This document shows, one piece after another, positions 1-64,000 of a stretch of DNA of 64,000 bases (position 1 is the first letter of the stretch; each line of letters starts with the position of its first letter). The notes under the pieces are model-generated. The model ran no database searches. It saw only the letters and a program-made list of their open reading frames with translations, and had not been told where the DNA came from. This DNA is from Nitrospirales bacterium. GTDB lineage: Bacteria > Nitrospirota > Nitrospiria > Nitrospirales > UBA8639. A program made the position numbers and the translations under genes. Location of the stretch: positions 4,000,001 to 4,064,000 of the forward strand of contig OY820905.2 of the NCBI GenBank assembly GCA_963555755.3. The letters run 5' to 3'.

Positions 1-1114
1 CCGCCATTTGCAAGGGCAACGGCACACCCGACGCGCCCTCACGGCGATCATGTTCTGTGCCACCTTGTGCGGCGCGCGCGGCTATGAAGCGATCTCGGAC
101 TGGGCCCAGCAGTTATCGCAGCCGATGCGCAAGCGGCTAGGCTGTACTCAGCGAGGGGGGCGCTACCTCGTCCCGAGCCGCAGCACTCTTTACCGCTTTA
201 TCACGGCCGTCGACCCCTGTGAAGTCGATACCCTGCTCGGCCGGTGGCTGGACACCTTCGGCGGGGAGGATCAGGGCATTGCCATTGATGGGAAGACCAT
301 GCGGGGGACGTCGAAGGTCCCAAGCGAACAGACCCACGTCCTCAGCGCCGTCACCCATCAAGCCGGGCGCCACCTCACCCAAAAAAAGTTCACTCCAAGA
401 CCAATGAGATCCCCTGCGTGCGGCCCCTGTTAGATGCGCTCGAGATCGCAGGGAAGGTGATCACGGCGGATGCGCTCCTCACCCAGAAAGAGATTGCCGA
501 GTACCTGGTGCACGAACGCGGCGCCGACTTCGTCTTCACCGTCAAGGGAAACCAGCCCACCTTGAAGCACGACATTGAGGCCTTAGCGTTGCGAGCACGC
601 CGGTGCGATTATGCCACCACCGAGAAAGGCCATGGGCAGATCACGACCCGCAGGATCTGGTGCGATGACTCCCTGAATGCCTATGTCAACTTTCCTCATG
701 TCCAGCAAGTCTTCTGCATTGAGAGGGAAGTGACGCATCTCAAGCAGGGCCTCACGACCGTCGAAGCGGTCTGCGGTGTCACGAGTCAGTCCAAAGACAA
801 GGCGGGGTCGAAGACCATCCTCTCGCAAAACCGAAAGCATTGGAGTGTGGAGAATAAGCAGCATTATGTGTTGGACGTCACCTTTGATGAAGACAGGAGT
901 CAGATACGAAGTCTCAATGGCCCAATGGTCATGACCTGTCTGAGACGCTATGCCATCAGTCTCTTACGCCTGAAAGGCTACACCAATATCGCGCAGGCGT
1001 GTAGACTGCTCTGGGGCAAGCCCCATTTAGCCATCCGCATGGCCCTGCCCTGAAAAAGAGGGCACAAAAAACCTCATGGAATCCCTTGCTTATAAAAAGA
1101 ATGAAATGGCCCTG
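1..1114 (+). mobile_element. ISAs1-family insertion sequence, right part
   Basis: Transposase followed by ...AATGAAATGGCCCTG (ends 1114), which fits the CAGGGC-type ISAs1 terminus; left end not in window. Confidence 0.65.
8..1053 (+). CDS. ISAs1-family transposase, split into two frames (8-433 and 418-1053) at an A7 run; 5' part lies outside the window
   Basis: Motifs IAIDGKTMRG, KTNEIP (after a -1 shift), VITADALLTQ, VKGNQP, EKGHG, RKHWSVENKQHYVLDVTFDED are typical of ISAs1/H-repeat transposases. Confidence 0.9.
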
Positions 1115-1168
1115 GGACGGGACAACTACTCATTGACCAAAAAGAATGGCCCCAGTAAACTAGGAAGC

Positions 1169-1396
1169 ATGTTGTACCGCGGACGCATCACGATGGAGCC
1201 AGGCAAACGAGGGGGGAAGCCCTGCGTTCGAGGACTTCGGATTACGGTATATGACGTCCTCGAATATCTCGCTGGAGGCATGACCGAGCAACAAATTCTC
1301 TCGGACTTTCCTGATCTGGAACCTGAAGATATCAAGGCCTGCTTGGCCTTCGCCGCCGATCGGGAGCGGAAATTCGTGTCGGTGCCTCCGGGGTGA
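1169..1396 (+). CDS. DUF433-family antitoxin
   Basis: RITMEPGKRGGKPCVRGLRITVYDVLEYLAGG...DFPDLEPEDIKACLAFAA; 4-nt overlap with the PIN gene. Confidence 0.9.
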   Translation: MLYRGRITMEPGKRGGKPCVRGLRITVYDVLEYLAGGMTEQQILSDFPDLEPEDIKACLAFAADRERKFVSVPPG

Positions 1397-1725
1397 AACT
1401 GCTCTTTGACGAAAACCTCTCTCCCCGCCTAGTCGATCTCCTTTTAACCTTGTTTCCTGAATCCAGCCATGTACGCAATGTTGGTCTAGCCAATGCTGAC
1501 GACGATAGGGTCTGGGCCTATGCTCAAGAAAATGGCTTTGTTATCGTGTCAAAGGATTCAGACTTTCATCAGCGAAGTTTTGTATTGGGTGCTCCGCCCA
1601 AGGTCGTTTGGATTCGACGGGGAAATTGTACTACTGAAGAAATGGCCAACCTTCTCACTCAACATCGGACAGACCTCGAAACTTTTCAGGACAATCCAGA
1701 CGGAGCCTTTCTTGAATTAGGCTAA
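1393..1725 (+). CDS. DUF5615 PIN-like (VapC45-type) toxin
   Basis: MKLLFDENLS, ADDDRVW, IVSKDSDF, PPKVVWIRRGN. Confidence 0.9.
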   Translation: MKLLFDENLSPRLVDLLLTLFPESSHVRNVGLANADDDRVWAYAQENGFVIVSKDSDFHQRSFVLGAPPKVVWIRRGNCTTEEMANLLTQHRTDLETFQDNPDGAFLELG

Positions 1726-1834
1726 ATCGACTATCCTGGGACAAGTCTTACATGTCCCTTGCGTAGGGTTACGATATCAGCTACTTGGAAAACCAACCTT
1801 CGCGTATCTCACAGGGGACCGCGCCAAAACTTTA

Positions 1835-1975
1835 GGGCACCTCTAAAAACCGTCCTTTTCCGTGATGGCGGCGTCAGCCGCGTGCTCACATCCTCATGTA
1901 TTCGCCCATACACTCCGGTTTTCCGCGCGCGGCTTCCTTGCCCTCACAAAAAATGCCTGGTTTTTAGAGGTGCCC
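1835..1975. mobile_element. MITE-like element, family A
   Basis: TIR GGGCACCTCTAAAAACC / GGTTTTTAGAGGTGCCC; TTTA duplicated at 1831-1834 and 1976-1979; no coding capacity. Confidence 0.8.
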
Positions 1976-2069
1976 TTTAGTCAAACATTGTATCCTTATA
2001 CCTATTCATAGTGTGGTGTAGTCTCCGCGCGACGCGACACTTTTGTTTCGGCAAAAGTGCCCAAAACCA

Positions 2070-2729
2070 GTGTGCCGAGCATGTTCAACAGCTTGAGGGT
2101 GCAAGTCCCTTTGACAACCTGATGGAGGTGAAGTCATCGCGAAGCGCAAGGGCGTCGTCGTGAGGCGGGGTCTGAAGGAAGCGTAGAGCAACGGCGCGGG
2201 CCGATGAACAAGAACCAGATACGAGGCAGTCAGTGTCGGACGAGTGAGCTGGTTTTCACGAAGTTCATATCCATCAAGGGCATTGGGTGTACATCTGGCG
2301 GTCGTGCGCTGAAGGCGGTTGAGCGTACCTCGGGAGACCTCTCGTCTGTCTTGGTAGCAAGACTGAGAACTGAGTGATCAGTTCAGACCGGGCGGGAGGA
2401 GTCAGCAGAGGGCATAGTAGTCCCGCTAGGGATGAAAGCCTGAACGGTGCGGAGTGGTAAGTAGGCAGCGGAACTCATGAGCGACAAGCGGCTGAATGAC
2501 CAGTTAACCCTGGCCTTCCCGACAGAGGATATGGGTGAAGCCCTAAGGACTGACGAGGAAGTGTCGAATCGCTTGCGGCGAACCGCCCAGTCGAACGCCC
2601 GGCGAGGGGTGACCAGTTGAGAGTAGTTTCTCCTGGTGGCCAATCGCTTAACCCACCGAACCGCCGTATACGGACCCGTACGTACGGTGGTGTGACAGGG
2701 AAAGCGGGTGACCGCCTACCTATGTCGAT
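2070..2729 (+). mobile_element. Class C group II intron lacking its RT ORF (~660 nt)
   Basis: 5' GTGTG; short domain V ACCGCCGTATACGGACCCGTACGTACGGTGGT (2660-2691) with CGC triad; domain VI ending CCTATGTCGAT; inserted just after a stem-loop (2038-2059). Confidence 0.9.
2477..2620 (+). pseudogene. Probable N-terminal remnant of the intron-encoded protein
   Basis: MSDKRLNDQLTLAFPTEDMGEALRT... sits where domain IV is expected; no RT motifs (no YADD) remain. Confidence 0.5.
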
Positions 2730-3052
2730 TTTTTGCCCGTGCGCGTCCCCTCCGATCCTGCTCAGAGCAGGTTCTCCGGGGTCCCTCCGCCTCCGCCCTG
2801 ATTCAGGGCGGAGGCGGAGGGACCCCCTTGGGGCCGTAAACAGGCAGAAATGGTTTTGGGTCCTTTTGCCGAAACAAAAGAGCCTGTCCCGAGTCCGTCG
2901 AGGGGACCTCGTCTGCAGGGGCGAAACCCTGCATCTAAATAATTCCCCAAGAGACCCATCCCTAAAACCTACCTTATTGTAACCTAGAAATAGCATTTGG
3001 ATCACAACAGTTCGCGCAAGCTCCTGGCGCACCTGGCATAATAAAGAAATAT

Positions 3053-4064
3053 TATGCCTTCCCATTTGACTAAGGTTAGTCCCTAGACTAGTCTGCTGGA
3101 CTATGGACACAGGGTATGCTGCTGATATCTTGGATTTTTCTGTTAGGTTCCACACCGAAGAAGCGTGCTTCGAGTACTTGCGGGCGATTCGGTGGCCAGA
3201 CGGGTTTATGTGTCCAGCTTGCGGTCATCGCGGTGGTTGGTGGCTCAAAAAATATTTCCGGTTTGAGTGTTCGTCGTGTCATAGACAGACATCACCGCTA
3301 AGCGGCACAGTGATGCATAGATCGCACTTGCCGCTACGGCTTTGGTTTTGGGCTGCCTATTTCGTCTCCACGCACACACCTGGCATCAGTGCTGTGCAAT
3401 TGCAGCGTCAACTCAGTATCAAGAAGGTGGATAGCGCCTGGTATTTGCTCCACAGATTGCGACGAGGAATGATACGACAGAACCGTGAACGGCTCGCAGG
3501 AACAGTTGAAGCCGATGAAACCCATATCGGTGGACCGGTAAAAGGCAAAACGGGCCGTGGCGTCGCGAAAGCGAAAACCAAGACGTTAATAGCCGGAGCC
3601 GTAGAAATTGTCACGTACACACAAGGGGATCACTTTCGAGAGAAAGCAGGGCGTTTACGATTAGCGATTCTTCAAGACGCTGGAGAGAACGAGATCAAAG
3701 CATTCCTCAATAGCCATGTCGCTGAGGGCAGTAAGATCAAGTCCGATGGTTGGAAGGGATACTCGGCAAAAGCCTTGGCAGGATACGAACACCTGAGACG
3801 GACCCAGGGTGACCCAGCAAGTGCTGGGAAGCACGCTCCACACATCCATAGAGCGTTCGGCAATCTGCAGACCTGGCTGAACGGGATTCACCATGGAGTG
3901 GATTCAAAATACCTGCAACACTATCTTGATGAGTTTGTCTTTCGCTATAACCGCCGTGAGACTCCAATGAGTACCTTCCAGAGTTTGTTGAAAATCCTGA
4001 CCAGCAGCTCAAAACCCTTGGGATTCAATAAACTGAAGCAACCTTAGTTAAATGGGAAGGCATA
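3053..4064 (+). mobile_element. IS1595-family element (ISSod11-like), copy 1
   Basis: TIR TATGCCTTCCCATTTGACTAAGGTT / AACCTTAGTTAAATGGGAAGGCATA; 8-bp TSD AGAAATAT (3045-3052, 4065-4072). Confidence 0.95.
3103..4047 (+). CDS. IS1595-family transposase
   Basis: Zn ribbon CPAC...CSSC, VEADETHIGG, SDGWKGY, HIHRAFGNL, YLDEFVFRYNRR. Confidence 0.95.
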   Translation: MDTGYAADILDFSVRFHTEEACFEYLRAIRWPDGFMCPACGHRGGWWLKKYFRFECSSCHRQTSPLSGTVMHRSHLPLRLWFWAAYFVSTHTPGISAVQLQRQLSIKKVDSAWYLLHRLRRGMIRQNRERLAGTVEADETHIGGPVKGKTGRGVAKAKTKTLIAGAVEIVTYTQGDHFREKAGRLRLAILQDAGENEIKAFLNSHVAEGSKIKSDGWKGYSAKALAGYEHLRRTQGDPASAGKHAPHIHRAFGNLQTWLNGIHHGVDSKYLQHYLDEFVFRYNRRETPMSTFQSLLKILTSSSKPLGFNKLKQP

Positions 4065-4130
4065 AGAAATATTTTATCACCACCAGGGATTACTTCCCCT
4101 CCTTGTGGGCCTGTTGAATATTTCATTCCA

Positions 4131-5141
4131 TATGCCTTCCCATTTGACTAAGGTTAGTCCCTAGACTAGTCTGCTGGACTATGGACACAGGGTATGCTGC
4201 TGATATCTTGGATTTTTCTGTTAGGTTCCACACCGAAGAAGCGTGCTTCGAGTACTTGCGGGCGATTCGGTGGCCAGACGGGTTTATGTGTCCAGCTTGC
4301 GGTCATCGCGGTGGTTGGTGGCTCAAAAAATATTTCCGGTTTGAGTGTTCGTCGTGTCATAGACAGACATCACCGCTAAGCGGCACAGTGATGCATAGAT
4401 CGCACTTGCCGCTACGGCTTTGGTTTTGGGCTGCCTATTTCGTCTCCACGCACACACCTGGCATCAGTGCTGTGCAATTGCAGCGTCAACTCAGTATCAA
4501 GAAGGTGGATAGCGCCTGGTATTTGCTCCACAGATTGCGACGAGGAATGGTACGACAGAACCGTGAACGGCTCGCAGGAACAGTTGAAGCCGATGAAACC
4601 CATATCGGTGGACCGGTAAAAGGCAAAACGGGCCGTGGCGTCGCGAAAGCGAAAACCAAGACGTTAATAGCCGGAGCCGTAGAAATTGTCACGTACACAC
4701 AAGGGGATCACTTTCGAGAGAAAGCAGGGCGTTTACGATTAGCGATTCTTCAAGACGCTGGAGAGAACGAGATCAAAGCATTCCTCAATAGCCATGTCGC
4801 TGAGGGCAGTAAGATCAAGTCCGATGGTTGGAAGGGATACTCGGCAAAAGCCTTGGCAGGATACGAACACCTGAGACGGACCCAGGGTGACCCAGCAAGT
4901 GCTGGGAAGCACGCTCCACACATCCATAGAGCGTTCGGCAATCTGCAGACCTGGCTGAACGGGATTCACCATGGAGTGGATTCAAAATACCTGCAACACT
5001 ATCTTGATGAGTTTGTCTTTCGCTATAACCGCCGTGAGATCCAATGAGTACCTTCCAGAGTTTGTTGAAAATCCTGACCAGCAGCTCAAAACCCTTGGGA
5101 TTCAATAAACTGAAGCAACCTTAGTTAAATGGGAAGGCATA
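4131..5141 (+). mobile_element. IS1595-family element, copy 2 (hybrid flanks, 1-bp deletion)
   Basis: Same TIRs; left flank TCATTCCA, right flank AGAAATAT. Confidence 0.9.
4181..5047 (+). CDS. IS1595-family transposase, C-terminus truncated by a 1-bp deletion near 5040
   Basis: Identical to copy 3 up to FRYNRRE; GAGATCCAATG versus GAGACTCCAATG. Confidence 0.85.
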   Translation: MDTGYAADILDFSVRFHTEEACFEYLRAIRWPDGFMCPACGHRGGWWLKKYFRFECSSCHRQTSPLSGTVMHRSHLPLRLWFWAAYFVSTHTPGISAVQLQRQLSIKKVDSAWYLLHRLRRGMVRQNRERLAGTVEADETHIGGPVKGKTGRGVAKAKTKTLIAGAVEIVTYTQGDHFREKAGRLRLAILQDAGENEIKAFLNSHVAEGSKIKSDGWKGYSAKALAGYEHLRRTQGDPASAGKHAPHIHRAFGNLQTWLNGIHHGVDSKYLQHYLDEFVFRYNRREIQ

Positions 5142-5207
5142 AGAAATATTTTATCACCACCAGGGATTACTTCCCCTCCTTGTGGGCCTGTTGAATATTT
5201 CATTCCA

Positions 5208-6219
5208 TATGCCTTCCCATTTGACTAAGGTTAGTCCCTAGACTAGTCTGCTGGACTATGGACACAGGGTATGCTGCTGATATCTTGGATTTTTCTGTTA
5301 GGTTCCACACCGAAGAAGCGTGCTTCGAGTACTTGCGGGCGATTCGGTGGCCAGACGGGTTTATGTGTCCAGCTTGCGGTCATCGCGGTGGTTGGTGGCT
5401 CAAAAAATATTTCCGGTTTGAGTGTTCGTCGTGTCATAGACAGACATCACCGCTAAGCGGCACAGTGATGCATAGATCGCACTTGCCGCTACGGCTTTGG
5501 TTTTGGGCTGCCTATTTCGTCTCCACGCACACACCTGGCATCAGTGCTGTGCAATTGCAGCGTCAACTCAGTATCAAGAAGGTGGATAGCGCCTGGTATT
5601 TGCTCCACAGATTGCGACGAGGAATGGTACGACAGAACCGTGAACGGCTCGCAGGAACAGTTGAAGCCGATGAAACCCATATCGGTGGACCGGTAAAAGG
5701 CAAAACGGGCCGTGGCGTCGCGAAAGCGAAAACCAAGACGTTAATAGCCGGAGCCGTAGAAATTGTCACGTACACACAAGGGGATCACTTTCGAGAGAAA
5801 GCAGGGCGTTTACGATTAGCGATTCTTCAAGACGCTGGAGAGAACGAGATCAAAGCATTCCTCAATAGCCATGTCGCTGAGGGCAGTAAGATCAAGTCCG
5901 ATGGTTGGAAGGGATACTCGGCAAAAGCCTTGGCAGGATACGAACACCTGAGACGGACCCAGGGTGACCCAGCAAGTGCTGGGAAGCACGCTCCACACAT
6001 CCATAGAGCGTTCGGCAATCTGCAGACCTGGCTGAACGGGATTCACCATGGAGTGGATTCAAAATACCTGCAACACTATCTTGATGAGTTTGTCTTTCGC
6101 TATAACCGCCGTGAGACTCCAATGAGTACCTTCCAGAGTTTGTTGAAAATCCTGACCAGCAGCTCAAAACCCTTGGGATTCAATAAACTGAAGCAACCTT
6201 AGTTAAATGGGAAGGCATA
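5208..6219 (+). mobile_element. IS1595-family element, copy 3
   Basis: Same TIRs; 8-bp TSD TCATTCCA (5200-5207, 6220-6227). Confidence 0.95.
5258..6202 (+). CDS. IS1595-family transposase
   Basis: Same as copy 1 except one I/V substitution. Confidence 0.95.
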   Translation: MDTGYAADILDFSVRFHTEEACFEYLRAIRWPDGFMCPACGHRGGWWLKKYFRFECSSCHRQTSPLSGTVMHRSHLPLRLWFWAAYFVSTHTPGISAVQLQRQLSIKKVDSAWYLLHRLRRGMVRQNRERLAGTVEADETHIGGPVKGKTGRGVAKAKTKTLIAGAVEIVTYTQGDHFREKAGRLRLAILQDAGENEIKAFLNSHVAEGSKIKSDGWKGYSAKALAGYEHLRRTQGDPASAGKHAPHIHRAFGNLQTWLNGIHHGVDSKYLQHYLDEFVFRYNRRETPMSTFQSLLKILTSSSKPLGFNKLKQP

Positions 6220-6296
6220 TCATTCCAATAGCCAATAAAAGCTCCATATGAGCTATGGATCATCAACGGGAGGGAATGTTCAAAAAAGCATGCCCT

Positions 6297-7512
<1,216 letters not shown>

Positions 7513-7853
7513 GTCTTTCCGAAGGGTCTATCCAGCAAGGCCGCAGCCATTTTGACGCGCGGAGCGTACTCTCAGTACGTGAGCACGGCAAAAGGGCCAG
7601 AACGCCGCTGGCGGCTTTTTTCAACATTCCCCTTGTCATTTCTCCCAAGGGTCAAAATGACAGACCCGAGGTGACCACGACTTGTGGTATTGCACCATGC
7701 ACCCCAATAATCTTACGCGGCTTTTTTTGCGCCCAATCGTCGTTTCTAGGCTCATGAATTCTTGACCATCCTTCTGCATGGAGCAACAAACCGAAGTCGG
7801 CATTTTCAAAGAAAAGGATAACCAAGGATTTTGAGTGTAAACCCTCCTTTTTA

Positions 7854-7883
7854 TTGACAGGTCGAAGGCCCATATGCTAGAAG
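7854..7883 (+). promoter_or_regulatory. Possible sigma70 promoter of the respiratory cluster
   Basis: TTGACA at 7854-7859 and TGcTAGAAG (weak extended -10). Confidence 0.35.
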
Positions 7884-8263
7884 TCACCGACCTTTTTCCT
7901 AGAATATTCCTTCCTGTTATGGGGGTTGTGTAGGGGTTGAAACGGTGCTACTGGGCTCTCCTAAGGAAAAACGTATTATCTGGATGGGTCGTCTTGAGTA
8001 GCAACTCTCGAAATCGATTCTACGCGACCAATCCCACGCTACTTCCCACCGTTATCGTTGGAAAGGGTATGGATTGCCAATCGGGCCAGTACGCCTTATG
8101 AAATTGACCGCGGGCTATCCTTAATTGGGGGGGCATAGGGGCTTAGATTTGGCCAGGTGAGCGAAGGGGGAGAGCGTCTTTGCATTAAAGAAAAGGGGTC
8201 AAGGGATGGACTGTCCTTTTAGACTCGGAAAAGTTAATCAAAATATAAAAGGTGAGGAACTTT

Positions 8264-8881
8264 ATGAAGAGTGTGATGAGTCGAAGAATGAGTGCAGTGT
8301 TGGCATTGATGGTTATGGGATTCGCTTTATCGGCCTGTGGAGAAGCGAAACCTCCTCAACCGCCGCCACCAGCCCCACCCGAATATGCAGACAAGCATAT
8401 GCCTGACGGGTATTGGGGCAATGAGGAGATCATTGCCCAGGGAAAGGATATCTTCATTGGTAAAGAGAATATTGACGTGAATTGTGCCAGTTGCCATGGA
8501 AAAGATGGGAAACCCCTCAAAGCCGGAGCCAGGGATTTTCGTAAGGGTGACCATATGGCAAAGTTCTCTGATGCCCAATGGTTCTGGCGTGTGTCGGAAG
8601 GGATAAAGGGAACAAAAATGAAAGCTTGGAAATCCAAACTTTCCGAGGATGATCGGTGGAAGGTCATCGCTTGGGAGTCGACCTTTGGCCTAAAGGGACA
8701 GGAATATAGTGTTGCCGAGGAGAAATGGGTCGCACTTGGGACGGCCAAGACTGCTGAGGAGGTTGCTGCTGAGAAGGCTGCTGCTGAGGAAGCGGCCGCC
8801 AAGGTGAGTGAGCCTGCAGGCGGTGAAGCGGCTGGAGAGGCCCAAACTGAAAAAGCCTCGACTGAAGAAGCCCCGAAGTAA
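8264..8881 (+). CDS. Monoheme cytochrome c lipoprotein
   Basis: Lipobox LSAC, CASCH, distal Met in GTKMKAW; Ala/Glu-rich tail. Confidence 0.9.
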   Translation: MKSVMSRRMSAVLALMVMGFALSACGEAKPPQPPPPAPPEYADKHMPDGYWGNEEIIAQGKDIFIGKENIDVNCASCHGKDGKPLKAGARDFRKGDHMAKFSDAQWFWRVSEGIKGTKMKAWKSKLSEDDRWKVIAWESTFGLKGQEYSVAEEKWVALGTAKTAEEVAAEKAAAEEAAAKVSEPAGGEAAGEAQTEKASTEEAPK

Positions 8882-8912
8882 CACCTGGGAAATGTAAATA
8901 TTTAATGGTGAC

Positions 8913-10652
8913 ATGACAAAAGGAGTGCCACGACCCTTGAAAACCTCAACCCGCAGTCTTCTCATATTATTAGGACTTGTGATTGGTGGCGCGACTCTTG
9001 CCTATGCTCAGGCTCCACCTGCCCCCCCTGCGGAGTTTCCTTTTGTTGGGAATCGGACAGGGGTGTGGATCGTGGCCCAACTCCATTTATTGTTTGCCGC
9101 GTTCATTCTGGGAGCGCCAATTTTTGCCGTGGTGTCGGAATGGCTCGGCTATAAGAACCAGGATCCGAAGTATGATCGGTTAGCCAAGGAAGTCATCAAG
9201 GTTACGGTCATATTGTATAGTATGACCGCCTTGACCGGTGGACTCTTTATCTTCGTGTTGCTCGGGACCTACCCTGATTTCACTACCTGGTTCATCAAGC
9301 ATTTCTTTTTGATCTTCGCGGTTATTTACCCTCTCCTCTTCATTCTTGAGACCTTCGTCTTGTATACCTATTTTTATACTTGGGATTCGATGAAGGGAAG
9401 TAAAAAAGCTCGACATATTGCTCTTGGAGTTCTCTTGAATATCATTGGAACCGTGACGTTGTTTGTCATCGATGGTCCTACCTCATTTATGAATACCCCG
9501 GCGAAAGCTGCTGAGGGACTTTCGTTGGTAGAATTTATTCAAACGGCGGGACTTTGGGATAAAGTTGCCAACTTTAGTTGGATGCCTTTGAATCTCCATC
9601 GATTGGTCGGCAATGTCACCTTTGGAGGGTTCATCGCCGGGCTCATTGCAGCGTATATGTATATGGGAGCCAAGACGGATGAAGAGCGCTCCTATTATGA
9701 TTGGATGGGTTTTGTGGGGAATATGATTGGGGTGGGTGCGCTCCTACTTCTCCCGTTCATGGGATATCTCTTGGCGTATGAACTTTGTGACTATGATGCT
9801 TCGATTTGTCCATACATGATGGCTGACCAGCTTTCGATGTTCTTTGAAATGCAGGGGGCCATGGTGGGCCTGATCTTCCTGGCCAGTAACTATTATATCT
9901 GGCTAAGTATGAAACGCATTCAGGGAGTGGAGCAGGTTCGTATTTCCGGGCTGGTCATGATCGCGGTTATTCTCATTCCAGCGGTCATGGGAATGGCCTG
10001 GAAAATGTATCCCCCACCGGAATGGCAATCGTTGATCTTTTTAGGTTTGTTGGTGGTATTGCCCGCTGTGTTAAGTAAGCTGCCAGGTCTTCGCTTTACG
10101 GTCTCTGCGTTCACGATGATCAAGGTCGGGTTTTTGATGATTGTTGTAGCCGATGCCATATGGATGACGCCTCATGGGTTTGTCGCCACGCAGGCCTTGG
10201 CGACGGAACAACTTGAACTGCCTTCCTGGGCCAGTGAGTTAGCTCTGATGCCCGCCAAAAACGCGGCCGCGTTCACCTTGGTATTTCTCACGATTGTGAA
10301 CTACATTTTGTACAATCGGGCCATTCGGCAAGGGACGATTATCTGGGGAAAAATCGATTTCGCATCCCAGTATGTGTTGATCTTCCTGGCCTTTAGCGCG
10401 ATTTGGACCATGGGGCTCATGGGAACGGTACGATCCCTCACGCGGAAATACTACCATGTCTATAATCTGGTGCCTGATTTTACCCCAGAGGCATTTACGC
10501 CAACGTTGGCCTATTCCGCGTGGTGGATTACAGCGGTGACACTCGTATTTTTTGCCGTAGTCAGTTTTTCTATTATTGTGACGTTACGAGCTGGAAGCGA
10601 GCAAAAGGCTGAAGCCCTACAAGGGTCTGCCGTTCCTGCCGGAGGTAAATAG
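8913..10652 (+). CDS. Cytochrome bd-like (CydA-related) membrane subunit
   Basis: Polytopic; AQLHLLFAAFILGAP, KYDRLAKE, LNLHRLVGN resemble the heme-ligand helices of CydA. Confidence 0.8.
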   Translation: MTKGVPRPLKTSTRSLLILLGLVIGGATLAYAQAPPAPPAEFPFVGNRTGVWIVAQLHLLFAAFILGAPIFAVVSEWLGYKNQDPKYDRLAKEVIKVTVILYSMTALTGGLFIFVLLGTYPDFTTWFIKHFFLIFAVIYPLLFILETFVLYTYFYTWDSMKGSKKARHIALGVLLNIIGTVTLFVIDGPTSFMNTPAKAAEGLSLVEFIQTAGLWDKVANFSWMPLNLHRLVGNVTFGGFIAGLIAAYMYMGAKTDEERSYYDWMGFVGNMIGVGALLLLPFMGYLLAYELCDYDASICPYMMADQLSMFFEMQGAMVGLIFLASNYYIWLSMKRIQGVEQVRISGLVMIAVILIPAVMGMAWKMYPPPEWQSLIFLGLLVVLPAVLSKLPGLRFTVSAFTMIKVGFLMIVVADAIWMTPHGFVATQALATEQLELPSWASELALMPAKNAAAFTLVFLTIVNYILYNRAIRQGTIIWGKIDFASQYVLIFLAFSAIWTMGLMGTVRSLTRKYYHVYNLVPDFTPEAFTPTLAYSAWWITAVTLVFFAVVSFSIIVTLRAGSEQKAEALQGSAVPAGGK

Positions 10653-10672
10653 TACATGTGGAGAAAGAAAAC

Positions 10673-11530
10673 ATGGCTGAGCAAAGTTTTGTGAAAAGCA
10701 TAGTTAAGAAAACGGTTGTCGGTGTGGTGATAGGGGTTGTGTTGGTGATTGTGGCTCAATACATCCACGTGGTGCTCAATTTAGTGACTGGTGCGACTGG
10801 TGAGGATGAATTTCATCCCTTTCCTCAAGTGTTCCAGATTATGTTCTTTATTTATGCGATGTTGGGAGCCTTTGTCTTTATTTTATTGGATGCTCCCCCT
10901 ATGCCACGTGTTGAAGGTGTTAAAGCGATCATTAGTCTTCTCATTTTCTATGTCGTCCTGTCCGGGGCCTACATTGGTGGCGCGAGCATTCTGCCGCAGT
11001 ACGATCCTGAAATTGAAAAGGGAAAAATTACCAAGGTCTTGAAACTGCGGAAAGCGAGATCCCAGCAGGGTAAAGCCGAAGAGTTGATTGCCCGAGCCAA
11101 AGTCTTGAATGAACGGGCCAGATCTATTGAACAACAGTTACGGGCTCTTGGTGGCGCGAAGATTGTCGTGGAAGTAGAGTCCGGTCCAGCGTCAGGTGCT
11201 GCGGCAGGTGATTTGGTGGCTTTGGGCCTAGAGCAGTGGGATCTTCAGGAATGTTACAATTGTCACAAACTCTTTGGTAAAGGCGGGAAAAAACGCGGGC
11301 CGAAGATGGATAATATTGGAAATCTCATGACCCCTGAACAATTGAGAGAAAAAATTCTGTATCCCAAGAGTTGGAAGGCCGAGGGGTTTGATAAGCAGTT
11401 CAAGAAAGGCAAAATGCCGGACAAATATAAAGATCTGATGTTCGATGAGGAGGTTGATGCTCTCGTGGCTTTTCTCGCGACGCTCAAAGACGCATCGGTA
11501 GACACGCCGAAGCCCATCAAGATGAAATAA
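10673..11530 (+). CDS. Membrane-anchored cytochrome c
   Basis: Three N-terminal hydrophobic helices; CYNCH; KMP. Confidence 0.88.
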   Translation: MAEQSFVKSIVKKTVVGVVIGVVLVIVAQYIHVVLNLVTGATGEDEFHPFPQVFQIMFFIYAMLGAFVFILLDAPPMPRVEGVKAIISLLIFYVVLSGAYIGGASILPQYDPEIEKGKITKVLKLRKARSQQGKAEELIARAKVLNERARSIEQQLRALGGAKIVVEVESGPASGAAAGDLVALGLEQWDLQECYNCHKLFGKGGKKRGPKMDNIGNLMTPEQLREKILYPKSWKAEGFDKQFKKGKMPDKYKDLMFDEEVDALVAFLATLKDASVDTPKPIKMK

Positions 11531-11554
11531 ATATCCATAAGGTCTTGTCATCGT

Positions 11555-12499
11555 ATGCAACCAAAATTAGCAGCAAAAGCACGGTGTTCGGACGGAGAAG
11601 TTGGGAAGATTTCCAAGGTTATTCTTGACCCGCTTTCTCGCGAAATCAGTCATGTCGTCGTGAGTGAGTACAGCGGTCAGAGAATGGATCGGCAAGTTCC
11701 TGTTAGCCAGATCCAAGAGGTTCCCAATGAAGAGGAGGTTGTCCTCCGGTGCTCATCGGCAGAGTTTGGGCAATTTCCTGTGCTGGACCGTGATTGTTAC
11801 GTGACGATTCACGATCTTGAAATAGCCCATCTTGAAGACAATCTGCATGTGGAACCTGGCGAAATCCTCGTTCCGTATCCGAGACTTGAGCATGGCATTC
11901 CACGCCGAAGTTTTTTTGCCAATATGACCCATGCGATCGGTGCATTAATTGCCTTGCCATTCGCCTATCCCGTGCTGAAATTTATCATGCAGCCTATGTA
12001 TAGGCCGTGGGATAATTCTTGGTTTTCAGTCGGAAATGTCAAAAAGATAAAAAAAGAAAATATTGGCTACCAGTTTAAGTTTACCCGTGGATTTAAAGAA
12101 GCGTTTATGCCCGAGCAGCAGATTGAAAAAAATATTTGGGTCGTCAAAGCCACCCCTGAAGTTCAAAAAGCAGTATACGGGGGGAAGGATAAAAAGTTCC
12201 ACGACGATAAAGGTGAGGTGGTCTGGGTCAATAAAGCCAATAACCCGTATATTGGCTTTTCTGGAAAATGTCCGCATCTAGGGTGTGGATATAAATGGCG
12301 AAGAACGAAGAATTACCCGGATGGGGTGTTTTTGTGTCCCTGTCATTTGAGTCTTTACGATGAAGCCGGAATGGTGATTGATGGCCCAGCCCCTAGGGCC
12401 TTGGATGTCCTGCCGATGGAAGTGAATGCGGCCGGGGAAGTCAAGATCATCGATGTTGAATATAAAGCCGGTGTTAAAAAACAAATACGACTTCTTTAA
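11555..12499 (+). CDS. qcrA: Rieske Fe-S subunit of a cytochrome bc complex, with N-terminal PRC-barrel-like domain
   Basis: CPHLGC and CPCH boxes, GPAPRAL; internal RRSFF followed by a TM helix. Confidence 0.9.
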   Translation: MQPKLAAKARCSDGEVGKISKVILDPLSREISHVVVSEYSGQRMDRQVPVSQIQEVPNEEEVVLRCSSAEFGQFPVLDRDCYVTIHDLEIAHLEDNLHVEPGEILVPYPRLEHGIPRRSFFANMTHAIGALIALPFAYPVLKFIMQPMYRPWDNSWFSVGNVKKIKKENIGYQFKFTRGFKEAFMPEQQIEKNIWVVKATPEVQKAVYGGKDKKFHDDKGEVVWVNKANNPYIGFSGKCPHLGCGYKWRRTKNYPDGVFLCPCHLSLYDEAGMVIDGPAPRALDVLPMEVNAAGEVKIIDVEYKAGVKKQIRLL

Positions 12500-12516
12500 A
12501 TGTACATAAGGTATTC

Positions 12517-13629
12517 ATGAGCGGCCCCCCAGATCCAGTGAACGAACCCAACGTGTTTGAAAAAGTTGTCGACTTTGTCGACGAGCGAGTTGGCTTAAAA
12601 ACCATTCAGGCTAAAATGTTGAATGAGCCCGTTCCTGGCGGCTCTCGATGGGCCTATGCGTTTGGGTCTGTCCTGCTCTTTATTTTTATCTTACAAGTGG
12701 TCACGGGCATCTTGTTGATGTTTTACTATGTGCCCAGCACGGACCATGCCTATGCCAGCACTCAATACATTATTCATGAAGTGGATTACGGATGGTTCCT
12801 GCTGAGCTACCATTTCTGGGGATCATCGGCAATGGTCGTGATGGTTTTTGCCCATATGTCCCAGGTCTTTCTGTGGGGAGCCTATAAGAAACCCCGTGAA
12901 TTGGTGTGGTTGGTGGGGCTAGCCCTCTTTGGGATTGTGATGGCGTTTGGGTTTACGGGGTATCTACTCCCTTGGGATCAACGGGCTTTTTGGGCCACGG
13001 TGGTAGGCGTCGAGATCATGGACAAAACTCCCCTCATTGGAGATTTCATGGCTCGCTTTTTGAAGGGTGGCCCCACACCCGGGCAAATGACTATCAGCCG
13101 GTTTTTTGTGATTCATGTGATGGTTCTTCCGGGCGCCTTGATGGGTCTGGCTGGTCTCCACATCTTTTTATTCCGTAAGGCAGGGCCTGCAGGGCCATTC
13201 AGGGGAACACCCGAGGAACTCAAAGCCAAGACGGATTATTTTTTCCCAAGGCAGATCTGGAAAGATATCGTGGCGATGGCCTCGGTATTCCTGATTATTT
13301 GCAGTTTGGCGTTTATTGAACCGGTCGTGTTATTGGAAGAGGCCACCCCTGATCCTGGTGACTACCACCCCGAGCCGGAATGGTATTTTTTGTTTCTGTT
13401 TCAGCTCTTACGTTTAAAAATCTTTGGTGGGGAAATTGGGCAATTTTTTGGATCTATCGCCCTTCCAGGCGCATTTATGGCGTTATTGGCGGTGCTCCCA
13501 TTTATTGATACAAGCCCAGAGCGTAATATTTTTAAACGGCCTGCGTCTTTGATTGGGTGGATTCTTGTCATGCTCATGATTCTTGTCTTTACCGTTTCGG
13601 CTATCATTAATAGAGAGTTTCTTGATTAA
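12517..13629 (+). CDS. qcrB: Cytochrome b subunit of a cytochrome bc complex
   Basis: Four heme His (YHFW, AHMS, IHVM, LHIF), GYLLPWDQ, PEWY. Confidence 0.93.
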   Translation: MSGPPDPVNEPNVFEKVVDFVDERVGLKTIQAKMLNEPVPGGSRWAYAFGSVLLFIFILQVVTGILLMFYYVPSTDHAYASTQYIIHEVDYGWFLLSYHFWGSSAMVVMVFAHMSQVFLWGAYKKPRELVWLVGLALFGIVMAFGFTGYLLPWDQRAFWATVVGVEIMDKTPLIGDFMARFLKGGPTPGQMTISRFFVIHVMVLPGALMGLAGLHIFLFRKAGPAGPFRGTPEELKAKTDYFFPRQIWKDIVAMASVFLIICSLAFIEPVVLLEEATPDPGDYHPEPEWYFLFLFQLLRLKIFGGEIGQFFGSIALPGAFMALLAVLPFIDTSPERNIFKRPASLIGWILVMLMILVFTVSAIINREFLD

Positions 13630-13635
13630 ACCCTT

Positions 13636-14496
13636 ATGTCGAATGTCAAACTAGGGCTTCTTGTTTTTTGGCCGACCTTTTGGACGGGCTTTCCCTTAAA
13701 AATGGTGATCGTCCTTCTCCTTCTGGCTGCCCATATTCATCCCTGGGAAGGAACTGGTCTTGCGGCATTGTTGCTTCTTTCCATTCCCATCGACATTTGG
13801 GCCCTTGGCTTATGCGCACGAACCGTTTTTCTTGAAAGACTGAGTCTCGATTCACCAAAAGGCATGGGTCTTCGTTTATGGGCGCACTGGGCGGTTTTTT
13901 CTGCTATTTATCTTCCTCTTTTGTTTTTTATCGTTGGTGGAGCGAAAGCCCTGGCCATCTCCGCGACCGAAGCGACGATCCATTTTGTGGAAGAAAGTTT
14001 TATGGTGATTCCCATTGCGGAAAAGATTACCTTAGAGTTGCTCATGTGGTCTACGCCAACAACACTCGTTCTGATTGCCATGTTGTGTGGATGGATGGTT
14101 GGGCTAGGGGCCTTGACCCAACGCCAGGTTCGAGCCTCGACTCCGGTGGGTGGCACGTTTCAGGACATCGTGTATCAATGGGATTCCATTCGAATTCCCA
14201 AAGACCAACCGTTGTTATTGACTGCTTTTATGGGAGTGGGAGTGGTGTTGGTTGTGCTGTTTTGGGGATTGATCCCAGTGAGTACTCCCCATCCGCATGA
14301 AGACTACGAATTCATTAATGTTAAAAAAGTCGAAAAGAGAATCGTTCCCAAGGATGTCCTGAAAAGCGCAGCGAAAGTCCTGGCTCGTGCAGAAGCTACC
14401 ATAATAGAGTTAGAAAAAAAGAATCTAGAAGGTGACAAATCTAAGGACGATAAAAAGACGGCGGCCAAGGAAGAGCCGAAACCTTCACCCAAATAA
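13636..14496 (+). CDS. Membrane protein of unknown function
   Basis: Several TM helices; tightly coupled within the operon. Confidence 0.8.
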   Translation: MSNVKLGLLVFWPTFWTGFPLKMVIVLLLLAAHIHPWEGTGLAALLLLSIPIDIWALGLCARTVFLERLSLDSPKGMGLRLWAHWAVFSAIYLPLLFFIVGGAKALAISATEATIHFVEESFMVIPIAEKITLELLMWSTPTTLVLIAMLCGWMVGLGALTQRQVRASTPVGGTFQDIVYQWDSIRIPKDQPLLLTAFMGVGVVLVVLFWGLIPVSTPHPHEDYEFINVKKVEKRIVPKDVLKSAAKVLARAEATIIELEKKNLEGDKSKDDKKTAAKEEPKPSPK

Positions 14497-14568
14497 GATC
14501 AACGCCATGACCATCGAGAACATGATCTTTACCAGCTTTATAGGTGACACATCGATGAGGGAACACAT

Positions 14569-16479
14569 ATGAAAAACCACGACACATTAAAACTTCAGTC
14601 CTGGTTGCCAAAGGTGAAAGCATCATCCCTCTCTGGGTGGAGTGTCTTTTTGGCATTTCTTCTCCTTCCAGCATTCGTCTGGGCTCAAGATGCTGCGACG
14701 CTCGCGATGTCGGTGGAATATCGTGATGTTCCAGGAATTGGGAGTCGCAATCTTATATGGATCGTGGCCCAACAACATTTGCTGTTAGCTGGGTTTGTAC
14801 TTGGGGTGCCAATCTTTGCCTGGATCTGTGAAATCGTGGGATGGAAGACCAATGAACCTCGATACGACAAACTCGCAAAAGAATTTACGAAACTATTGAC
14901 GTCAGCCTATGCCACGACAGCGTTGTTTGGTGGAATTCTGCTTTTCCTATTGATTGGGCTGTATCCCAAACTCATGGCGTATCTCTCCGACATCTTTTTC
15001 CCTTCCTTTATTGCCTACTCTATCTTATTCCTTCTCGAAACCGCCACATTGTATTTGTATTGGTATGGGTGGGATGTCATGCAAGGAAACAAAAAGGTCT
15101 TTCATCTCTTTTTGGGATTCCTGCTGAACTTATTTGCGTTGGGCATCATGATGATTCCCAATAGCTGGGCGACCTTCCAAGCCAGCCCTGTCGTGGTGAC
15201 GGATGGTACGGCAATCGAACGGGCTTGGGCGGCTATGCAAAATCCGACCTGGTGGCCGGTCAATATCCACCGGTTTATTGCCAATATCGTGTTGGGTGGT
15301 TTCATTTGCGGGGCCTATGCAGGGGTACGGTATCTTCTAGCTGCCACGAAAGAAGAACGAGAACGCTACGACTGGATGGGATATGTCGGGAACTTCATCG
15401 GAGTGTTTGGCATGCTCCCCCTTCCCTTCGCGGGTTATTGGTTGATGCGGGAGGTCTATCAATATAATCAGCAAATGGGCATTACTTTGATGGGAGGATT
15501 TTTAGCCTGGCTCTTTATTCTCCAAGCCATGTTGATTGGCGTGCTCTTCCTAGGCGCGAACTATTATTTCTGGATGGGCATTACGTATCGGGTTCCGGGA
15601 GTTGCGGAGAGTTACAAAAAACCCATTTTGGCGATGCTCATTGTCTTGATGGTTTCCCTGGCAGTGTGGATGACTCCTCATTCCCTTGTGGCGAGCCTTC
15701 AGGAAGCTCGGCAAATGGGTGGAACCCACCATCCATTGCTTGGGGTCTTTGGCGTCATGTCAGCCAAGATGACCGTGGCAAATCTCATGATTCTGGTGAC
15801 CTTCATAAGTTTCCTCATGTATTGGCGTGCTGGTAAACAAGAAACCGCTGCATGGGCCAAAATAGCGAAGGCGGTCATGGGGGCCTTGCTCGTCATCGCG
15901 GGGCTTGCGGTGATTGTCTTGGGTGTATGGGGATATTTTGTTCCGGCCATCATTCGGATCAATTACTTCTCGGTGGCCCAGGTGCTCATTGTCTTGTTTA
16001 TCATGGTCACGTTTACCCCCTTGACGGCCCTATTGATGAAAAGTGCGAAAACCACGACTGAAATGGTTTGGGGTCAAATGCCTATTAGGGCGGGATATAC
16101 ACTCGTATCCAATGCCGTCATGGTCATTTTGCTAATGTCCCTCATGGGTTACGCCCGATCGTCTTCACGAGTGCATTGGCACATCTATGGCGTGATGCGT
16201 GATACATCTGAGTATGCCTATTCCCCGGCACTCGGGTATGCTGCGGCCTTTATGTCGCTGAATACCTTTGTGTTCTGTATGATAGTGGCGTTTATTTTTT
16301 GGGTGGCCACCATGGGGGATAAGGCCACACAAGGCCCGGAACAAGGACAACCTGAAGAAAGTCTGGCGAAAATTCCTGGAGGAGTGGCTCCGGCCATGGC
16401 AGGCGGATCCCCACGTGAAGGACAGACATTCGTGAATCAAGTTCCTATGAATCTTCCTAACAAGAATGAGGACACATGA
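14569..16479 (+). CDS. Second cytochrome bd-like (CydA-related) subunit
   Basis: Paralogous to 8913-10652 (AQQHLLLAGFVLGVP, NIHRFIAN, YDWMG, WMTPH); extra THHP motif. Confidence 0.8.
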   Translation: MKNHDTLKLQSWLPKVKASSLSGWSVFLAFLLLPAFVWAQDAATLAMSVEYRDVPGIGSRNLIWIVAQQHLLLAGFVLGVPIFAWICEIVGWKTNEPRYDKLAKEFTKLLTSAYATTALFGGILLFLLIGLYPKLMAYLSDIFFPSFIAYSILFLLETATLYLYWYGWDVMQGNKKVFHLFLGFLLNLFALGIMMIPNSWATFQASPVVVTDGTAIERAWAAMQNPTWWPVNIHRFIANIVLGGFICGAYAGVRYLLAATKEERERYDWMGYVGNFIGVFGMLPLPFAGYWLMREVYQYNQQMGITLMGGFLAWLFILQAMLIGVLFLGANYYFWMGITYRVPGVAESYKKPILAMLIVLMVSLAVWMTPHSLVASLQEARQMGGTHHPLLGVFGVMSAKMTVANLMILVTFISFLMYWRAGKQETAAWAKIAKAVMGALLVIAGLAVIVLGVWGYFVPAIIRINYFSVAQVLIVLFIMVTFTPLTALLMKSAKTTTEMVWGQMPIRAGYTLVSNAVMVILLMSLMGYARSSSRVHWHIYGVMRDTSEYAYSPALGYAAAFMSLNTFVFCMIVAFIFWVATMGDKATQGPEQGQPEESLAKIPGGVAPAMAGGSPREGQTFVNQVPMNLPNKNEDT

Positions 16480-17081
16480 GTGAAGTTGCCTTACTTCAAT
16501 TGATTGGGCTGTGTGTGGTTGGAACAGGGATTCTCATTCTCCTTTTCATCAAAGCCATGTTTGTCCGGGTCCTAGGATTTGTGATTATTATGTTAGGGGT
16601 CTTTACCCTGATCGCGCTAGGGGTTCCCCAAATGGCTTCTCTTCCGCCGGCGGTGGAATCATTTGATATTGCGAGTGTCAAGACACCGGATGATTTGGCC
16701 TCAATTGGACAGAAAATATTTTTCAGCAAAGGGCAATGTGCCTTGTGTCATTCGATCGGTCCGAGTGAGTCGGCTCGATGCCCAGACCTGGCGGGAATTG
16801 GTGCCAAACTGGCCCCTGAATTTATTTATGAAAGTTTAACGCAGCCCCAGGCTTATGTTTACCAAGATTATCGTCACGAGGGACTTCCTGAGGAATATCC
16901 TGCTCGAATGCCCCATATCAATAAAAACCCCATTGCCCTTTCCGAGCAAGAAATTTACTCGGTCATCGCCTTCCTGCAAAAAATGAGTGGGGAACCCATT
17001 AGCATCAAGGTAGAAGATGTCATGAACATAGATGCGGGGGAAATGAAAGTCGCTTTGTTAGCGGGGCATGGTGGGAATTAA
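16476..17081 (+). CDS. Membrane-anchored cytochrome c
   Basis: Two TM helices, KGQCALCH, ARMP. Confidence 0.88.
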   Translation: MSEVALLQLIGLCVVGTGILILLFIKAMFVRVLGFVIIMLGVFTLIALGVPQMASLPPAVESFDIASVKTPDDLASIGQKIFFSKGQCALCHSIGPSESARCPDLAGIGAKLAPEFIYESLTQPQAYVYQDYRHEGLPEEYPARMPHINKNPIALSEQEIYSVIAFLQKMSGEPISIKVEDVMNIDAGEMKVALLAGHGGN

Positions 17082-17140
17082 TCGAATTAGAAGTGCACAT
17101 AGATAGCCGGTTATTCACAGCGTAAATAGGAGAGTGACAC

Positions 17141-17866
17141 ATGAAAGGCCCACTTTTTAATACAGCGGTCGTGTTGGCCGGTATTTACGTGTTCCTCAAG
17201 TTCATTCTCCCCCTGTTCACCGCGCCACTCCCCGCGAGCCTAATATTTTTGTATCTCGCGCTAACCTTAGGTGCCCTCATGATATTTTACACGATGAGTG
17301 GGGAATCACTTGAGGCCTTTATGGGCCCGGTTCACCGATTTTTGGTTGGAGAAGGTCAAACCGGTGTCGCAAATATTGCGAGGCTCCTGGTGTTCATTGT
17401 GTTTCCACTGCTCGTTGGATGGCAAACCTATACCAAGTTAGCGCCAAGCGATGACCCACCCCCAGAAAGCCGGACCATCCATCCAGCACCACCTGGGGAG
17501 TTTGTGGGATTGGCGAATCCGTATCCTAAAAATAACCAAACAATTCAGGAAGGTAAGGGAATTTATGCATCCAACTGTTCGCCTTGCCATGGAGAAAATT
17601 TTGATGGAAAAGGTTTAGCGGCTGTAGGGTTTAATCCCCCCCCAGCAAATTTCAGTGATCCGGGAACCATTGCGCAGCTTCAAGAATCGTATCTCTTCTG
17701 GCGCATCAAGAAGGGCGGAGTGGGTTTACCGGTTGAGGGAATGCCATGGAAATCGGCTATGCCTCGATGGGAACACGAATTGTCTGATGAGAAAATCTGG
17801 AAGGTGATTATTGGAGAATATGATGGTGCTCATCAGTCGCCGAGAACGTGGGAAGAAGAAGAATAA
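17141..17866 (+). CDS. Membrane-anchored cytochrome c
   Basis: TM helices, CSPCHG, SAMPRW. Confidence 0.88.
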   Translation: MKGPLFNTAVVLAGIYVFLKFILPLFTAPLPASLIFLYLALTLGALMIFYTMSGESLEAFMGPVHRFLVGEGQTGVANIARLLVFIVFPLLVGWQTYTKLAPSDDPPPESRTIHPAPPGEFVGLANPYPKNNQTIQEGKGIYASNCSPCHGENFDGKGLAAVGFNPPPANFSDPGTIAQLQESYLFWRIKKGGVGLPVEGMPWKSAMPRWEHELSDEKIWKVIIGEYDGAHQSPRTWEEEE

Positions 17867-17925
17867 AAGGACGCAGACCCATAGGGTATGGCTTGTTACT
17901 ACCTAGGAATGTGAGGAGTCTTAAC

Positions 17926-18765
17926 ATGGCAGGTCGAAAAATACTCATGGTGGCTCTGGTTACCACCCTTTGGTATGGATGGCTGGGAGCTTCATGGGTT
18001 TTTCCCAGTGATCCTCCGCCAGCAGGAGAAGAACTAGAGAGCGTAGCGGTTCGTGTGTATCTGACAGAAGGGGCCCTTCCTTCGGACGATCCACACTCCG
18101 CAGTGTGGGATTCCGCGGCGCCTTCAGAATTTAAATTAGCTCCGCAGGTGCATTGGCCGGATCGGATTCAAGAAGCTACGGTGAAATCAGTAAAAGTTCG
18201 AGGCCTTCATAATGGTCAAGACGTTGCAATTCTTGTGGAGTACCAGGATCCGACAGAAGATGCTGCGGATGCGGCAGCCTTAGAGTTCATGGTTGGAGAC
18301 AAGAAGGCACATTTTGCGCATGGCCAGGAACTGCTCCAGGTTGAAGGCGGTCCGGTCAATATTTGGTACTGGAAAAAAGCCAACGGTAAAGGGACCGACA
18401 TGAGCGCCAAAGGTTTTAAGACTCTTCGGCCTCAGGATCAGCAGGATGTGTCTGCAACGGGTGCGTGGCAGGATGGGACCTGGAAGGTGGTATTTTCACG
18501 CCCCTTAGAGACAGGTGATGAGCATGATGTCCAGATCAATCCAGGTGAATGGATCAGCGTGGCGTTTGCGTTTTGGGATGGACAAATTGTGGATGGGGCT
18601 ATCAAGGAACAAGGTTCACAGAAGGCGGTCTCTTCTTGGTGGTATATCCGTGCCGAACCGCAGCCAGATAATTCTATATATGGCTATGTCGTGTTGGGCA
18701 TTGCGATGGCTGTAGGCTTTGAATTTTTCTTGATACGGAAAATCCGAAGAGGTAATCAGGCATGA
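17926..18765 (+). CDS. EbdC/NxrC-like (DMSO reductase type II heme b subunit family) protein
   Basis: Signal peptide, VNIWYWK, GTWKVVFSRPL, VAFAFWDG, QKAVSSW, C-terminal TM anchor. Confidence 0.75.
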   Translation: MAGRKILMVALVTTLWYGWLGASWVFPSDPPPAGEELESVAVRVYLTEGALPSDDPHSAVWDSAAPSEFKLAPQVHWPDRIQEATVKSVKVRGLHNGQDVAILVEYQDPTEDAADAAALEFMVGDKKAHFAHGQELLQVEGGPVNIWYWKKANGKGTDMSAKGFKTLRPQDQQDVSATGAWQDGTWKVVFSRPLETGDEHDVQINPGEWISVAFAFWDGQIVDGAIKEQGSQKAVSSWWYIRAEPQPDNSIYGYVVLGIAMAVGFEFFLIRKIRRGNQA

Positions 18766-19796
18766 AGGGGGAACGAGCCATGCAGCGGGTACTGAGCAGG
18801 GTCGCAATCGGTGTAGCGGTGATGTTTGCGGTGACAAGCGGTTGTGCCTTGTTTGAAGATGAGAGGACCACAAAAGGCCGAAAGCTCTACCACCATTATT
18901 GCATGCACTGTCATGGGGAAAATGGGCAACAGGCCGAAGGGTTCAACTGGGACCGCATGCCCGATCCTCGTCCACGGGATTTATCAGAAGACGCAACGAT
19001 GTCCACATTTTCGGATAAAGAAATTTTCGATACCATCTCCCGTGACATGAGAGATACCTCTCTTCAAGAAGTGAATGATGATATGAATTACTTCGCCGTG
19101 GCCACGATGCCAACGTTTAAATATACCCTTTCGGAAGAAGAAATCTGGGCTGTAGTGGGCTATGTTCGAACTCTCCATGGTGGTGATTTCAGCTTTGATT
19201 TGGAAAGTCGACGCCAGCAATTAGAGACTAGCTACCAAGATGCCAAACAAGCATTAGATATTGCCAACCAAGCATTAGAAGCGGTGGAGGAAAAACGAGA
19301 CGCTGAAATCGAAGCCGAGGAAGCCGCTGCCGAGGCAGCGGGAGACGAAGATTTTGAGGCTGAGGAAATTGAGCTTCCTGAAGAGGAATTAGCAATACAA
19401 GCAGAGATCAAACACGATGAAGCGAAGGCAGCGTTTGAAAATTTCACCAAGCGGCCCAAACGTTTCAGCATTGCCCGTCCGGATTTAACAGTCGCTGACG
19501 ATGAACGTGAGGCCCTTGAAGAAGAAGGCAAGCACCTTTATTCCAATAAATATGGGTGTAATGGCTGTCACAGTATTGGCGATGTGGGTGGCTTGGTGGG
19601 CCCGGCTTTAGACCGTGCCGGATTCCGGCTCAATGATACCTGGGTGTATCGCTGGATCCGGTATCCCCAAGGAATAAAAAAGCACACGCGGATGCCGAAC
19701 TTAGGCTTCAATGATCATGATGCAAGAGCAGTGACCGCTTACATTGAGACCTTGCGAGCCCCCAAACCTGACAAACCGATTCCACCACCAGAATAA
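18762..19796 (+). CDS. Diheme cytochrome c lipoprotein
   Basis: Lipobox TSGC; CMHCH and CNGCH separated by an acidic coiled linker. Confidence 0.9.
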   Translation: MKGERAMQRVLSRVAIGVAVMFAVTSGCALFEDERTTKGRKLYHHYCMHCHGENGQQAEGFNWDRMPDPRPRDLSEDATMSTFSDKEIFDTISRDMRDTSLQEVNDDMNYFAVATMPTFKYTLSEEEIWAVVGYVRTLHGGDFSFDLESRRQQLETSYQDAKQALDIANQALEAVEEKRDAEIEAEEAAAEAAGDEDFEAEEIELPEEELAIQAEIKHDEAKAAFENFTKRPKRFSIARPDLTVADDEREALEEEGKHLYSNKYGCNGCHSIGDVGGLVGPALDRAGFRLNDTWVYRWIRYPQGIKKHTRMPNLGFNDHDARAVTAYIETLRAPKPDKPIPPPE

Positions 19797-19824
19797 ACGT
19801 TTCGGGATTAATTCAAAATTCACT

Positions 19825-19849
19825 AAAAAGGCCGCTCTGCGGCCTTTTT
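19825..19849. terminator. Bidirectional intrinsic terminator
   Basis: AAAAAGGCCGC-TCT-GCGGCCTTTTT between convergent genes. Confidence 0.85.
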
Positions 19850-19882
19850 ATTTTTTCCCCACAATGTGGGGTTTAGAACCAT

Positions 19883-20782
19883 CTACAATGTTCCTAGCCA
19901 AATTCCGCCTAAAATAACAAGTCCTACTCCGACATGTTGCTTGAACATGGCGAAGGCCTCTGACGGGTTCACCTCTGTTCGTAAACGCCACACTTGTTGA
20001 CTTAAAAACCCTGCCAGCCCGGCGAGTACTCCATAGAAAGCCAGGTTGAGATGTTCCAGCCATCCGGCAACGCCGAGAAACGCGACCATCCCGATTTCAA
20101 AAATCCCCACAGCTACCCAGGCGTGTGATCCAAAAAGTATCGCGGACGATTTCACTCCGACTTGAATGTCGTCGTTCCGATCTTGGAGGGCATAGATGGT
20201 GTCATACGCTACCGCCCAGCAAATAGTGGCGGCAAACAGAAGCCAAGCAGAGGGTTCCAACTGATTGCGCGTGGCGGCCCAGGCCATCACCGCTCCCCAT
20301 CCGAAAGCCAATCCCAAAAAAAATTGAGGGACATGAAAGAAGCGTTTGGTAAATGGGTAGAATGTGGCAAGTCCAAGGGCAATGGGGCTGAGCCATATTG
20401 TCAGTCGATTTAAAAAAACCAGCAGGCCAACCGCAAGTACAAGGATGCCGCCGAGAAGCAGTAGTGCGTGAATGGGACGAAGGTCACCGCTGGCCAGCGG
20501 CCGGGTTTTGGTTCTGGTGATTTGTCGATCAAATGACTGATCGGCCAAATCATTCATAATCACTCCGGCGCTCCGCATGAGCAAGGCCCCAAGCGAAAAG
20601 ATGAGTAACAAGGACGGGGACGGTGTCCCGTTCGAGGCGAGGACCAAAGCCCAGAATGAGGGAAGTAGGAGGAGAAGGGTGCCGGTTTGATTTCGGAGTC
20701 GAATGAGTGAAGCCAAATGTGCGATGAAGGGGCCAGGCTGTGAGGACGGAAAAACGGAATGGCCTTGTCCTGAAGTGGGCAT
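19883..20782 (-). CDS. ubiA: 4-hydroxybenzoate polyprenyltransferase (start uncertain)
   Basis: RSAGVIMNDLADQSFD...RTKTRPLASG, YPFTKRF, YDTIYALQDRNDD. Confidence 0.9.
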   Translation of the reverse strand: MPTSGQGHSVFPSSQPGPFIAHLASLIRLRNQTGTLLLLLPSFWALVLASNGTPSPSLLLIFSLGALLMRSAGVIMNDLADQSFDRQITRTKTRPLASGDLRPIHALLLLGGILVLAVGLLVFLNRLTIWLSPIALGLATFYPFTKRFFHVPQFFLGLAFGWGAVMAWAATRNQLEPSAWLLFAATICWAVAYDTIYALQDRNDDIQVGVKSSAILFGSHAWVAVGIFEIGMVAFLGVAGWLEHLNLAFYGVLAGLAGFLSQQVWRLRTEVNPSEAFAMFKQHVGVGLVILGGIWLGTL

Positions 20783-21106
20783 CGACACAGACCTTAACCT
20801 AGGGAAAAAAAATCTGTCAACGACATGCGGATTCAACAGTGTTGTGATTCAAAAGAAACAGAACCCTAAGGACCTGAGGGAAAATAACTTGGACATCTCG
20901 CATCCAATCTTCGGGCCATCTTTGAACGGACCTCAATCGAAAAACCCTCAACATAGCTGTGCTATGTCTCGGGTTTTCCTCAATCGTTCCGTCCAAATCC
21001 GACCCAAATCTTGGCGCGATATTGTCCAAGTTATTTTCTCTCAGGTCCTAAGGCTCGGTGTGGTCACACCCGTGAAAGAGTTTTCTAAGAGATGGCTGGA
21101 GCGTTG

Positions 21107-21610
21107 CTATCGCTTTGAAGAGGGTGGGTTGGTGTTCACGGACTGCTCGACGATAAACCGTGCAATACATAGCACCTCTTTGGGCTCACTGTCTAAGGAC
21201 ACGACGATCATCCATTCTCCAAGATGGAGCTTGGGATGAATTTCTTTCGTACTCCAAATCCGAAACGAGGAAGATTTCTGCACCTTGAGGCGAATATGCG
21301 CCATCGGTTTCCATCCATCACTGGTTTTTTTATGCCAGGTATGGTGGAAGATTTGTGGCGTTGTTGATGTCACGCGATTCCAAAATACCACCTGATGATC
21401 ACTGGTGGTATTAATAACCGGAAGCGGCGCATCCCGGTTTTTGTCTTTCTCGCAATACACGATGGGTGCGTATGGGCTAATAGGAGTTCGATCGACAATG
21501 TGTCGTGCAAGTTCAACTTCAAACAGTTCAGTCTGCCCCCAGGAGGGGGATGTCACGATCAAACAGGTTACAAGAATCAGAAACAGTGATGGGATGAAAG
21601 TGCGAGTCAT
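21107..21610 (-). CDS. Exported protein, DUF2914-like
   Basis: Signal peptide; HHTWH, FRIWSTK, GEW beta-rich pattern. Confidence 0.6.
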   Translation of the reverse strand: MTRTFIPSLFLILVTCLIVTSPSWGQTELFEVELARHIVDRTPISPYAPIVYCEKDKNRDAPLPVINTTSDHQVVFWNRVTSTTPQIFHHTWHKKTSDGWKPMAHIRLKVQKSSSFRIWSTKEIHPKLHLGEWMIVVSLDSEPKEVLCIARFIVEQSVNTNPPSSKR

Positions 21611-21646
21611 GATATCGGAGGGTTCAGAATGCACACTACGGATTCA

Positions 21647-21688
21647 ACCTAGAAACGGCGGTTTTGCACCCAACTGCCGTTTCTAATT
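21647..21688. repeat. Minimal (ends-only) derivative of repeat family F
   Basis: ACCTAGAAACGGCGGTT...AACTGCCGTTTCTA flanked by TCA on both sides. Confidence 0.6.
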
Positions 21689-22108
21689 TCAATAGGAGGA
21701 ACGTAGGTCATCTTGCATGGGATGTCAATACACGGAAAAGCGAGAGGGAGTGTGGCCAAAGGGGGTGCAGACACCTCACGGTCGTTCAGGGCGAAGGGTG
21801 TGCAGGGGATGACCAACGGAGGTGAAAACCATTTAGCCGCACTCTGTTCACACAACACCTCTTGAATAGAGAGTATAGAGAAATAGTTGTCAGAATCGTG
21901 TGATGCATATCACATAAGGGGTGCCTGGTATACGTCAAAGTAGGTTCTTTGGAATGATTTCATAGTGTTGGCAAAGAGAAACGAGAGGTTGTGGGGTTGC
22001 TTGTGAATGAAAGACCAGAGCGGGTTGACACTGGTTACCGCACGAAATATGATGGCGTCTGGTTTTGATAGCGTAAACCCGCCGTTCGCACAACACCTCC
22101 TTTCGAGA

Positions 22109-22183
22109 GCCGGCGTAGCTCAGTGGCAGAGCAACGGTTTCGTAAACCGTAGGTCGGTGGTTCAACCCCACTCGCCGGCTCCA
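22109..22183 (+). tRNA. tRNA-Thr(CGT)
   Basis: Cloverleaf GCCGGCG...CGCCGGC-T-CCA; anticodon arm ACGGT-TTCGTAA-ACCGT; GGTTCAACCC T arm. Confidence 0.97.
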
Positions 22184-22188
22184 TTAAA

Positions 22189-22563
22189 TCAATAACTTAC
22201 AGCAGGTGTGATTGGAGTCGAAACGGCAGGTGTTATTACGGTGTTAATTTTGGCAGCTGCTCGTAGCAAATCGTCTTCATTAACGTTGTTGTAGCGACGG
22301 TGCATCTTCTCAGATTTGTGCCCTACAATCTTCATAGCCGTTACAGAATCGATCCCTGCCCTTCTGAGATTAGTTGCAGCACAGTGTCTCAGATCATGAA
22401 AGCGGAAATCCTCGACTCCAGCACGTTTTAAAGCTGTTTTAAACGCATTCTTGATTTCATTTATCGGCTTTCCATCGTACAAAAACACACGGCTGGTTGA
22501 TAAACTCCGCACCTTTGACAGTTCAATTAGACACTTTCGAGAATCCTCAGTCAGTGGGACCAC
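22189..22563 (-). pseudogene. Tyrosine integrase, C-terminal fragment
   Basis: FRFHDLRH, VGHKS, RRY catalytic motifs; N-terminal part replaced by an IS fragment. Confidence 0.88.
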
Positions 22564-22565
22564 CT

Positions 22566-23107
22566 CTCACGGAGATGCCAGCCAACCGGTGGTACTCGGA
22601 CTGCCCAAAGCGCATCCAGGCACGCTCACACAGCTTCTTGGTGGCTGGCCCCGAGAGCGTGCCGTGCAGCTCATCGGTCTGCGCCACCAACCGGATGTCC
22701 GCTAGCGTATAGGTGCAGCGAAACCCTTGGACGGTGCGCTGACGCCGTTGGAGTTGGCCGGTTTGGAGGTCCTGCTGACTCAACCGTTTGGCCTGGATCC
22801 GGGAATAGTCGCTGACCTTCTGGAGAAAGTCCAGCAGGCGCCCCTTCTCGGCTTTGCCGAGCTGGTGGTAGTGGAAACGGAGCAACAGGGTCTGAATCCA
22901 GGCATAACGGGCATCCTTACCTTCAATACTGCATTCAATGGCTCCGACCCCGTTGAGAAATTGACGAACGTGTTCGATGGTCTTGATTGTTGTGTCGTTC
23001 ATGATGATGTGCATTCCTCATCATGAACAGAACCCGGACCCTGTTCAGTATCATTTCATGGTAGAATCATGCTCTCCCTTCAGTATCATTTCATATTGGA
23101 AGAGACT
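22566..23107 (-). mobile_element. Truncated relative of the IS at 34387-35789
   Basis: ORF 22547-23014 is similar to the N-terminus of 34439-35695; same end sequence CATTTCATATTGGAAGAGACT. Confidence 0.85.
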
Positions 23108-23219
23108 CAGTCTTTACTTTTGTATCACAAAGGAGCAGACTATTTATTAACTACATACACATACAAAGGATGGACCTATGGGGTAGCGAATCTTCGGATA
23201 GCTTCACATCATAGGACGT

Positions 23220-23270
23220 AATAAGAACGCCCTTCGGGATACTATACGCCCAAAGGGCGTTCTTATTTTT
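23220..23270. terminator. Strong hairpin / probable terminator
   Basis: AATAAGAACGCCCTT...AAGGGCGTTCTTATT followed by T run. Confidence 0.6.
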
Positions 23271-23389
23271 AGTAAGAGTTAAAAAACTGAGCAACTCCCG
23301 CTGATCATAAGTTATTAGTGGTAAAGCACTTGGAGGTATACCTTAACGCTAGAGAACTTTTGAACGGTTCACACAAAGGAGGTGTTGCC

Positions 23390-23977
23390 ATGATCAATAC
23401 AGCCTTTTCCAAGGGAACCATGTTTGTGGGAATTACGTTGGTCGCCCTTGCGGGAATTTTCGTGGGGACAACCGAATCCAGGGGCCAGGACGGTGTCCCA
23501 CCAGAGCAGGTTGCCGCCTACATTCATGCGGTGATTGAAGCGGATAGGACCTTGTACACCACCCTTGTCGTGCAGAGGATGCAACAGCAGGGAATAGTCA
23601 TTGCCTCACAACATTGGAAGAGTAGATCTCAGCTTCCCCTTCCAGCTCAGATGCTACTGCTTGCGGGACTCGAAGTGGAAGGAATGGGAACGGGTTTGAA
23701 GTATCGACTGGCAAGCTTATGGCCCCTCGAGGAGGAAAATGGCCCAGCCAATGTCTTCGAAAAAACAGGATTAGAAGTTGTGGCTGATGATCCTAGTGAG
23801 GTTTATTCGGGAACCATACAAAGGGGGAAACTGAAGTATTTTAAAGCTATCTACGCGGATAGGGCTGTTTCCCCAGCCTGTGTCGAGTGCCATAACGGAC
23901 ACCTACTCAGTCCGAAGCGGGACTATAAACTCGGCGATGTGATGGGCGGGGTCATTATCTCCTTCCCTATAGAATGA
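23390..23977 (+). CDS. Tll0287/DUF3365-like heme c protein
   Basis: Signal peptide, PLPAQM, SLWP, CVECHN, LGDVMGG. Confidence 0.8.
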   Translation: MINTAFSKGTMFVGITLVALAGIFVGTTESRGQDGVPPEQVAAYIHAVIEADRTLYTTLVVQRMQQQGIVIASQHWKSRSQLPLPAQMLLLAGLEVEGMGTGLKYRLASLWPLEEENGPANVFEKTGLEVVADDPSEVYSGTIQRGKLKYFKAIYADRAVSPACVECHNGHLLSPKRDYKLGDVMGGVIISFPIE

Positions 23978-24180
23978 CAGAAGACCAGGGCAAAGAATAT
24001 TAAATACAGTTGAGAAATAGGAATTTTAAAGGGCCTTTTTGTTTTCTGAGTATTGTTGGGGGGGAGTCTACGCTGTTTCTTTTGGTGTGCGACAACTAAG
24101 ATGTGCGAAATAAGGGCTCGGGTTGACCTGAAAAAGAATCCAGATATTGTCTGCTTTTCTGTCCGAGAAGGGAGGCCATC

Positions 24181-24675
24181 ATGAGCATCGCACGAAAACT
24201 CAAGGAATATCTCGATGATCAAGAGGTTCATTACGAAGTCTTAATTCATGAAGAGGCATATACCTCCCCGGAGATTGCCCATACGCTTCACGTACCGGGG
24301 AAGGACCTCGCCAAGGTGATCATGGTGAAGGTCGAGGAAAGATTTGTAATGACGGTGCTCCCCTCCACTTGGAAGGTGGATCCCAACCGACTCAAAGAGG
24401 TTTTTCAAGCACACCATGTACGATTGGCCACTGAGGATGAGTTCAAGGGATTGTTCCCGGATTGCGACCTCGGTGCGATGCCGCCGTTTGGCAATCTCTA
24501 CGGTTTAGACGTGTATGTAGACCGCTCACTCACAGAAGATGAGGAAATTGTTTTCCAAGCCGGAACCCATCAGGGAGCCATAAGAATGCGATACCAAGAT
24601 TTCGCTGCTCTTGTGGGGCCTACGGTGGAAGAATTCCACCAGCCACTCGCCAAGGTGTCGGAAGGCCAGAAATGA
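24181..24675 (+). CDS. YbaK/EbsC (aminoacyl-tRNA editing domain) family protein
   Basis: LAKVIMVK, RLATEDE, GAMPPFGN, FQAGTH. Confidence 0.9.
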   Translation: MSIARKLKEYLDDQEVHYEVLIHEEAYTSPEIAHTLHVPGKDLAKVIMVKVEERFVMTVLPSTWKVDPNRLKEVFQAHHVRLATEDEFKGLFPDCDLGAMPPFGNLYGLDVYVDRSLTEDEEIVFQAGTHQGAIRMRYQDFAALVGPTVEEFHQPLAKVSEGQK

Positions 24676-24695
24676 TTCCAAGAAAGATGTTTTAT

Positions 24696-24724
24696 TTGAC
24701 TTCCTATGGCAAGAAGTTTACGAT
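24696..24724 (+). promoter_or_regulatory. Sigma70-like promoter
   Basis: TTGACT-17 nt-TACGAT. Confidence 0.5.
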
Positions 24725-25136
24725 TTTTTTGACTTGGTCAAGAAACCTTTTTCAAGGATAGGCAATGGAATCCATCCATTGAAATATTTATGGTTGAAAC
24801 ATGAGGGGGTCTTGTATGAACGACCTGAATCCACCGCGATCCCTCGCTCCCTGCCAGTGATGACCATCGTTTGTTGCTGAAGGCGGGCGTCCTTTTTTAA
24901 CCGAGTTGTCTGATTTAAAAGCGAGCCTCTCCGAAAACACCTGGATGCCGATAGGCATGGGCCAAGAGGCCACTAACGAAGTATTTATGGAGGGTCGTGA
25001 GGAGTTTATAGTGGACGGACTGAGAAAGGGTCTGGTCCAAGACAACCGGTTCTCTCAGATTCAAGATATATAAAAGCCGGCTTCACCCTGGCAGGTGGTA
25101 CAGAAAATTCAAGATAAAATAAGCGTCCTAAGCGCT

Positions 25137-25177
25137 AAAGAAGGGCTACTCATCTTGGGGGGTAGCCCTTCTTTTTT
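25137..25177 (+). terminator. Intrinsic terminator
   Basis: AAAGAAGGGCTAC...GTAGCCCTTCTTTTTT. Confidence 0.7.
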
Positions 25178-25206
25178 CCCCAAGACCCCCTTTGATAGCT
25201 TGTTAT

Positions 25207-25338
25207 GGTATTGTCAACTAAAGCCAGATTTGGCTGACTGGATGTGTGGAGCGCACCGCGTAATCCCGGACAAATCAATGGATTCTCTCCAGGCGAATGG
25301 TGGGCTCAGGGTGGAATTTTCGGTAAGTTGACAATACC
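25207..25338. mobile_element. IS6-derived miniature element
   Basis: GGTATTGTCAACT ... AGTTGACAATACC, the same TIR as the neighbouring IS6. Confidence 0.8.
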
Positions 25339-25450
25339 GTTCCACCCCTCCTCGTCCAACCCTGCATATGGGTTTCCCACACACGAATTTCTCCGCCCCC
25401 CGTCCCCGACAAACTGCCAATGGCTATCCAAAGGACGGTATCGAAAAGTA

Positions 25451-25479
25451 TTGACAAGCCTCATGAGGAGGCCTAACAT
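25451..25479 (+). promoter_or_regulatory. Sigma70-like promoter
   Basis: TTGACA-17 nt-TAACAT. Confidence 0.6.
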
Positions 25480-25651
25480 TTGAAATGCAACCAGGTACTT
25501 TTTTAGACGAAACTTTATTCCTGGTTGTGATATTCCTGGGTGGAGGTGTCGCTCGAATTTGAACTGGAGTAGGATAAATTGAACTATCCTTCACGGTGAA
25601 AGAGACCGCTGTCCTGCTCAAGGGAAAACCGGCACCAACACCAGTGGAGTT

Positions 25652-25688
25652 AAGGAAGCGCCACGTTTTTCGTGGCGTTTCCTTTTTT
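25652..25688 (+). terminator. Intrinsic terminator
   Basis: AAGGAAGCGCCACG-loop-CGTGGCGTTTCCTTTTTT. Confidence 0.8.
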
Positions 25689-25790
25689 ATGCCCAAGATA
25701 CAACCCCGTATGGTCAAAAACTCATCCAGCCTTGCGGTTCTTCAAAACTCAAATATTTTAATGGGGATGAATGTATAGAAGGGACAGGAG

Positions 25791-26583
25791 GGTATTGTCA
25801 ACTTAACGATCGATGGGCACATTGAACCAGCTACGCCAAGCTGCTTATGCGCACACCGCTGCCTCCCAGACCTGAAATGCCTGAGTACGCAACAGTCGAT
25901 AATGGACCGCCTGCATGAGGTGGCGGCCAAGACGAAAGAGATTCTGTGTGAGTCCGTGTAACGTCAAAAACCGTTGAGCGTGAGTTGCTGAAGAAAACCC
26001 TCGCATATGATATTCTTGTTGCCGCGTGGGTTGGTGTGACACTTTAACTCGCTTATTGGCGTGGACCGCATTGATAGGCTCGACGGTCGGCATGACGACC
26101 CGGTGTGCGGCGCCGTAGCTTGTGAGTGTGTCGGTGATCATCCAGCGCGGCTCACGGCCTTGGCCTTTCAGTAAGCGGCGGAAGAAGCGCACCGCGGCTT
26201 TTTTGTTACGATGACGCTGCACGAGAATATCAATGGTATCGCCGTCTTGGTCCACGGCTCGCCAGAGATAGTGGCGTTCCCCTTGAATGGTGATAAATAC
26301 TTCGTCGATGTGCCACACGTCGCCTAAGCAGCCTTGGCGCTTTTTGAGTTTTTGCGCATAATTGGGTCCAAACTTCTGGCACCATTGACGAATGGTCTCA
26401 TAGGTCATTGTAATGCCGCGTTCGGCGAGGAGTTCTTCAACCTCACGGAAGCTGAGGCAGAAACGATGGTACAGCCAGACGGCGTGACTGATAATTTCGG
26501 AAGGAAAGCGATGGCGTGGGTAGCTGGGTGGTTTATTTTTCATGCCGCCCAGTCTGGCAAGTGCAACTTAAATTGACAATACC
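25791..26583 (-). mobile_element. IS6-family insertion sequence
   Basis: TIR GGTATTGTCAACTTAA / TTAAATTGACAATACC; no TSD visible. Confidence 0.92.
25845..26543 (-). CDS. IS6-family transposase (third catalytic Glu apparently replaced)
   Basis: HRFPSEII, WHIDEVF, YLWRAVDQDG, ITD; ANKRVKVSHQ where NNRxExSH is expected. Confidence 0.9.
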   Translation of the reverse strand: MKNKPPSYPRHRFPSEIISHAVWLYHRFCLSFREVEELLAERGITMTYETIRQWCQKFGPNYAQKLKKRQGCLGDVWHIDEVFITIQGERHYLWRAVDQDGDTIDILVQRHRNKKAAVRFFRRLLKGQGREPRWMITDTLTSYGAAHRVVMPTVEPINAVHANKRVKVSHQPTRQQEYHMRGFSSATHAQRFLTLHGLTQNLFRLGRHLMQAVHYRLLRTQAFQVWEAAVCA

Positions 26584-26975
26584 CTTTGGTGTGCTGTAAT
26601 TCGATTTGCGCCAAGCCAAAGAGGACCCCGGCGACGACATGGCCAATGGTGCCTTGTAAGTCGATTTGTTGTGTGACCGAGACGACCCGGACGTTTTGAT
26701 TACACCAGTCAGCCAAGACGTTGATGCCTTCGCGGTGATTTCGGGCCAGCCTATCGAGTTTCCAGACAATGACGGTTTTTATGGTGCCATCAAACGATGG
26801 CGCGTTGTAGTTTTTGGAAGCCGGGGCGTTTTAATGATCGTCCGGATTCCTTGTCTTCAAACCAGATGATGTCCTTCTTCGGCAGGCGTTGGCTTTTCAT
26901 CCATTGCTCAATTTCCGCTTTCTGGCTGTCGGTCTTTTGAGTGTGTGAGGATATGCGAACATAGACGGCGATCAT
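26584..26975 (-). pseudogene. Serine resolvase/invertase, frameshifted and truncated by IS6
   Basis: YVRISS..Q...Q, EDKESG..KRPG; continues in another frame as TVIVWKLDRLARN. Confidence 0.85.
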
Positions 26976-26989
26976 CTCAATTAGGGCAC

Positions 26990-27078
26990 ACCCTATTTGA
27001 GAGGTTGTCACGACAGCCAAACACCCTGTAAACATGCGGGTTTGAAAACGTGAATTTCAGAGGGACCCTATTTGAGAG
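26990..27078. promoter_or_regulatory. Probable res-site subsites
   Basis: ACCCTATTTGAGAG repeated directly (about 26990 and 27065) upstream of the resolvase. Confidence 0.5.
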
Positions 27079-27139
27079 TAAAAGTAACGTTTTCTAGAAA
27101 GCAGATGTTGGGGTTTCCCCCCTGAAGACTAGATTCAAC

Positions 27140-27415
27140 TTACTTACCCTGTTTATTGTATTTTGGCTGTGATCGAGCGATTATAGTTTTCTCTGTTTGT
27201 GCTGCTTCCTTTTTAGTGGGCATTTGCTGAATTTGCACTTTCGCACCCGGGATATTTCCTAAATGGTCCTGCAAGCGATCTTGGACATTTCCGCGTCCTG
27301 CAATACCTGTGTAATTGTTATTCCCCGCTTCGGTTAAAATTTTGTAAACGACTGGTTTGTCATTGGGCAACTTGTCGATTCCCTGTTTAGTGAAATTTAC
27401 AGTTTTTTTACTCAT
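27140..27415 (-). CDS. Small GIY-YIG-like protein
   Basis: PVVYKI...YTGIA...DRLQDH...E...PKYN pattern. Confidence 0.65.
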   Translation of the reverse strand: MSKKTVNFTKQGIDKLPNDKPVVYKILTEAGNNNYTGIAGRGNVQDRLQDHLGNIPGAKVQIQQMPTKKEAAQTEKTIIARSQPKYNKQGK

Positions 27416-27763
27416 GGATTTCTCCCTTCACGCAAAAATTGTTAATACTCGTCATTCATCATATAAATAACCATGAATTGATAGAAGTTAATGAATTGAG
27501 GATTATTTCGTCCATTTAGGCCGAGGGGTTGGCGCTTTGCGGCGGCGGCGTTGGTACTGGTTTTGGTCAAATTTACTGTATTTAAATTTGTAGCCGTATC
27601 GACGTGGACGGATTTTAGCAGCTTTAAAAAAGGACGCAGTGATATGCATGGGGAAAGTATGAATCAGGAAGAGGGAAAAGCTAAAGCTTTAAGTTTTTCT
27701 TGTCCACAAAAGGAAATTTGACAAGAAGCTTGCATGGGGGTACAATTGTATGTACAGTTATAT

Positions 27764-28036
27764 GTGGACGTTGAATGGCATGAAGACAAACGGGAATATA
27801 ACTTGGAAAAGCACAGAATCGACTTTGTGCGGGCCGCGAAGATTTTTGAAAATCCCATTGTCGAACGCCTTGATGATCGAGAAGACTATGGCGAAGACCG
27901 CTATATTGCCATTGGTCATTGGGAAAAACAGTTTTTAGTCGTGGTTTATATATGGCGGGATAACAGTCGCCTGATTATTTCGGCATGGAAGGCAGGACGT
28001 GATGAAGAAAGAACGTATTACGACAGTCTCGCTTGA
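27764..28036 (+). CDS. brnT: BrnT-family toxin
   Basis: EWHEDK...NLEKHRIDF, DYGEDRY, RLIISA. Confidence 0.9.
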   Translation: MDVEWHEDKREYNLEKHRIDFVRAAKIFENPIVERLDDREDYGEDRYIAIGHWEKQFLVVVYIWRDNSRLIISAWKAGRDEERTYYDSLA

Positions 28037-28283
28037 GAAGGTGAAGACAATGAAGGACCGGACGCGCAAGGATGCGCCCGAGGGTCCCTCTTTGGGTAAG
28101 GACTTTTGGAAAGATGCTCATGTCGTTTATCCAGATGGTCCAAAGGAAGCGGTGAAAGTTCGGTATGATCGGGACGTGCTGGAGTGGTTTAAAGCGCAAG
28201 GCCGTGGCTATCAAACTCGGATGAATGCCGTGCTGCGTTCCTACTATGAAGCGCATAAGGATGAGCCTGCTCCGAAACGGTAG
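27999..28283 (+). CDS. brnA: BrnA-family antitoxin
   Basis: RYDRDVLEWFKAQGRGYQTRMNAVLR. Confidence 0.9.
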   Translation: MMKKERITTVSLEKVKTMKDRTRKDAPEGPSLGKDFWKDAHVVYPDGPKEAVKVRYDRDVLEWFKAQGRGYQTRMNAVLRSYYEAHKDEPAPKR

Positions 28284-28313
28284 GGCTGAATAAGAATAAA
28301 TTAAAGGAAGGTA

Positions 28314-29502
28314 GTGTAGTGTCCTAAATAGATTGTACATTATAACGCATTCTGCTATCATCACGATATTATTCATGCTCGTGTTGAGGAGGGGAGTATG
28401 CGTCAAGCCGTGCCGATCACCTTAAGAGCTGGGGACCGTCAGCAGTTACAACGGCAGATCCGAAGTCGCCGCAGTGTGGTCCGATTGGTGGAACGTGCCA
28501 AGATTGTCCTGCTGGCGGCAGCCGGGAATACCAACAAAGAGATTAGTCTGGTGCTGGGGATTGATCCGCATAAAGTGGGGCGATGGCGCAATCGGTATGC
28601 AGCGCAAGGATACCCTGGCATCCTCAAAGATGCGCCGCGCGGAGCCAACCACGGCGGCAAGAAGACGGAAGACCAGACGCGGCTGAGGCAGAAGATTCTT
28701 CGCCGCACCACCCAGGACAAACCCAAGGGCGCGACCCACTGGTCCACCCGGTCCATGGCACAGGCTGTGGGCTGTCAGCATAGTTTCGTCCAGCGCGTCT
28801 GGAAAGCCCATGGCTTGAAGCCCCATCTGGTGAAACACTTTAAAATTAGCAATGCCCCCCGGTTTGAGGAGAAATGACACGACGTGGTGGGGCTTTATCT
28901 CAATCCCCCCGAAAAAGCCGTGGTGTTGTGTGTGGACGAGAAGAGTTCGATTCAGGCCTTGGATCGGACGCAGCCGGGCCTGCCGATGAAGAAGGGCCGC
29001 TGTGGAACGATGACACACGATTATACGCGCCATGGCACGAGCACCCTGTTTGCGGCGCTGGCTGTCCTGAGTGGACAGATTGTGGGGACATGTATGCCGC
29101 GGCACCGGCATCAGGAATTTCTGAAGTTTCTGACCGTGATTGATCGAACCGTCGACAAGACGCTCGACTGGCATATTAGCATGGATAATGATGCCACGCA
29201 TAAACATGCGAAGGTCCAGGCCTGGCTCGCCAAGCACCCGCGGGTACATTTTCACTTTATTCCGACCAGTTCATCGTGGCTGAATTTGGTCGAACGATTC
29301 TTCGCCAACATCACGGCCAAGCAGATCCGGCGTGGAGTGTTTCGGTCCGTGGAAGAATTGGAAGCCGCGATTGGGGACTATATTGCCCAGAACAATACGG
29401 CCCCAAAACCGTTTGTGTGGACGAAATCGGCGGAAACAATTCTAAAAAAGGTCCGCCGGGCGAAGGCCGCACTTAATGCACTACCTGTTTAGGACACTAC
29501 AC
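28314..29502 (+). mobile_element. IS630-family insertion sequence
   Basis: TIR GTGTAGTGTCCTAAATAG / CTGTTTAGGACACTACAC with TA duplication. Confidence 0.92.
28398..29492 (+). pseudogene. IS630 transposase with in-frame TGA at 28875-28877
   Basis: Both ORFs share a frame; [23 protein letters not shown]. Confidence 0.88.
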
Positions 29503-29504
29503 TA

Positions 29505-29808
29505 GTGAAGTGATTCTTGCCTGGAAATTAATCCTTTCATGCCATGCGCCAACCTTGAATGACATAGATCCAACGAAGTAAATAAGGGCCAGTATGCTAC
29601 CGCCGACCCCGAGAATTTGGGGAAGAGATAAACTTTGGAAAAGGTCCTTAATCGAGATGCGAGAAATGTCTGGTCCTCCAGGTTCTTCTTCAGGGAATTC
29701 GACTTTTCTCCCAGTCTTGGATCTTGTAGATGGGATTCGGGAATTCATTGCTATAAAAACTCCTTGTGAGTTAAAGGTTGACGCACCGAGTAGGGGGTAC
29801 TCCTCCAC
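29505..29808 (-). pseudogene. Hypothetical membrane protein fragment cut by IS630
   Basis: ORF with one hydrophobic helix runs into the IS630 end. Confidence 0.35.
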
Positions 29809-30045
29809 AGAGCCCCCTACCCGCCTGTTGATACGTGTTGTTTGATTTTCCTGCTTTCTTTGCCATTACGTTCCTCGGCACTACTGTCAAAAACCTTCAC
29901 ACCTCGCTGCGGTAATTTTTGCCTACTTGCTACTCTGTATCGGTACGAACATTGTTCACTTTAGTTTTTTTATGCCCTGTTGCTTATAAATTGGTCCATA
30001 TTCCTTTCATAACACTTCGGGGAGACCCCACGAGAGCTTAAGTCC

Positions 30046-31500
30046 CTATGCCAAAGTTTTGACATTTTCTTTCTCTAACACCTCGGAATGACCTTTATTA
30101 TCTGAAGTACCTAGAGCTAACCCGGTAATGGTGTAACTGGGGGCATGAGGTGTCTGGGTCAGCCCCACGGGGATAATCTGATCGTATACTTGAGATGTTG
30201 TTCCGTAGTACACCACGTAATGCGAGAGATCAGATTCTGGATTCTTCTGCCACGATAACTGCGCCGTGCCATTATTATTGTTAGTGTCTCCAGCCTCGGT
30301 TGTCACTGAGGTGGCTGAAGACAGGGCTGACACATTTCCTGCTTCATCTATTGCTTGAATAGTATAGGAGTAGGATGTGAAAGGCGTGAGCCCTGAATCG
30401 ACATAATTGAGATCCGTGGTAGTCGAGATCATGATGGCATCGCGATAAACATTGTAGCCGGTGACCCCGGTGTTATCCGTGGCTGCCTCCCAAGAGATGG
30501 TGGCCTGGGTTGATGAATTTGCCACAGCGGACAGAATCGACGGGATGCTCGGTGGCGTGGTATCCGCAGTCGGCCCACCCTCAGACATGATGGCGACCGA
30601 GTACATGCTTCCGCCTTTTCCCGATTCCCGATTGCCGCCTAAGTTAATGGTGCCGGTTGGGAACGTCTGACTATAGATCTCAAAATCCGTGTCACTGGTG
30701 ATGAGAATATCCCCGGTATTGGTAAAGCTATTCAACCAGGTGGGCTTGGGAGTAATTCGGTCATCGTGCGCCACATAGACGGTCACCGGTTGGTTCACAT
30801 CAAAACTCATGAAGCTGGAACCTGTGGAGCTTTTATCATTGTTCCCCGTCTGAATATAGGTCGTGTTCGTGAGCGTGGGTGGGATGGTGGTGAAGGTATA
30901 CGAGCGATCAATATAAGTCAGGGCACCATTGAGGAGTCCGTCAGGGCCCACAACATAGGCTTTCCCACTCTGCACCTGCAGATTCGTAATTTCTAAAGCA
31001 ATGGGACCCACCTCTACGGGGATGGCTGTGGTCGTCGTTGTATTACCCGCCGCATCGCGTGCGATGGCGGTCAAGGTATAGGTGCCGGGAGTCACGGAAG
31101 AGGTGTCCCAGTCCACGCTGTAGTCATTGGTGGTGTCTTCGGCCCCGAGGTTGGCCCCATCGAGTTGGAACTGAACCCCCACGACTCCAATATTATCCGA
31201 AGCCGTTCCGGAGATAGTCACCATTCCAGAGACAATGTCATTTTCTGATGGAGATGTAATATTGACTGTTGGTGATGTTGTGTCAGTTGACGCCAGAGTG
31301 GTGCCAGAGGCTTCTGTCGAGAGGCCAGATGAATTATCCGCGGCATCATGGGCCTTGACGGTGTAGATATAGGTGGTTTCTGGTGTCAGGTTCGAATCTA
31401 CATGCGAGGTGTTCGGCGTGGTCACCACGGGGGTGCCATCGCGATAGAGGGTATAGCCGGTCACTTCGATATTGTCCGTTGCCTCGCTCCAGGAAATGGG
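30046..31500 (-). pseudogene. Fragment of a large surface protein (fibronectin III and Ig-like domains)
   Basis: SW.ATDN..VTGY..YRD repeats, DTTPP linkers, YTLTAIARDAAGN; no signal peptide; 5' end fused to mobile debris. Confidence 0.75.
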
Positions 31501-31519
31501 TACGTCGGTAGCAGAGTTT

Positions 31520-31590
31520 GGCGTTTGTGGCCCAGGGCGGGACGCGTGATGTAGCTGCACAGACGTTCGAGTTTCTCTCGCTGCTGGGGA
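31520..31590 (-). pseudogene. IS91-like (Y2) transposase scrap
   Basis: REKLERLCSYITRPAL resembles the LERLCRYITRP motif. Confidence 0.5.
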
Positions 31591-31596
31591 CCACAC

Positions 31597-31758
31597 TGGG
31601 TGTCGGCAGCGATGGAAATTTCCGGGCATCGCACTCGATCAGTGTTTGATCGATACAACATCGTCAGTGAACGCGATTTATTGCTAGCTGGGAAATTTTT
31701 AAATCAATGGCAGGAAAAGATTGAAGCGGATTTTATTTTTAAGGAGGAATTCGTTTAA
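31597..31758 (+). pseudogene. Second tyrosine integrase, C-terminal scrap
   Basis: AMEISGHRTRSVFDRYNIVSERDL read from the sequence. Confidence 0.7.
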
Positions 31759-31796
31759 AGTCCTATCTAACTAACATTCGTATGGAGGACTCGACC

Positions 31797-32390
31797 ATGA
31801 AACCCCACCTACTAAGATCCATCACCATATTTATTACTTTCTCCGTGTTTTCCTCATGTGCTCACCAATTTCCTCCATCATCGAAATATTTTTTTTCTGA
31901 CCACGTTTTGCAAGGGTTAGCGGAACAGAAGGCTGAGGACGTTATTCAAGAATTAAAGTTAAAGCGGGATAAGAAATATCTGGAAGATCGGAAAGAAAAC
32001 CAACCATTGGACCCACTTATTTCCAGGGTTGTCGAGAATGTTTCTACTTTTTTTATAGTCTGATGGACCCCGCTTGGGCTTTTGGGATTAACACCGAGTC
32101 TAATACTGAGAAGAAGGTTCCAGAAGAAAAGACAACAGTGGAAACAAAATACCACCAAGACATAGCCTTTCTTGAAACTCAACAAATCCCCCTTAAACAG
32201 GAACTGCTAGACTTATATTTAAAAAAAAACAAGACGAATCGAGAATGGGTTTTCCGTTTGTGTTGAAGGGCAAGAACGGCAATATGTATTTTCGGAGAAC
32301 ACCTTTCTCAGATCTGAAGATGGAAAAGGACCTTGCGAGACAATCTCCATTAACGACCTGAAAACGTTTAAGGATCAGCCACCTAATTAA
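31797..32390 (+). pseudogene. Probable lipoprotein gene broken at homopolymer runs
   Basis: RBS GGAGG, FSSC lipobox-like; frame breaks near the T run (~32050) and A run (~32225). Confidence 0.4.
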
Positions 32391-32472
32391 ATGCCTCCTT
32401 TCATTAATTTTTCCCGCAATTTTGCAAACGGAGTTTTTTTATTACACATTTCAACATCAGAGAGGTTTAGAC

Positions 32473-33558
32473 ATGAAGAATTGGTTGGTTTGGATTGCTC
32501 AAGCACTCAAATTTGCTCTTGTTTTAGTTATGGGATTTACACTTATAGGGTGCGGCCCGCTGCTAACCCTTTACGTTAGCTTAACGACCATCGAGAAAGA
32601 GGAAGCCAATATTGTCACTCCCCTCAAAGACGATGAAATCGCTCAGGTCATTGCAGATAGGTTCGGGCTCATGGCTTTGTTCGCTTATGTTTCATATCGT
32701 AAGGATCTTCTGAAGACAGGAAACCTTACTTCAGCTTGTGATTGGACCAAACCAGCAGCAGAACCTGATAATTATGGCATGCCCAAAAGTGATGCGCAGA
32801 AAGAGGGGAGGTGGCTGCGGTGGAAAGGAAAACATTCCTGTGTAAACGACGAAAGCGGTTTGTTTTATGAGACATATGTATATAAAAAAAACGAGACGGC
32901 CGAAATACAGGAGGCGGTGATATCCTTTAGAGGAACGGAAGACTCATTAGATGACTGGATAACGAACGTCTCTCCCACATTTGGAATTCAACCAGAACAA
33001 TATTTCTTGGCTAGCGAAAAATTACCCGATCTGATCAAGGCCCTCAAGAAAAACAATAAAAAGGTCAAGATATATGCGGCTGGTCATTCGTTAGGCGGAG
33101 GTTTGGCTCAGCAGGCCGGTTATCAATTTAAAGATATTCTCGAAGTATTTACCTTCAATACCTCGCCTGTCACCAATTGGACCTATTTAAGATTTAGAGG
33201 CAAGGTACAAAAAGAGTATCCCACGGTCTACAGGATCTATCATGGTGGGGAAATCCTTGAGAAACTTCGCTTCTTCACCACGAGCTTCACTTCTACAAGT
33301 TATCGTCGATACGATTTGGGCATTCAATTCCACCCAAGAAAAATTATCAAAGGACATTCTATGAAAATACTCGTATGTGGTTTCGCGGCGATTATCGCTT
33401 CGGATGGGGATAATCCACACGATGCCGCGCATCACTATGGAAGGAAGTACGTTCGAGACAAGATCCTAGAAGACCCCAACACTCAAGACAAGGACCTAGC
33501 AAACCCCAAAATCTGTGGCTCCGACTCCATAGAAATGGTCAACCAGGACAAACTTTGA
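32473..33558 (+). CDS. Lipase class 3-like alpha/beta hydrolase lipoprotein
   Basis: LIGC lipobox, ISFRGTE, AGHSLGGGLAQ, FNTSP, GHSM. Confidence 0.85.
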   Translation: MKNWLVWIAQALKFALVLVMGFTLIGCGPLLTLYVSLTTIEKEEANIVTPLKDDEIAQVIADRFGLMALFAYVSYRKDLLKTGNLTSACDWTKPAAEPDNYGMPKSDAQKEGRWLRWKGKHSCVNDESGLFYETYVYKKNETAEIQEAVISFRGTEDSLDDWITNVSPTFGIQPEQYFLASEKLPDLIKALKKNNKKVKIYAAGHSLGGGLAQQAGYQFKDILEVFTFNTSPVTNWTYLRFRGKVQKEYPTVYRIYHGGEILEKLRFFTTSFTSTSYRRYDLGIQFHPRKIIKGHSMKILVCGFAAIIASDGDNPHDAAHHYGRKYVRDKILEDPNTQDKDLANPKICGSDSIEMVNQDKL

Positions 33559-33683
33559 TCCGAAAAAATCAGAAAAAGATTGATTCCATATCAACATTTA
33601 TTATCCCAATTAGAAATGTGGGCAGGTCTTGTTTTTTGTATCGAAAGATACTTGATCTGATTGAAATTCTTTAACTTGGTATT

Positions 33684-33795
33684 CCCCGTAGCTTGCTACG
33701 GGGTTCCCGCTTAGGTCCCCCCTTTGGAAAAGGGGGGTAGGGGGATTTTCAAAATCATATTGTTCCTCTGAATACCCCGTCAGCTTGCTGCGGGG
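33684..33795. repeat. Paired REP-like hairpins around a third palindrome
   Basis: CCCCGTAGCTTGCTACGGGG (33684-33703), CCCCGTCAGCTTGCTGCGGGG (33775-33795), CCCCCCTT-TGGAA-AAGGGGGG between them. Confidence 0.7.
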
Positions 33796-34386
33796 ATCTT
33801 TTATTGACCAGTGTCTACAGTCAGATATTTGGATTTACGAGGTGCGCTGTTGAATTTTCCTCACCAAACTCATCCACTTCTCGTGACGCTGGGAGTCGTG
33901 GTCTTGAACATGAGGAACTCGTTTAATCGTTTCCACATAATCGGGTGGGAATAGGAATTTTAAAAGGCTTTTTTGACTGGACCGCAAAGTACCAAAGAAC
34001 TCGGTGAAGGGTCAATCCGCAGACTCCGCCGTCTGAAATGTGGGAGTACATCCAGGGAGGAGGGGCTGACTGGCCCTTTTGCCCAGGTTCATGTCAGTTC
34101 TAGAAAACCAAACGCAGCACAATCCTGCTGTTAGGCACTGGCTTAGTCGGCCTCATTGGCTACCGGATGAAGAAAGCACAAGCGTAAACGCATAGTCGAT
34201 AATTTAGTCACAGAAACAGAGAGCCTCATCGTTGCGGCGGTGGGGCTTTTTCTTTGAATGGTTAGGTAGCGCGTCTCTGCTTCAGTATGGAATCCCTCCT
34301 GGCGCATTCTCGCGTGTTTCAGACGTGTCCACAATTTCGGGGATAGACCAATTTGACTATAGCCGTGGGTCCTCACCAAGGCACTC

Positions 34387-35789
34387 AGTATTTTCCAATC
34401 CGTAAATGAGTCTGGACTGAGGGAGAGCCGGGAGTGAGTCATCCGGTGTTCCGAGTCCGTTCATGAATCATGGTGAATAAATGCTGGCGGGCCTTTTGGA
34501 GCCGGTCCGCCGCTTGGGTATCACTGAGCTGATGCGCGATGGCATCGAGTATTTCAAAGGTGAGGCCGGGTTGCAACCGTGTGGCGGCCTGTGGGAGCGA
34601 TTTGAATTTGTCATAGGGGGTCATCATCGTCTCATAGCGATAGATCTTGCGTTGTTTGCCCTTCTGATCTGTCCGGATCTCTGGGAAGAAGCAGGGCCGA
34701 TGATAGTTGAGAGAGGGATGGAGGTGTTCTTGATTAAAGGTATTGATGAGTGGGGCCCAGCGTTGGGGAATATGGCCATAGCCAAACAGCTTCCGCACCA
34801 CGGCCCCGTTTTTACTTTCAGCAAGGGCATTGTCATGGGTTTGGCGGGCGCGGGATTTGGTGAATGCGATCAAGAGCTTGCCCAGGAGCGCGGCCACCCG
34901 CCCATTGATATATTCCGAGCCATTATCCGAATGGAAGCCACAGAGGCGGAAGGGAAACGCTGCGAGGAGTTGCTCCAGGGCCGGGATGAGATAGTGTTCA
35001 CTAATTTTCTCTCCCGTACAGATCACTTCGAATTGGGTGACCTCATCGACCGCATTGATATGGTAGACCCCTTTCTGTTTATCCCAATCTCCCTGATGCA
35101 CGGTGTCGATGCGGATAAACCCTGGCTGCCCGGCGGGGTGCGGTTTGCGGCGCTCGCCAATGCTTGAGCGTGTGGGCCGCGGTTTCTCGACCTGCCGTCG
35201 CTGGCGCAGATACGGCGTGGATTTCCGTAAGTTGTACACATGCCCGATCGAAATGAACGCTAGGCGTTCGTAGACCGCTTCACCAAAAATCTGATAGGCC
35301 CGCTCACACAGTTTCTTGATCGCAGGCCCACTGGGCGTGTCATGGCGTTCATCCATCGCCGCCAGCAAACAACTATCCTCCATGGTGTACCGGCGAGCAA
35401 AGCCCTGCACGGTGCGTTGACGGCGCGTCACCCGCCCGGTCTGACGATAGTGGTGAATCAGCCGAGTGAGTTGCTGCCGAGAATATCCGCTCATCTTCAG
35501 CAGATAGCGGATGACGATGCCTTTGTGAGGCTTGGCGAGAGTCAGGTACTCAAATTTGATCAGGATCCCTTGAATCCACTGATACCGCTCATCCTTGGTG
35601 CTCAGCACGGAAAAGGTGACGGGTTGGGTCCCTGCCAGGAAATCTTCCAGTTGGTCTACAGTCTTGAGCGCATGGATATTCATGATGGTGTTCATCCTCC
35701 CATCATGAACGAACTTCAGTTGGATTTCAGACTCATTTCATGTTAGAAACACGGCCGCCCTTCAGACTCATTTCATATTGGAAGAGACT
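34387..35789 (-). mobile_element. Insertion sequence with integrase-core DDE transposase (IS481-related / unclassified)
   Basis: Imperfect TIR AGTATTTTCCAATCCGTAAATGAGTCTG vs AGTCTCTTCCAATATGAAATGAGTCTG; 5-bp TSD CACTC. Confidence 0.88.
34439..35695 (-). CDS. DDE (rve-type) transposase
   Basis: IRIDTVH, FHSDNGSEYIN, DNALAESKN. Confidence 0.9.
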   Translation of the reverse strand: MNTIMNIHALKTVDQLEDFLAGTQPVTFSVLSTKDERYQWIQGILIKFEYLTLAKPHKGIVIRYLLKMSGYSRQQLTRLIHHYRQTGRVTRRQRTVQGFARRYTMEDSCLLAAMDERHDTPSGPAIKKLCERAYQIFGEAVYERLAFISIGHVYNLRKSTPYLRQRRQVEKPRPTRSSIGERRKPHPAGQPGFIRIDTVHQGDWDKQKGVYHINAVDEVTQFEVICTGEKISEHYLIPALEQLLAAFPFRLCGFHSDNGSEYINGRVAALLGKLLIAFTKSRARQTHDNALAESKNGAVVRKLFGYGHIPQRWAPLINTFNQEHLHPSLNYHRPCFFPEIRTDQKGKQRKIYRYETMMTPYDKFKSLPQAATRLQPGLTFEILDAIAHQLSDTQAADRLQKARQHLFTMIHERTRNTG

Positions 35790-36016
35790 CACTCTATCTT
35801 TTCTGCCGGTTACCTGATATGCTAATTTTACTTTATCGCGTTGGGCCTGGTGATGAGGCGAAAATAAACAAGGTCCCTAACCGATATTGTTTTGTCTAGG
35901 AGTTCATTCGGAAGTTAGCCCCTAACCGCATCAGTTTTGCGTCAACGGATCCCACCTTCCCCATCTTTGTTCTCTCTAAAACAAGACAGTGTCCTATTTT
36001 TCAAAGGAGGAACCTC

Positions 36017-36337
36017 ATGGGTTCAAAAATTTATGTAGGTGGATTACCGTATTCCGCGACTGAGTCTCAAGTTGAGACATTATTCGGCGAACATGGAACC
36101 GTAGAGTCCGCACGAGTGATCACGGATAAGTATACCGGACAATCTCGCGGGTTTGGTTTTGTGGAAATGTCATCCCCGAGTGAAGCGCAAGCGGCTATTA
36201 CGGCCTTGCACTCCACAGAGATGGATGGCCGCACCTTAACCGTGAACGAAGCCAAACCAATGGCCCCTCGCTCCGGTGGAGGAGGATTTGGCGGTGACCG
36301 AGGAGACGATAGAGGAGGCAGGCAGAGCCGGTTTTAA
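36017..36337 (+). CDS. RRM RNA-binding protein with Gly-rich tail
   Basis: RNP2 IYVGGL, RNP1 RGFGFVEM; RBS AAGGAGG. Confidence 0.95.
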   Translation: MGSKIYVGGLPYSATESQVETLFGEHGTVESARVITDKYTGQSRGFGFVEMSSPSEAQAAITALHSTEMDGRTLTVNEAKPMAPRSGGGGFGGDRGDDRGGRQSRF

Positions 36338-36360
36338 TCGTCACTAGGTAATCTCTTTAT

Positions 36361-36406
36361 AAGCGGAGCGGCTGGTTTGAAAAGGTGGCCACTCCGCTTT
36401 TCTTTT
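36361..36406 (+). terminator. Intrinsic terminator
   Basis: AAGCGGAG...CTCCGCTTTTCTTTT. Confidence 0.75.
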
Positions 36407-36675
36407 GAACGGCGAACCCACTGTATGTCGTCAGAACAATTTGGACTTGGAGCGCAAGGAATATAAGGAATAGGATGGTGCCCTGGTTCTTTGTATTATG
36501 GACATTCAACTGACGCTTCCCAAACCGCAAAAATTTTCCGCGATCCCTCTAGCCCAAACCCCTCCAAGTAAACCTTGTGAATCGAATTCCGCAGCATATC
36601 CTCCAGTATGCGGCCCCACTTGTTCCCCGCCGAGGGGCCTTTTCATTTTCCTTAAGCCCTAGGACTTGACCTTGT

Positions 36676-36861
36676 TTACTGTCGTGACTCTCGCCAAATC
36701 AAAATAGCTAACCCGCCCGCAATGATGGCTCCGACAATACTGACCCACGGGGGGATAATGATGCCATTGACGATGACTTCCCAGCCTTGAATGATGCGCA
36801 TCAGATGAACGACGGCAACCAAGGCAAAGACGACAACTACGATAGTGCTAACGGGTTTCAT
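36676..36861 (-). CDS. Small two-TM membrane protein
   Basis: Two hydrophobic helices; HLMRI, IPPWVS. Confidence 0.7.
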   Translation of the reverse strand: MKPVSTIVVVVFALVAVVHLMRIIQGWEVIVNGIIIPPWVSIVGAIIAGGLAILIWRESRQ

Positions 36862-37252
36862 TGGAAAACTTAGGTAAGTAGCTTCACGTCTTAGGCAACG
36901 GGGTCATTGGGGCAACTACCCTATTCTTACTCACACCAATCCTTCCCCTTCGTCCCCCCATCATAAAGAACCGCTAATTGCCGTTCAATTAGCAAGTCTG
37001 AATTACAGCCAAAAACTGCTATTTTCGCTTTGCCCCGCACAGGACTCACTAATCCCGCACAGGTCCCGTATCCCCTCATCCACCTAACTCCCTAATTTCT
37101 CTCACATTCCATCCTTCACTAAATTGCCATCCTGTTTGCTCCATCAATTCATGGATCGTGCAGAAGATGCTCATTTCACGTATTTTCCAAGGCCCTATTA
37201 ATTGTCTACAATCTTGGTATGAACAACGTCTATCTATGAATGGTGATAAATC

Positions 37253-37747
37253 GTGGGTTTCAAAAAAGAAATTGCAAAGTTTTTTCAGTCAGCCCTCAAA
37301 ATGAAGAAACGGGAATACAAAACCTTTCATCAACGTCAGGCAGAACGCTTTCGACCCATGAAAGACCTTTTACCAAAAATGCTTGCTGGCATGGATGCCG
37401 AGTTTATTAAAGTGTCTGTTTCCGATGTTAAAGCTAGTGTCAAAATTGGAACGCGTGCAACCAATTCAGGTGATTTTGAAACGCATATGCAATGGGATAT
37501 TTCCCCAAATTATGAGATTCGATCGGAGGCTCAACCAGAAGGACGGGTTTTTTTCGAAGTGGACCTTCCAGGATATAGAATTGAGGAAATAAACCGTCTT
37601 AGAGGATTGGAAGATGAAGAATCTGAAGACCATATTATTTTTGAGAATGGACGCGAAGCCTTAGGATATTTAGTCGATAAAACCTTAGGAAAAATTGCGC
37701 TGTATCGACAACTGGAGGCAACTCCACAACCTTCAGGAAAACTATAA
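37253..37747 (+). CDS. Hypothetical protein
   Basis: 164-aa ORF in an AT-rich region, protein-like composition. Confidence 0.6.
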   Translation: MGFKKEIAKFFQSALKMKKREYKTFHQRQAERFRPMKDLLPKMLAGMDAEFIKVSVSDVKASVKIGTRATNSGDFETHMQWDISPNYEIRSEAQPEGRVFFEVDLPGYRIEEINRLRGLEDEESEDHIIFENGREALGYLVDKTLGKIALYRQLEATPQPSGKL

Positions 37748-38546
37748 CCGACAAGAAATAATAAAACCTGCCTTGAGTGCTTACCTGTTCCGATCATCGA
37801 CTTCTCCCCCCGTATATTTCTAGCCCGACCTATCCATCATGCCCCAAGGAGATCGTCTGGAAACTGGGAGCCTGTGGACCGATTATTGAATAAAACAGGC
37901 ACTATTCAATTACCCCATTGTGCTTGGACAGTTCACGATACCCCTCAAAAGAGGGGGAGGGTTGATTCCCACATCAAAGAAGGTTTCAGGATTGACTACC
38001 ATGGAGGCCGATCCTTGAGGTAAGCTTGTTTCGTTTCAGCACATGTTGGACAAATAGGAGGGATTGTTAAGGTGAGGTTTGGCTCATCGTATTTCGTGAA
38101 AGGAGCGACGGTGAAGCCAAAACAGGACACCAAAGTTGAAGCGGATAAACCGGTCTGAGACATCAAACGGGCCACGAGTGCGGAGAGTGAGTCGTCAAGA
38201 ACAACGAGGCAGCTCCGTTTCGCGTGTCGTGGTGGGATGATTATACGTATATTAACCTAGTAGGCCATTTCCAAAAAATAGCAAGTGTCATACAAGGGGT
38301 CCGGCCTTTGACCCTTCAACGAACGAATTGTGGGATCGACTTTTTGCAGGAGCAAATTTTCGTGGGTTATTTGAACGATCAGGCGGCGTGCGACGAGGTG
38401 TTAAATAGGTGTTAGAAATACAGACATACTGGTGGGAATTGAGGCAGAGAGAGGCAAAGTGAGGCAAAGAGGCAATCTACGAATAGGAAGGCGGGGAGAG
38501 GGAATTGCCCGTCTTTACTAGCGTTGAGCAATTCCCCCTCATCTTA

Positions 38547-38593
38547 TTCGTAAACCGTAGGTCGGTGGTTCAACCCCACTCGCCGGCTCCATT
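38547..38593 (+). repeat. att site: duplicated 3' half of tRNA-Thr
   Basis: Exact copy of 22139-22185. Confidence 0.95.
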
Positions 38594-38973
38594 TTATTCT
38601 TGATCAAGTTCTCGTGTACCTATCAGAGGTTCTCATCCTGGCGTTCCCTGTATTTTCCCATTTCGGAATTGATGCCGAATCTATCGCCTCAATTCATCTA
38701 ACATATTGAAATTAATGGTTTTTTCTAGCGTGTGGTCACGCGTCTGAGTTGTTGTTTACGTAAAAGAATTCTCAATTCTTGGGCCAATTTGTCTCGGTTC
38801 TGGCCAGAAAAGGCAGGTTGGTGTTCATTAGGATTAAGTCTTGACGGAAAGGAACCGATATCAATAATAGAGAGTAATGAACAGTACTGAAGGGTAACGA
38901 GGAGAAATTTGGTCCGTATTGAAGAGGTATGTAAGAGGCTACGAGTACGCTGCGGGGGTAAGGAAATAACCGA

Positions 38974-40668
38974 ATGACTGTTCTCGCTCCAACAACAGAG
39001 GTCATGAGTGTTCCAGGAAACGAAGTCCTTTTAGACCGGCTGCCTCTCGGAGTCTGTCTTTTGCGACAGGACTGGACGGTTGTCTTTTGGAATCGATGTC
39101 TTGAAAGTTGGAGTGGTCTCCCTCGAACCAGCATTGTGGGGCAATCCTTATTGGCCATGTTTCCCTTTCTCGTCCTCACGGAATATGAAAAATATCTTCA
39201 AAAGATTTTTGATGGAGGGGAGGCTACCGTCCTTTCATCAGCAGAGCATGGTCCCGTGTTTAGGTTTGGGCCGGGCCGGAGGGAGAACCGATTTCAGCAT
39301 GTGCACATCACGGGTGTTCCGTCTGATGAAATCGATGGTGTGTATGCCATGATTTCCGTTGAAGATGTCACGGATATGTGGCTTCAGGTGAAAGGGTATC
39401 AAGCGTCGGAGGCGCAGGCCAAACAGGACCTGAGTGATCGGCGAATGGCTGAAGCGGCACTGACTCGCTTAGGTCGGTTTCATGAATTGATTCTTCAATC
39501 CGCGGGAAATGGAATCTTTGGGCTCGATCGTGACGGAAATACCTTATTTGCGAATCCGGCCGCTGCCAATATGTTAGGCTGGGATATTGAGGATATCGTT
39601 GGCGAATGCATGCATACTATTCTTGGTCACCATTGTCCTTTAGAACATGGGAATGATGGCGATGGCTGTTTTCTCTCGGCCCCCCTTGAGGAAGGCCGGT
39701 ACCAGCTTGTAACCGAAGACTGGTTTCAGAAAAAAGATGGCACACGTTTTCCCGTGGAATATCTTGGCGCCCCTATCGTGGAGGGGGGAGAAATCGTGGG
39801 GGCTGTCGTGACCTTCAGCGATATTTCCTGCCGCCGAATTTTGGAGCAAAAAGTATTGCGGTATACGATGCAGCTCGAAGAAGAGGTCGACTTGAGAACC
39901 AGTCGCATTCGAGAACTGGAACAGCGTCGTATGGAAGTGGAGAAGTTGGCGGCGTTAGCGCAAATGGCGGCCGGTGTGGCCCACGAAATTAATAACCCGC
40001 TTGCCGGGATCAAAAACGCGTTCCATCTGGTAAAAGGCGCTATTCCAAAAACCCATCCGCGTGTCAGTTACGTCGGTAAGATCGAGAACGAGATTGATCG
40101 TATTTCCGGAATCATCAAGCGGATGTATCAACTCTATCAGCCTGATCCTGCGGTGTTGCGTGCCGTGAATCTCACGGAAATGTTGCAGGATGTGTCGTTA
40201 ATGGTAGAACCCGTCTTGAAGCATCACGACATCACATTGGAGATTTTGACACCGCCCTCCCTGCCGCTCATGCGGTTACCCGTTCGAGATATTACCCAGG
40301 TACTCTGTAATCTTGTGCAAAATGCGGTTCAGGCTTCTTTCGGGAAGCAGGCCATTCGTCTTGCGGTTGAAACGGATAATCAGTGGATTCGGATTGCGGT
40401 CAGTGATCAGGCTGGAGGGATATCGGACGATATTCTCCCCCATATCTTTGAACCATTTTTTACGACGAAATCAGGTAGTGGGCAAGGAGGAATGGGGTTG
40501 GGGCTGTCCGTGTCACGAAGTTTGATTGAAGCGTTGGGCGGTCGAATAGAAGTGCGGACTATGGCGAAGGAGGGGAGTACCTTTATCGTGCACATACCCC
40601 ACGCGATGGAGGGGGGGGAAGATCCCAGTGAACAACTGAGAGTAACCAAGGAGGAGGTCCATGGGTAG
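38974..40668 (+). CDS. PAS-PAS sensor histidine kinase
   Basis: AHEINNPL H-box, NLVQNA, DQAGG, FEPFFTTK, GLGL. Confidence 0.93.
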   Translation: MTVLAPTTEVMSVPGNEVLLDRLPLGVCLLRQDWTVVFWNRCLESWSGLPRTSIVGQSLLAMFPFLVLTEYEKYLQKIFDGGEATVLSSAEHGPVFRFGPGRRENRFQHVHITGVPSDEIDGVYAMISVEDVTDMWLQVKGYQASEAQAKQDLSDRRMAEAALTRLGRFHELILQSAGNGIFGLDRDGNTLFANPAAANMLGWDIEDIVGECMHTILGHHCPLEHGNDGDGCFLSAPLEEGRYQLVTEDWFQKKDGTRFPVEYLGAPIVEGGEIVGAVVTFSDISCRRILEQKVLRYTMQLEEEVDLRTSRIRELEQRRMEVEKLAALAQMAAGVAHEINNPLAGIKNAFHLVKGAIPKTHPRVSYVGKIENEIDRISGIIKRMYQLYQPDPAVLRAVNLTEMLQDVSLMVEPVLKHHDITLEILTPPSLPLMRLPVRDITQVLCNLVQNAVQASFGKQAIRLAVETDNQWIRIAVSDQAGGISDDILPHIFEPFFTTKSGSGQGGMGLGLSVSRSLIEALGGRIEVRTMAKEGSTFIVHIPHAMEGGEDPSEQLRVTKEEVHG

Positions 40669-41437
40669 CGCCGCAAAAATTTTGCTGGCCGATGATGAGC
40701 AGACGTTTTTATATTCAACCGCAGATCTGTTACGAGATCAGGGGTATGAGTGTGATTGTGCGATGGACGCAGAAGAGGCGAATGCCCTGTTGCAACGGGC
40801 CGAATATGATTTGTTGATCAGTGATATCAATATGCCCGGCAATGGGCAATTGGAATTTCTGAACGCCGTCCATGGTGAACAGCAGGGGTTGCCGGTCATT
40901 ATGATTACGGGATACCCATCGGTTGAAACGGCCGTTCACTCCTTTCGATTGTCCGCGGTCGATTACCTGCAAAAACCGATCGATATTGACGAGTTACTCG
41001 GGTTAATCGATCCTGCCGTGCAGAAGGGACAATTGGCGCGGAGGGTTCGAAAAACAAAAGAAGAGATGCAAGGGCTGGTTGGCATTCTTGAAACACTGGA
41101 GAATGTTGGGGCGACCGGAAGAACCGGTTCCAGCCTAGATGATGGATCATTCGCGCTCAGTGCGTATCTTGATCAGGCTGTCAGTCATCTGGCCACGGTG
41201 TCCGTGGGATTAAAAGCTACCATCGATACGATCAAAAATTCTGGGGTGGGAGAAGAGACCGAATTGAACATCAGGGGGGTCTGTCCACGATGTCAGAGTT
41301 ACCGAGAGGTCCTGTATCATACGATCCAGGTGTTAATGAGGACCAAAGATGCCTTTAAGTCCAAGACTCTAGGTGAATTGCGCCGGCAAGTAGAAATCGT
41401 ATTAGAAGATCCTCAAACTCTGATGAAAAAGGCTTAA
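40661..41437 (+). CDS. Response regulator with unrecognised output domain
   Basis: ILLADDE, SDINMPG, ITG, QKP. Confidence 0.9.
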   Translation: MGSAAKILLADDEQTFLYSTADLLRDQGYECDCAMDAEEANALLQRAEYDLLISDINMPGNGQLEFLNAVHGEQQGLPVIMITGYPSVETAVHSFRLSAVDYLQKPIDIDELLGLIDPAVQKGQLARRVRKTKEEMQGLVGILETLENVGATGRTGSSLDDGSFALSAYLDQAVSHLATVSVGLKATIDTIKNSGVGEETELNIRGVCPRCQSYREVLYHTIQVLMRTKDAFKSKTLGELRRQVEIVLEDPQTLMKKA

Positions 41438-41784
41438 GTTTTCCTGGGCAAGACCGAAAAGAGTAAACAGAGGGAAACGGAGACGATAGATCATCTGATG
41501 TGCCTAACGAATGGCTTTAGGTCGGAAGTTGAGGCGCTACAACTGGGCTTCCAGCCAAGCAAACAGGGGAATTGGACCTGTTGGTTGATGGCATGAGGGA
41601 AGGCCTTTCACAATACTGGTGAAGGTCTTGCGTTGTGCTTTTTTTTTGCAAGGCGCAAAGCAGGAACGGCGAGGAGACTGAGACCGTGAATCCACGCACT
41701 GGACAGGACAAAGCGAGTGCAGGCCGATCCCTCATACTCTAGTCTGACCTTCTCCGGGTTTTCTTGTTAGGAAAGGAGACTCCC

Positions 41785-41973
41785 ATGTTTAACGAAGGAA
41801 TTCTCACCATCTCCGATGTGGCCAGCTTTTTAAAGATCCCCAAATCATCGGTGTATAAACTCATCCATGACGGTGGGTTGCCTGCCCATAAAGTTGGGAA
41901 GCATTTTCGAATGGTGCAGGGTGAGGTCAAGGAATGGCTGTATCAGGGCGGACTGAGCGCGCCCAAACTCTAA
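41785..41973 (+). CDS. Excisionase-like (HTH_17) DNA-binding protein
   Basis: ILTISDVASFLKIPKSSVYKL...LPAHKVGKHFR; RBS AAGGAG. Confidence 0.85.
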   Translation: MFNEGILTISDVASFLKIPKSSVYKLIHDGGLPAHKVGKHFRMVQGEVKEWLYQGGLSAPKL

Positions 41974-42143
41974 GTCCATGACTCGTGGAATGTCGAGCCT
42001 CGTGAAAAGCTCGCCCGCCTACCTAATGGTAGGGGGGCACCGAGTCGCTGTGTGAGGCTGCCTGTTCCCCGAGGGAGGGATACCACACATGTCCATGACT
42101 GGGTAGTTTTTTTTCGAGAGGACGTTTCTCGTCTTTTCTAGCT

Positions 42144-45100
42144 ATGGCTGACTCATCTTCCAACCAGATCTTCGCAGAACCATCTTCTTCGTCCGTCGAT
42201 TTCCAGGACCAGATCGGTCTTCAAGCTCGGCTCATTGTCGAGCAGGCTTTGGATGCCATCATCACCTTTGATGCCAATGGCCTCATTACCCATGGGAATC
42301 CCCAAGCGGAGCGTCTTTTTGGTTGGATCCAACGCGAGGTGGTGGGTCAGGCCTTTACGGATGTGGTGTTAGCTCCGCAATACCGTGAAAGTTATACTCG
42401 TGGCATTCAACGCTTTCTCGCTTCAGGGGATGATACGCTTCTCAATAGACGAGCCGAGACGATGGCCCTTAATCGGGATGGATCAGAATTTCTCGTGGAA
42501 ATGTCATTATGTCCGTTGGACCTTGGCGGAACCTATTGCTTTAGTGTCTTTTTAAGAGATATTCGTGAGCGTCGACAATCCGAACGAGCGTTGCTCCGAG
42601 AGACCATGCTGGTCCAACTGCATCAGGGTGTGGCCTCGGCAGCCAATGAGTCGCCAACGGTGGAGTTGGCATTAGAGTCGAGCCTCAATTGGGTGTGTGC
42701 GTTACTCGGTTGGTCAGTTGGGCATGTGTGGCTGTATTCCAAAGAAGAGAAACGGTTGACCTCAAGCCGTATTTGGTTTCTTGACCATCCGAGCCGGTAT
42801 GATGGGTTTCGAACGGCGACAGAAGGCCTGTCTCTCCTGTCTGGGGAAGATCTCCCTGGTAGGGTTCATCAGAGCCGGCAACCTATCATGACCCAGGAGG
42901 TGTGCAAGGAAATGTCCACGGCTCGATCGTCACTGGCTGAGTCGGCTGGCTTGGTGTCGAGTTTTGCCTCGCCTATCGTGGTTGGTGTGGATGTTGTCGC
43001 GGTGATGGAATTTTTCTCAGATAAACAAGAAGAAATGGACGATCGGCTTTTGGATTCCATGGTGTCGGTTGGGGTGCAACTAGGCCGTGTCATCGAACGA
43101 AAAGAAGTCCAAGAAGAATTGGTGAGCGCGAAAGAGGCGTCGGAAGCGGCAGCTCGGACCAAGTCAGAATTTCTCGCGAATATGAGCCATGAGATCCGCA
43201 CACCCATGAATGGTGTCATTGGGATGACTGGACTTCTTCTTGACACCCCACTGTCGACCGAGCAACGAGATTTTGCCGAAACGGTGAGAAACTCGGCAGA
43301 GGCCTTGCTGACGATCATCAATGACATCTTAGATTTTTCTAAAATTGAAGCCGGAAAGCTCGACCTTGAAATGATTGACTTTGATCTTCGGGTGGCCGTT
43401 GAAGAGGTCGTCGAATTATTGGCGGAAAAAGCTGAGGACAAAGGTATTCAACTTGCCTGTCTGCTGCACTCCGATATCCCCCATGAAACGAAAGGGGATC
43501 CAGGACGGTTTCGACAGGTGCTGATCAATTTGCTTGGCAACGCGGTGAAGTTTACTGAACAGGGCGAAGTGGTGGTTCGTGTGAACACAGTCCACGACAG
43601 CCAGGAAGGCACTGTCATTCGTGTGGAAGTGGCCGATACGGGGATCGGCATTTCGGAGGAACACCAAGATCGACTGTTTCAGTCTTTCACGCAAGCCGAC
43701 AGTTCTACCACGCGAAAATACGGAGGCACGGGATTAGGGTTAGCGATCTGTAAGCAGCTGGTTGGTGTAATGGGCGGACAGATTGGATTCACTAGCGAGC
43801 CAGGAAAGGGCGCGACCTTTTGGTTTACGGTGTGTTTGCAACCAGTGACTCAGGTGTCCGAATCCGGAAATAGTAGCCGAGGGAAGCTCAAGGGGCTGCG
43901 CGTGTTGATCGTTGACGACAATTCCACCAACCAAAAAATATTGGAATACTATGTGAAGGCCTGGGAGATGGATAGCGTCAGTGTGCGGGACGGACCCTCA
44001 GCGCTCCATGCGCTTCGTCAAGCTGCCGCCGAGGGCCGGTCGTTTGATTTGGCATTGCTCGATATGCAGATGCCTCACATGGATGGGCTGGCCTTGGCAC
44101 AAGCCATTCAACAGGACCCTGGCCTGGCATCGGTCAAACTTGTGATGTTGACGTCCTTGGGTCGTCGGGGAGATGCCGAGAAAGCCAAACACGTGGGCAT
44201 CGCGGCGTACTTAACCAAGCCGATTCGTCAAGTTGTGTTGTTTAACAGTTTAAGTATGTTGGTTGGGACAGAAGGGAAGGGTGAGGCCCCTCAGCTGGTG
44301 ACCCGACATACTGTCAAAGAAGTACAGCGGAGGGAAACGGTTCATATTTTATTGGCCGAAGATAATCTTGTGAACCAAAAAGTGGCAGTGCGAATGCTCG
44401 AACGTCTGGGATTTCGTCCGGATGTGGTCAAAAACGGGTGTGAGGCCGTAAAAGCCTGTGAGCAGGGCACGTATCACCTGATTCTCATGGATTGCCAGAT
44501 GCCAGAAATGGATGGATTTGAAGCGACGCAGGTAATTAGAAAACGCGAAGAGTCGCTCATCGCTGGGACCTCCTCGCGTGTAAATGGTGAATCGGTTCCA
44601 GGAAAAGACGAGGAACGAGCGATCAGCACGCAGCGGCACATTCCAATCATTGCCATGACCGCCAATGCCATGAAAGGTGATCGTGAGAAATGCTTGGAAG
44701 CTGGCATGGACGGTTATCTCGTGAAACCGGTGAAGCCCGAGATTCTCGAAGACATGATTCTTCGATGGCTTCCCAAGCCCTCGGAAGGCCTGCCCTTCCT
44801 GGTGGTGAGACAGGAAGAATCCTTCGTCGGGTGTCTGGATGAGCAAGTGCTCCGGGACTTAGAATCCTTGGGTGATGAAAAACAGCCTGATTTTCTCAAA
44901 ACCGTGATTCAGCAATTTTTGGAGGATCAACCGAAGCATATCACCGCAGTTGAAACCGCCATCGAGGACAAGGATGCCTTGGCCCTTCGATTGGCTGCCC
45001 ATTCTTTGAAAGGGAGCAGTTGTAATGTCGGGGCTCGGGCCCTAGCCAGTCGTGCCATGGAATTAGAAAAATTAGGTGCAGCCGGCACGCTTGATGGTGT

Positions 45101-45200
45101 CGAGCCTCTTCTCGTAGCGTTTCAAAAAGAATGTCGTCGGGCTCGCCGGGCACTTGCACAACGTATCGGCACTCAATCCGTTGGCTCTGGGGGCTGTTGA
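42144..45200 (+). CDS. Hybrid histidine kinase (PAS-GAF-HisKA-HATPase-REC-REC-Hpt)
   Basis: [32 protein letters not shown], two receiver domains, AHSLKGSS. Confidence 0.95.
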
Positions 45201-45356
45201 AAAAGCATGCCCTGAGTCTTTCCGAAGGGTCCCAGCGGCGTTCTCGGCCCTTGGTCGTGCTCACGTACTATGAGTACGCTCCGCGCGCCAAAGTGCCTGC
45301 GGCCTTTCCTTCGACAAGCTCAGGACAGGACTGGACGGGCCTTTTTGAACAGCCCC
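45190..45356. mobile_element. MITE-like element, family B, with two REP-like hairpins
   Basis: TIR GGGGCTGTTGAAAAAG / CTTTTTGAACAGCCCC; contains GCCCTGAGTCTTTCCGAAGGG and CCTTCGACAAGCTCAGGAC. Confidence 0.8.
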
Positions 45357-45463
45357 TTTCCCTACCTTTCGATTTTCCAACTTATCATTCCATCTTCTCA
45401 ACCGGCACTCCCTGTGTTATACACACCTCCAGATTGTAGCGCGGACCTTTTGGCCTTGGTTCA

Positions 45464-45894
45464 ACCTAGAAACAGCAGTTGGATCACAAAAGTCCGCGCA
45501 AGCTCTCAGGGTCCGTCACGAAATAACCGGGACAATTGGCCGAGACGATTTTGGAGCGAGCCAAGGAGCGAAGAGCGCGCATACCGGGAGTATGGAAGCG
45601 ATGAGCGACGCCGGCGGAGCCCAAAAGCGTCCGGCCCTGCGGGGAGGCCCATCTTTGGCCCGGGGCGGCGTTGCTCCTCGGTCACAGAGCCCCGCTCTGC
45701 TCCCTCGTCGCGCCTTGCCCCGATCACAAATCTGGGCCTCCCAATTGTCCCGGTTATTTCGTGACGGACCCTTAGCGCACCTGGCAAAATAAAAAAATGT
45801 CTCATCACCACGAAGGTGACCACGACTTTTTTTATTTCACCATGCACACCAATATCTTACACGGCTTTTTTGTGTCCAACTGCTGTTTCTAGGT
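45464..45894. mobile_element. MITE-like element, family F (hosts family D)
   Basis: Perfect TIR ACCTAGAAACAGCAGTTGG / CCAACTGCTGTTTCTAGGT with TCA duplication; halves homologous to 2982-3052 and ~7668-7751. Confidence 0.8.
45509..45771. mobile_element. MITE-like element, family D
   Basis: 31-bp perfect TIR GGGTCCGTCACGAAATAACCGGGACAATTGG; flanks TCA/TTA. Confidence 0.85.
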
Positions 45895-45929
45895 TCAAGC
45901 CCACTGTTGACTCCTCAACGTTTTCTCCT

Positions 45930-47273
45930 ATGACGATTGCACCTTACCGAACGACTCCTGTCACGACTGACCGCATGCCGGCAGGCATTCTGTTTTTGGT
46001 CACGAATGAGGCTGCCGAGCGTTTTAGTTACTATGGCATGCGCGCCATCCTGGTGGTGTTTATGACGGAGTATTTGCTCACTCATGATGGTGCCCCGGAC
46101 CTCATGGGAGAAGCCGAAGCGCGATCGTATTTTCATCTCTTTGCCTCGGCCGTCTATTTTTTCCCGATAGTGGGTGCGCTCATCGCGGATGTGTTCTGGG
46201 GAAAGTTTCGCACCATTGTCGTGCTGTCGATGGTCTATTGCCTCGGTCACCTGGCCTTGGCCGTGGATCACACGCGGATGGGTTTAGCGATCGGGTTAAC
46301 CCTCATTGCCATTGGCTCAGGAGGTATTAAGCCCTGCGTCTCCGCGAATCTCGGGGATCAGTTTGGCTCGGCCAATAGTCATTTATTGTCCAAGGCGTTT
46401 TATTGGTTTTACTTTGCTATTAATCTTGGGGCAGGCATATCTACATTGTTGACTCCATGGTTCTTACACCATGTTGGGCCTCATGTGGCCTTTGGCGTGC
46501 CCGGGTTGCTGATGCTGTTGGCAACCTGGGTGTTTTGGATGGGGCGGTGGCAGTATGTCCATATCCCGCCTAGGGGGGCCTCATTTCTCACCGAACTGAT
46601 GGAGCCGGAAAATCTTCGTGCCATATGGCGGCTGATTCCGATTTTTATTTTTTCCGCATTTTTCTGGTCCCTTTATGACCAGACGGGATCGGCTTGGGTC
46701 TTGCAAGCCAAACACATGGATCGTCTATGGATGGGGATCGAATGGTTACCGTCCCAAATTCAGGTGGTCAATCCGTTTCTCATCATGGTGTTGATCCCGA
46801 TTTTTTCCTATGGGATTTACCCATTCCTTAGCAAGGTCTATCCCCTCACCCCTTTGCGCAAGATTGCTATTGGGTTTTTTGTGACGGTTCTGGCGTTTCT
46901 CATTTCTGCTCAAATCGAAATCCAGATTGCGGAGGGCCTTCGACCAAATATCGTGTGGCAACTGCTGGCCTTTGTCGTGATCACGGCTGCAGAAGTCATG
47001 GTGTCGATTACATGTTTGGAGTTTTCCTATACTCAGGCCCCAAGAGCCTTAAAATCCGTGGTGATGGCGTTGTTCCTCTTGTCCGTGTCCCTTGGCAATG
47101 CGTTCACCTCACTCGTGAATGTATTCATCCAAAATGAGGATGGCAGTGTTGTCCTTGAAGGCGCGGCCTACTATTGGTTTTTTGCTGGGGTGATGTTTGC
47201 GGGTTCCGTGCTGTTTATCTGGGTTGCCCAAAGGTATCGAGGAAAGACGTACCTTCAAGGAGAAGGGACATAG
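45930..47273 (+). CDS. POT/PTR family proton-dependent oligopeptide transporter
   Basis: NEAAERFSYYGM, GSGGIKP, FYFAINLG, EFSYTQAP. Confidence 0.93.
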   Translation: MTIAPYRTTPVTTDRMPAGILFLVTNEAAERFSYYGMRAILVVFMTEYLLTHDGAPDLMGEAEARSYFHLFASAVYFFPIVGALIADVFWGKFRTIVVLSMVYCLGHLALAVDHTRMGLAIGLTLIAIGSGGIKPCVSANLGDQFGSANSHLLSKAFYWFYFAINLGAGISTLLTPWFLHHVGPHVAFGVPGLLMLLATWVFWMGRWQYVHIPPRGASFLTELMEPENLRAIWRLIPIFIFSAFFWSLYDQTGSAWVLQAKHMDRLWMGIEWLPSQIQVVNPFLIMVLIPIFSYGIYPFLSKVYPLTPLRKIAIGFFVTVLAFLISAQIEIQIAEGLRPNIVWQLLAFVVITAAEVMVSITCLEFSYTQAPRALKSVVMALFLLSVSLGNAFTSLVNVFIQNEDGSVVLEGAAYYWFFAGVMFAGSVLFIWVAQRYRGKTYLQGEGT

Positions 47274-47577
47274 GGAATGGTGCGGATTTCAACCTGTGGA
47301 TAAGCTGTTGTTTTTTTCAATCGCCATGTTGGATGGGGTGTTTTTTGCCTTTACGCGACTTTCCCCATATTTTAAGAGGGTTTTACAAACACATCGCTCA
47401 AAACTCCTTATCAATAAAGGGTTTTTTAATTCTCAAGACGATTCATCCCCTCTGGGTGTCACGAATGAAATGGTGTGGATATTTGATGCCATGCCATCCA
47501 GGTGAGTGACTGTGAATTTGAAGGGGATAACTCTCAAGCGTGGTGGTCTGTAGTCATTCTCAATACGTTCCATACAC

Positions 47578-47686
47578 TCGAAATACGAATATCGAATTTC
47601 GAAACAAATCGGAAACTTTAAATTCGAATTTTTCAATTTGATCATTCTCATGTGTTTCGGATTTCGATATTGGAGCTTCGGATTTA
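47578..47686. repeat. Degenerate short-period inverted repeat cluster
   Basis: AAATACGAATATCGAATTTCGAAACA ... TGTTTCGGATTTCGATATTGGAGCTTCGGATTT. Confidence 0.6.
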
Positions 47687-47774
47687 CTCTCTTGTTCTTC
47701 CGCCATCAGCAACAAGAACGGAAGTTAATTGAAAAAGCTAAAGAATGAAGGATGTTCAGGGAGTGTCCTGCCTC

Positions 47775-48602
47775 TCAACCCCTAGGCTTTTGGCTGAGAT
47801 AGACGACCTGGTTGACTCGGAAGGCCTCGGTATATTGGTCGGGTGTGATGTGTTGGGAATGAAAGCACCGACCGTCGAAGATAATGAGTCGATTGGGTTT
47901 CATCTCAATGAGCTTGAGTAATTCCCAGTATTCGTTTCCGTCGTTGATATAGGTGTTGTCCCTATTGGCAAAGAGCGGATTAAATATCATACTGTTTTGA
48001 AAATTCTCGTAGCCCTCCTCACTGTCCAAAAATTCATCACTCAGTTCTAACCGGTCTGCAAGTTCCCTGATGTCTTGGTCTGGCACGATGGGGACCCGTT
48101 CGAGTCCGGTGGGGCGATGTCGGTAAAGGCCGCTTCCTCCGACACATGATTCGGCTGGGTTCAAATATACCATGGCCGTGATGTCTTGGTCGATGTGAGG
48201 CTGCCGCTGCCCAATGTTCAACTTAAAATTATTGTTCGTGATTCCTTGGAAGACGGCGGGTTGGGCATCGAAAAAATTATACAGGGGAACTCCCCACAGT
48301 TCACTGATTTTCTCAAAGAGTGGTTGAGTATTGATCTTCAGTGAGGCTCGAACACCAGGAAAGTTGCCCACGATCTCAAACCGGTCGGTGTAGGGTAATC
48401 CCAGCGCCAGTTCTAGCGCTTTCTCGGGATGCTGATAAAAATAATCTGCCATGACCAGTTTATGGTGACCCTGCCCTACAAACTCAGTGGTAACACGACA
48501 CTGTGGATTTATGGCAAGTGCATCTGCAGGAACATTCATAGCGAGATCAAGTGGTGATGACAATGATAGGGCATGGTGCGCTTTCTCAAACATCCCCGTC
48601 AA
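47775..48602 (-). CDS. DUF6445-like protein (2OG-Fe(II) oxygenase-like fold)
   Basis: FPGVRA, QPHID, VYLN, GGSGLYRHR, NRLIIFDG..FHS. Confidence 0.7.
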   Translation of the reverse strand: MTGMFEKAHHALSLSSPLDLAMNVPADALAINPQCRVTTEFVGQGHHKLVMADYFYQHPEKALELALGLPYTDRFEIVGNFPGVRASLKINTQPLFEKISELWGVPLYNFFDAQPAVFQGITNNNFKLNIGQRQPHIDQDITAMVYLNPAESCVGGSGLYRHRPTGLERVPIVPDQDIRELADRLELSDEFLDSEEGYENFQNSMIFNPLFANRDNTYINDGNEYWELLKLIEMKPNRLIIFDGRCFHSQHITPDQYTEAFRVNQVVYLSQKPRG

Positions 48603-48663
48603 TTCGGGTGTCTACCGGCGTAAGACACATCACGATTTTTTCATAGCCACAATGGCTAGGTGT

Positions 48664-48786
48664 GCTGGCGGCCTTTTTCAACCTTCCACGTTTTCGTTGA
48701 ATAGTCCCACTATTCGCCTCACACGATCGAAACCTCTGACTCAAATCAGCACATCCTCGTGGGGATCGCTAATCTTGGATAGGCTC
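48664..48786. repeat. Chimeric remnant: end of family B joined to the right part of family E
   Basis: GCTGGCGGCCTTTTTCAACCTTCC, then sequence similar to 62655-62750. Confidence 0.7.
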
Positions 48787-48925
48787 CTAGAAAAATGGTG
48801 AAGCTCCATTAACATATCGCCCTTTGTCGATGAGGGCATTTTTGAAATGATTGTCAAAAAAGTTTTGAAGGCGCGAAAAAAAATGCGTTCTGAGCGTGGT
48901 CGTAGAGGGCCTTCGGTGAGGTTCG

Positions 48926-49453
48926 TCAATGACCATGGTCCGAGGTCAGCTCTAAAAAACGAGGCGCCAAAATTCGGCTTTGAATCATCAGAAATCCTCG
49001 TTCTCCATGTTCTCGGTAATTGAGAGTGGCTTCGGTTTCGTCCCCTCGCCAAGTATTTTCTTGGTTTAATCCACGCATCATGGACCCTGGCCTTCGTATG
49101 ACTGGGCCATATTGCCTCGTGAGGTACATCATGATGGCATGATGCGAATCCTTGCCTTGGTAGCGAATCATGACCCTTGCAAATTTTCCGTCGATTGTCA
49201 GTAGGCGCAGAGATTCAACATGCGTATTCGCAAATCGTAACGTTTCTTCTGAAAATTGATATGATTGGATTCGATCATCAGAGTCAATGAGGGAAAGATG
49301 TTTGAGCGTGTGAAGAGCCGTGTTCCATTTGATTCCTTCAAAACCTTGGGGGTCATTTGAAATCGGACTGATGGCTCGAGTTGGAGACGTCGCGAGGAGG
49401 ACGAGAAGCAGGGAGGTGAACACGACAGAAATGTGGAGCCGAAGGCTTTTCAT
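48926..49453 (-). CDS. Exported hypothetical protein
   Basis: Signal peptide; DPQGFEGIKW. Confidence 0.7.
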   Translation of the reverse strand: MKSLRLHISVVFTSLLLVLLATSPTRAISPISNDPQGFEGIKWNTALHTLKHLSLIDSDDRIQSYQFSEETLRFANTHVESLRLLTIDGKFARVMIRYQGKDSHHAIMMYLTRQYGPVIRRPGSMMRGLNQENTWRGDETEATLNYREHGERGFLMIQSRILAPRFLELTSDHGH

Positions 49454-49622
49454 ACCTGTCACCGCTCGGACCCTAACATGTGGCAAGTCTGCGTGCAATG
49501 TCGCTGGGTTCGTCTTATTGAAATGCAGGCAATCGAGAAAAGAGGAATTCTTAATAGTTGAATTTGGTGTAGCCTACCTATTACCGAGGTGGGGAAGATG
49601 GGCGCGTTGCCTGATTAGCGGA

Positions 49623-50567
49623 TCATGCAGCGGAGTTAGCAGAAAGGGCGACAGGGTAGGTGGTTTTCTTTCCATGTAAAGAGCCGTTGGATAAGGCAGC
49701 CCATTCCGTGTGTTGTGCCCCCACGAGGATCCAGGTATCAGGGTTGTCAAGAATCATTTGAACCAACTGATTATGTAAAAAATGTCCGGAACGATCGGCA
49801 AAAACATGTCCGATGACCGGAACTCCCAACAATGCCAAATCCCCAATAAGATCTAGTACTTTGTGTCGAACACATTCATCCGGGAACCGAAGTCCTTGGT
49901 CATTGAGAAGCCCTGATTCTGAAAACACGATAGTGTTATCCAGTGATCCACCTTGCCCAAGCCCCCTAGCCCATAACGCTTCCACTTCGTGTGAAAAGGC
50001 AAACGTCCTGGCTTCGGCAATTTTATCTTGGAAGGCTTTAGGCGACCATTCGTACTCATATGTCTGTTGTTGGATCAGGGTGTGATCGTATTCAATGGAG
50101 TAGGTAATTTTTGGGGTGGTCGATGGGAGAATAGACACCCCACGGCGATGATCGCCCACGTGCAAGGGTTTGACGATTTTGAGGAATGTCCGTGGGCGTT
50201 CCTGGGAAACCATGCCTGCAGCATGGATCTTCTCGACAAATGGTGCGGCACTGCCATCCATGGCAGGGACTTCTTCTGAATCGATATCAATATAGGCATT
50301 GTTGATATGCATTCCCCAAAGAGCGGAGAGAACATGTTCGGTCGTTTGAATTTGGAAGCCGTTGGATCCAATGGTTGTACAGAGTTCCATGGGGCGAAGG
50401 TTTCGAATGGAGGCTTGACATGTTTCAATGTGTCCGTTGGTCTTTCTCCTGAATACGATCCCTGAGTCCACCGGTGCGGGCGCCAGCGTCACCTTGGAGG
50501 GTTTCCCTGAATGTAAACCGATGCCCTCTAATGAAATATTCTGTCTCAATGTCCTTTGCACGTGCAT
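49623..50567 (-). CDS. lpxC: UDP-3-O-acyl-N-acetylglucosamine deacetylase
   Basis: QRTL..GIGLHSG, TEHVLSAL, MDGSA, ARTF, RHKVLDLIGDL, SGH. Confidence 0.97.
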   Translation of the reverse strand: MHVQRTLRQNISLEGIGLHSGKPSKVTLAPAPVDSGIVFRRKTNGHIETCQASIRNLRPMELCTTIGSNGFQIQTTEHVLSALWGMHINNAYIDIDSEEVPAMDGSAAPFVEKIHAAGMVSQERPRTFLKIVKPLHVGDHRRGVSILPSTTPKITYSIEYDHTLIQQQTYEYEWSPKAFQDKIAEARTFAFSHEVEALWARGLGQGGSLDNTIVFSESGLLNDQGLRFPDECVRHKVLDLIGDLALLGVPVIGHVFADRSGHFLHNQLVQMILDNPDTWILVGAQHTEWAALSNGSLHGKKTTYPVALSANSAA

Positions 50568-50604
50568 AGCTCCTCTTGTCGGAATTTAAGAGTCCATTAA
50601 TATC

Positions 50605-50622
50605 ATGCAAAACACGGGCCAG
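50605..50622 (-). promoter_or_regulatory. Sigma54 (-24/-12) promoter upstream of lpxC
   Basis: Minus strand CTGGCCCGTGTTTTGCAT = GG-N10-GC, with an AT-rich tract upstream of it. Confidence 0.65.
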
Positions 50623-50745
50623 TATTTATGAATAATTAAATTTCATAACTAATTGAATTTATGCGAATTTTAAATTTTCACTATACTAGTGTGATGTTAA
50701 AAATCAATATTGTGTTGCTAAAAAACCACACTTTAGAATTTATAC

Positions 50746-51123
50746 TCAAATCCTTAAGGTCTCCAAAAACGGTTCCTGTAGGTAGCGTTGGACTTCAGGA
50801 ATATCAGTAGCGTTTTGTGAACGAAGGAGCCCCGCAATGATGCCTCGATGTTTTTTATACAGCCCTGAATCAATTATGGCTATCTGGTACAGCTTCCATT
50901 TACTGATCTTGTTATCGGCAATGTGCTGCTGTTCATCCGCAGTTTTCGTCTGTATCAGGGTTGAGAGGCAGGTCAACGCTTTTTCGACGCTGTCATAAGG
51001 CGGGGCGAGTTGTAACCGTTGATAAAAGGATTCAAGGTCGTGTCGGAAGTCGGTCAGAATTATTTTCACAGGTGCTGGCGTCATGACTAATTCCCCCACG
51101 TTAAATGGGGGTAAGTATAGCAA
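50746..51123 (-). CDS. Hypothetical protein (start uncertain)
   Basis: 125-aa ORF, helical composition. Confidence 0.6.
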   Translation of the reverse strand: MLYLPPFNVGELVMTPAPVKIILTDFRHDLESFYQRLQLAPPYDSVEKALTCLSTLIQTKTADEQQHIADNKISKWKLYQIAIIDSGLYKKHRGIIAGLLRSQNATDIPEVQRYLQEPFLETLRI

Positions 51124-51609
51124 AAGTCATGATCCTGTGTCTTTCTCTGATTTCGGAAAATTCGTGGTTCTTTCGTTCAGAGGAACAACATGAACCATGA
51201 GGCAAGGTCGACCTTCTGAATGACCAGTGTTGGGACCGGACAAATAGGGGATCATACAGAATATATGGTTCTATCCTACCGCCATCCAATTCTGGCCACA
51301 TGGAGTTTCTTGGCCATGGCTTTGCTTCCTGTGAGCTTTCTTTCTTAGTGTAGCCTGCACGATCTTATCGTGCCCTCTTCCCACGGACCAAGGGGCTATG
51401 ACGCCAGGAAGAGGCAGCATGAGATGCTGCAGCGACCTAAAAATACAAGACGACGCCATTCGCTCAAAAGGAGAGGCGACATAACCCACGAGGAGTGCCA
51501 TACATTTATGTGCACCTGATCGTATTGTGCTGCCAGAACCCTATATTCTGCATGATCCCAAATAGGGAGGCGGGAACTCACTACCGGAAACCAAGGGCTC
51601 TGAAAAGTC

Positions 51610-52299
51610 CTATTCGGCATTACTGAATTGGTCCAAGTCCTGTTCTTTGCCAATCATGACCAGCACGTCTCCCTTTTCAATGAGGTCACTGGGAGACGGG
51701 GTAAAATTAAACGATTCCTCTTTCATTAATTGGCCTTTGACCATGCGCTTGACCTGTTTTTTGATGCCGATGACATTGAGATTGTGTTCCTCTCGAATTT
51801 TCGCCTCTTCGATGCTTAAGCCGGAAAAACGATCCGGTACGACAATTTCTTCAATGCTATAGCCTGGCGAAAGTTCCAAGTATTCCAATACTTTGGGGGA
51901 AATGAGGCGATGTGCCAGTCGATTGGCCGCATCGCGTTCAGGGTAGATCACTTCCGAGACGCCAAGGTTACTGAGAATTTTCCCATGAGTATTCGTCACG
52001 GCCTTTGCAATGATTGACTTCACGCCCATTTCAGCCAGTGTTTGGACGATCAGAATGCTGGCTTCAATATTTTCACCGATGCTCACAACGGCCACGTCAA
52101 CATTCTGTGCGCTGACTGCCTTGAGGGCTCGCTCATCCGTGGCATCGCATTGAACGGCAAATGTTGCGATGTCGCTGATGGCTTGAATTTTGGATTCTTC
52201 GCTATCGATGGCCAGCACTTCACATCCTTTTTTTACTAACGACTCAGCCACGCTATAACCAAACCGTCCTAACCCAATGACGGCAAACACGCGCTTCAT
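51610..52299 (-). CDS. TrkA/KtrA-family potassium uptake regulatory subunit
   Basis: VIGLGRFG, IIAKA, VIYPERD, RCK_C domain. Confidence 0.93.
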   Translation of the reverse strand: MKRVFAVIGLGRFGYSVAESLVKKGCEVLAIDSEESKIQAISDIATFAVQCDATDERALKAVSAQNVDVAVVSIGENIEASILIVQTLAEMGVKSIIAKAVTNTHGKILSNLGVSEVIYPERDAANRLAHRLISPKVLEYLELSPGYSIEEIVVPDRFSGLSIEEAKIREEHNLNVIGIKKQVKRMVKGQLMKEESFNFTPSPSDLIEKGDVLVMIGKEQDLDQFSNAE

Positions 52300-52341
52300 A
52301 GCAATCCTTGATGGTGAAGGTTAGACATCAGGTTGTGAAAA

Positions 52342-53157
52342 TTAGCTGTGGGGCGTTTCCTCTGTGGGTGCTGGGGGTTCTGGTGTCTTGGCACCTTGAA
52401 GGAAAGGGGAAATCAGGTCAATGGGAACGGGAAATATAATGGTCGAGGTTTTATCGCCGGCCACGCTCATAATGGTCTCGATGTATCGCAATTGAAGTGC
52501 AGCGGGGTTTCGGCTCAAAATATTGGCGGCATCCGATAATCGCTGTGAGGCCTGAAATTCCCCTTCCGCGTGAATAACTTTCGAACGGCGTTCCCGTTCG
52601 GCTTCGGCTTGTCGCGCAATGGCCCGCTGCATTTCCTGCGGCAGATCAACATTCTTGACTTCAACTGATGTCACTTTGATACCCCAGGGCTCAGTGGCTT
52701 GGTCAATAATGCGCTGAAGGTCGGCATTAATTTCATCGCGCTTGGAGAGTAAATCATCGAGTTGGCTTTGTCCCAGCACGCTGCGCAGAGTCGTTTGGGC
52801 AATCATGGATGTGGCATAATAGTAATCTTCGACATCGACGATAGCTTTTTCGGCATTGACCACGCGGAAGTAAATCACCGCGTTGACCTTCACCGAGACG
52901 TTATCTTTGGTGATGACATCCTGTGGAGGGACATCCATGGTCACGGTTCTGAGACCGACCCGAACCAATTTGTCGATCAACGGAATAATAATGATGATGC
53001 CGGGCCCGTTCTTTCCGATAATGCCGCTGGCCAAACGTCCGAACCGAAAAATCACGGCTCGCTCATACTCCCGTAAGATATACATCCCTTTTGAGATGAT
53101 AATTAGCAATCCGATCAGGACGATCAAGAGCGTGGTTGGATTAAACGGATCCGGCAT
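52342..53157 (-). CDS. SPFH/band 7 (slipin) protein
   Basis: [39 protein letters not shown]. Confidence 0.95.
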
Positions 53158-53158
53158 G

Positions 53159-54481
53159 TCAATGTTCCTCTCTTTGAGGCAAAACAGGTTTCACGTGGAG
53201 TATGAGCCCTTCCATTTTTGTGACTTCGATTTCCTGCCCGGCTGAGACGGGATCCGAACTGACCGCATTCCACAGTTCGCCATGGACGAAGATTTTCCCA
53301 TCCGGGGAGAAGTTGGTTTTAGCTAATCCGATAAGCCCGACCATCCCCTCGCTTCCCGTGGTCGTGCGACTTCGCAAGGCCTTCACGCCAAATCTTACGA
53401 CGAAGAAGGTAAACCCAAGTACGAGCGCCACCATCGGAAGAATCACTGACCAGGAAATTTGATAGAACGGAAAATCCTGATTCATGAGCATGACGGAGCC
53501 CAGGATCATGGCCGTGACGCCGCCAATTGCCAGGAGCCCGAAGCTTGTGACCGTCACTTCCAGCATCAACATGACAATTCCCAAGATAAACAGCAAGACC
53601 CCGGCATAGTTGACCGGCAGTGATTGAAGCGAATAAAACGCGAGGATCAGACTGATCGCGCCCACCACGCCAGGTAAAATCGCGCCAGGATTATACAGTT
53701 CCGCAATCAATCCGATCGTGCCAATGGTCATCAGCACGAACGCGATATTCGGATTGCTGATCACCTGAAGGGCTTCTAACCGCCAACTCATGGGAAAGGC
53801 TTGTCTCGCAGCGCTTTTGGTTTTTAGCGTCACCGTCTTCGCTCCCATCTGCACGTCCCATCCTTCAAGCTGTGCCAGTAAGTCATCGAGATCCTGAGCG
53901 ATCAGGTCAATCAACCCAAGCTCCTTCGCCTCCGTAGCCGGAGCCGACACACTTTTTCGTACGGCATCTTCCGCCCATTCAGCATTCCGTCCGTGCCGCT
54001 CGGCAATGGATCGAATATAGGCCGCGGAATCATTTTCCACTTTTTCCTTCATCACGTCGTCCATCTCACCCCCACCCATGGCGACCGGGTGGGCGGCTCC
54101 AATGTTGGTCCCTGGAGCCATGGCCGCAATATGCGCCGCCAGGGTGAGAAACACTCCCGCTGAAGCCGCTCGACCGCCCGTTGGAGACACAAACACCACG
54201 ATAGGAATCTGAGATCCGGCCATGTCTTTAATCATGGCGCGCATGGATGTATCGAGACCGCCGGGAGTGTCTAGCTGAAACACGAGGAGTTGAGCCTGCT
54301 GTTCCTCAGCATGGCGAATGGCGTCGTGAAGATATTCAGCGGTGACAGGATTAATAATGCCTTCGTATGTTGCAGTGATGATGGGCCCAGGCTGAGAAAA
54401 GGCCAAGTTGGAAGTGGAAAGGAGGAAAAGAAACCCCAGAAAGAATGCGCGGATCAGGGCACGTGGATAAGGAGTTCCCAT
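53159..54481 (-). CDS. nfeD: NfeD-family membrane serine protease (long form)
   Basis: [22 protein letters not shown]-terminal OB fold VHGELWNA; adjacent to SPFH gene. Confidence 0.92.
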
Positions 54482-54492
54482 GTTCTGGTTAA

Positions 54493-54649
54493 GGGTTCGC
54501 ACAAGAATAACTTCCCATGTTTGGGCGTTGATCCATCCCGTCTGGCGGCGTTGCTCGTCCTTTCCATACGAGGAGTATGCGCAGTCCTCCCGCCTTGCCA
54601 GACAGGTGTCTCAGCACCCAAACATGGGAAGTTATTCTTGCGCGAACCC
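54493..54649. mobile_element. MITE-like element, family C
   Basis: TIR GGGTTCGC(A/G)CAAGAATAACTTCCCATGTTTGGG; TAA duplication. Confidence 0.85.
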
Positions 54650-54833
54650 TAAGTAACGGACCGCGGATAGTCTGAAAAAGGCATACAGTCAATATGAGAA
54701 AAACCTCCTAGAGAAATGATCTTACGACCCTCCCAGGGAGGTGTCAAGAAATCATATGGGTGCGTGACTCAGGACGACACTGTAGAAGCGCGTTCCTTGC
54801 AACCCGCACAATGGCTACTTAGAATGGCGAATA

Positions 54834-55745
54834 ATGAAAGTCTTTGAAGACGGCAAACGGGTCCACCTCGTCGATAAAAAAGGGCGGCACTATGCCCTGA
54901 CCTTAAAGGCCGGGGAGACCTTTCAGCATAGCGGTGACACGATTGCTCATGATGAGATAATCGGAAAATCAGATGGGTCGCTCATTGTCTTGTCTCGCGG
55001 GAAGAAGATGCTCGCGTTATCGCCTACCCTCGCGGAATACACTCTGAAGATGCCCAGAGGTGCCCAAGTCCTCTATCCAAAAGATCTGGCCCTGATCACG
55101 ATGTGGGCCGATATCTATCCTGGTGCGAGAGTGTTCGAAGCTGGGGTGGGGTCGGGTGCCTTAACGATTGCGTTGTTACAGGCTGTGGGAGAACCCGGTT
55201 CAGTGGTGAGTTATGAGCGCCGAGACGACTTTGCGAGAACCGCGATGCGAAACATTGAACGATTTCTTGGCCCAGTGTCGAATTTCCAGCTCCTCCAACG
55301 CGATGCTCATGAAGGGATTGATTGTGAGTCAGACGAGGGTGAGAAGCTCTTTGACCGAGTCGTTCTTGATCTTCCGGAACCGTGGCATGTGGTGCCTCAT
55401 GCGGCGAAGGCCCTCCGGCTAGGTGGCATTTACCTCAGTTTTGTGCCCACGGTGCCCCAAATCACCCAAACAGTCGATGCGCTGAATCACACCCGAGCCT
55501 TTGGGTTGATCGAGACATTTGAGTCGTTCACGCGCAACTGGAATATTCAAGGTCGCAGTGTGCGGCCGGACCTTCGCATGATTGCGCATTCAGGATTTAT
55601 AACGGTCGCTCGACGCGTGGAACAGGTCATGGATGCCCCGTCCGAACCGAGCGAAAACATTTCCCCACAAACCGAGGAGGATGGCGAGACCACACCTGAC
55701 TGGGATGGCGGGCAGGCGAAACGCAGAGGAGTGAAAATTTCATGA
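54834..55745 (+). CDS. trmI: tRNA (adenine-58-N1)-methyltransferase
   Basis: MPRGAQVLYPKD, EAGVGSGAL, LDLPEPW, RPDLRMIAHSGF. Confidence 0.93.
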   Translation: MKVFEDGKRVHLVDKKGRHYALTLKAGETFQHSGDTIAHDEIIGKSDGSLIVLSRGKKMLALSPTLAEYTLKMPRGAQVLYPKDLALITMWADIYPGARVFEAGVGSGALTIALLQAVGEPGSVVSYERRDDFARTAMRNIERFLGPVSNFQLLQRDAHEGIDCESDEGEKLFDRVVLDLPEPWHVVPHAAKALRLGGIYLSFVPTVPQITQTVDALNHTRAFGLIETFESFTRNWNIQGRSVRPDLRMIAHSGFITVARRVEQVMDAPSEPSENISPQTEEDGETTPDWDGGQAKRRGVKIS

Positions 55746-55776
55746 TGTGTCTGCGGTTGTGACGCCTTCGAGGTGT

Positions 55777-56163
55777 ATGAAAACCATTCTTATCGCCGAT
55801 GATGAAGAAGACATTCGTGCCCTTCTTCTCATGACGTTGGAAGATCCGGCCTATCGGCTGATCGAAGCTTCTGACGGTGAATCCGCGCTCAACCTCATCA
55901 AAACCGACCCCCCCGATGCGGTGATTCTCGACTGGATGATGCCCAAGAAAAATGGCATCGATGTCGCCCGCGCCATGCAAGACCATCCTCGGCTCAAACA
56001 CATTCCGATCATCATGCTGACGGCTAAAGATCAGCCGTGTGATCAAGAACGTGGTCAAGAAGTCGGGGTCTATGCGTACTTTGTGAAGCCCTTTAGTCCT
56101 CTTCGATTGTTGGAGGCCATTCATGAGGTGTTGGCGAAAATCCAGGTTACCTCACCAGGCTAA
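55777..56163 (+). CDS. Single-domain response regulator
   Basis: ILIADDE, LDWMMP, MLTAK, KPFSP. Confidence 0.93.
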   Translation: MKTILIADDEEDIRALLLMTLEDPAYRLIEASDGESALNLIKTDPPDAVILDWMMPKKNGIDVARAMQDHPRLKHIPIIMLTAKDQPCDQERGQEVGVYAYFVKPFSPLRLLEAIHEVLAKIQVTSPG

Positions 56164-56169
56164 CCATCC

Positions 56170-57012
56170 ATGAAACTCTCTTCGACGTTCGTGCCAGATG
56201 ATGATTTGAACATACAACTCAGTGCGGCTAAGTCGCAGTTGGCCCTTTATGCCAAAGATCTGAACGAACTGCTGGTTCGCGAGCAGAAGAAATCGAGAAA
56301 ACTCGAGGCGACAAATAAACAGATGCAGGCGTATGCACAAGATTTACAAGCTGCGTATCACGCGGAACGCCGAAAGACCTCTGAACTCGAAAAAGCATAC
56401 GCCGATACGGTCGTCCGGCTCACGCTCGCGTCACGATATAAAGACGAAGAAACCGGAACGCATATTCAACGGTTGAGCCATTATTCCAAGTCACTGGGGT
56501 TGTGTGTTGGGCTCAGCGAAGACGAAGCCCAACTTATTTTTGATGCGGCGCCGATGCACGATGTGGGCAAGGTCAGCATCCCGGACATGATCATGCAGAA
56601 ACGTGGGCCTTTGAATGAGCAGGAATGGGAAATCGTTAAACGACACCCGGTATTCGGAGCCAATCTGTTAGCAGGATCGCCCTCGCAGTTGTTGGAGACC
56701 GCAAGGGAAATTGCGCTGACGCATCATGAACGCTGGGATGGGACGGGCTATCCCCAAGGTTTGAAGGGAAACGATATTCCCCTTGGCGGGCGCCTGGTCA
56801 TGTTGGTCGATACCTATGATGCCTTGCGCAGTCGACGGCCGTATAAGCCGGCGTTCACTCATACCAAGGTGTGCGACATCATGCTCCATGGCGATGACCG
56901 AACGCGGCCCACGCATTTCGATCCACAGTTGCTCGACGCGTTTCGAGAAATCCACGAACAATTTGATGTGATTTTTTCAGAGATCGCGGAGGAGGGAACG
57001 GCTGAAGGCTGA
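56170..57012 (+). CDS. HD-GYP cyclic-dinucleotide phosphodiesterase with coiled-coil N-terminus
   Basis: ETGTH, MHDVGK, HHERWDGTGYP, DTYDALRSRRPYK. Confidence 0.93.
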   Translation: MKLSSTFVPDDDLNIQLSAAKSQLALYAKDLNELLVREQKKSRKLEATNKQMQAYAQDLQAAYHAERRKTSELEKAYADTVVRLTLASRYKDEETGTHIQRLSHYSKSLGLCVGLSEDEAQLIFDAAPMHDVGKVSIPDMIMQKRGPLNEQEWEIVKRHPVFGANLLAGSPSQLLETAREIALTHHERWDGTGYPQGLKGNDIPLGGRLVMLVDTYDALRSRRPYKPAFTHTKVCDIMLHGDDRTRPTHFDPQLLDAFREIHEQFDVIFSEIAEEGTAEG

Positions 57013-57070
57013 AGGCTGAAGAGCTGAAGGCTACACTCATAATATGATCCCCCCTAACAGCCTTCAGCCT
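57001..57070. repeat. GCTGAAG heptamer repeats with inverted copies
   Basis: GCTGAAG x4 at 57001-57030; CAGCCTTCAGCC at ~57058-57069, between convergent genes. Confidence 0.6.
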
Positions 57071-57098
57071 ATCCACCTGAGTTACGGCTGCTGATGGA

Positions 57099-57533
57099 TT
57101 ACCGACGGACCGTTTGAACGGGATACCCAGCCTCGGCCCAGGCATTCATGCTGCCTGCCACATTATAGACGTGTGTATACCCAAGGCCGGCCAATGTTTC
57201 GGCGGCAATATTGCTTCGGTGTCCAGACTGACAGTACACCACAATGTGATCTTCGAATCGTGCGCCGATTTCCTGATGCCGCGCGCCGATTTCCCGAAAA
57301 TCAATGTTCCGGTCGGTGCCCGGAATAAATCCCATGCTATGCTCATCTGCTGTCCGAACATCAATCAGAGTGAAACCTTTTTGAGCGAGGTTGGGTGCTT
57401 TGTTTAATCCACCGTTCAGTTCATGGACGGTGAGCAAGTACGTATCGTTGGCCGCGGAAACAACGTTCCCGGTTGAGACAACAAAGGTGCTGCATATAAA
57501 GAATAGTGCCAGAGATGTTTTCCAATTAATCAT
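57099..57533 (-). CDS. Exported rhodanese-domain protein
   Basis: LIDVRT..EH..GFIPG, YCQSGHRS, GSMNAW. Confidence 0.9.
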   Translation of the reverse strand: MINWKTSLALFFICSTFVVSTGNVVSAANDTYLLTVHELNGGLNKAPNLAQKGFTLIDVRTADEHSMGFIPGTDRNIDFREIGARHQEIGARFEDHIVVYCQSGHRSNIAAETLAGLGYTHVYNVAGSMNAWAEAGYPVQTVRR

Positions 57534-57585
57534 GGGACCCTCCATTCGGTTCAACGGGTAGAATCCGTTCTTCTGAGAAACAGCG

Positions 57586-57942
57586 ATGTGGGAATCGAAG
57601 CGCTTGATACAATATCGTATGCCCTGTCTTTATCAATGGTCAAGAGTCTGGATCGTCTTTGGGGTGTTTCTGCTGGCGGGGTGCGGGGATGGCCTCAAAA
57701 TGGTTCGCGAAGGGGATCGTACGGGTGTGATGACGTATCTCTACAAAGGACCAGACGGTCATATGTTCACCCCACGGAGAGGAGAAGCATTTCAGGAAAT
57801 TCAAGAGTTTTGCCGAGGGCCTTTTGATGTGGTGCGTGAAGGCCAGACCAAAGGTCGCCAACGGGTGGTGGAAGGGGTAGTCGGGTCGGACATCATTGTG
57901 GAAAACTGGTGGGGCATTCGGTTCCAATGCGTGGATTCGTAG
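57586..57942 (+). CDS. Hypothetical lipoprotein (start uncertain)
   Basis: LLAGC lipobox. Confidence 0.7.
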   Translation: MWESKRLIQYRMPCLYQWSRVWIVFGVFLLAGCGDGLKMVREGDRTGVMTYLYKGPDGHMFTPRRGEAFQEIQEFCRGPFDVVREGQTKGRQRVVEGVVGSDIIVENWWGIRFQCVDS

Positions 57943-57955
57943 CTTTAAGGGTAGG

Positions 57956-58534
57956 CTAGGATGCTGGGGCGGGTTTAGCCGCTTTTAAATCTTCCAATGT
58001 TAAGAGACTCATCAGCGAAACCCCTTCTGCTTCGACTTTGCTTTTCCCCTCCTGTTCCTGTCGATCCACGATGACCATCGCATGGGATGCATGAAGCTTC
58101 GCCTCCTCCACGGCACGAAGAGCTTGCAAAATTGACCCACCGCTAGTCAGAACATCATCGACAACTAACACCCGATCATTGGCGTTCACAGCACCTTCAA
58201 TTCGTTTCCCCAGCCCATGGTCTTTCGCCTGTTTTCGGACGAAAAATGTGCGGTAGGTTCTCGAAGGTTGAGTCGCGAAGGCATAATCGGATATAGCTGT
58301 GGCTAGGGGAATGGCGCCAATCTCCAAGCCGCCCACGGCTTCAAACGAGAGGTGGTGAATGGCGGCACAAGCCAGGTTGGCCACGAGCCACCGGGCATCG
58401 GGGTGAGCTAACAGTGCACGGCAGTCCACGTAATAGGGACTCTTTTTCCCCGAGGCAAGGAGAAATCCCTCATCGGGGTCCCATTTAAACGCTTCGTACT
58501 TCCAGAAAAACGCTGCCAGTTGTTCTTTGTACAT
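57956..58534 (-). CDS. pyrE: Orotate phosphoribosyltransferase
   Basis: LASGKKSPYYVDCR, RKQAKDHG, VVDDVLTSGGS. Confidence 0.95.
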   Translation of the reverse strand: MYKEQLAAFFWKYEAFKWDPDEGFLLASGKKSPYYVDCRALLAHPDARWLVANLACAAIHHLSFEAVGGLEIGAIPLATAISDYAFATQPSRTYRTFFVRKQAKDHGLGKRIEGAVNANDRVLVVDDVLTSGGSILQALRAVEEAKLHASHAMVIVDRQEQEGKSKVEAEGVSLMSLLTLEDLKAAKPAPAS

Positions 58535-58649
58535 GGAAAAGAGGTGCCGGTTGAATGAATAATATTCACCTTTTCTATCATTCAACGATCAACAAAGGCA
58601 AAGGTGAACCGCATAGTCTCGAAACACGCGGTGATGGAGAAACTCAAAG

Positions 58650-59501
58650 ATGTTTAGAATTAGAAAACGCCCCATAAAGCCTGAGAAAGACCCGGAGCTG
58701 TACAACGTGTTGGAGAATTACACGGATTTCGATCCTCCAGGAAATGTCATGGTGTGTGCCATGACCTGCGACGAAGACATCGAGCATCATGCGAAAATCC
58801 TGGGAGGAAGTTATGGGATTCCCGTTGAAGACATCCAGGCCTTGCTGGAGACAGGTGGGCTGTATACGTATCCGCAGTCAGGAGGTGTGGTCACCCGAGG
58901 GTTGTTTGTGTGCAAGGTCGATCCGACAGGTGAGGCGCCTAAACAAACCTGGGTATTGGATTTGCAACAAACAGCAGAAACCGAGCAATTGGCGCGGTTT
59001 TCAGACATTACCCTGATTGAAGCTGCCGAGCGTGTGTTTTATCGTGGTTTGCCCAAAGAATTGCAAACCCGACTCACACAAAAAAATCTGGGGCTGGATT
59101 ATTCCAAGCTCGATCGGTCTGTGGCCAAAGGTGGGGACATCACCTATATCGATTTTCGAAAAGATTGGTCCCCGTATTTCAAACGCAAATGCACCATGCC
59201 CAATGGATCAATGGTGGAGACTGGAGGCATTCAGGAATTCGCGACGTTGCATGGAATTACGGTTTCGCAAGCCGAAGAGCTGATGGATCAGGGCGGGACA
59301 CTCGAAATTGAAGATGGTGTGCTCGCATGTCAGGTGATCAACAACCAACCCACCGTCGCGCGATTCAATAGCAAACAATACGCCAAAGCCAAAGAGTTAA
59401 TGGAATCCAAAGACCTGCATATCATGGATGCGTTGAGCGAAATGGCGCTCAATGATCCTATTTTGATGCGTGCGCTTCGACGTATCGAGCGAGAGAATTA
59501 A
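58650..59501 (+). CDS. Hypothetical protein with internal repeat
   Basis: 283-aa ORF, RBS GGAG. Confidence 0.8.
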   Translation: MFRIRKRPIKPEKDPELYNVLENYTDFDPPGNVMVCAMTCDEDIEHHAKILGGSYGIPVEDIQALLETGGLYTYPQSGGVVTRGLFVCKVDPTGEAPKQTWVLDLQQTAETEQLARFSDITLIEAAERVFYRGLPKELQTRLTQKNLGLDYSKLDRSVAKGGDITYIDFRKDWSPYFKRKCTMPNGSMVETGGIQEFATLHGITVSQAEELMDQGGTLEIEDGVLACQVINNQPTVARFNSKQYAKAKELMESKDLHIMDALSEMALNDPILMRALRRIEREN

Positions 59502-59536
59502 GACAGTCCTTGGTTTGCCTCACCGATGAACTGAGC

Positions 59537-59986
59537 TTATTCCCACCCAATAGGTTTATACCCTCGATCTTTCAAGCAGGTGTTCACAAATTTTTTGTAG
59601 ACCTCGCTGGGACCTGATTTTCGAAGTACAGATCGCAGAAGTCCGCCTGTGGCTCCGACCGCCGCGCCAATGGCAGCTCCTTTTCCGGCTGATCCCTGTA
59701 TCGCTCCAATCACGGCTCCGGAAGCCGCACCAACACCGGCACCAACGGCTGTCCCCTGTGCCACTTCCATACCTTTGTTGCTTGAAGACGTATGCGCATC
59801 GGCTAAATCTTTGCACTCGGCAATGTCTAACTCTGCCTGCTCATGCCCAACGGTCTCAAAATGATCGTTTGGGTACAGCACTGGTTTTGGTCCCGCACAA
59901 CCCAATAGGAGCAATGACGTCAGTCCACCAATGATTATCATTGTGAACGGGTGAGTTATCAAATAGGTCGAATCTTCCATTTTCAT
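59537..59986 (-). CDS. Glycine-zipper lipoprotein
   Basis: LLGC lipobox; GTAVGAGVGAASGAVIG; CLKDRGY. Confidence 0.85.
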   Translation of the reverse strand: MKMEDSTYLITHPFTMIIIGGLTSLLLLGCAGPKPVLYPNDHFETVGHEQAELDIAECKDLADAHTSSSNKGMEVAQGTAVGAGVGAASGAVIGAIQGSAGKGAAIGAAVGATGGLLRSVLRKSGPSEVYKKFVNTCLKDRGYKPIGWE

Positions 59987-60110
59987 ATCGTAGTTATCTT
60001 AACACGACCGTCCCTCAGGTCCAGATGGAGTAAGATTGCTGGGTATTTAGTTGGAATTGTTTCGGAGATAAAGCGTGTAAAAGAAGGTGAGGTTTGATAT
60101 TCATTTTGGT

Positions 60111-61267
60111 CTAACTTGATTGGTCAGTCTCTCCCCGGAACAACTGCACGTAAGCGGCGAAAATAAAAAGCCGATTTCGTTTTTGTCCAGTCATCTCACG
60201 CAGAACATCAAGTTTTATGAAATCTGTGATAAGGGCTGCCGCGGTGTTGGTCTGCACTTTGAGGCGTTCGGCCACTAATTTGATGGTTACCACTGGGTAT
60301 TCATACAACAGTCGCATAAGGGTCTGAGCGTTGTGTATACGTCGGGCATGGAAGGTGGGCATGACTTCGCGTTCTAGACCTTCTTTGAGGGTGAGAATGT
60401 TCTTAAAGACCTGACTGGATTGAGCTGCTGTTTCGGAAATGCCCAGAAGAAAAAATCGCAACCAGGGTTCCAGTTTGTTGGTGGTTCGCACAGCCATGAG
60501 TTGATCATAGTATTCGGCTTTATGGCGCTCGAAAAAATCAGAGAGTAGAGCGCAGGCTTGTGCAACAGGCCGAAGCTGACCAAATATAAGACAATGAGTA
60601 GGCGCCCCAGACGTCCATTTCCGTCCAGAAACGGATGGATGGTCTCAAATTGATAGTGGATGATGGCAATCTTGATCAGGTGCGGCACATGGATGGCTTC
60701 ATTGTGCATGAACTGTTCAAGGTCACTCATCAAATCTGGCACGTGATCGTGGTGAGGCGGAATAAAGGTCGCGTGTTTGAGGTTGATGCCAATCCAGTTT
60801 TGGCTCGTCCGAAAATCTCCAGGAAATTTGTGTTTTCCCCGCACGCCTTGTAAGAGCACAGCGTGGGTTTCCTTTATCAAGCGATTTGACAAGGGTAGTG
60901 TGGGCAGTTGTTGAATAGCATAATTGGTGGCTTTGATATAATTCTGCACCTCTTGCCAATCCAGACGTTTTTCCGGATCGACATCGCTTTCATTGACTAA
61001 GGCCTCATCGAAGTTGGTCTGAGTCCCCTCGATTCGACTGGAGGTGGTTGCTTCTTTGGTGATATGCATCCGGATAAAAAAGTCTACATCCGGGATGAGT
61101 TGGGAATAGGCATTCAGTTCACCAAGGAGCAGAGTGGCTTCTTCTAGCAAGGTGAGAGTTTGTGGGTCTACTTGCCATTCTTTATTGATTGCCGTGGGGA
61201 GGAAGGTTTTGTATTCGTACTCCTGCTCGTAAGATCCTGCGTGGAAGGTATTGATATTTATAGGCAT
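60111..61267 (-). pseudogene. Fic-family protein, frameshifted near 60545
   Basis: [18 protein letters not shown]; the other frame continues [19 protein letters not shown]. Confidence 0.85.
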
Positions 61268-61629
61268 TTTTTCAGCATGGCTACAATTTGATATTGCCAA
61301 GTCATTTATGTCAATTTGTGACCATTAACTGACATAAGCGAAATTATATGTCAACTCATTTGTTGGTGCATAAACACAGATTCAGGGATGTGGGGTCAAA
61401 TGCGAGGTGGGTTCAGGCCTAGATATGGGGTCATTGTCGATTCGTTCTGTTGTCAGGGATATCCTCCATGCAGTGGCGGACTGATTGCAGGTGATAATCT
61501 CCTCTTTAACGAGGCGGAAATTGGGGTGCCGGTCATTAAAAAAAGGGTCAATCTTATTTATTAATTGATTGGGAAGTGGCCTATATTTTTTTAACGTAGA
61601 AATTGCAGTTAGGCGCGATGTAGTTCAAG

Positions 61630-62460
61630 TTATTTTTTCGCGAGCCCTAAGGGCGGGCGGATTTTTCGGATGATTTCTTTCATAAGAATTTTTTTCGGCA
61701 CCCAATTTGTGAGGAGGGACCAAAGCGTACCTTGCCATCCAATGGTGACGACCGTTTGATTTTTCTGTAAGGCCGCAAGGGATACCTGAACGACTTGTGA
61801 AGCCGTCTGCATGGAGATGGGGCTCGATGGCTGAAACCCCGCGGAAGCATGAAAGTCTGTTTCCGTCTGGCCTGGGCAACAGGCTTGTATGTGGACTCCT
61901 GTTGACTGTACTTCTTCGGCAAGTGCTTCGGAAAAGGAATTGAGAAACGCCTTGGTGGCCGCATACTCTGCCAGGTATGGCATGGGGAGCATCCCTGCAA
62001 TCGAGGACACGTTAATGATAGCCCCTGATCCACGTTCTATCATGCCAGGGAGAAACAGCCGAGTGCTTTCCACGACCGTTTGGATATGCAAATGGAGCAT
62101 CTCCTGAATGCGTGGCAAAGAATGCGAGACAAACTCACCGTATAACCCAAAGCCGGCGTTGTTGATTAAGAGGTCCGGCGTCGGTCGATAATTTCTGGCG
62201 ACCACGAACAATTGATGGGCGGATTGGGGTTGGGCCAAATCAAGGACACACACATGTGCGTGAATGGACTGGTTCGTCTCCAGTTCGTGCGAGAGTTGCG
62301 TCAGGCGTTCTTCATCTCGTGCCACCAGAAGAAGATCATAGCCTTGGCTGGCCAGCACACGGGCATACTCGGCGCCAATGCCTCGTGAGGCCCCAGTGAT
62401 AATGGCAAAGGGGGGATCCGATGTCGTCAAATCGAGGACTCTCTCTCCAGCCATCATCAT
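61630..62460 (-). CDS. Short-chain dehydrogenase/reductase
   Basis: TGASRGIG, NNAG, YAATK. Confidence 0.95.
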   Translation of the reverse strand: MMMAGERVLDLTTSDPPFAIITGASRGIGAEYARVLASQGYDLLLVARDEERLTQLSHELETNQSIHAHVCVLDLAQPQSAHQLFVVARNYRPTPDLLINNAGFGLYGEFVSHSLPRIQEMLHLHIQTVVESTRLFLPGMIERGSGAIINVSSIAGMLPMPYLAEYAATKAFLNSFSEALAEEVQSTGVHIQACCPGQTETDFHASAGFQPSSPISMQTASQVVQVSLAALQKNQTVVTIGWQGTLWSLLTNWVPKKILMKEIIRKIRPPLGLAKK

Positions 62461-62590
62461 CGTGATTTAAATCGTTCACGCCAAAGATCAAAAAAAGAAA
62501 TCGGACTAATTTCTACCAACCTCTCGGTTATCCTAGCGTGTCTTTAGGAAACGTCAAGGTAGCCGAAAAAGAAGGCGAAGGCATGGTTAA

Positions 62591-62750
62591 GAGCCTGTCC
62601 GAGATTAGACGAATCTACTGAGGATGCGCTGGTTTGAGTCAGATGTTTCGATCCTTTTCGTTGAATAGTCCCACTATTCGCCTCAAACAATCGAAACATC
62701 TGACTCAAACCAGCACTCCCTCGTGACGATCGCTAATCTCGGACAGGCTC
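62591..62750. mobile_element. MITE-like element, family E
   Basis: TIR GAGCCTGTCCGAGATTAG / CTAATCTCGGACAGGCTC; long internal palindrome; partial second copy at 48691-48786. Confidence 0.85.
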
Positions 62751-62788
62751 CTAGCGGGTATCTTCTCCAATTACTATAAAGGTTTCGG

Positions 62789-63592
62789 ATGATAATTGAA
62801 CAGGAAACACGGCGTGATCTCGAATACACGTTGGCAAAGATCGAGAGAGAGTCGGATCTGCTCGTGAAAACGGTGACGGATGCCGCCACCGCCGTGAAAA
62901 AAATTCGCAGCGCAGCCAGTGTGGGAGACTTTCAAAAGCTTCGAGCTGCGCTGGAGGAAGCAAACCAAGCCGCCTCCCGGCTTCAGCAGGGCTTGGAAGC
63001 GACGACCCATAGTTGGGAGTTTGATGAGGTGGCCTATCTGTCGGGGGTTGATTTTCAACAGGACATGTTGGTTATGGCCGAACAGATGGGGGTTGATCTT
63101 ATTGAGCACGAGGGGGTGTTGTTTGCCTACCCCGCGCTAGTTCGGATTCTTCCTAAAGACATGGCGGTCACCATCGATCGCGTTCGTGAAACACGGCTGC
63201 GACCTTCCCACTTGATCAAACGGTTAAAAGATTTACAAACGAGACCGTATCGATTCAAATCCCATGAATTTGTGGCGATCTTGTATGCGGCCTATTCCAT
63301 TGCGGTTGGGATTCGAGGCAAGCATCTTCTTGGAACCGGCATTGTGATTCCGTTAATGGAGATTTATGATTTATTAACGATGTTGCCGCGACAATCATTT
63401 GAGTATACGCGGCAAGAATTTGCACGAGATCTCTACTTCCTCGATAAAAGTGGTGTGACGAAAACGAAAAAGGGACACCAACTTCACTTCCATGCCAGTA
63501 CTGGAATCAAAGACGCAACCAAGACCTTGAGTGTGATTACACAGGGTGGACGGTTGCGGACGTATTACGGCACATCCTTTACTCCTGCGTAG
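62789..63592 (+). CDS. Hypothetical protein with coiled-coil N-terminus
   Basis: 267-aa ORF, protein-like composition. Confidence 0.75.
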   Translation: MIIEQETRRDLEYTLAKIERESDLLVKTVTDAATAVKKIRSAASVGDFQKLRAALEEANQAASRLQQGLEATTHSWEFDEVAYLSGVDFQQDMLVMAEQMGVDLIEHEGVLFAYPALVRILPKDMAVTIDRVRETRLRPSHLIKRLKDLQTRPYRFKSHEFVAILYAAYSIAVGIRGKHLLGTGIVIPLMEIYDLLTMLPRQSFEYTRQEFARDLYFLDKSGVTKTKKGHQLHFHASTGIKDATKTLSVITQGGRLRTYYGTSFTPA

Positions 63593-63783
63593 GAAAACGT
63601 TAGACGGTAGGCGGGAGTCGGGAGGTAGTCTATCTCTTTTCCCCTCTTTCGCCTCACGCCTTTCGTCTCACAAGGGTCACAAGGGGCATGAGGTGCTGTT
63701 GATCGAAGTTTGACTCCTTCAATCGATCCTCTTCTGGCCCGTGCAAGAATTTTGGAACCCTTCCGATAGCTTTAGGGGTAGGA

Positions 63784-63835
63784 GGCGAAAGGGCAAACTG
63801 CCTGAGAGGGCAGGACGCAACGCCAAGAGACCCGA
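63784..63835 (+). promoter_or_regulatory. c-di-GMP-I (GEMM-I) riboswitch-like aptamer, 5' part
   Basis: AAAGGGCAAA-CTGCCT-GAGA-GGGCAG-GACGCAA-CGCC matches the GGCAAA/GNRA/GACGCAA P2 signature. Confidence 0.7.
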
Positions 63836-63992
63836 GGGTTCGCGCAAGAATACCTTCCCATTTTGGGGTGCTGAGACACCCGTCTGGCAAGGTGCGAGGA
63901 CTGCGCATACTCGTGGTATGTACGGGACGAGCAACGCCGCCAGGCGGGATGGATCGACGCCCAAAGAAGGGAAGTTATTCTTGCGCGAGCCC
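63836..63992. mobile_element. MITE-like element, family C (inverted relative to 54493-54649)
   Basis: GGGTTCGCGCAAGAATA ... TATTCTTGCGCGAGCCC; internal sequence homologous. Confidence 0.85.
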
Positions 63993-64000
63993 TCAGTAGA

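Follow-up and report, generated by a model that had tools for sequence, protein, structure and literature searches.

The window considered here, which is the whole stretch of 64,000 nucleotides analysed, carries seven copies of one structured core inside MITEs of four families (A–D, Table 1). The cores lie at the positions and on the strands claimed in the original prediction and are the top seven window matches of covariance model R3, ranking 1–7 among 15 matches (60.8 to 14.7 bits); D1 is barely over background, since the next-ranked match scores 14.2 bits. The extents proposed earlier could be kept for the A element (1835–1975), and elsewhere they covered mostly cores rather than entire elements. 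The B copy placed at 7532–7611 contains the core and is only the right-hand portion of a MITE; an IS110-family element interrupts this MITE, and 12/12 close genomic copies of that element begin at the same B-arm site. The candidate assignment of the core to an autonomous IS was rejected, since the 1.36-kb B elements proved to be MITEs with IS110 inserted in them. The two D copies are indeed two oppositely oriented cores, both of which lie within one element nested in another MITE; the empty-site joint for this insertion (45504–45771) was found in 4/4 runs. The family F MITE was absent from the original prediction. The loop of the family G hairpin resembles the basal module of the core (judged by eye, unscored).

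Table 1. Mobile elements of the window and the cores inside them.
Feature	Position	Strand	Remarks
A MITE	1835..1975	-	141 bp; 4-bp target duplication TTTA
A core, 70-nt form	1870..1939	-	one reading frame matches RPE1 profile TIGR01045
B MITE (B1)	6272..7631	+	left arm interrupted by IS110-family element
IS110-family element	6297..7510	+	inserted at CT core; transposase ORF 6523-7512
B1 core, 70-nt form	7537..7606	+	covariance-model match
F hairpin MITE	20865..21053	-	B'-type apical module and G·A loops; without AAGG/AACGC base
B MITE (B2)	45190..45356	-	extra short hairpin between AAGG and closing stem
B2 core, 70-nt form	45237..45306	-	covariance-model match
Outer MITE without shared core	45460..45898	.	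hosts family D insertion
D MITE	45509..45771	.	263 bp; TNA target context; two different cores, opposite orientation
D1 core, 50-nt form	45563..45612	+	
D2 core, 50-nt form	45667..45716	-	
C MITE, first copy	54493..54649	-	157 bp; TAA duplication
C1 core, 50-nt form	54547..54596	-	
G hairpin MITE	62586..62754	-	GAGGCG/CAACGA loop directly beneath apical hairpin
C MITE, second copy	63836..63992	+	
C2 core, 50-nt form	63889..63938	+	

About 745 copies of the core are present in the genome. A loose pattern (AAGG...RACGC plus stem) matched contig C1 418 times, and two shuffled versions 47 and 45 times. The claim that different terminal repeats surround one core was borne out genome-wide, where at least five kinds of ends were recognized. 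The elements are MITEs by their terminal inverted repeats, their size below 500 bp (about 120–263 bp) and the lack of a transposase. Target-site duplications were detected for family A (4 bp, 91/113), family C (3 bp, 75/132) and family E (8 bp, 7/12), for family D in only 12/45 cases, and in none of the 82 family B elements examined. The ends of family C match an IS630-type element (L001) and those of family E an IS66-type element (12 copies) of the same genome, both of these elements being without the core. In the commonest C form the 5' arm is identical to nt 1–52 of the IS630-type terminal repeat, and the core starts directly after it. Partner IS for families A, B and D were not found in this genome. 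Amplification does not depend on the core, as MITE families lacking it also number tens to hundreds of segments. Outside this genome, four core loci were found in viral contigs, and of 72,556 plasmid records one query matched none and the other a single one. Depth over the repeats in assembled contigs rises as copy number predicts and carries no strand or end information.

For the purine-rich strand, the predicted fold is a long stem in which two mismatch modules are fixed, the basal C-AAGG/AACGCM-G and the apical GAG-C/G-TGA; the stem that connects them covaries freely. Two core lengths are preferred, 50–53 nt and 69–73 nt, which are ~10 bp or about one helical turn apart. The apical stem pairs as claimed: GTAC/GTAC in B, ATAC/GTAT in C and D1, GTAT/ATAC in A and AGAG/CTCT in D2. 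In 44 sequences, double changes in the stem were well above those in shuffles (181 cells vs 66.9), in line with the predicted covariation, and the covariation score was 0.45 against at most 0.10 in slid controls. Among the mid-stem arms the own partner was the best pairing in 33/38, and compensatory swaps are observed within family B itself. The covariation claimed for the closing stem failed for C, where this stem is mostly the end of the IS630-type terminal repeat and its pairing therefore is not independent covariation; in B2 the insertion of a short hairpin has shifted the CCAGC half away. The supposed invariance of AAGG and ACGCC did not extend to ACGCC beyond the window, where ACGCA is common. 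AAGG was located upstream in 92/112 loci although it was not part of the search pattern, with a spacing of 18–20 nt in 90/112; the 3' spacing was 17–19 nt in 104/112. RNAalifold recovered only the apical stem of the mixed long-form alignment A3, because registers differ among families. A K-turn reading of the apical module was put aside on inspection, as the best register against the K-turn consensus leaves a 1-nt bulge.

The mismatches A·C, A·G, G·A and C·A are fixed in 42–44 of 44 rows, in which the 3' letters and AAGR were preset by the selection patterns, and the adjacent pairs vary. The fold is strand-specific, with 62 G·A mismatches vs 7 T·C. Together with the covariation, this count supports the view that a folded, strand-specific unit with tandem G·A pairs is under selection and is moved between unrelated transposon ends. 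Template switching homogenises inverted repeats without selection, so the core could be functionless now, representing one old MITE that was spread horizontally, with arms drifted or swapped and with strand-switch correction of the palindrome mimicking compensation. This explanation, with which the partly IS-derived pairing of the C closing stem also agrees, is improbable: correction would erase mismatches, yet the four listed above stay fixed, and both the fixed spacing and the avoidance of the modules by shared variants in family B speak against it.

Tandem G·A pairs and strand specificity would suit RNA equally, and with RNA parameters the purine-rich strand gave the more stable fold in 39/44 sequences. 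The core could thus act as RNA for element spread: read-through transcripts of the purine strand would bind a conserved protein or would resist or direct a ribonuclease, only module-intact copies would breed, and the daughters would land either way, with which an absent orientation bias is compatible. RNA and single-stranded DNA motifs are hard to separate computationally (PMC5737381). An excess of G·U was not found (G·T 21, A·C 19), nor was a preference for stable tetraloops (1 GNRA and 0 UUCG among the 60 loop types listed). DDE transposases act on DNA, and the ends and target duplications observed here are of the DDE-transposase type. The 290 ORFs around 80 outside loci include no recurring family (neither reverse transcriptase nor another gene adjoining the core) and no match to nine transposase queries. 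With these points against it, an RNA form of the element-spread signal is rather unlikely.

The elements resemble REP/REPIN-RAYT systems as dispersed strand-asymmetric hairpins in hundreds of copies, and differ from them by IS-type terminal repeats with target-site duplications and by the lack of linkage to Y1 genes. HUH enzymes read imperfect single-stranded DNA hairpins strand-specifically, which fits the core, and 17 Y1-domain matches occur in the genome. That an HUH (Y1/RAYT) transposase moves the core as a REP/REPIN-like hairpin without regard to the terminal repeats is nevertheless very improbable, since these repeats bound the mobile unit, as the duplications and the empty site indicate. 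RAYT linkage was rejected: a core lies within 300 nt of 3/17 Y1 genes vs 24% of 600 random genes.

The original prediction could assign the core to no named family. This does not hold, since the core is the centre of ERIC and of RPE-1, and its basal module is common to Correia elements. Models built without enterobacterial, Neisseria or Rickettsia repeat rows match 13/13 K-12 ERICs, 4/4 RPE-1 copies and, weakly, 4/4 Correia elements; with R3 all 13 ERIC cores were matched, RPE-1 copies at E 2e-6 to 9e-5 and Correia at E 0.013–0.023. A published description of a core shared by ERIC, RPE-1, Correia and these MITEs was not found in the literature search. In the review passages cited here, the three named repeats are treated as separate and lineage-restricted, with middles without a known role.

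ERIC (IRU, RU-1; 127 bp) has the same two modules and spacing class as the core described here (73-nt core). Model R2, built only from the B/B' copies of this genome, matches E. coli K-12 in exactly two places, both with ERIC primer sites (E 6e-4), whereas the short-form model R1 has no match there. The fold and the conserved central inverted repeat of ERIC (the ERIC1R/ERIC2 primer region) are shared, as a partial sequence match rather than identity at primer level. ERIC possesses TA ends and its own terminal repeat, according to the cited part of PMC2229807. The families described here have neither its 127-bp length nor its terminal repeat nor TA at both ends; they have other terminal repeats and 3-, 4- or 8-bp duplications.

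Rickettsia RPE-1 (TIGR01045) shares the central hairpin architecture, with a 70-nt core, an A-type base and a near-identical apical module. Peptides of A and E match TIGR01045 alone among 18,950 families (E 0.002 and 0.001), and 108/110 genome-wide matches of the RPE1 profile are A or E cores. All 110 matches are below the curated cut-off (15–21 vs 30 bits) and cover the central 21–24 positions (14/17–37) of the full 48. The arms of RPE-1 differ from those found here, and the RPE-1 copies tested lie in long open frames. Correia elements of Neisseria (CREE/NEMIS) have a 53-nt core that shares the basal module; their apical module differs (no GAGC/GTGA), and their 26-bp terminal repeat with TA ends is absent from the families described here. 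A 22-base family E pattern matched four loci of the viral collection, 4/4 carrying the whole printed Correia repeat or its larger part, which lends weak support, the basal match being inherent in the pattern's construction. R2 gave only partial matches to RPE-1 and Correia (E above 0.2).

The Rfam search proposed as a check was performed: over the whole window no family at gathering score was found for the core, and on 45100–45900 with E up to 10 the only match was a generic hairpin far below gathering. Five ungapped core words were compared with the Weinberg 2010 motifs in one alignment supplement; four had no match and the remaining one matched four unrelated places. As gapped rows can hide matches, this sets Desulfotalea-1 and other non-Rfam motifs apart from the core only in part. 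Pneumococcal BOX was considered as a candidate sharer of the core. The BOX queries retrieved no true BOX element: the sole primer match was a chance one in coding-like DNA, and a second pattern gave none.

Type II prokaryotic MITEs likewise have IS-shared terminal repeats, target-site duplications, nested insertions and no transposase, and are presented as decayed IS copies in the cited sections of PMC10969869. Unlike in that picture, the interior here has another origin than the cognate IS and is conserved between IS families as well as between phyla. A shared, covarying core of fixed geometry in several IS families and many phyla implies that selection can act on the interior of a bacterial MITE in its own right, and it offers a concrete way into the long-standing question of why the ERIC centre is conserved. 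The present analysis adds the link to RPE-1, the length classes one turn apart, the exact junction with the IS end and the test of where selection acts.

Overall, the core has no orientation bias relative to genes in co-oriented gaps (163 sense vs 150 antisense) or at gene 3' ends (132 vs 131). Single families deviate, with p values uncorrected and ORF calls crude: B is antisense-biased near gene 3' ends (47 vs 82, p=0.003), A tends towards sense (37 vs 21, p=0.048) and D1 towards the leading strand (33 vs 13, p=0.0045). Module mutations arise in family B yet seldom spread, as is partly shown by its 134 copies: rare variants occur in the modules at the normal rate (0.65 vs 0.56–0.58 per position), and shared variants are depleted (0.10 vs 0.71–1.0, Fisher p=0.0016). 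The same test was not significant for A (p=0.67) and C (p=0.80).

The RNA-processing role originally suggested is not favoured, given the lack of orientation bias to genes. As has been suggested for Yersinia ERIC and Neisseria Correia elements, the host could keep the core as a portable signal for mRNA stability or processing (RNase E or RNase III). Effects of ERIC on RNA (RNase E), destabilising depending on orientation, are reported in the cited part of PMC2229807, and cleavage of Correia RNA by RNase III in that of PMC10969869; the antisense bias of family B at gene 3' ends points the same way. The cleavage sites given in the latter passages fall in the terminal repeats, outside the core (PMC10969869). 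With a strand-specific fold, yet equal numbers in both orientations at 3' ends, and with modules of individual copies mutating freely, retention by the host has a low probability.

The best explanation, adopted tentatively, is that the repeats are non-autonomous transposons with IS-derived ends, in which one ERIC/RPE-1-type hairpin has likely been kept as favouring copying, probably as folded single-stranded DNA read by a putative widespread host protein. Transposases of the IS630- and IS66-type elements would move the MITEs in trans, leaving the target duplications and the empty site. With this spacing, a protein or a ruler-like enzyme would meet both modules on the same face of the helix. 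Selection would operate during copy multiplication and not at the insertion site, as the family B variants partly indicate. The aided step could be end pairing, the element being very short, or a shielding of the hairpin against nucleases, and a new family could originate as the core picks up the ends of an IS that is active locally. Against a copying signal in single-stranded DNA, lagging-strand copies might be expected to prevail if the step took place at the fork; overall, the two strands are about equally occupied (344 leading vs 358 lagging). A further reading, possible and more doubtful, is that the core is the selfish unit itself: old, pan-bacterial and transposase-independent, it would repeatedly hijack the ends of active IS and, with its two mismatch modules in helical phase, recruit a putative conserved host protein. 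On this reading ERIC, RPE-1, Correia and many unnamed MITEs would form one superfamily.

The transposase gene of the IS630-type element L001 looks intact, and the exact ends of this element recur on a MITE; the genome offers a matched pair of a transposase gene and a MITE bearing its ends.

The core-bearing MITEs of this genome are ERIC-type-centre elements that are real, widespread and under selection. All seven cores of the original prediction were found at their positions in the window, and the predicted fold of each is a stem with internal loops. A loose core pattern gives 418 matches on C1, the contig holding the window (at 4000001-4064000), versus 47 and 45 in two shuffles. With family HMMs, C1 yields 745 copies that do not overlap, a count that includes partial copies (B 305, C 185, A 127, D1 50, D2 46, E 19, B' 13; D1 and D2 are the oppositely oriented cores of the D element). 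Six of the families were tallied for length, and 663 of their 732 copies are near full length. Core-less MITE families are likewise abundant in this genome.

The core had been considered unassignable to a named family; it in fact matches the centre of ERIC, of RPE-1 (NCBIfam TIGR01045) and, more weakly, of Correia, known repeats of enterobacteria, Rickettsia and Neisseria, respectively. R2, a covariance model trained on nine of this genome's B/B' copies, detects two places in E. coli K-12 (E 6e-4), both containing ERIC primer sites (primer sequences as printed in PMC10117815); the primers match without mismatch at 3 of 13 pattern-found loci. R3, a model without rows from any of the three repeats, matches 13/13 ERIC cores (E 4e-9 to 0.2), 4/4 RPE-1 copies (2e-6 to 9e-5) and 4/4 Correia elements (0.013–0.023), all E-values being rough; its off-target matches reach at most 14.5 bits. 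The RPE-1 copies were chosen independently, by TIGR01045 above cut-off in a Rickettsia endosymbiont genome. TIGR01045 is the sole NCBIfam family matched by translated A and E cores, 108 of the 110 RPE1 matches genome-wide lie on these cores, and the other five of seven core peptides have no NCBIfam match. Correia loci were retrieved with the family E pattern, and the independent evidence is only their Correia identity (4/4 contain all or most of the repeat printed in PMC5039591); their apical module is unlike that of the core. The MITEs described here do not belong to ERIC, RPE-1 or Correia, because their ends differ.

The shared core is apparently not in print. Openly accessible literature, including the available parts of PMC2229807, PMC3184786, PMC10969869, PMC2864571, PMC11602168, PMC3049150, PMC5737381 and 10.1101/2021.07.10.451892, was searched and gave no paper describing a core common to ERIC, Correia and RPE-1, or a single core combined with the ends of several IS; papers under subscription are mostly beyond this scope, and De Gregorio 2005 is covered via reviews only. 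Supplements S1.DOC, S3.PDF and S7.STO of PMC2864571 lie outside the comparison and may bear on novelty.

In the 50-nt form, tandem G·A pairs are predicted to be interspersed with short stems. The lone pair flanked by two tandems is G-C, A-T or C-G depending on the family, and both sides change in 10 of 19 pairs (five distinct rows, few and related). The long-form alignment comprises 44 rows, 38 from other genomes (<80% identity) and six from this one, with one Rickettsia row excluded. Paired cells make up 86.9%; double-changed cells number 181 versus 66.9 in shuffles, and the covariation score is 0.45 versus at most 0.10 in slid controls. The invariance of the apical stem, the 3' basal letters and AAGR in these rows arises by construction, since the search pattern fixed the first two and the row filter the third. 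In 33 of 38 cases the 5' arm of the mid-stem pairs better with its own 3' arm than with any other. Mismatches on the purine-rich strand at 12 chosen pairs (G·A 62, G·T 21, A·C 19, T·C 7) agree with the tandem G·A pairs proposed earlier; the pattern is strand-specific, and G·U is not in excess. An RNA acting as the copying aid proposed below is a doubtful candidate.

Outside this genome, an AAGG-free pattern retrieved 112 loci from 3 of 64 parts of the GTDB collection (about 2,800 stretches estimated). Their titles name Nitrospirota, Nitrospinota, Desulfobacterales and other deltaproteobacteria, Alpha- and Gammaproteobacteria, Scalindua, Bacteroidales, Chlorobiaceae, Arcobacteraceae, Bacillaceae, Clostridia, Polyangiaceae and Rokubacteria; the nearest B-type matches are Nitrospirales. 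Upstream AAGG, although absent from the pattern, occurs in 92 of the 112 loci, its spacing is 18–20 nt in 90, and the 3' spacing is 17–19 nt in 104 (13–24 permitted), with widely varied terminal repeats. Core lengths are 50–53 or 69–73 nt, a difference of about 10 bp of stem. Prevalence is patchy: with top candidates only scored, the short model is positive in 7/60 other genomes of the phylum and the long model in 4/38 others around a Bacillus genome. Four viral-collection loci (L184-L187) carry the apical and 3' basal motifs with AAATGG or AAACGG replacing AAGG, by sequence a basal variant as in several alphaproteobacterial GTDB hits.

The IS-type ends and the presumed mobilisation in trans accord with established MITE biology. 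The core is best read, tentatively, as a cis-acting aid to copying that would act as folded single-stranded DNA read by a host protein. Covariation supports the strand-specific fold and fixed spacing; we infer the protein, DNA over RNA, and the step helped. Of three families examined, one supports selection at copying: in family B (134 copies) rare variants are as frequent in modules as elsewhere, and variants common to at least four copies avoid the modules (p=0.0016). The corresponding difference is not significant in family A (118) or C (152). Descent without function is an unlikely explanation of the core. Control of host mRNA is improbable as well: among 702 well-scoring copies with crude ORF calls, overall strand bias is absent between co-oriented genes (163 sense, 150 antisense) and near 3' ends (132, 131). 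Replication-strand bias is also absent overall (344 leading, 358 lagging). Taken singly, some families deviate, and not all the same way: B is biased to antisense (p=0.003), A to sense (p=0.048) and D1 to the leading strand (p=0.0045), all uncorrected. In 80 outside loci, no recurring gene family adjoins the core. HUH mobility is very improbable; Y1/RAYT genes are not enriched for the core nearby.

The ends differ between families. Family A (141 bp) has a 4-bp duplication in 91/113 copies, C (157 bp) 3-bp TWA in 75/132, D (about 263 bp) a TNA context, exact in 12/45, and E (about 141 bp) an 8-bp duplication in 7/12; no consistent duplication was found among 82 B copies. A single element of 1,218 bp, coding for an IS630-type transposase (HTH + DDE_3), shares the ends of C, and a 2,413-bp DruA + IS66 element (12 copies with 8-bp duplications) those of E; both lack the core. 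Where C has its most frequent form, its 5' arm is IS repeat nt 1–52, and the next base begins the core. Partner IS for A, B and D were looked for and not found.

Coordinates of features (window unless a locus is named)
Feature	Position	Observation
Inverted-repeat element	2040-2880	Arms 2040-2069, 2851-2880; contains the intron domains
Group II intron domains	2154-2729	Rfam D1-D4-3, D1-D4-1, Intron_gpII; long RT ORF absent
IS1595-family element, three in tandem	3053-6224	1,077-1,078-bp spacing; middle ORF begins 4181, shorter (288 vs 314 aa)
IS110-family element	6297-7510	Interrupts B1 copy; 11 other places on G000:C1
MITE families F, G	20865-21053; 62586-62754	Hairpins with single or rearranged module, suggesting modules can occur apart
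tRNA gene	22109-22185	3' 47 bp recur at 38547-38593, 16.4 kb downstream
R3 hit ranked eighth	25655-25740	14.2 bits; adjoins IS6 gene; by eye weak AAGG...AACGCC, apical module absent; probably chance
Empty site at D	45504 to 45771	Connected in contigs from 4/4 runs, skipping element
C-type + D2-type core halves	45696-45708 joined to 54555-54569	Related organisms' contigs; novel apical letters; hint of core chimerism, though assembly or mapping may have produced the joins
IS66-type element, example	L002:83-2495 (G000:C1:996882-999294)	First gene matches Pfam DruA (PF14236), replacing usual IS66 accessory genes
Interrupted family A MITE	L003:104-1599 (G000:C1:2350503-2351998)	1.35-kb insert within apical stem; TTAA borders whole unit; 229-aa ORF of insert without Pfam match
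Core array, Rouxiella aceris contig	L087:2001-2536	Five cores in tandem, 122-bp spacing

All 12 close copies of the IS110-family element begin at one and the same CT site, which lies in the left arm of a B subfamily; the element is a parasite of that MITE. The stretch between the tRNA gene and its 47-bp repeat holds many IS6 and IS630 pieces and looks like an integrated island.
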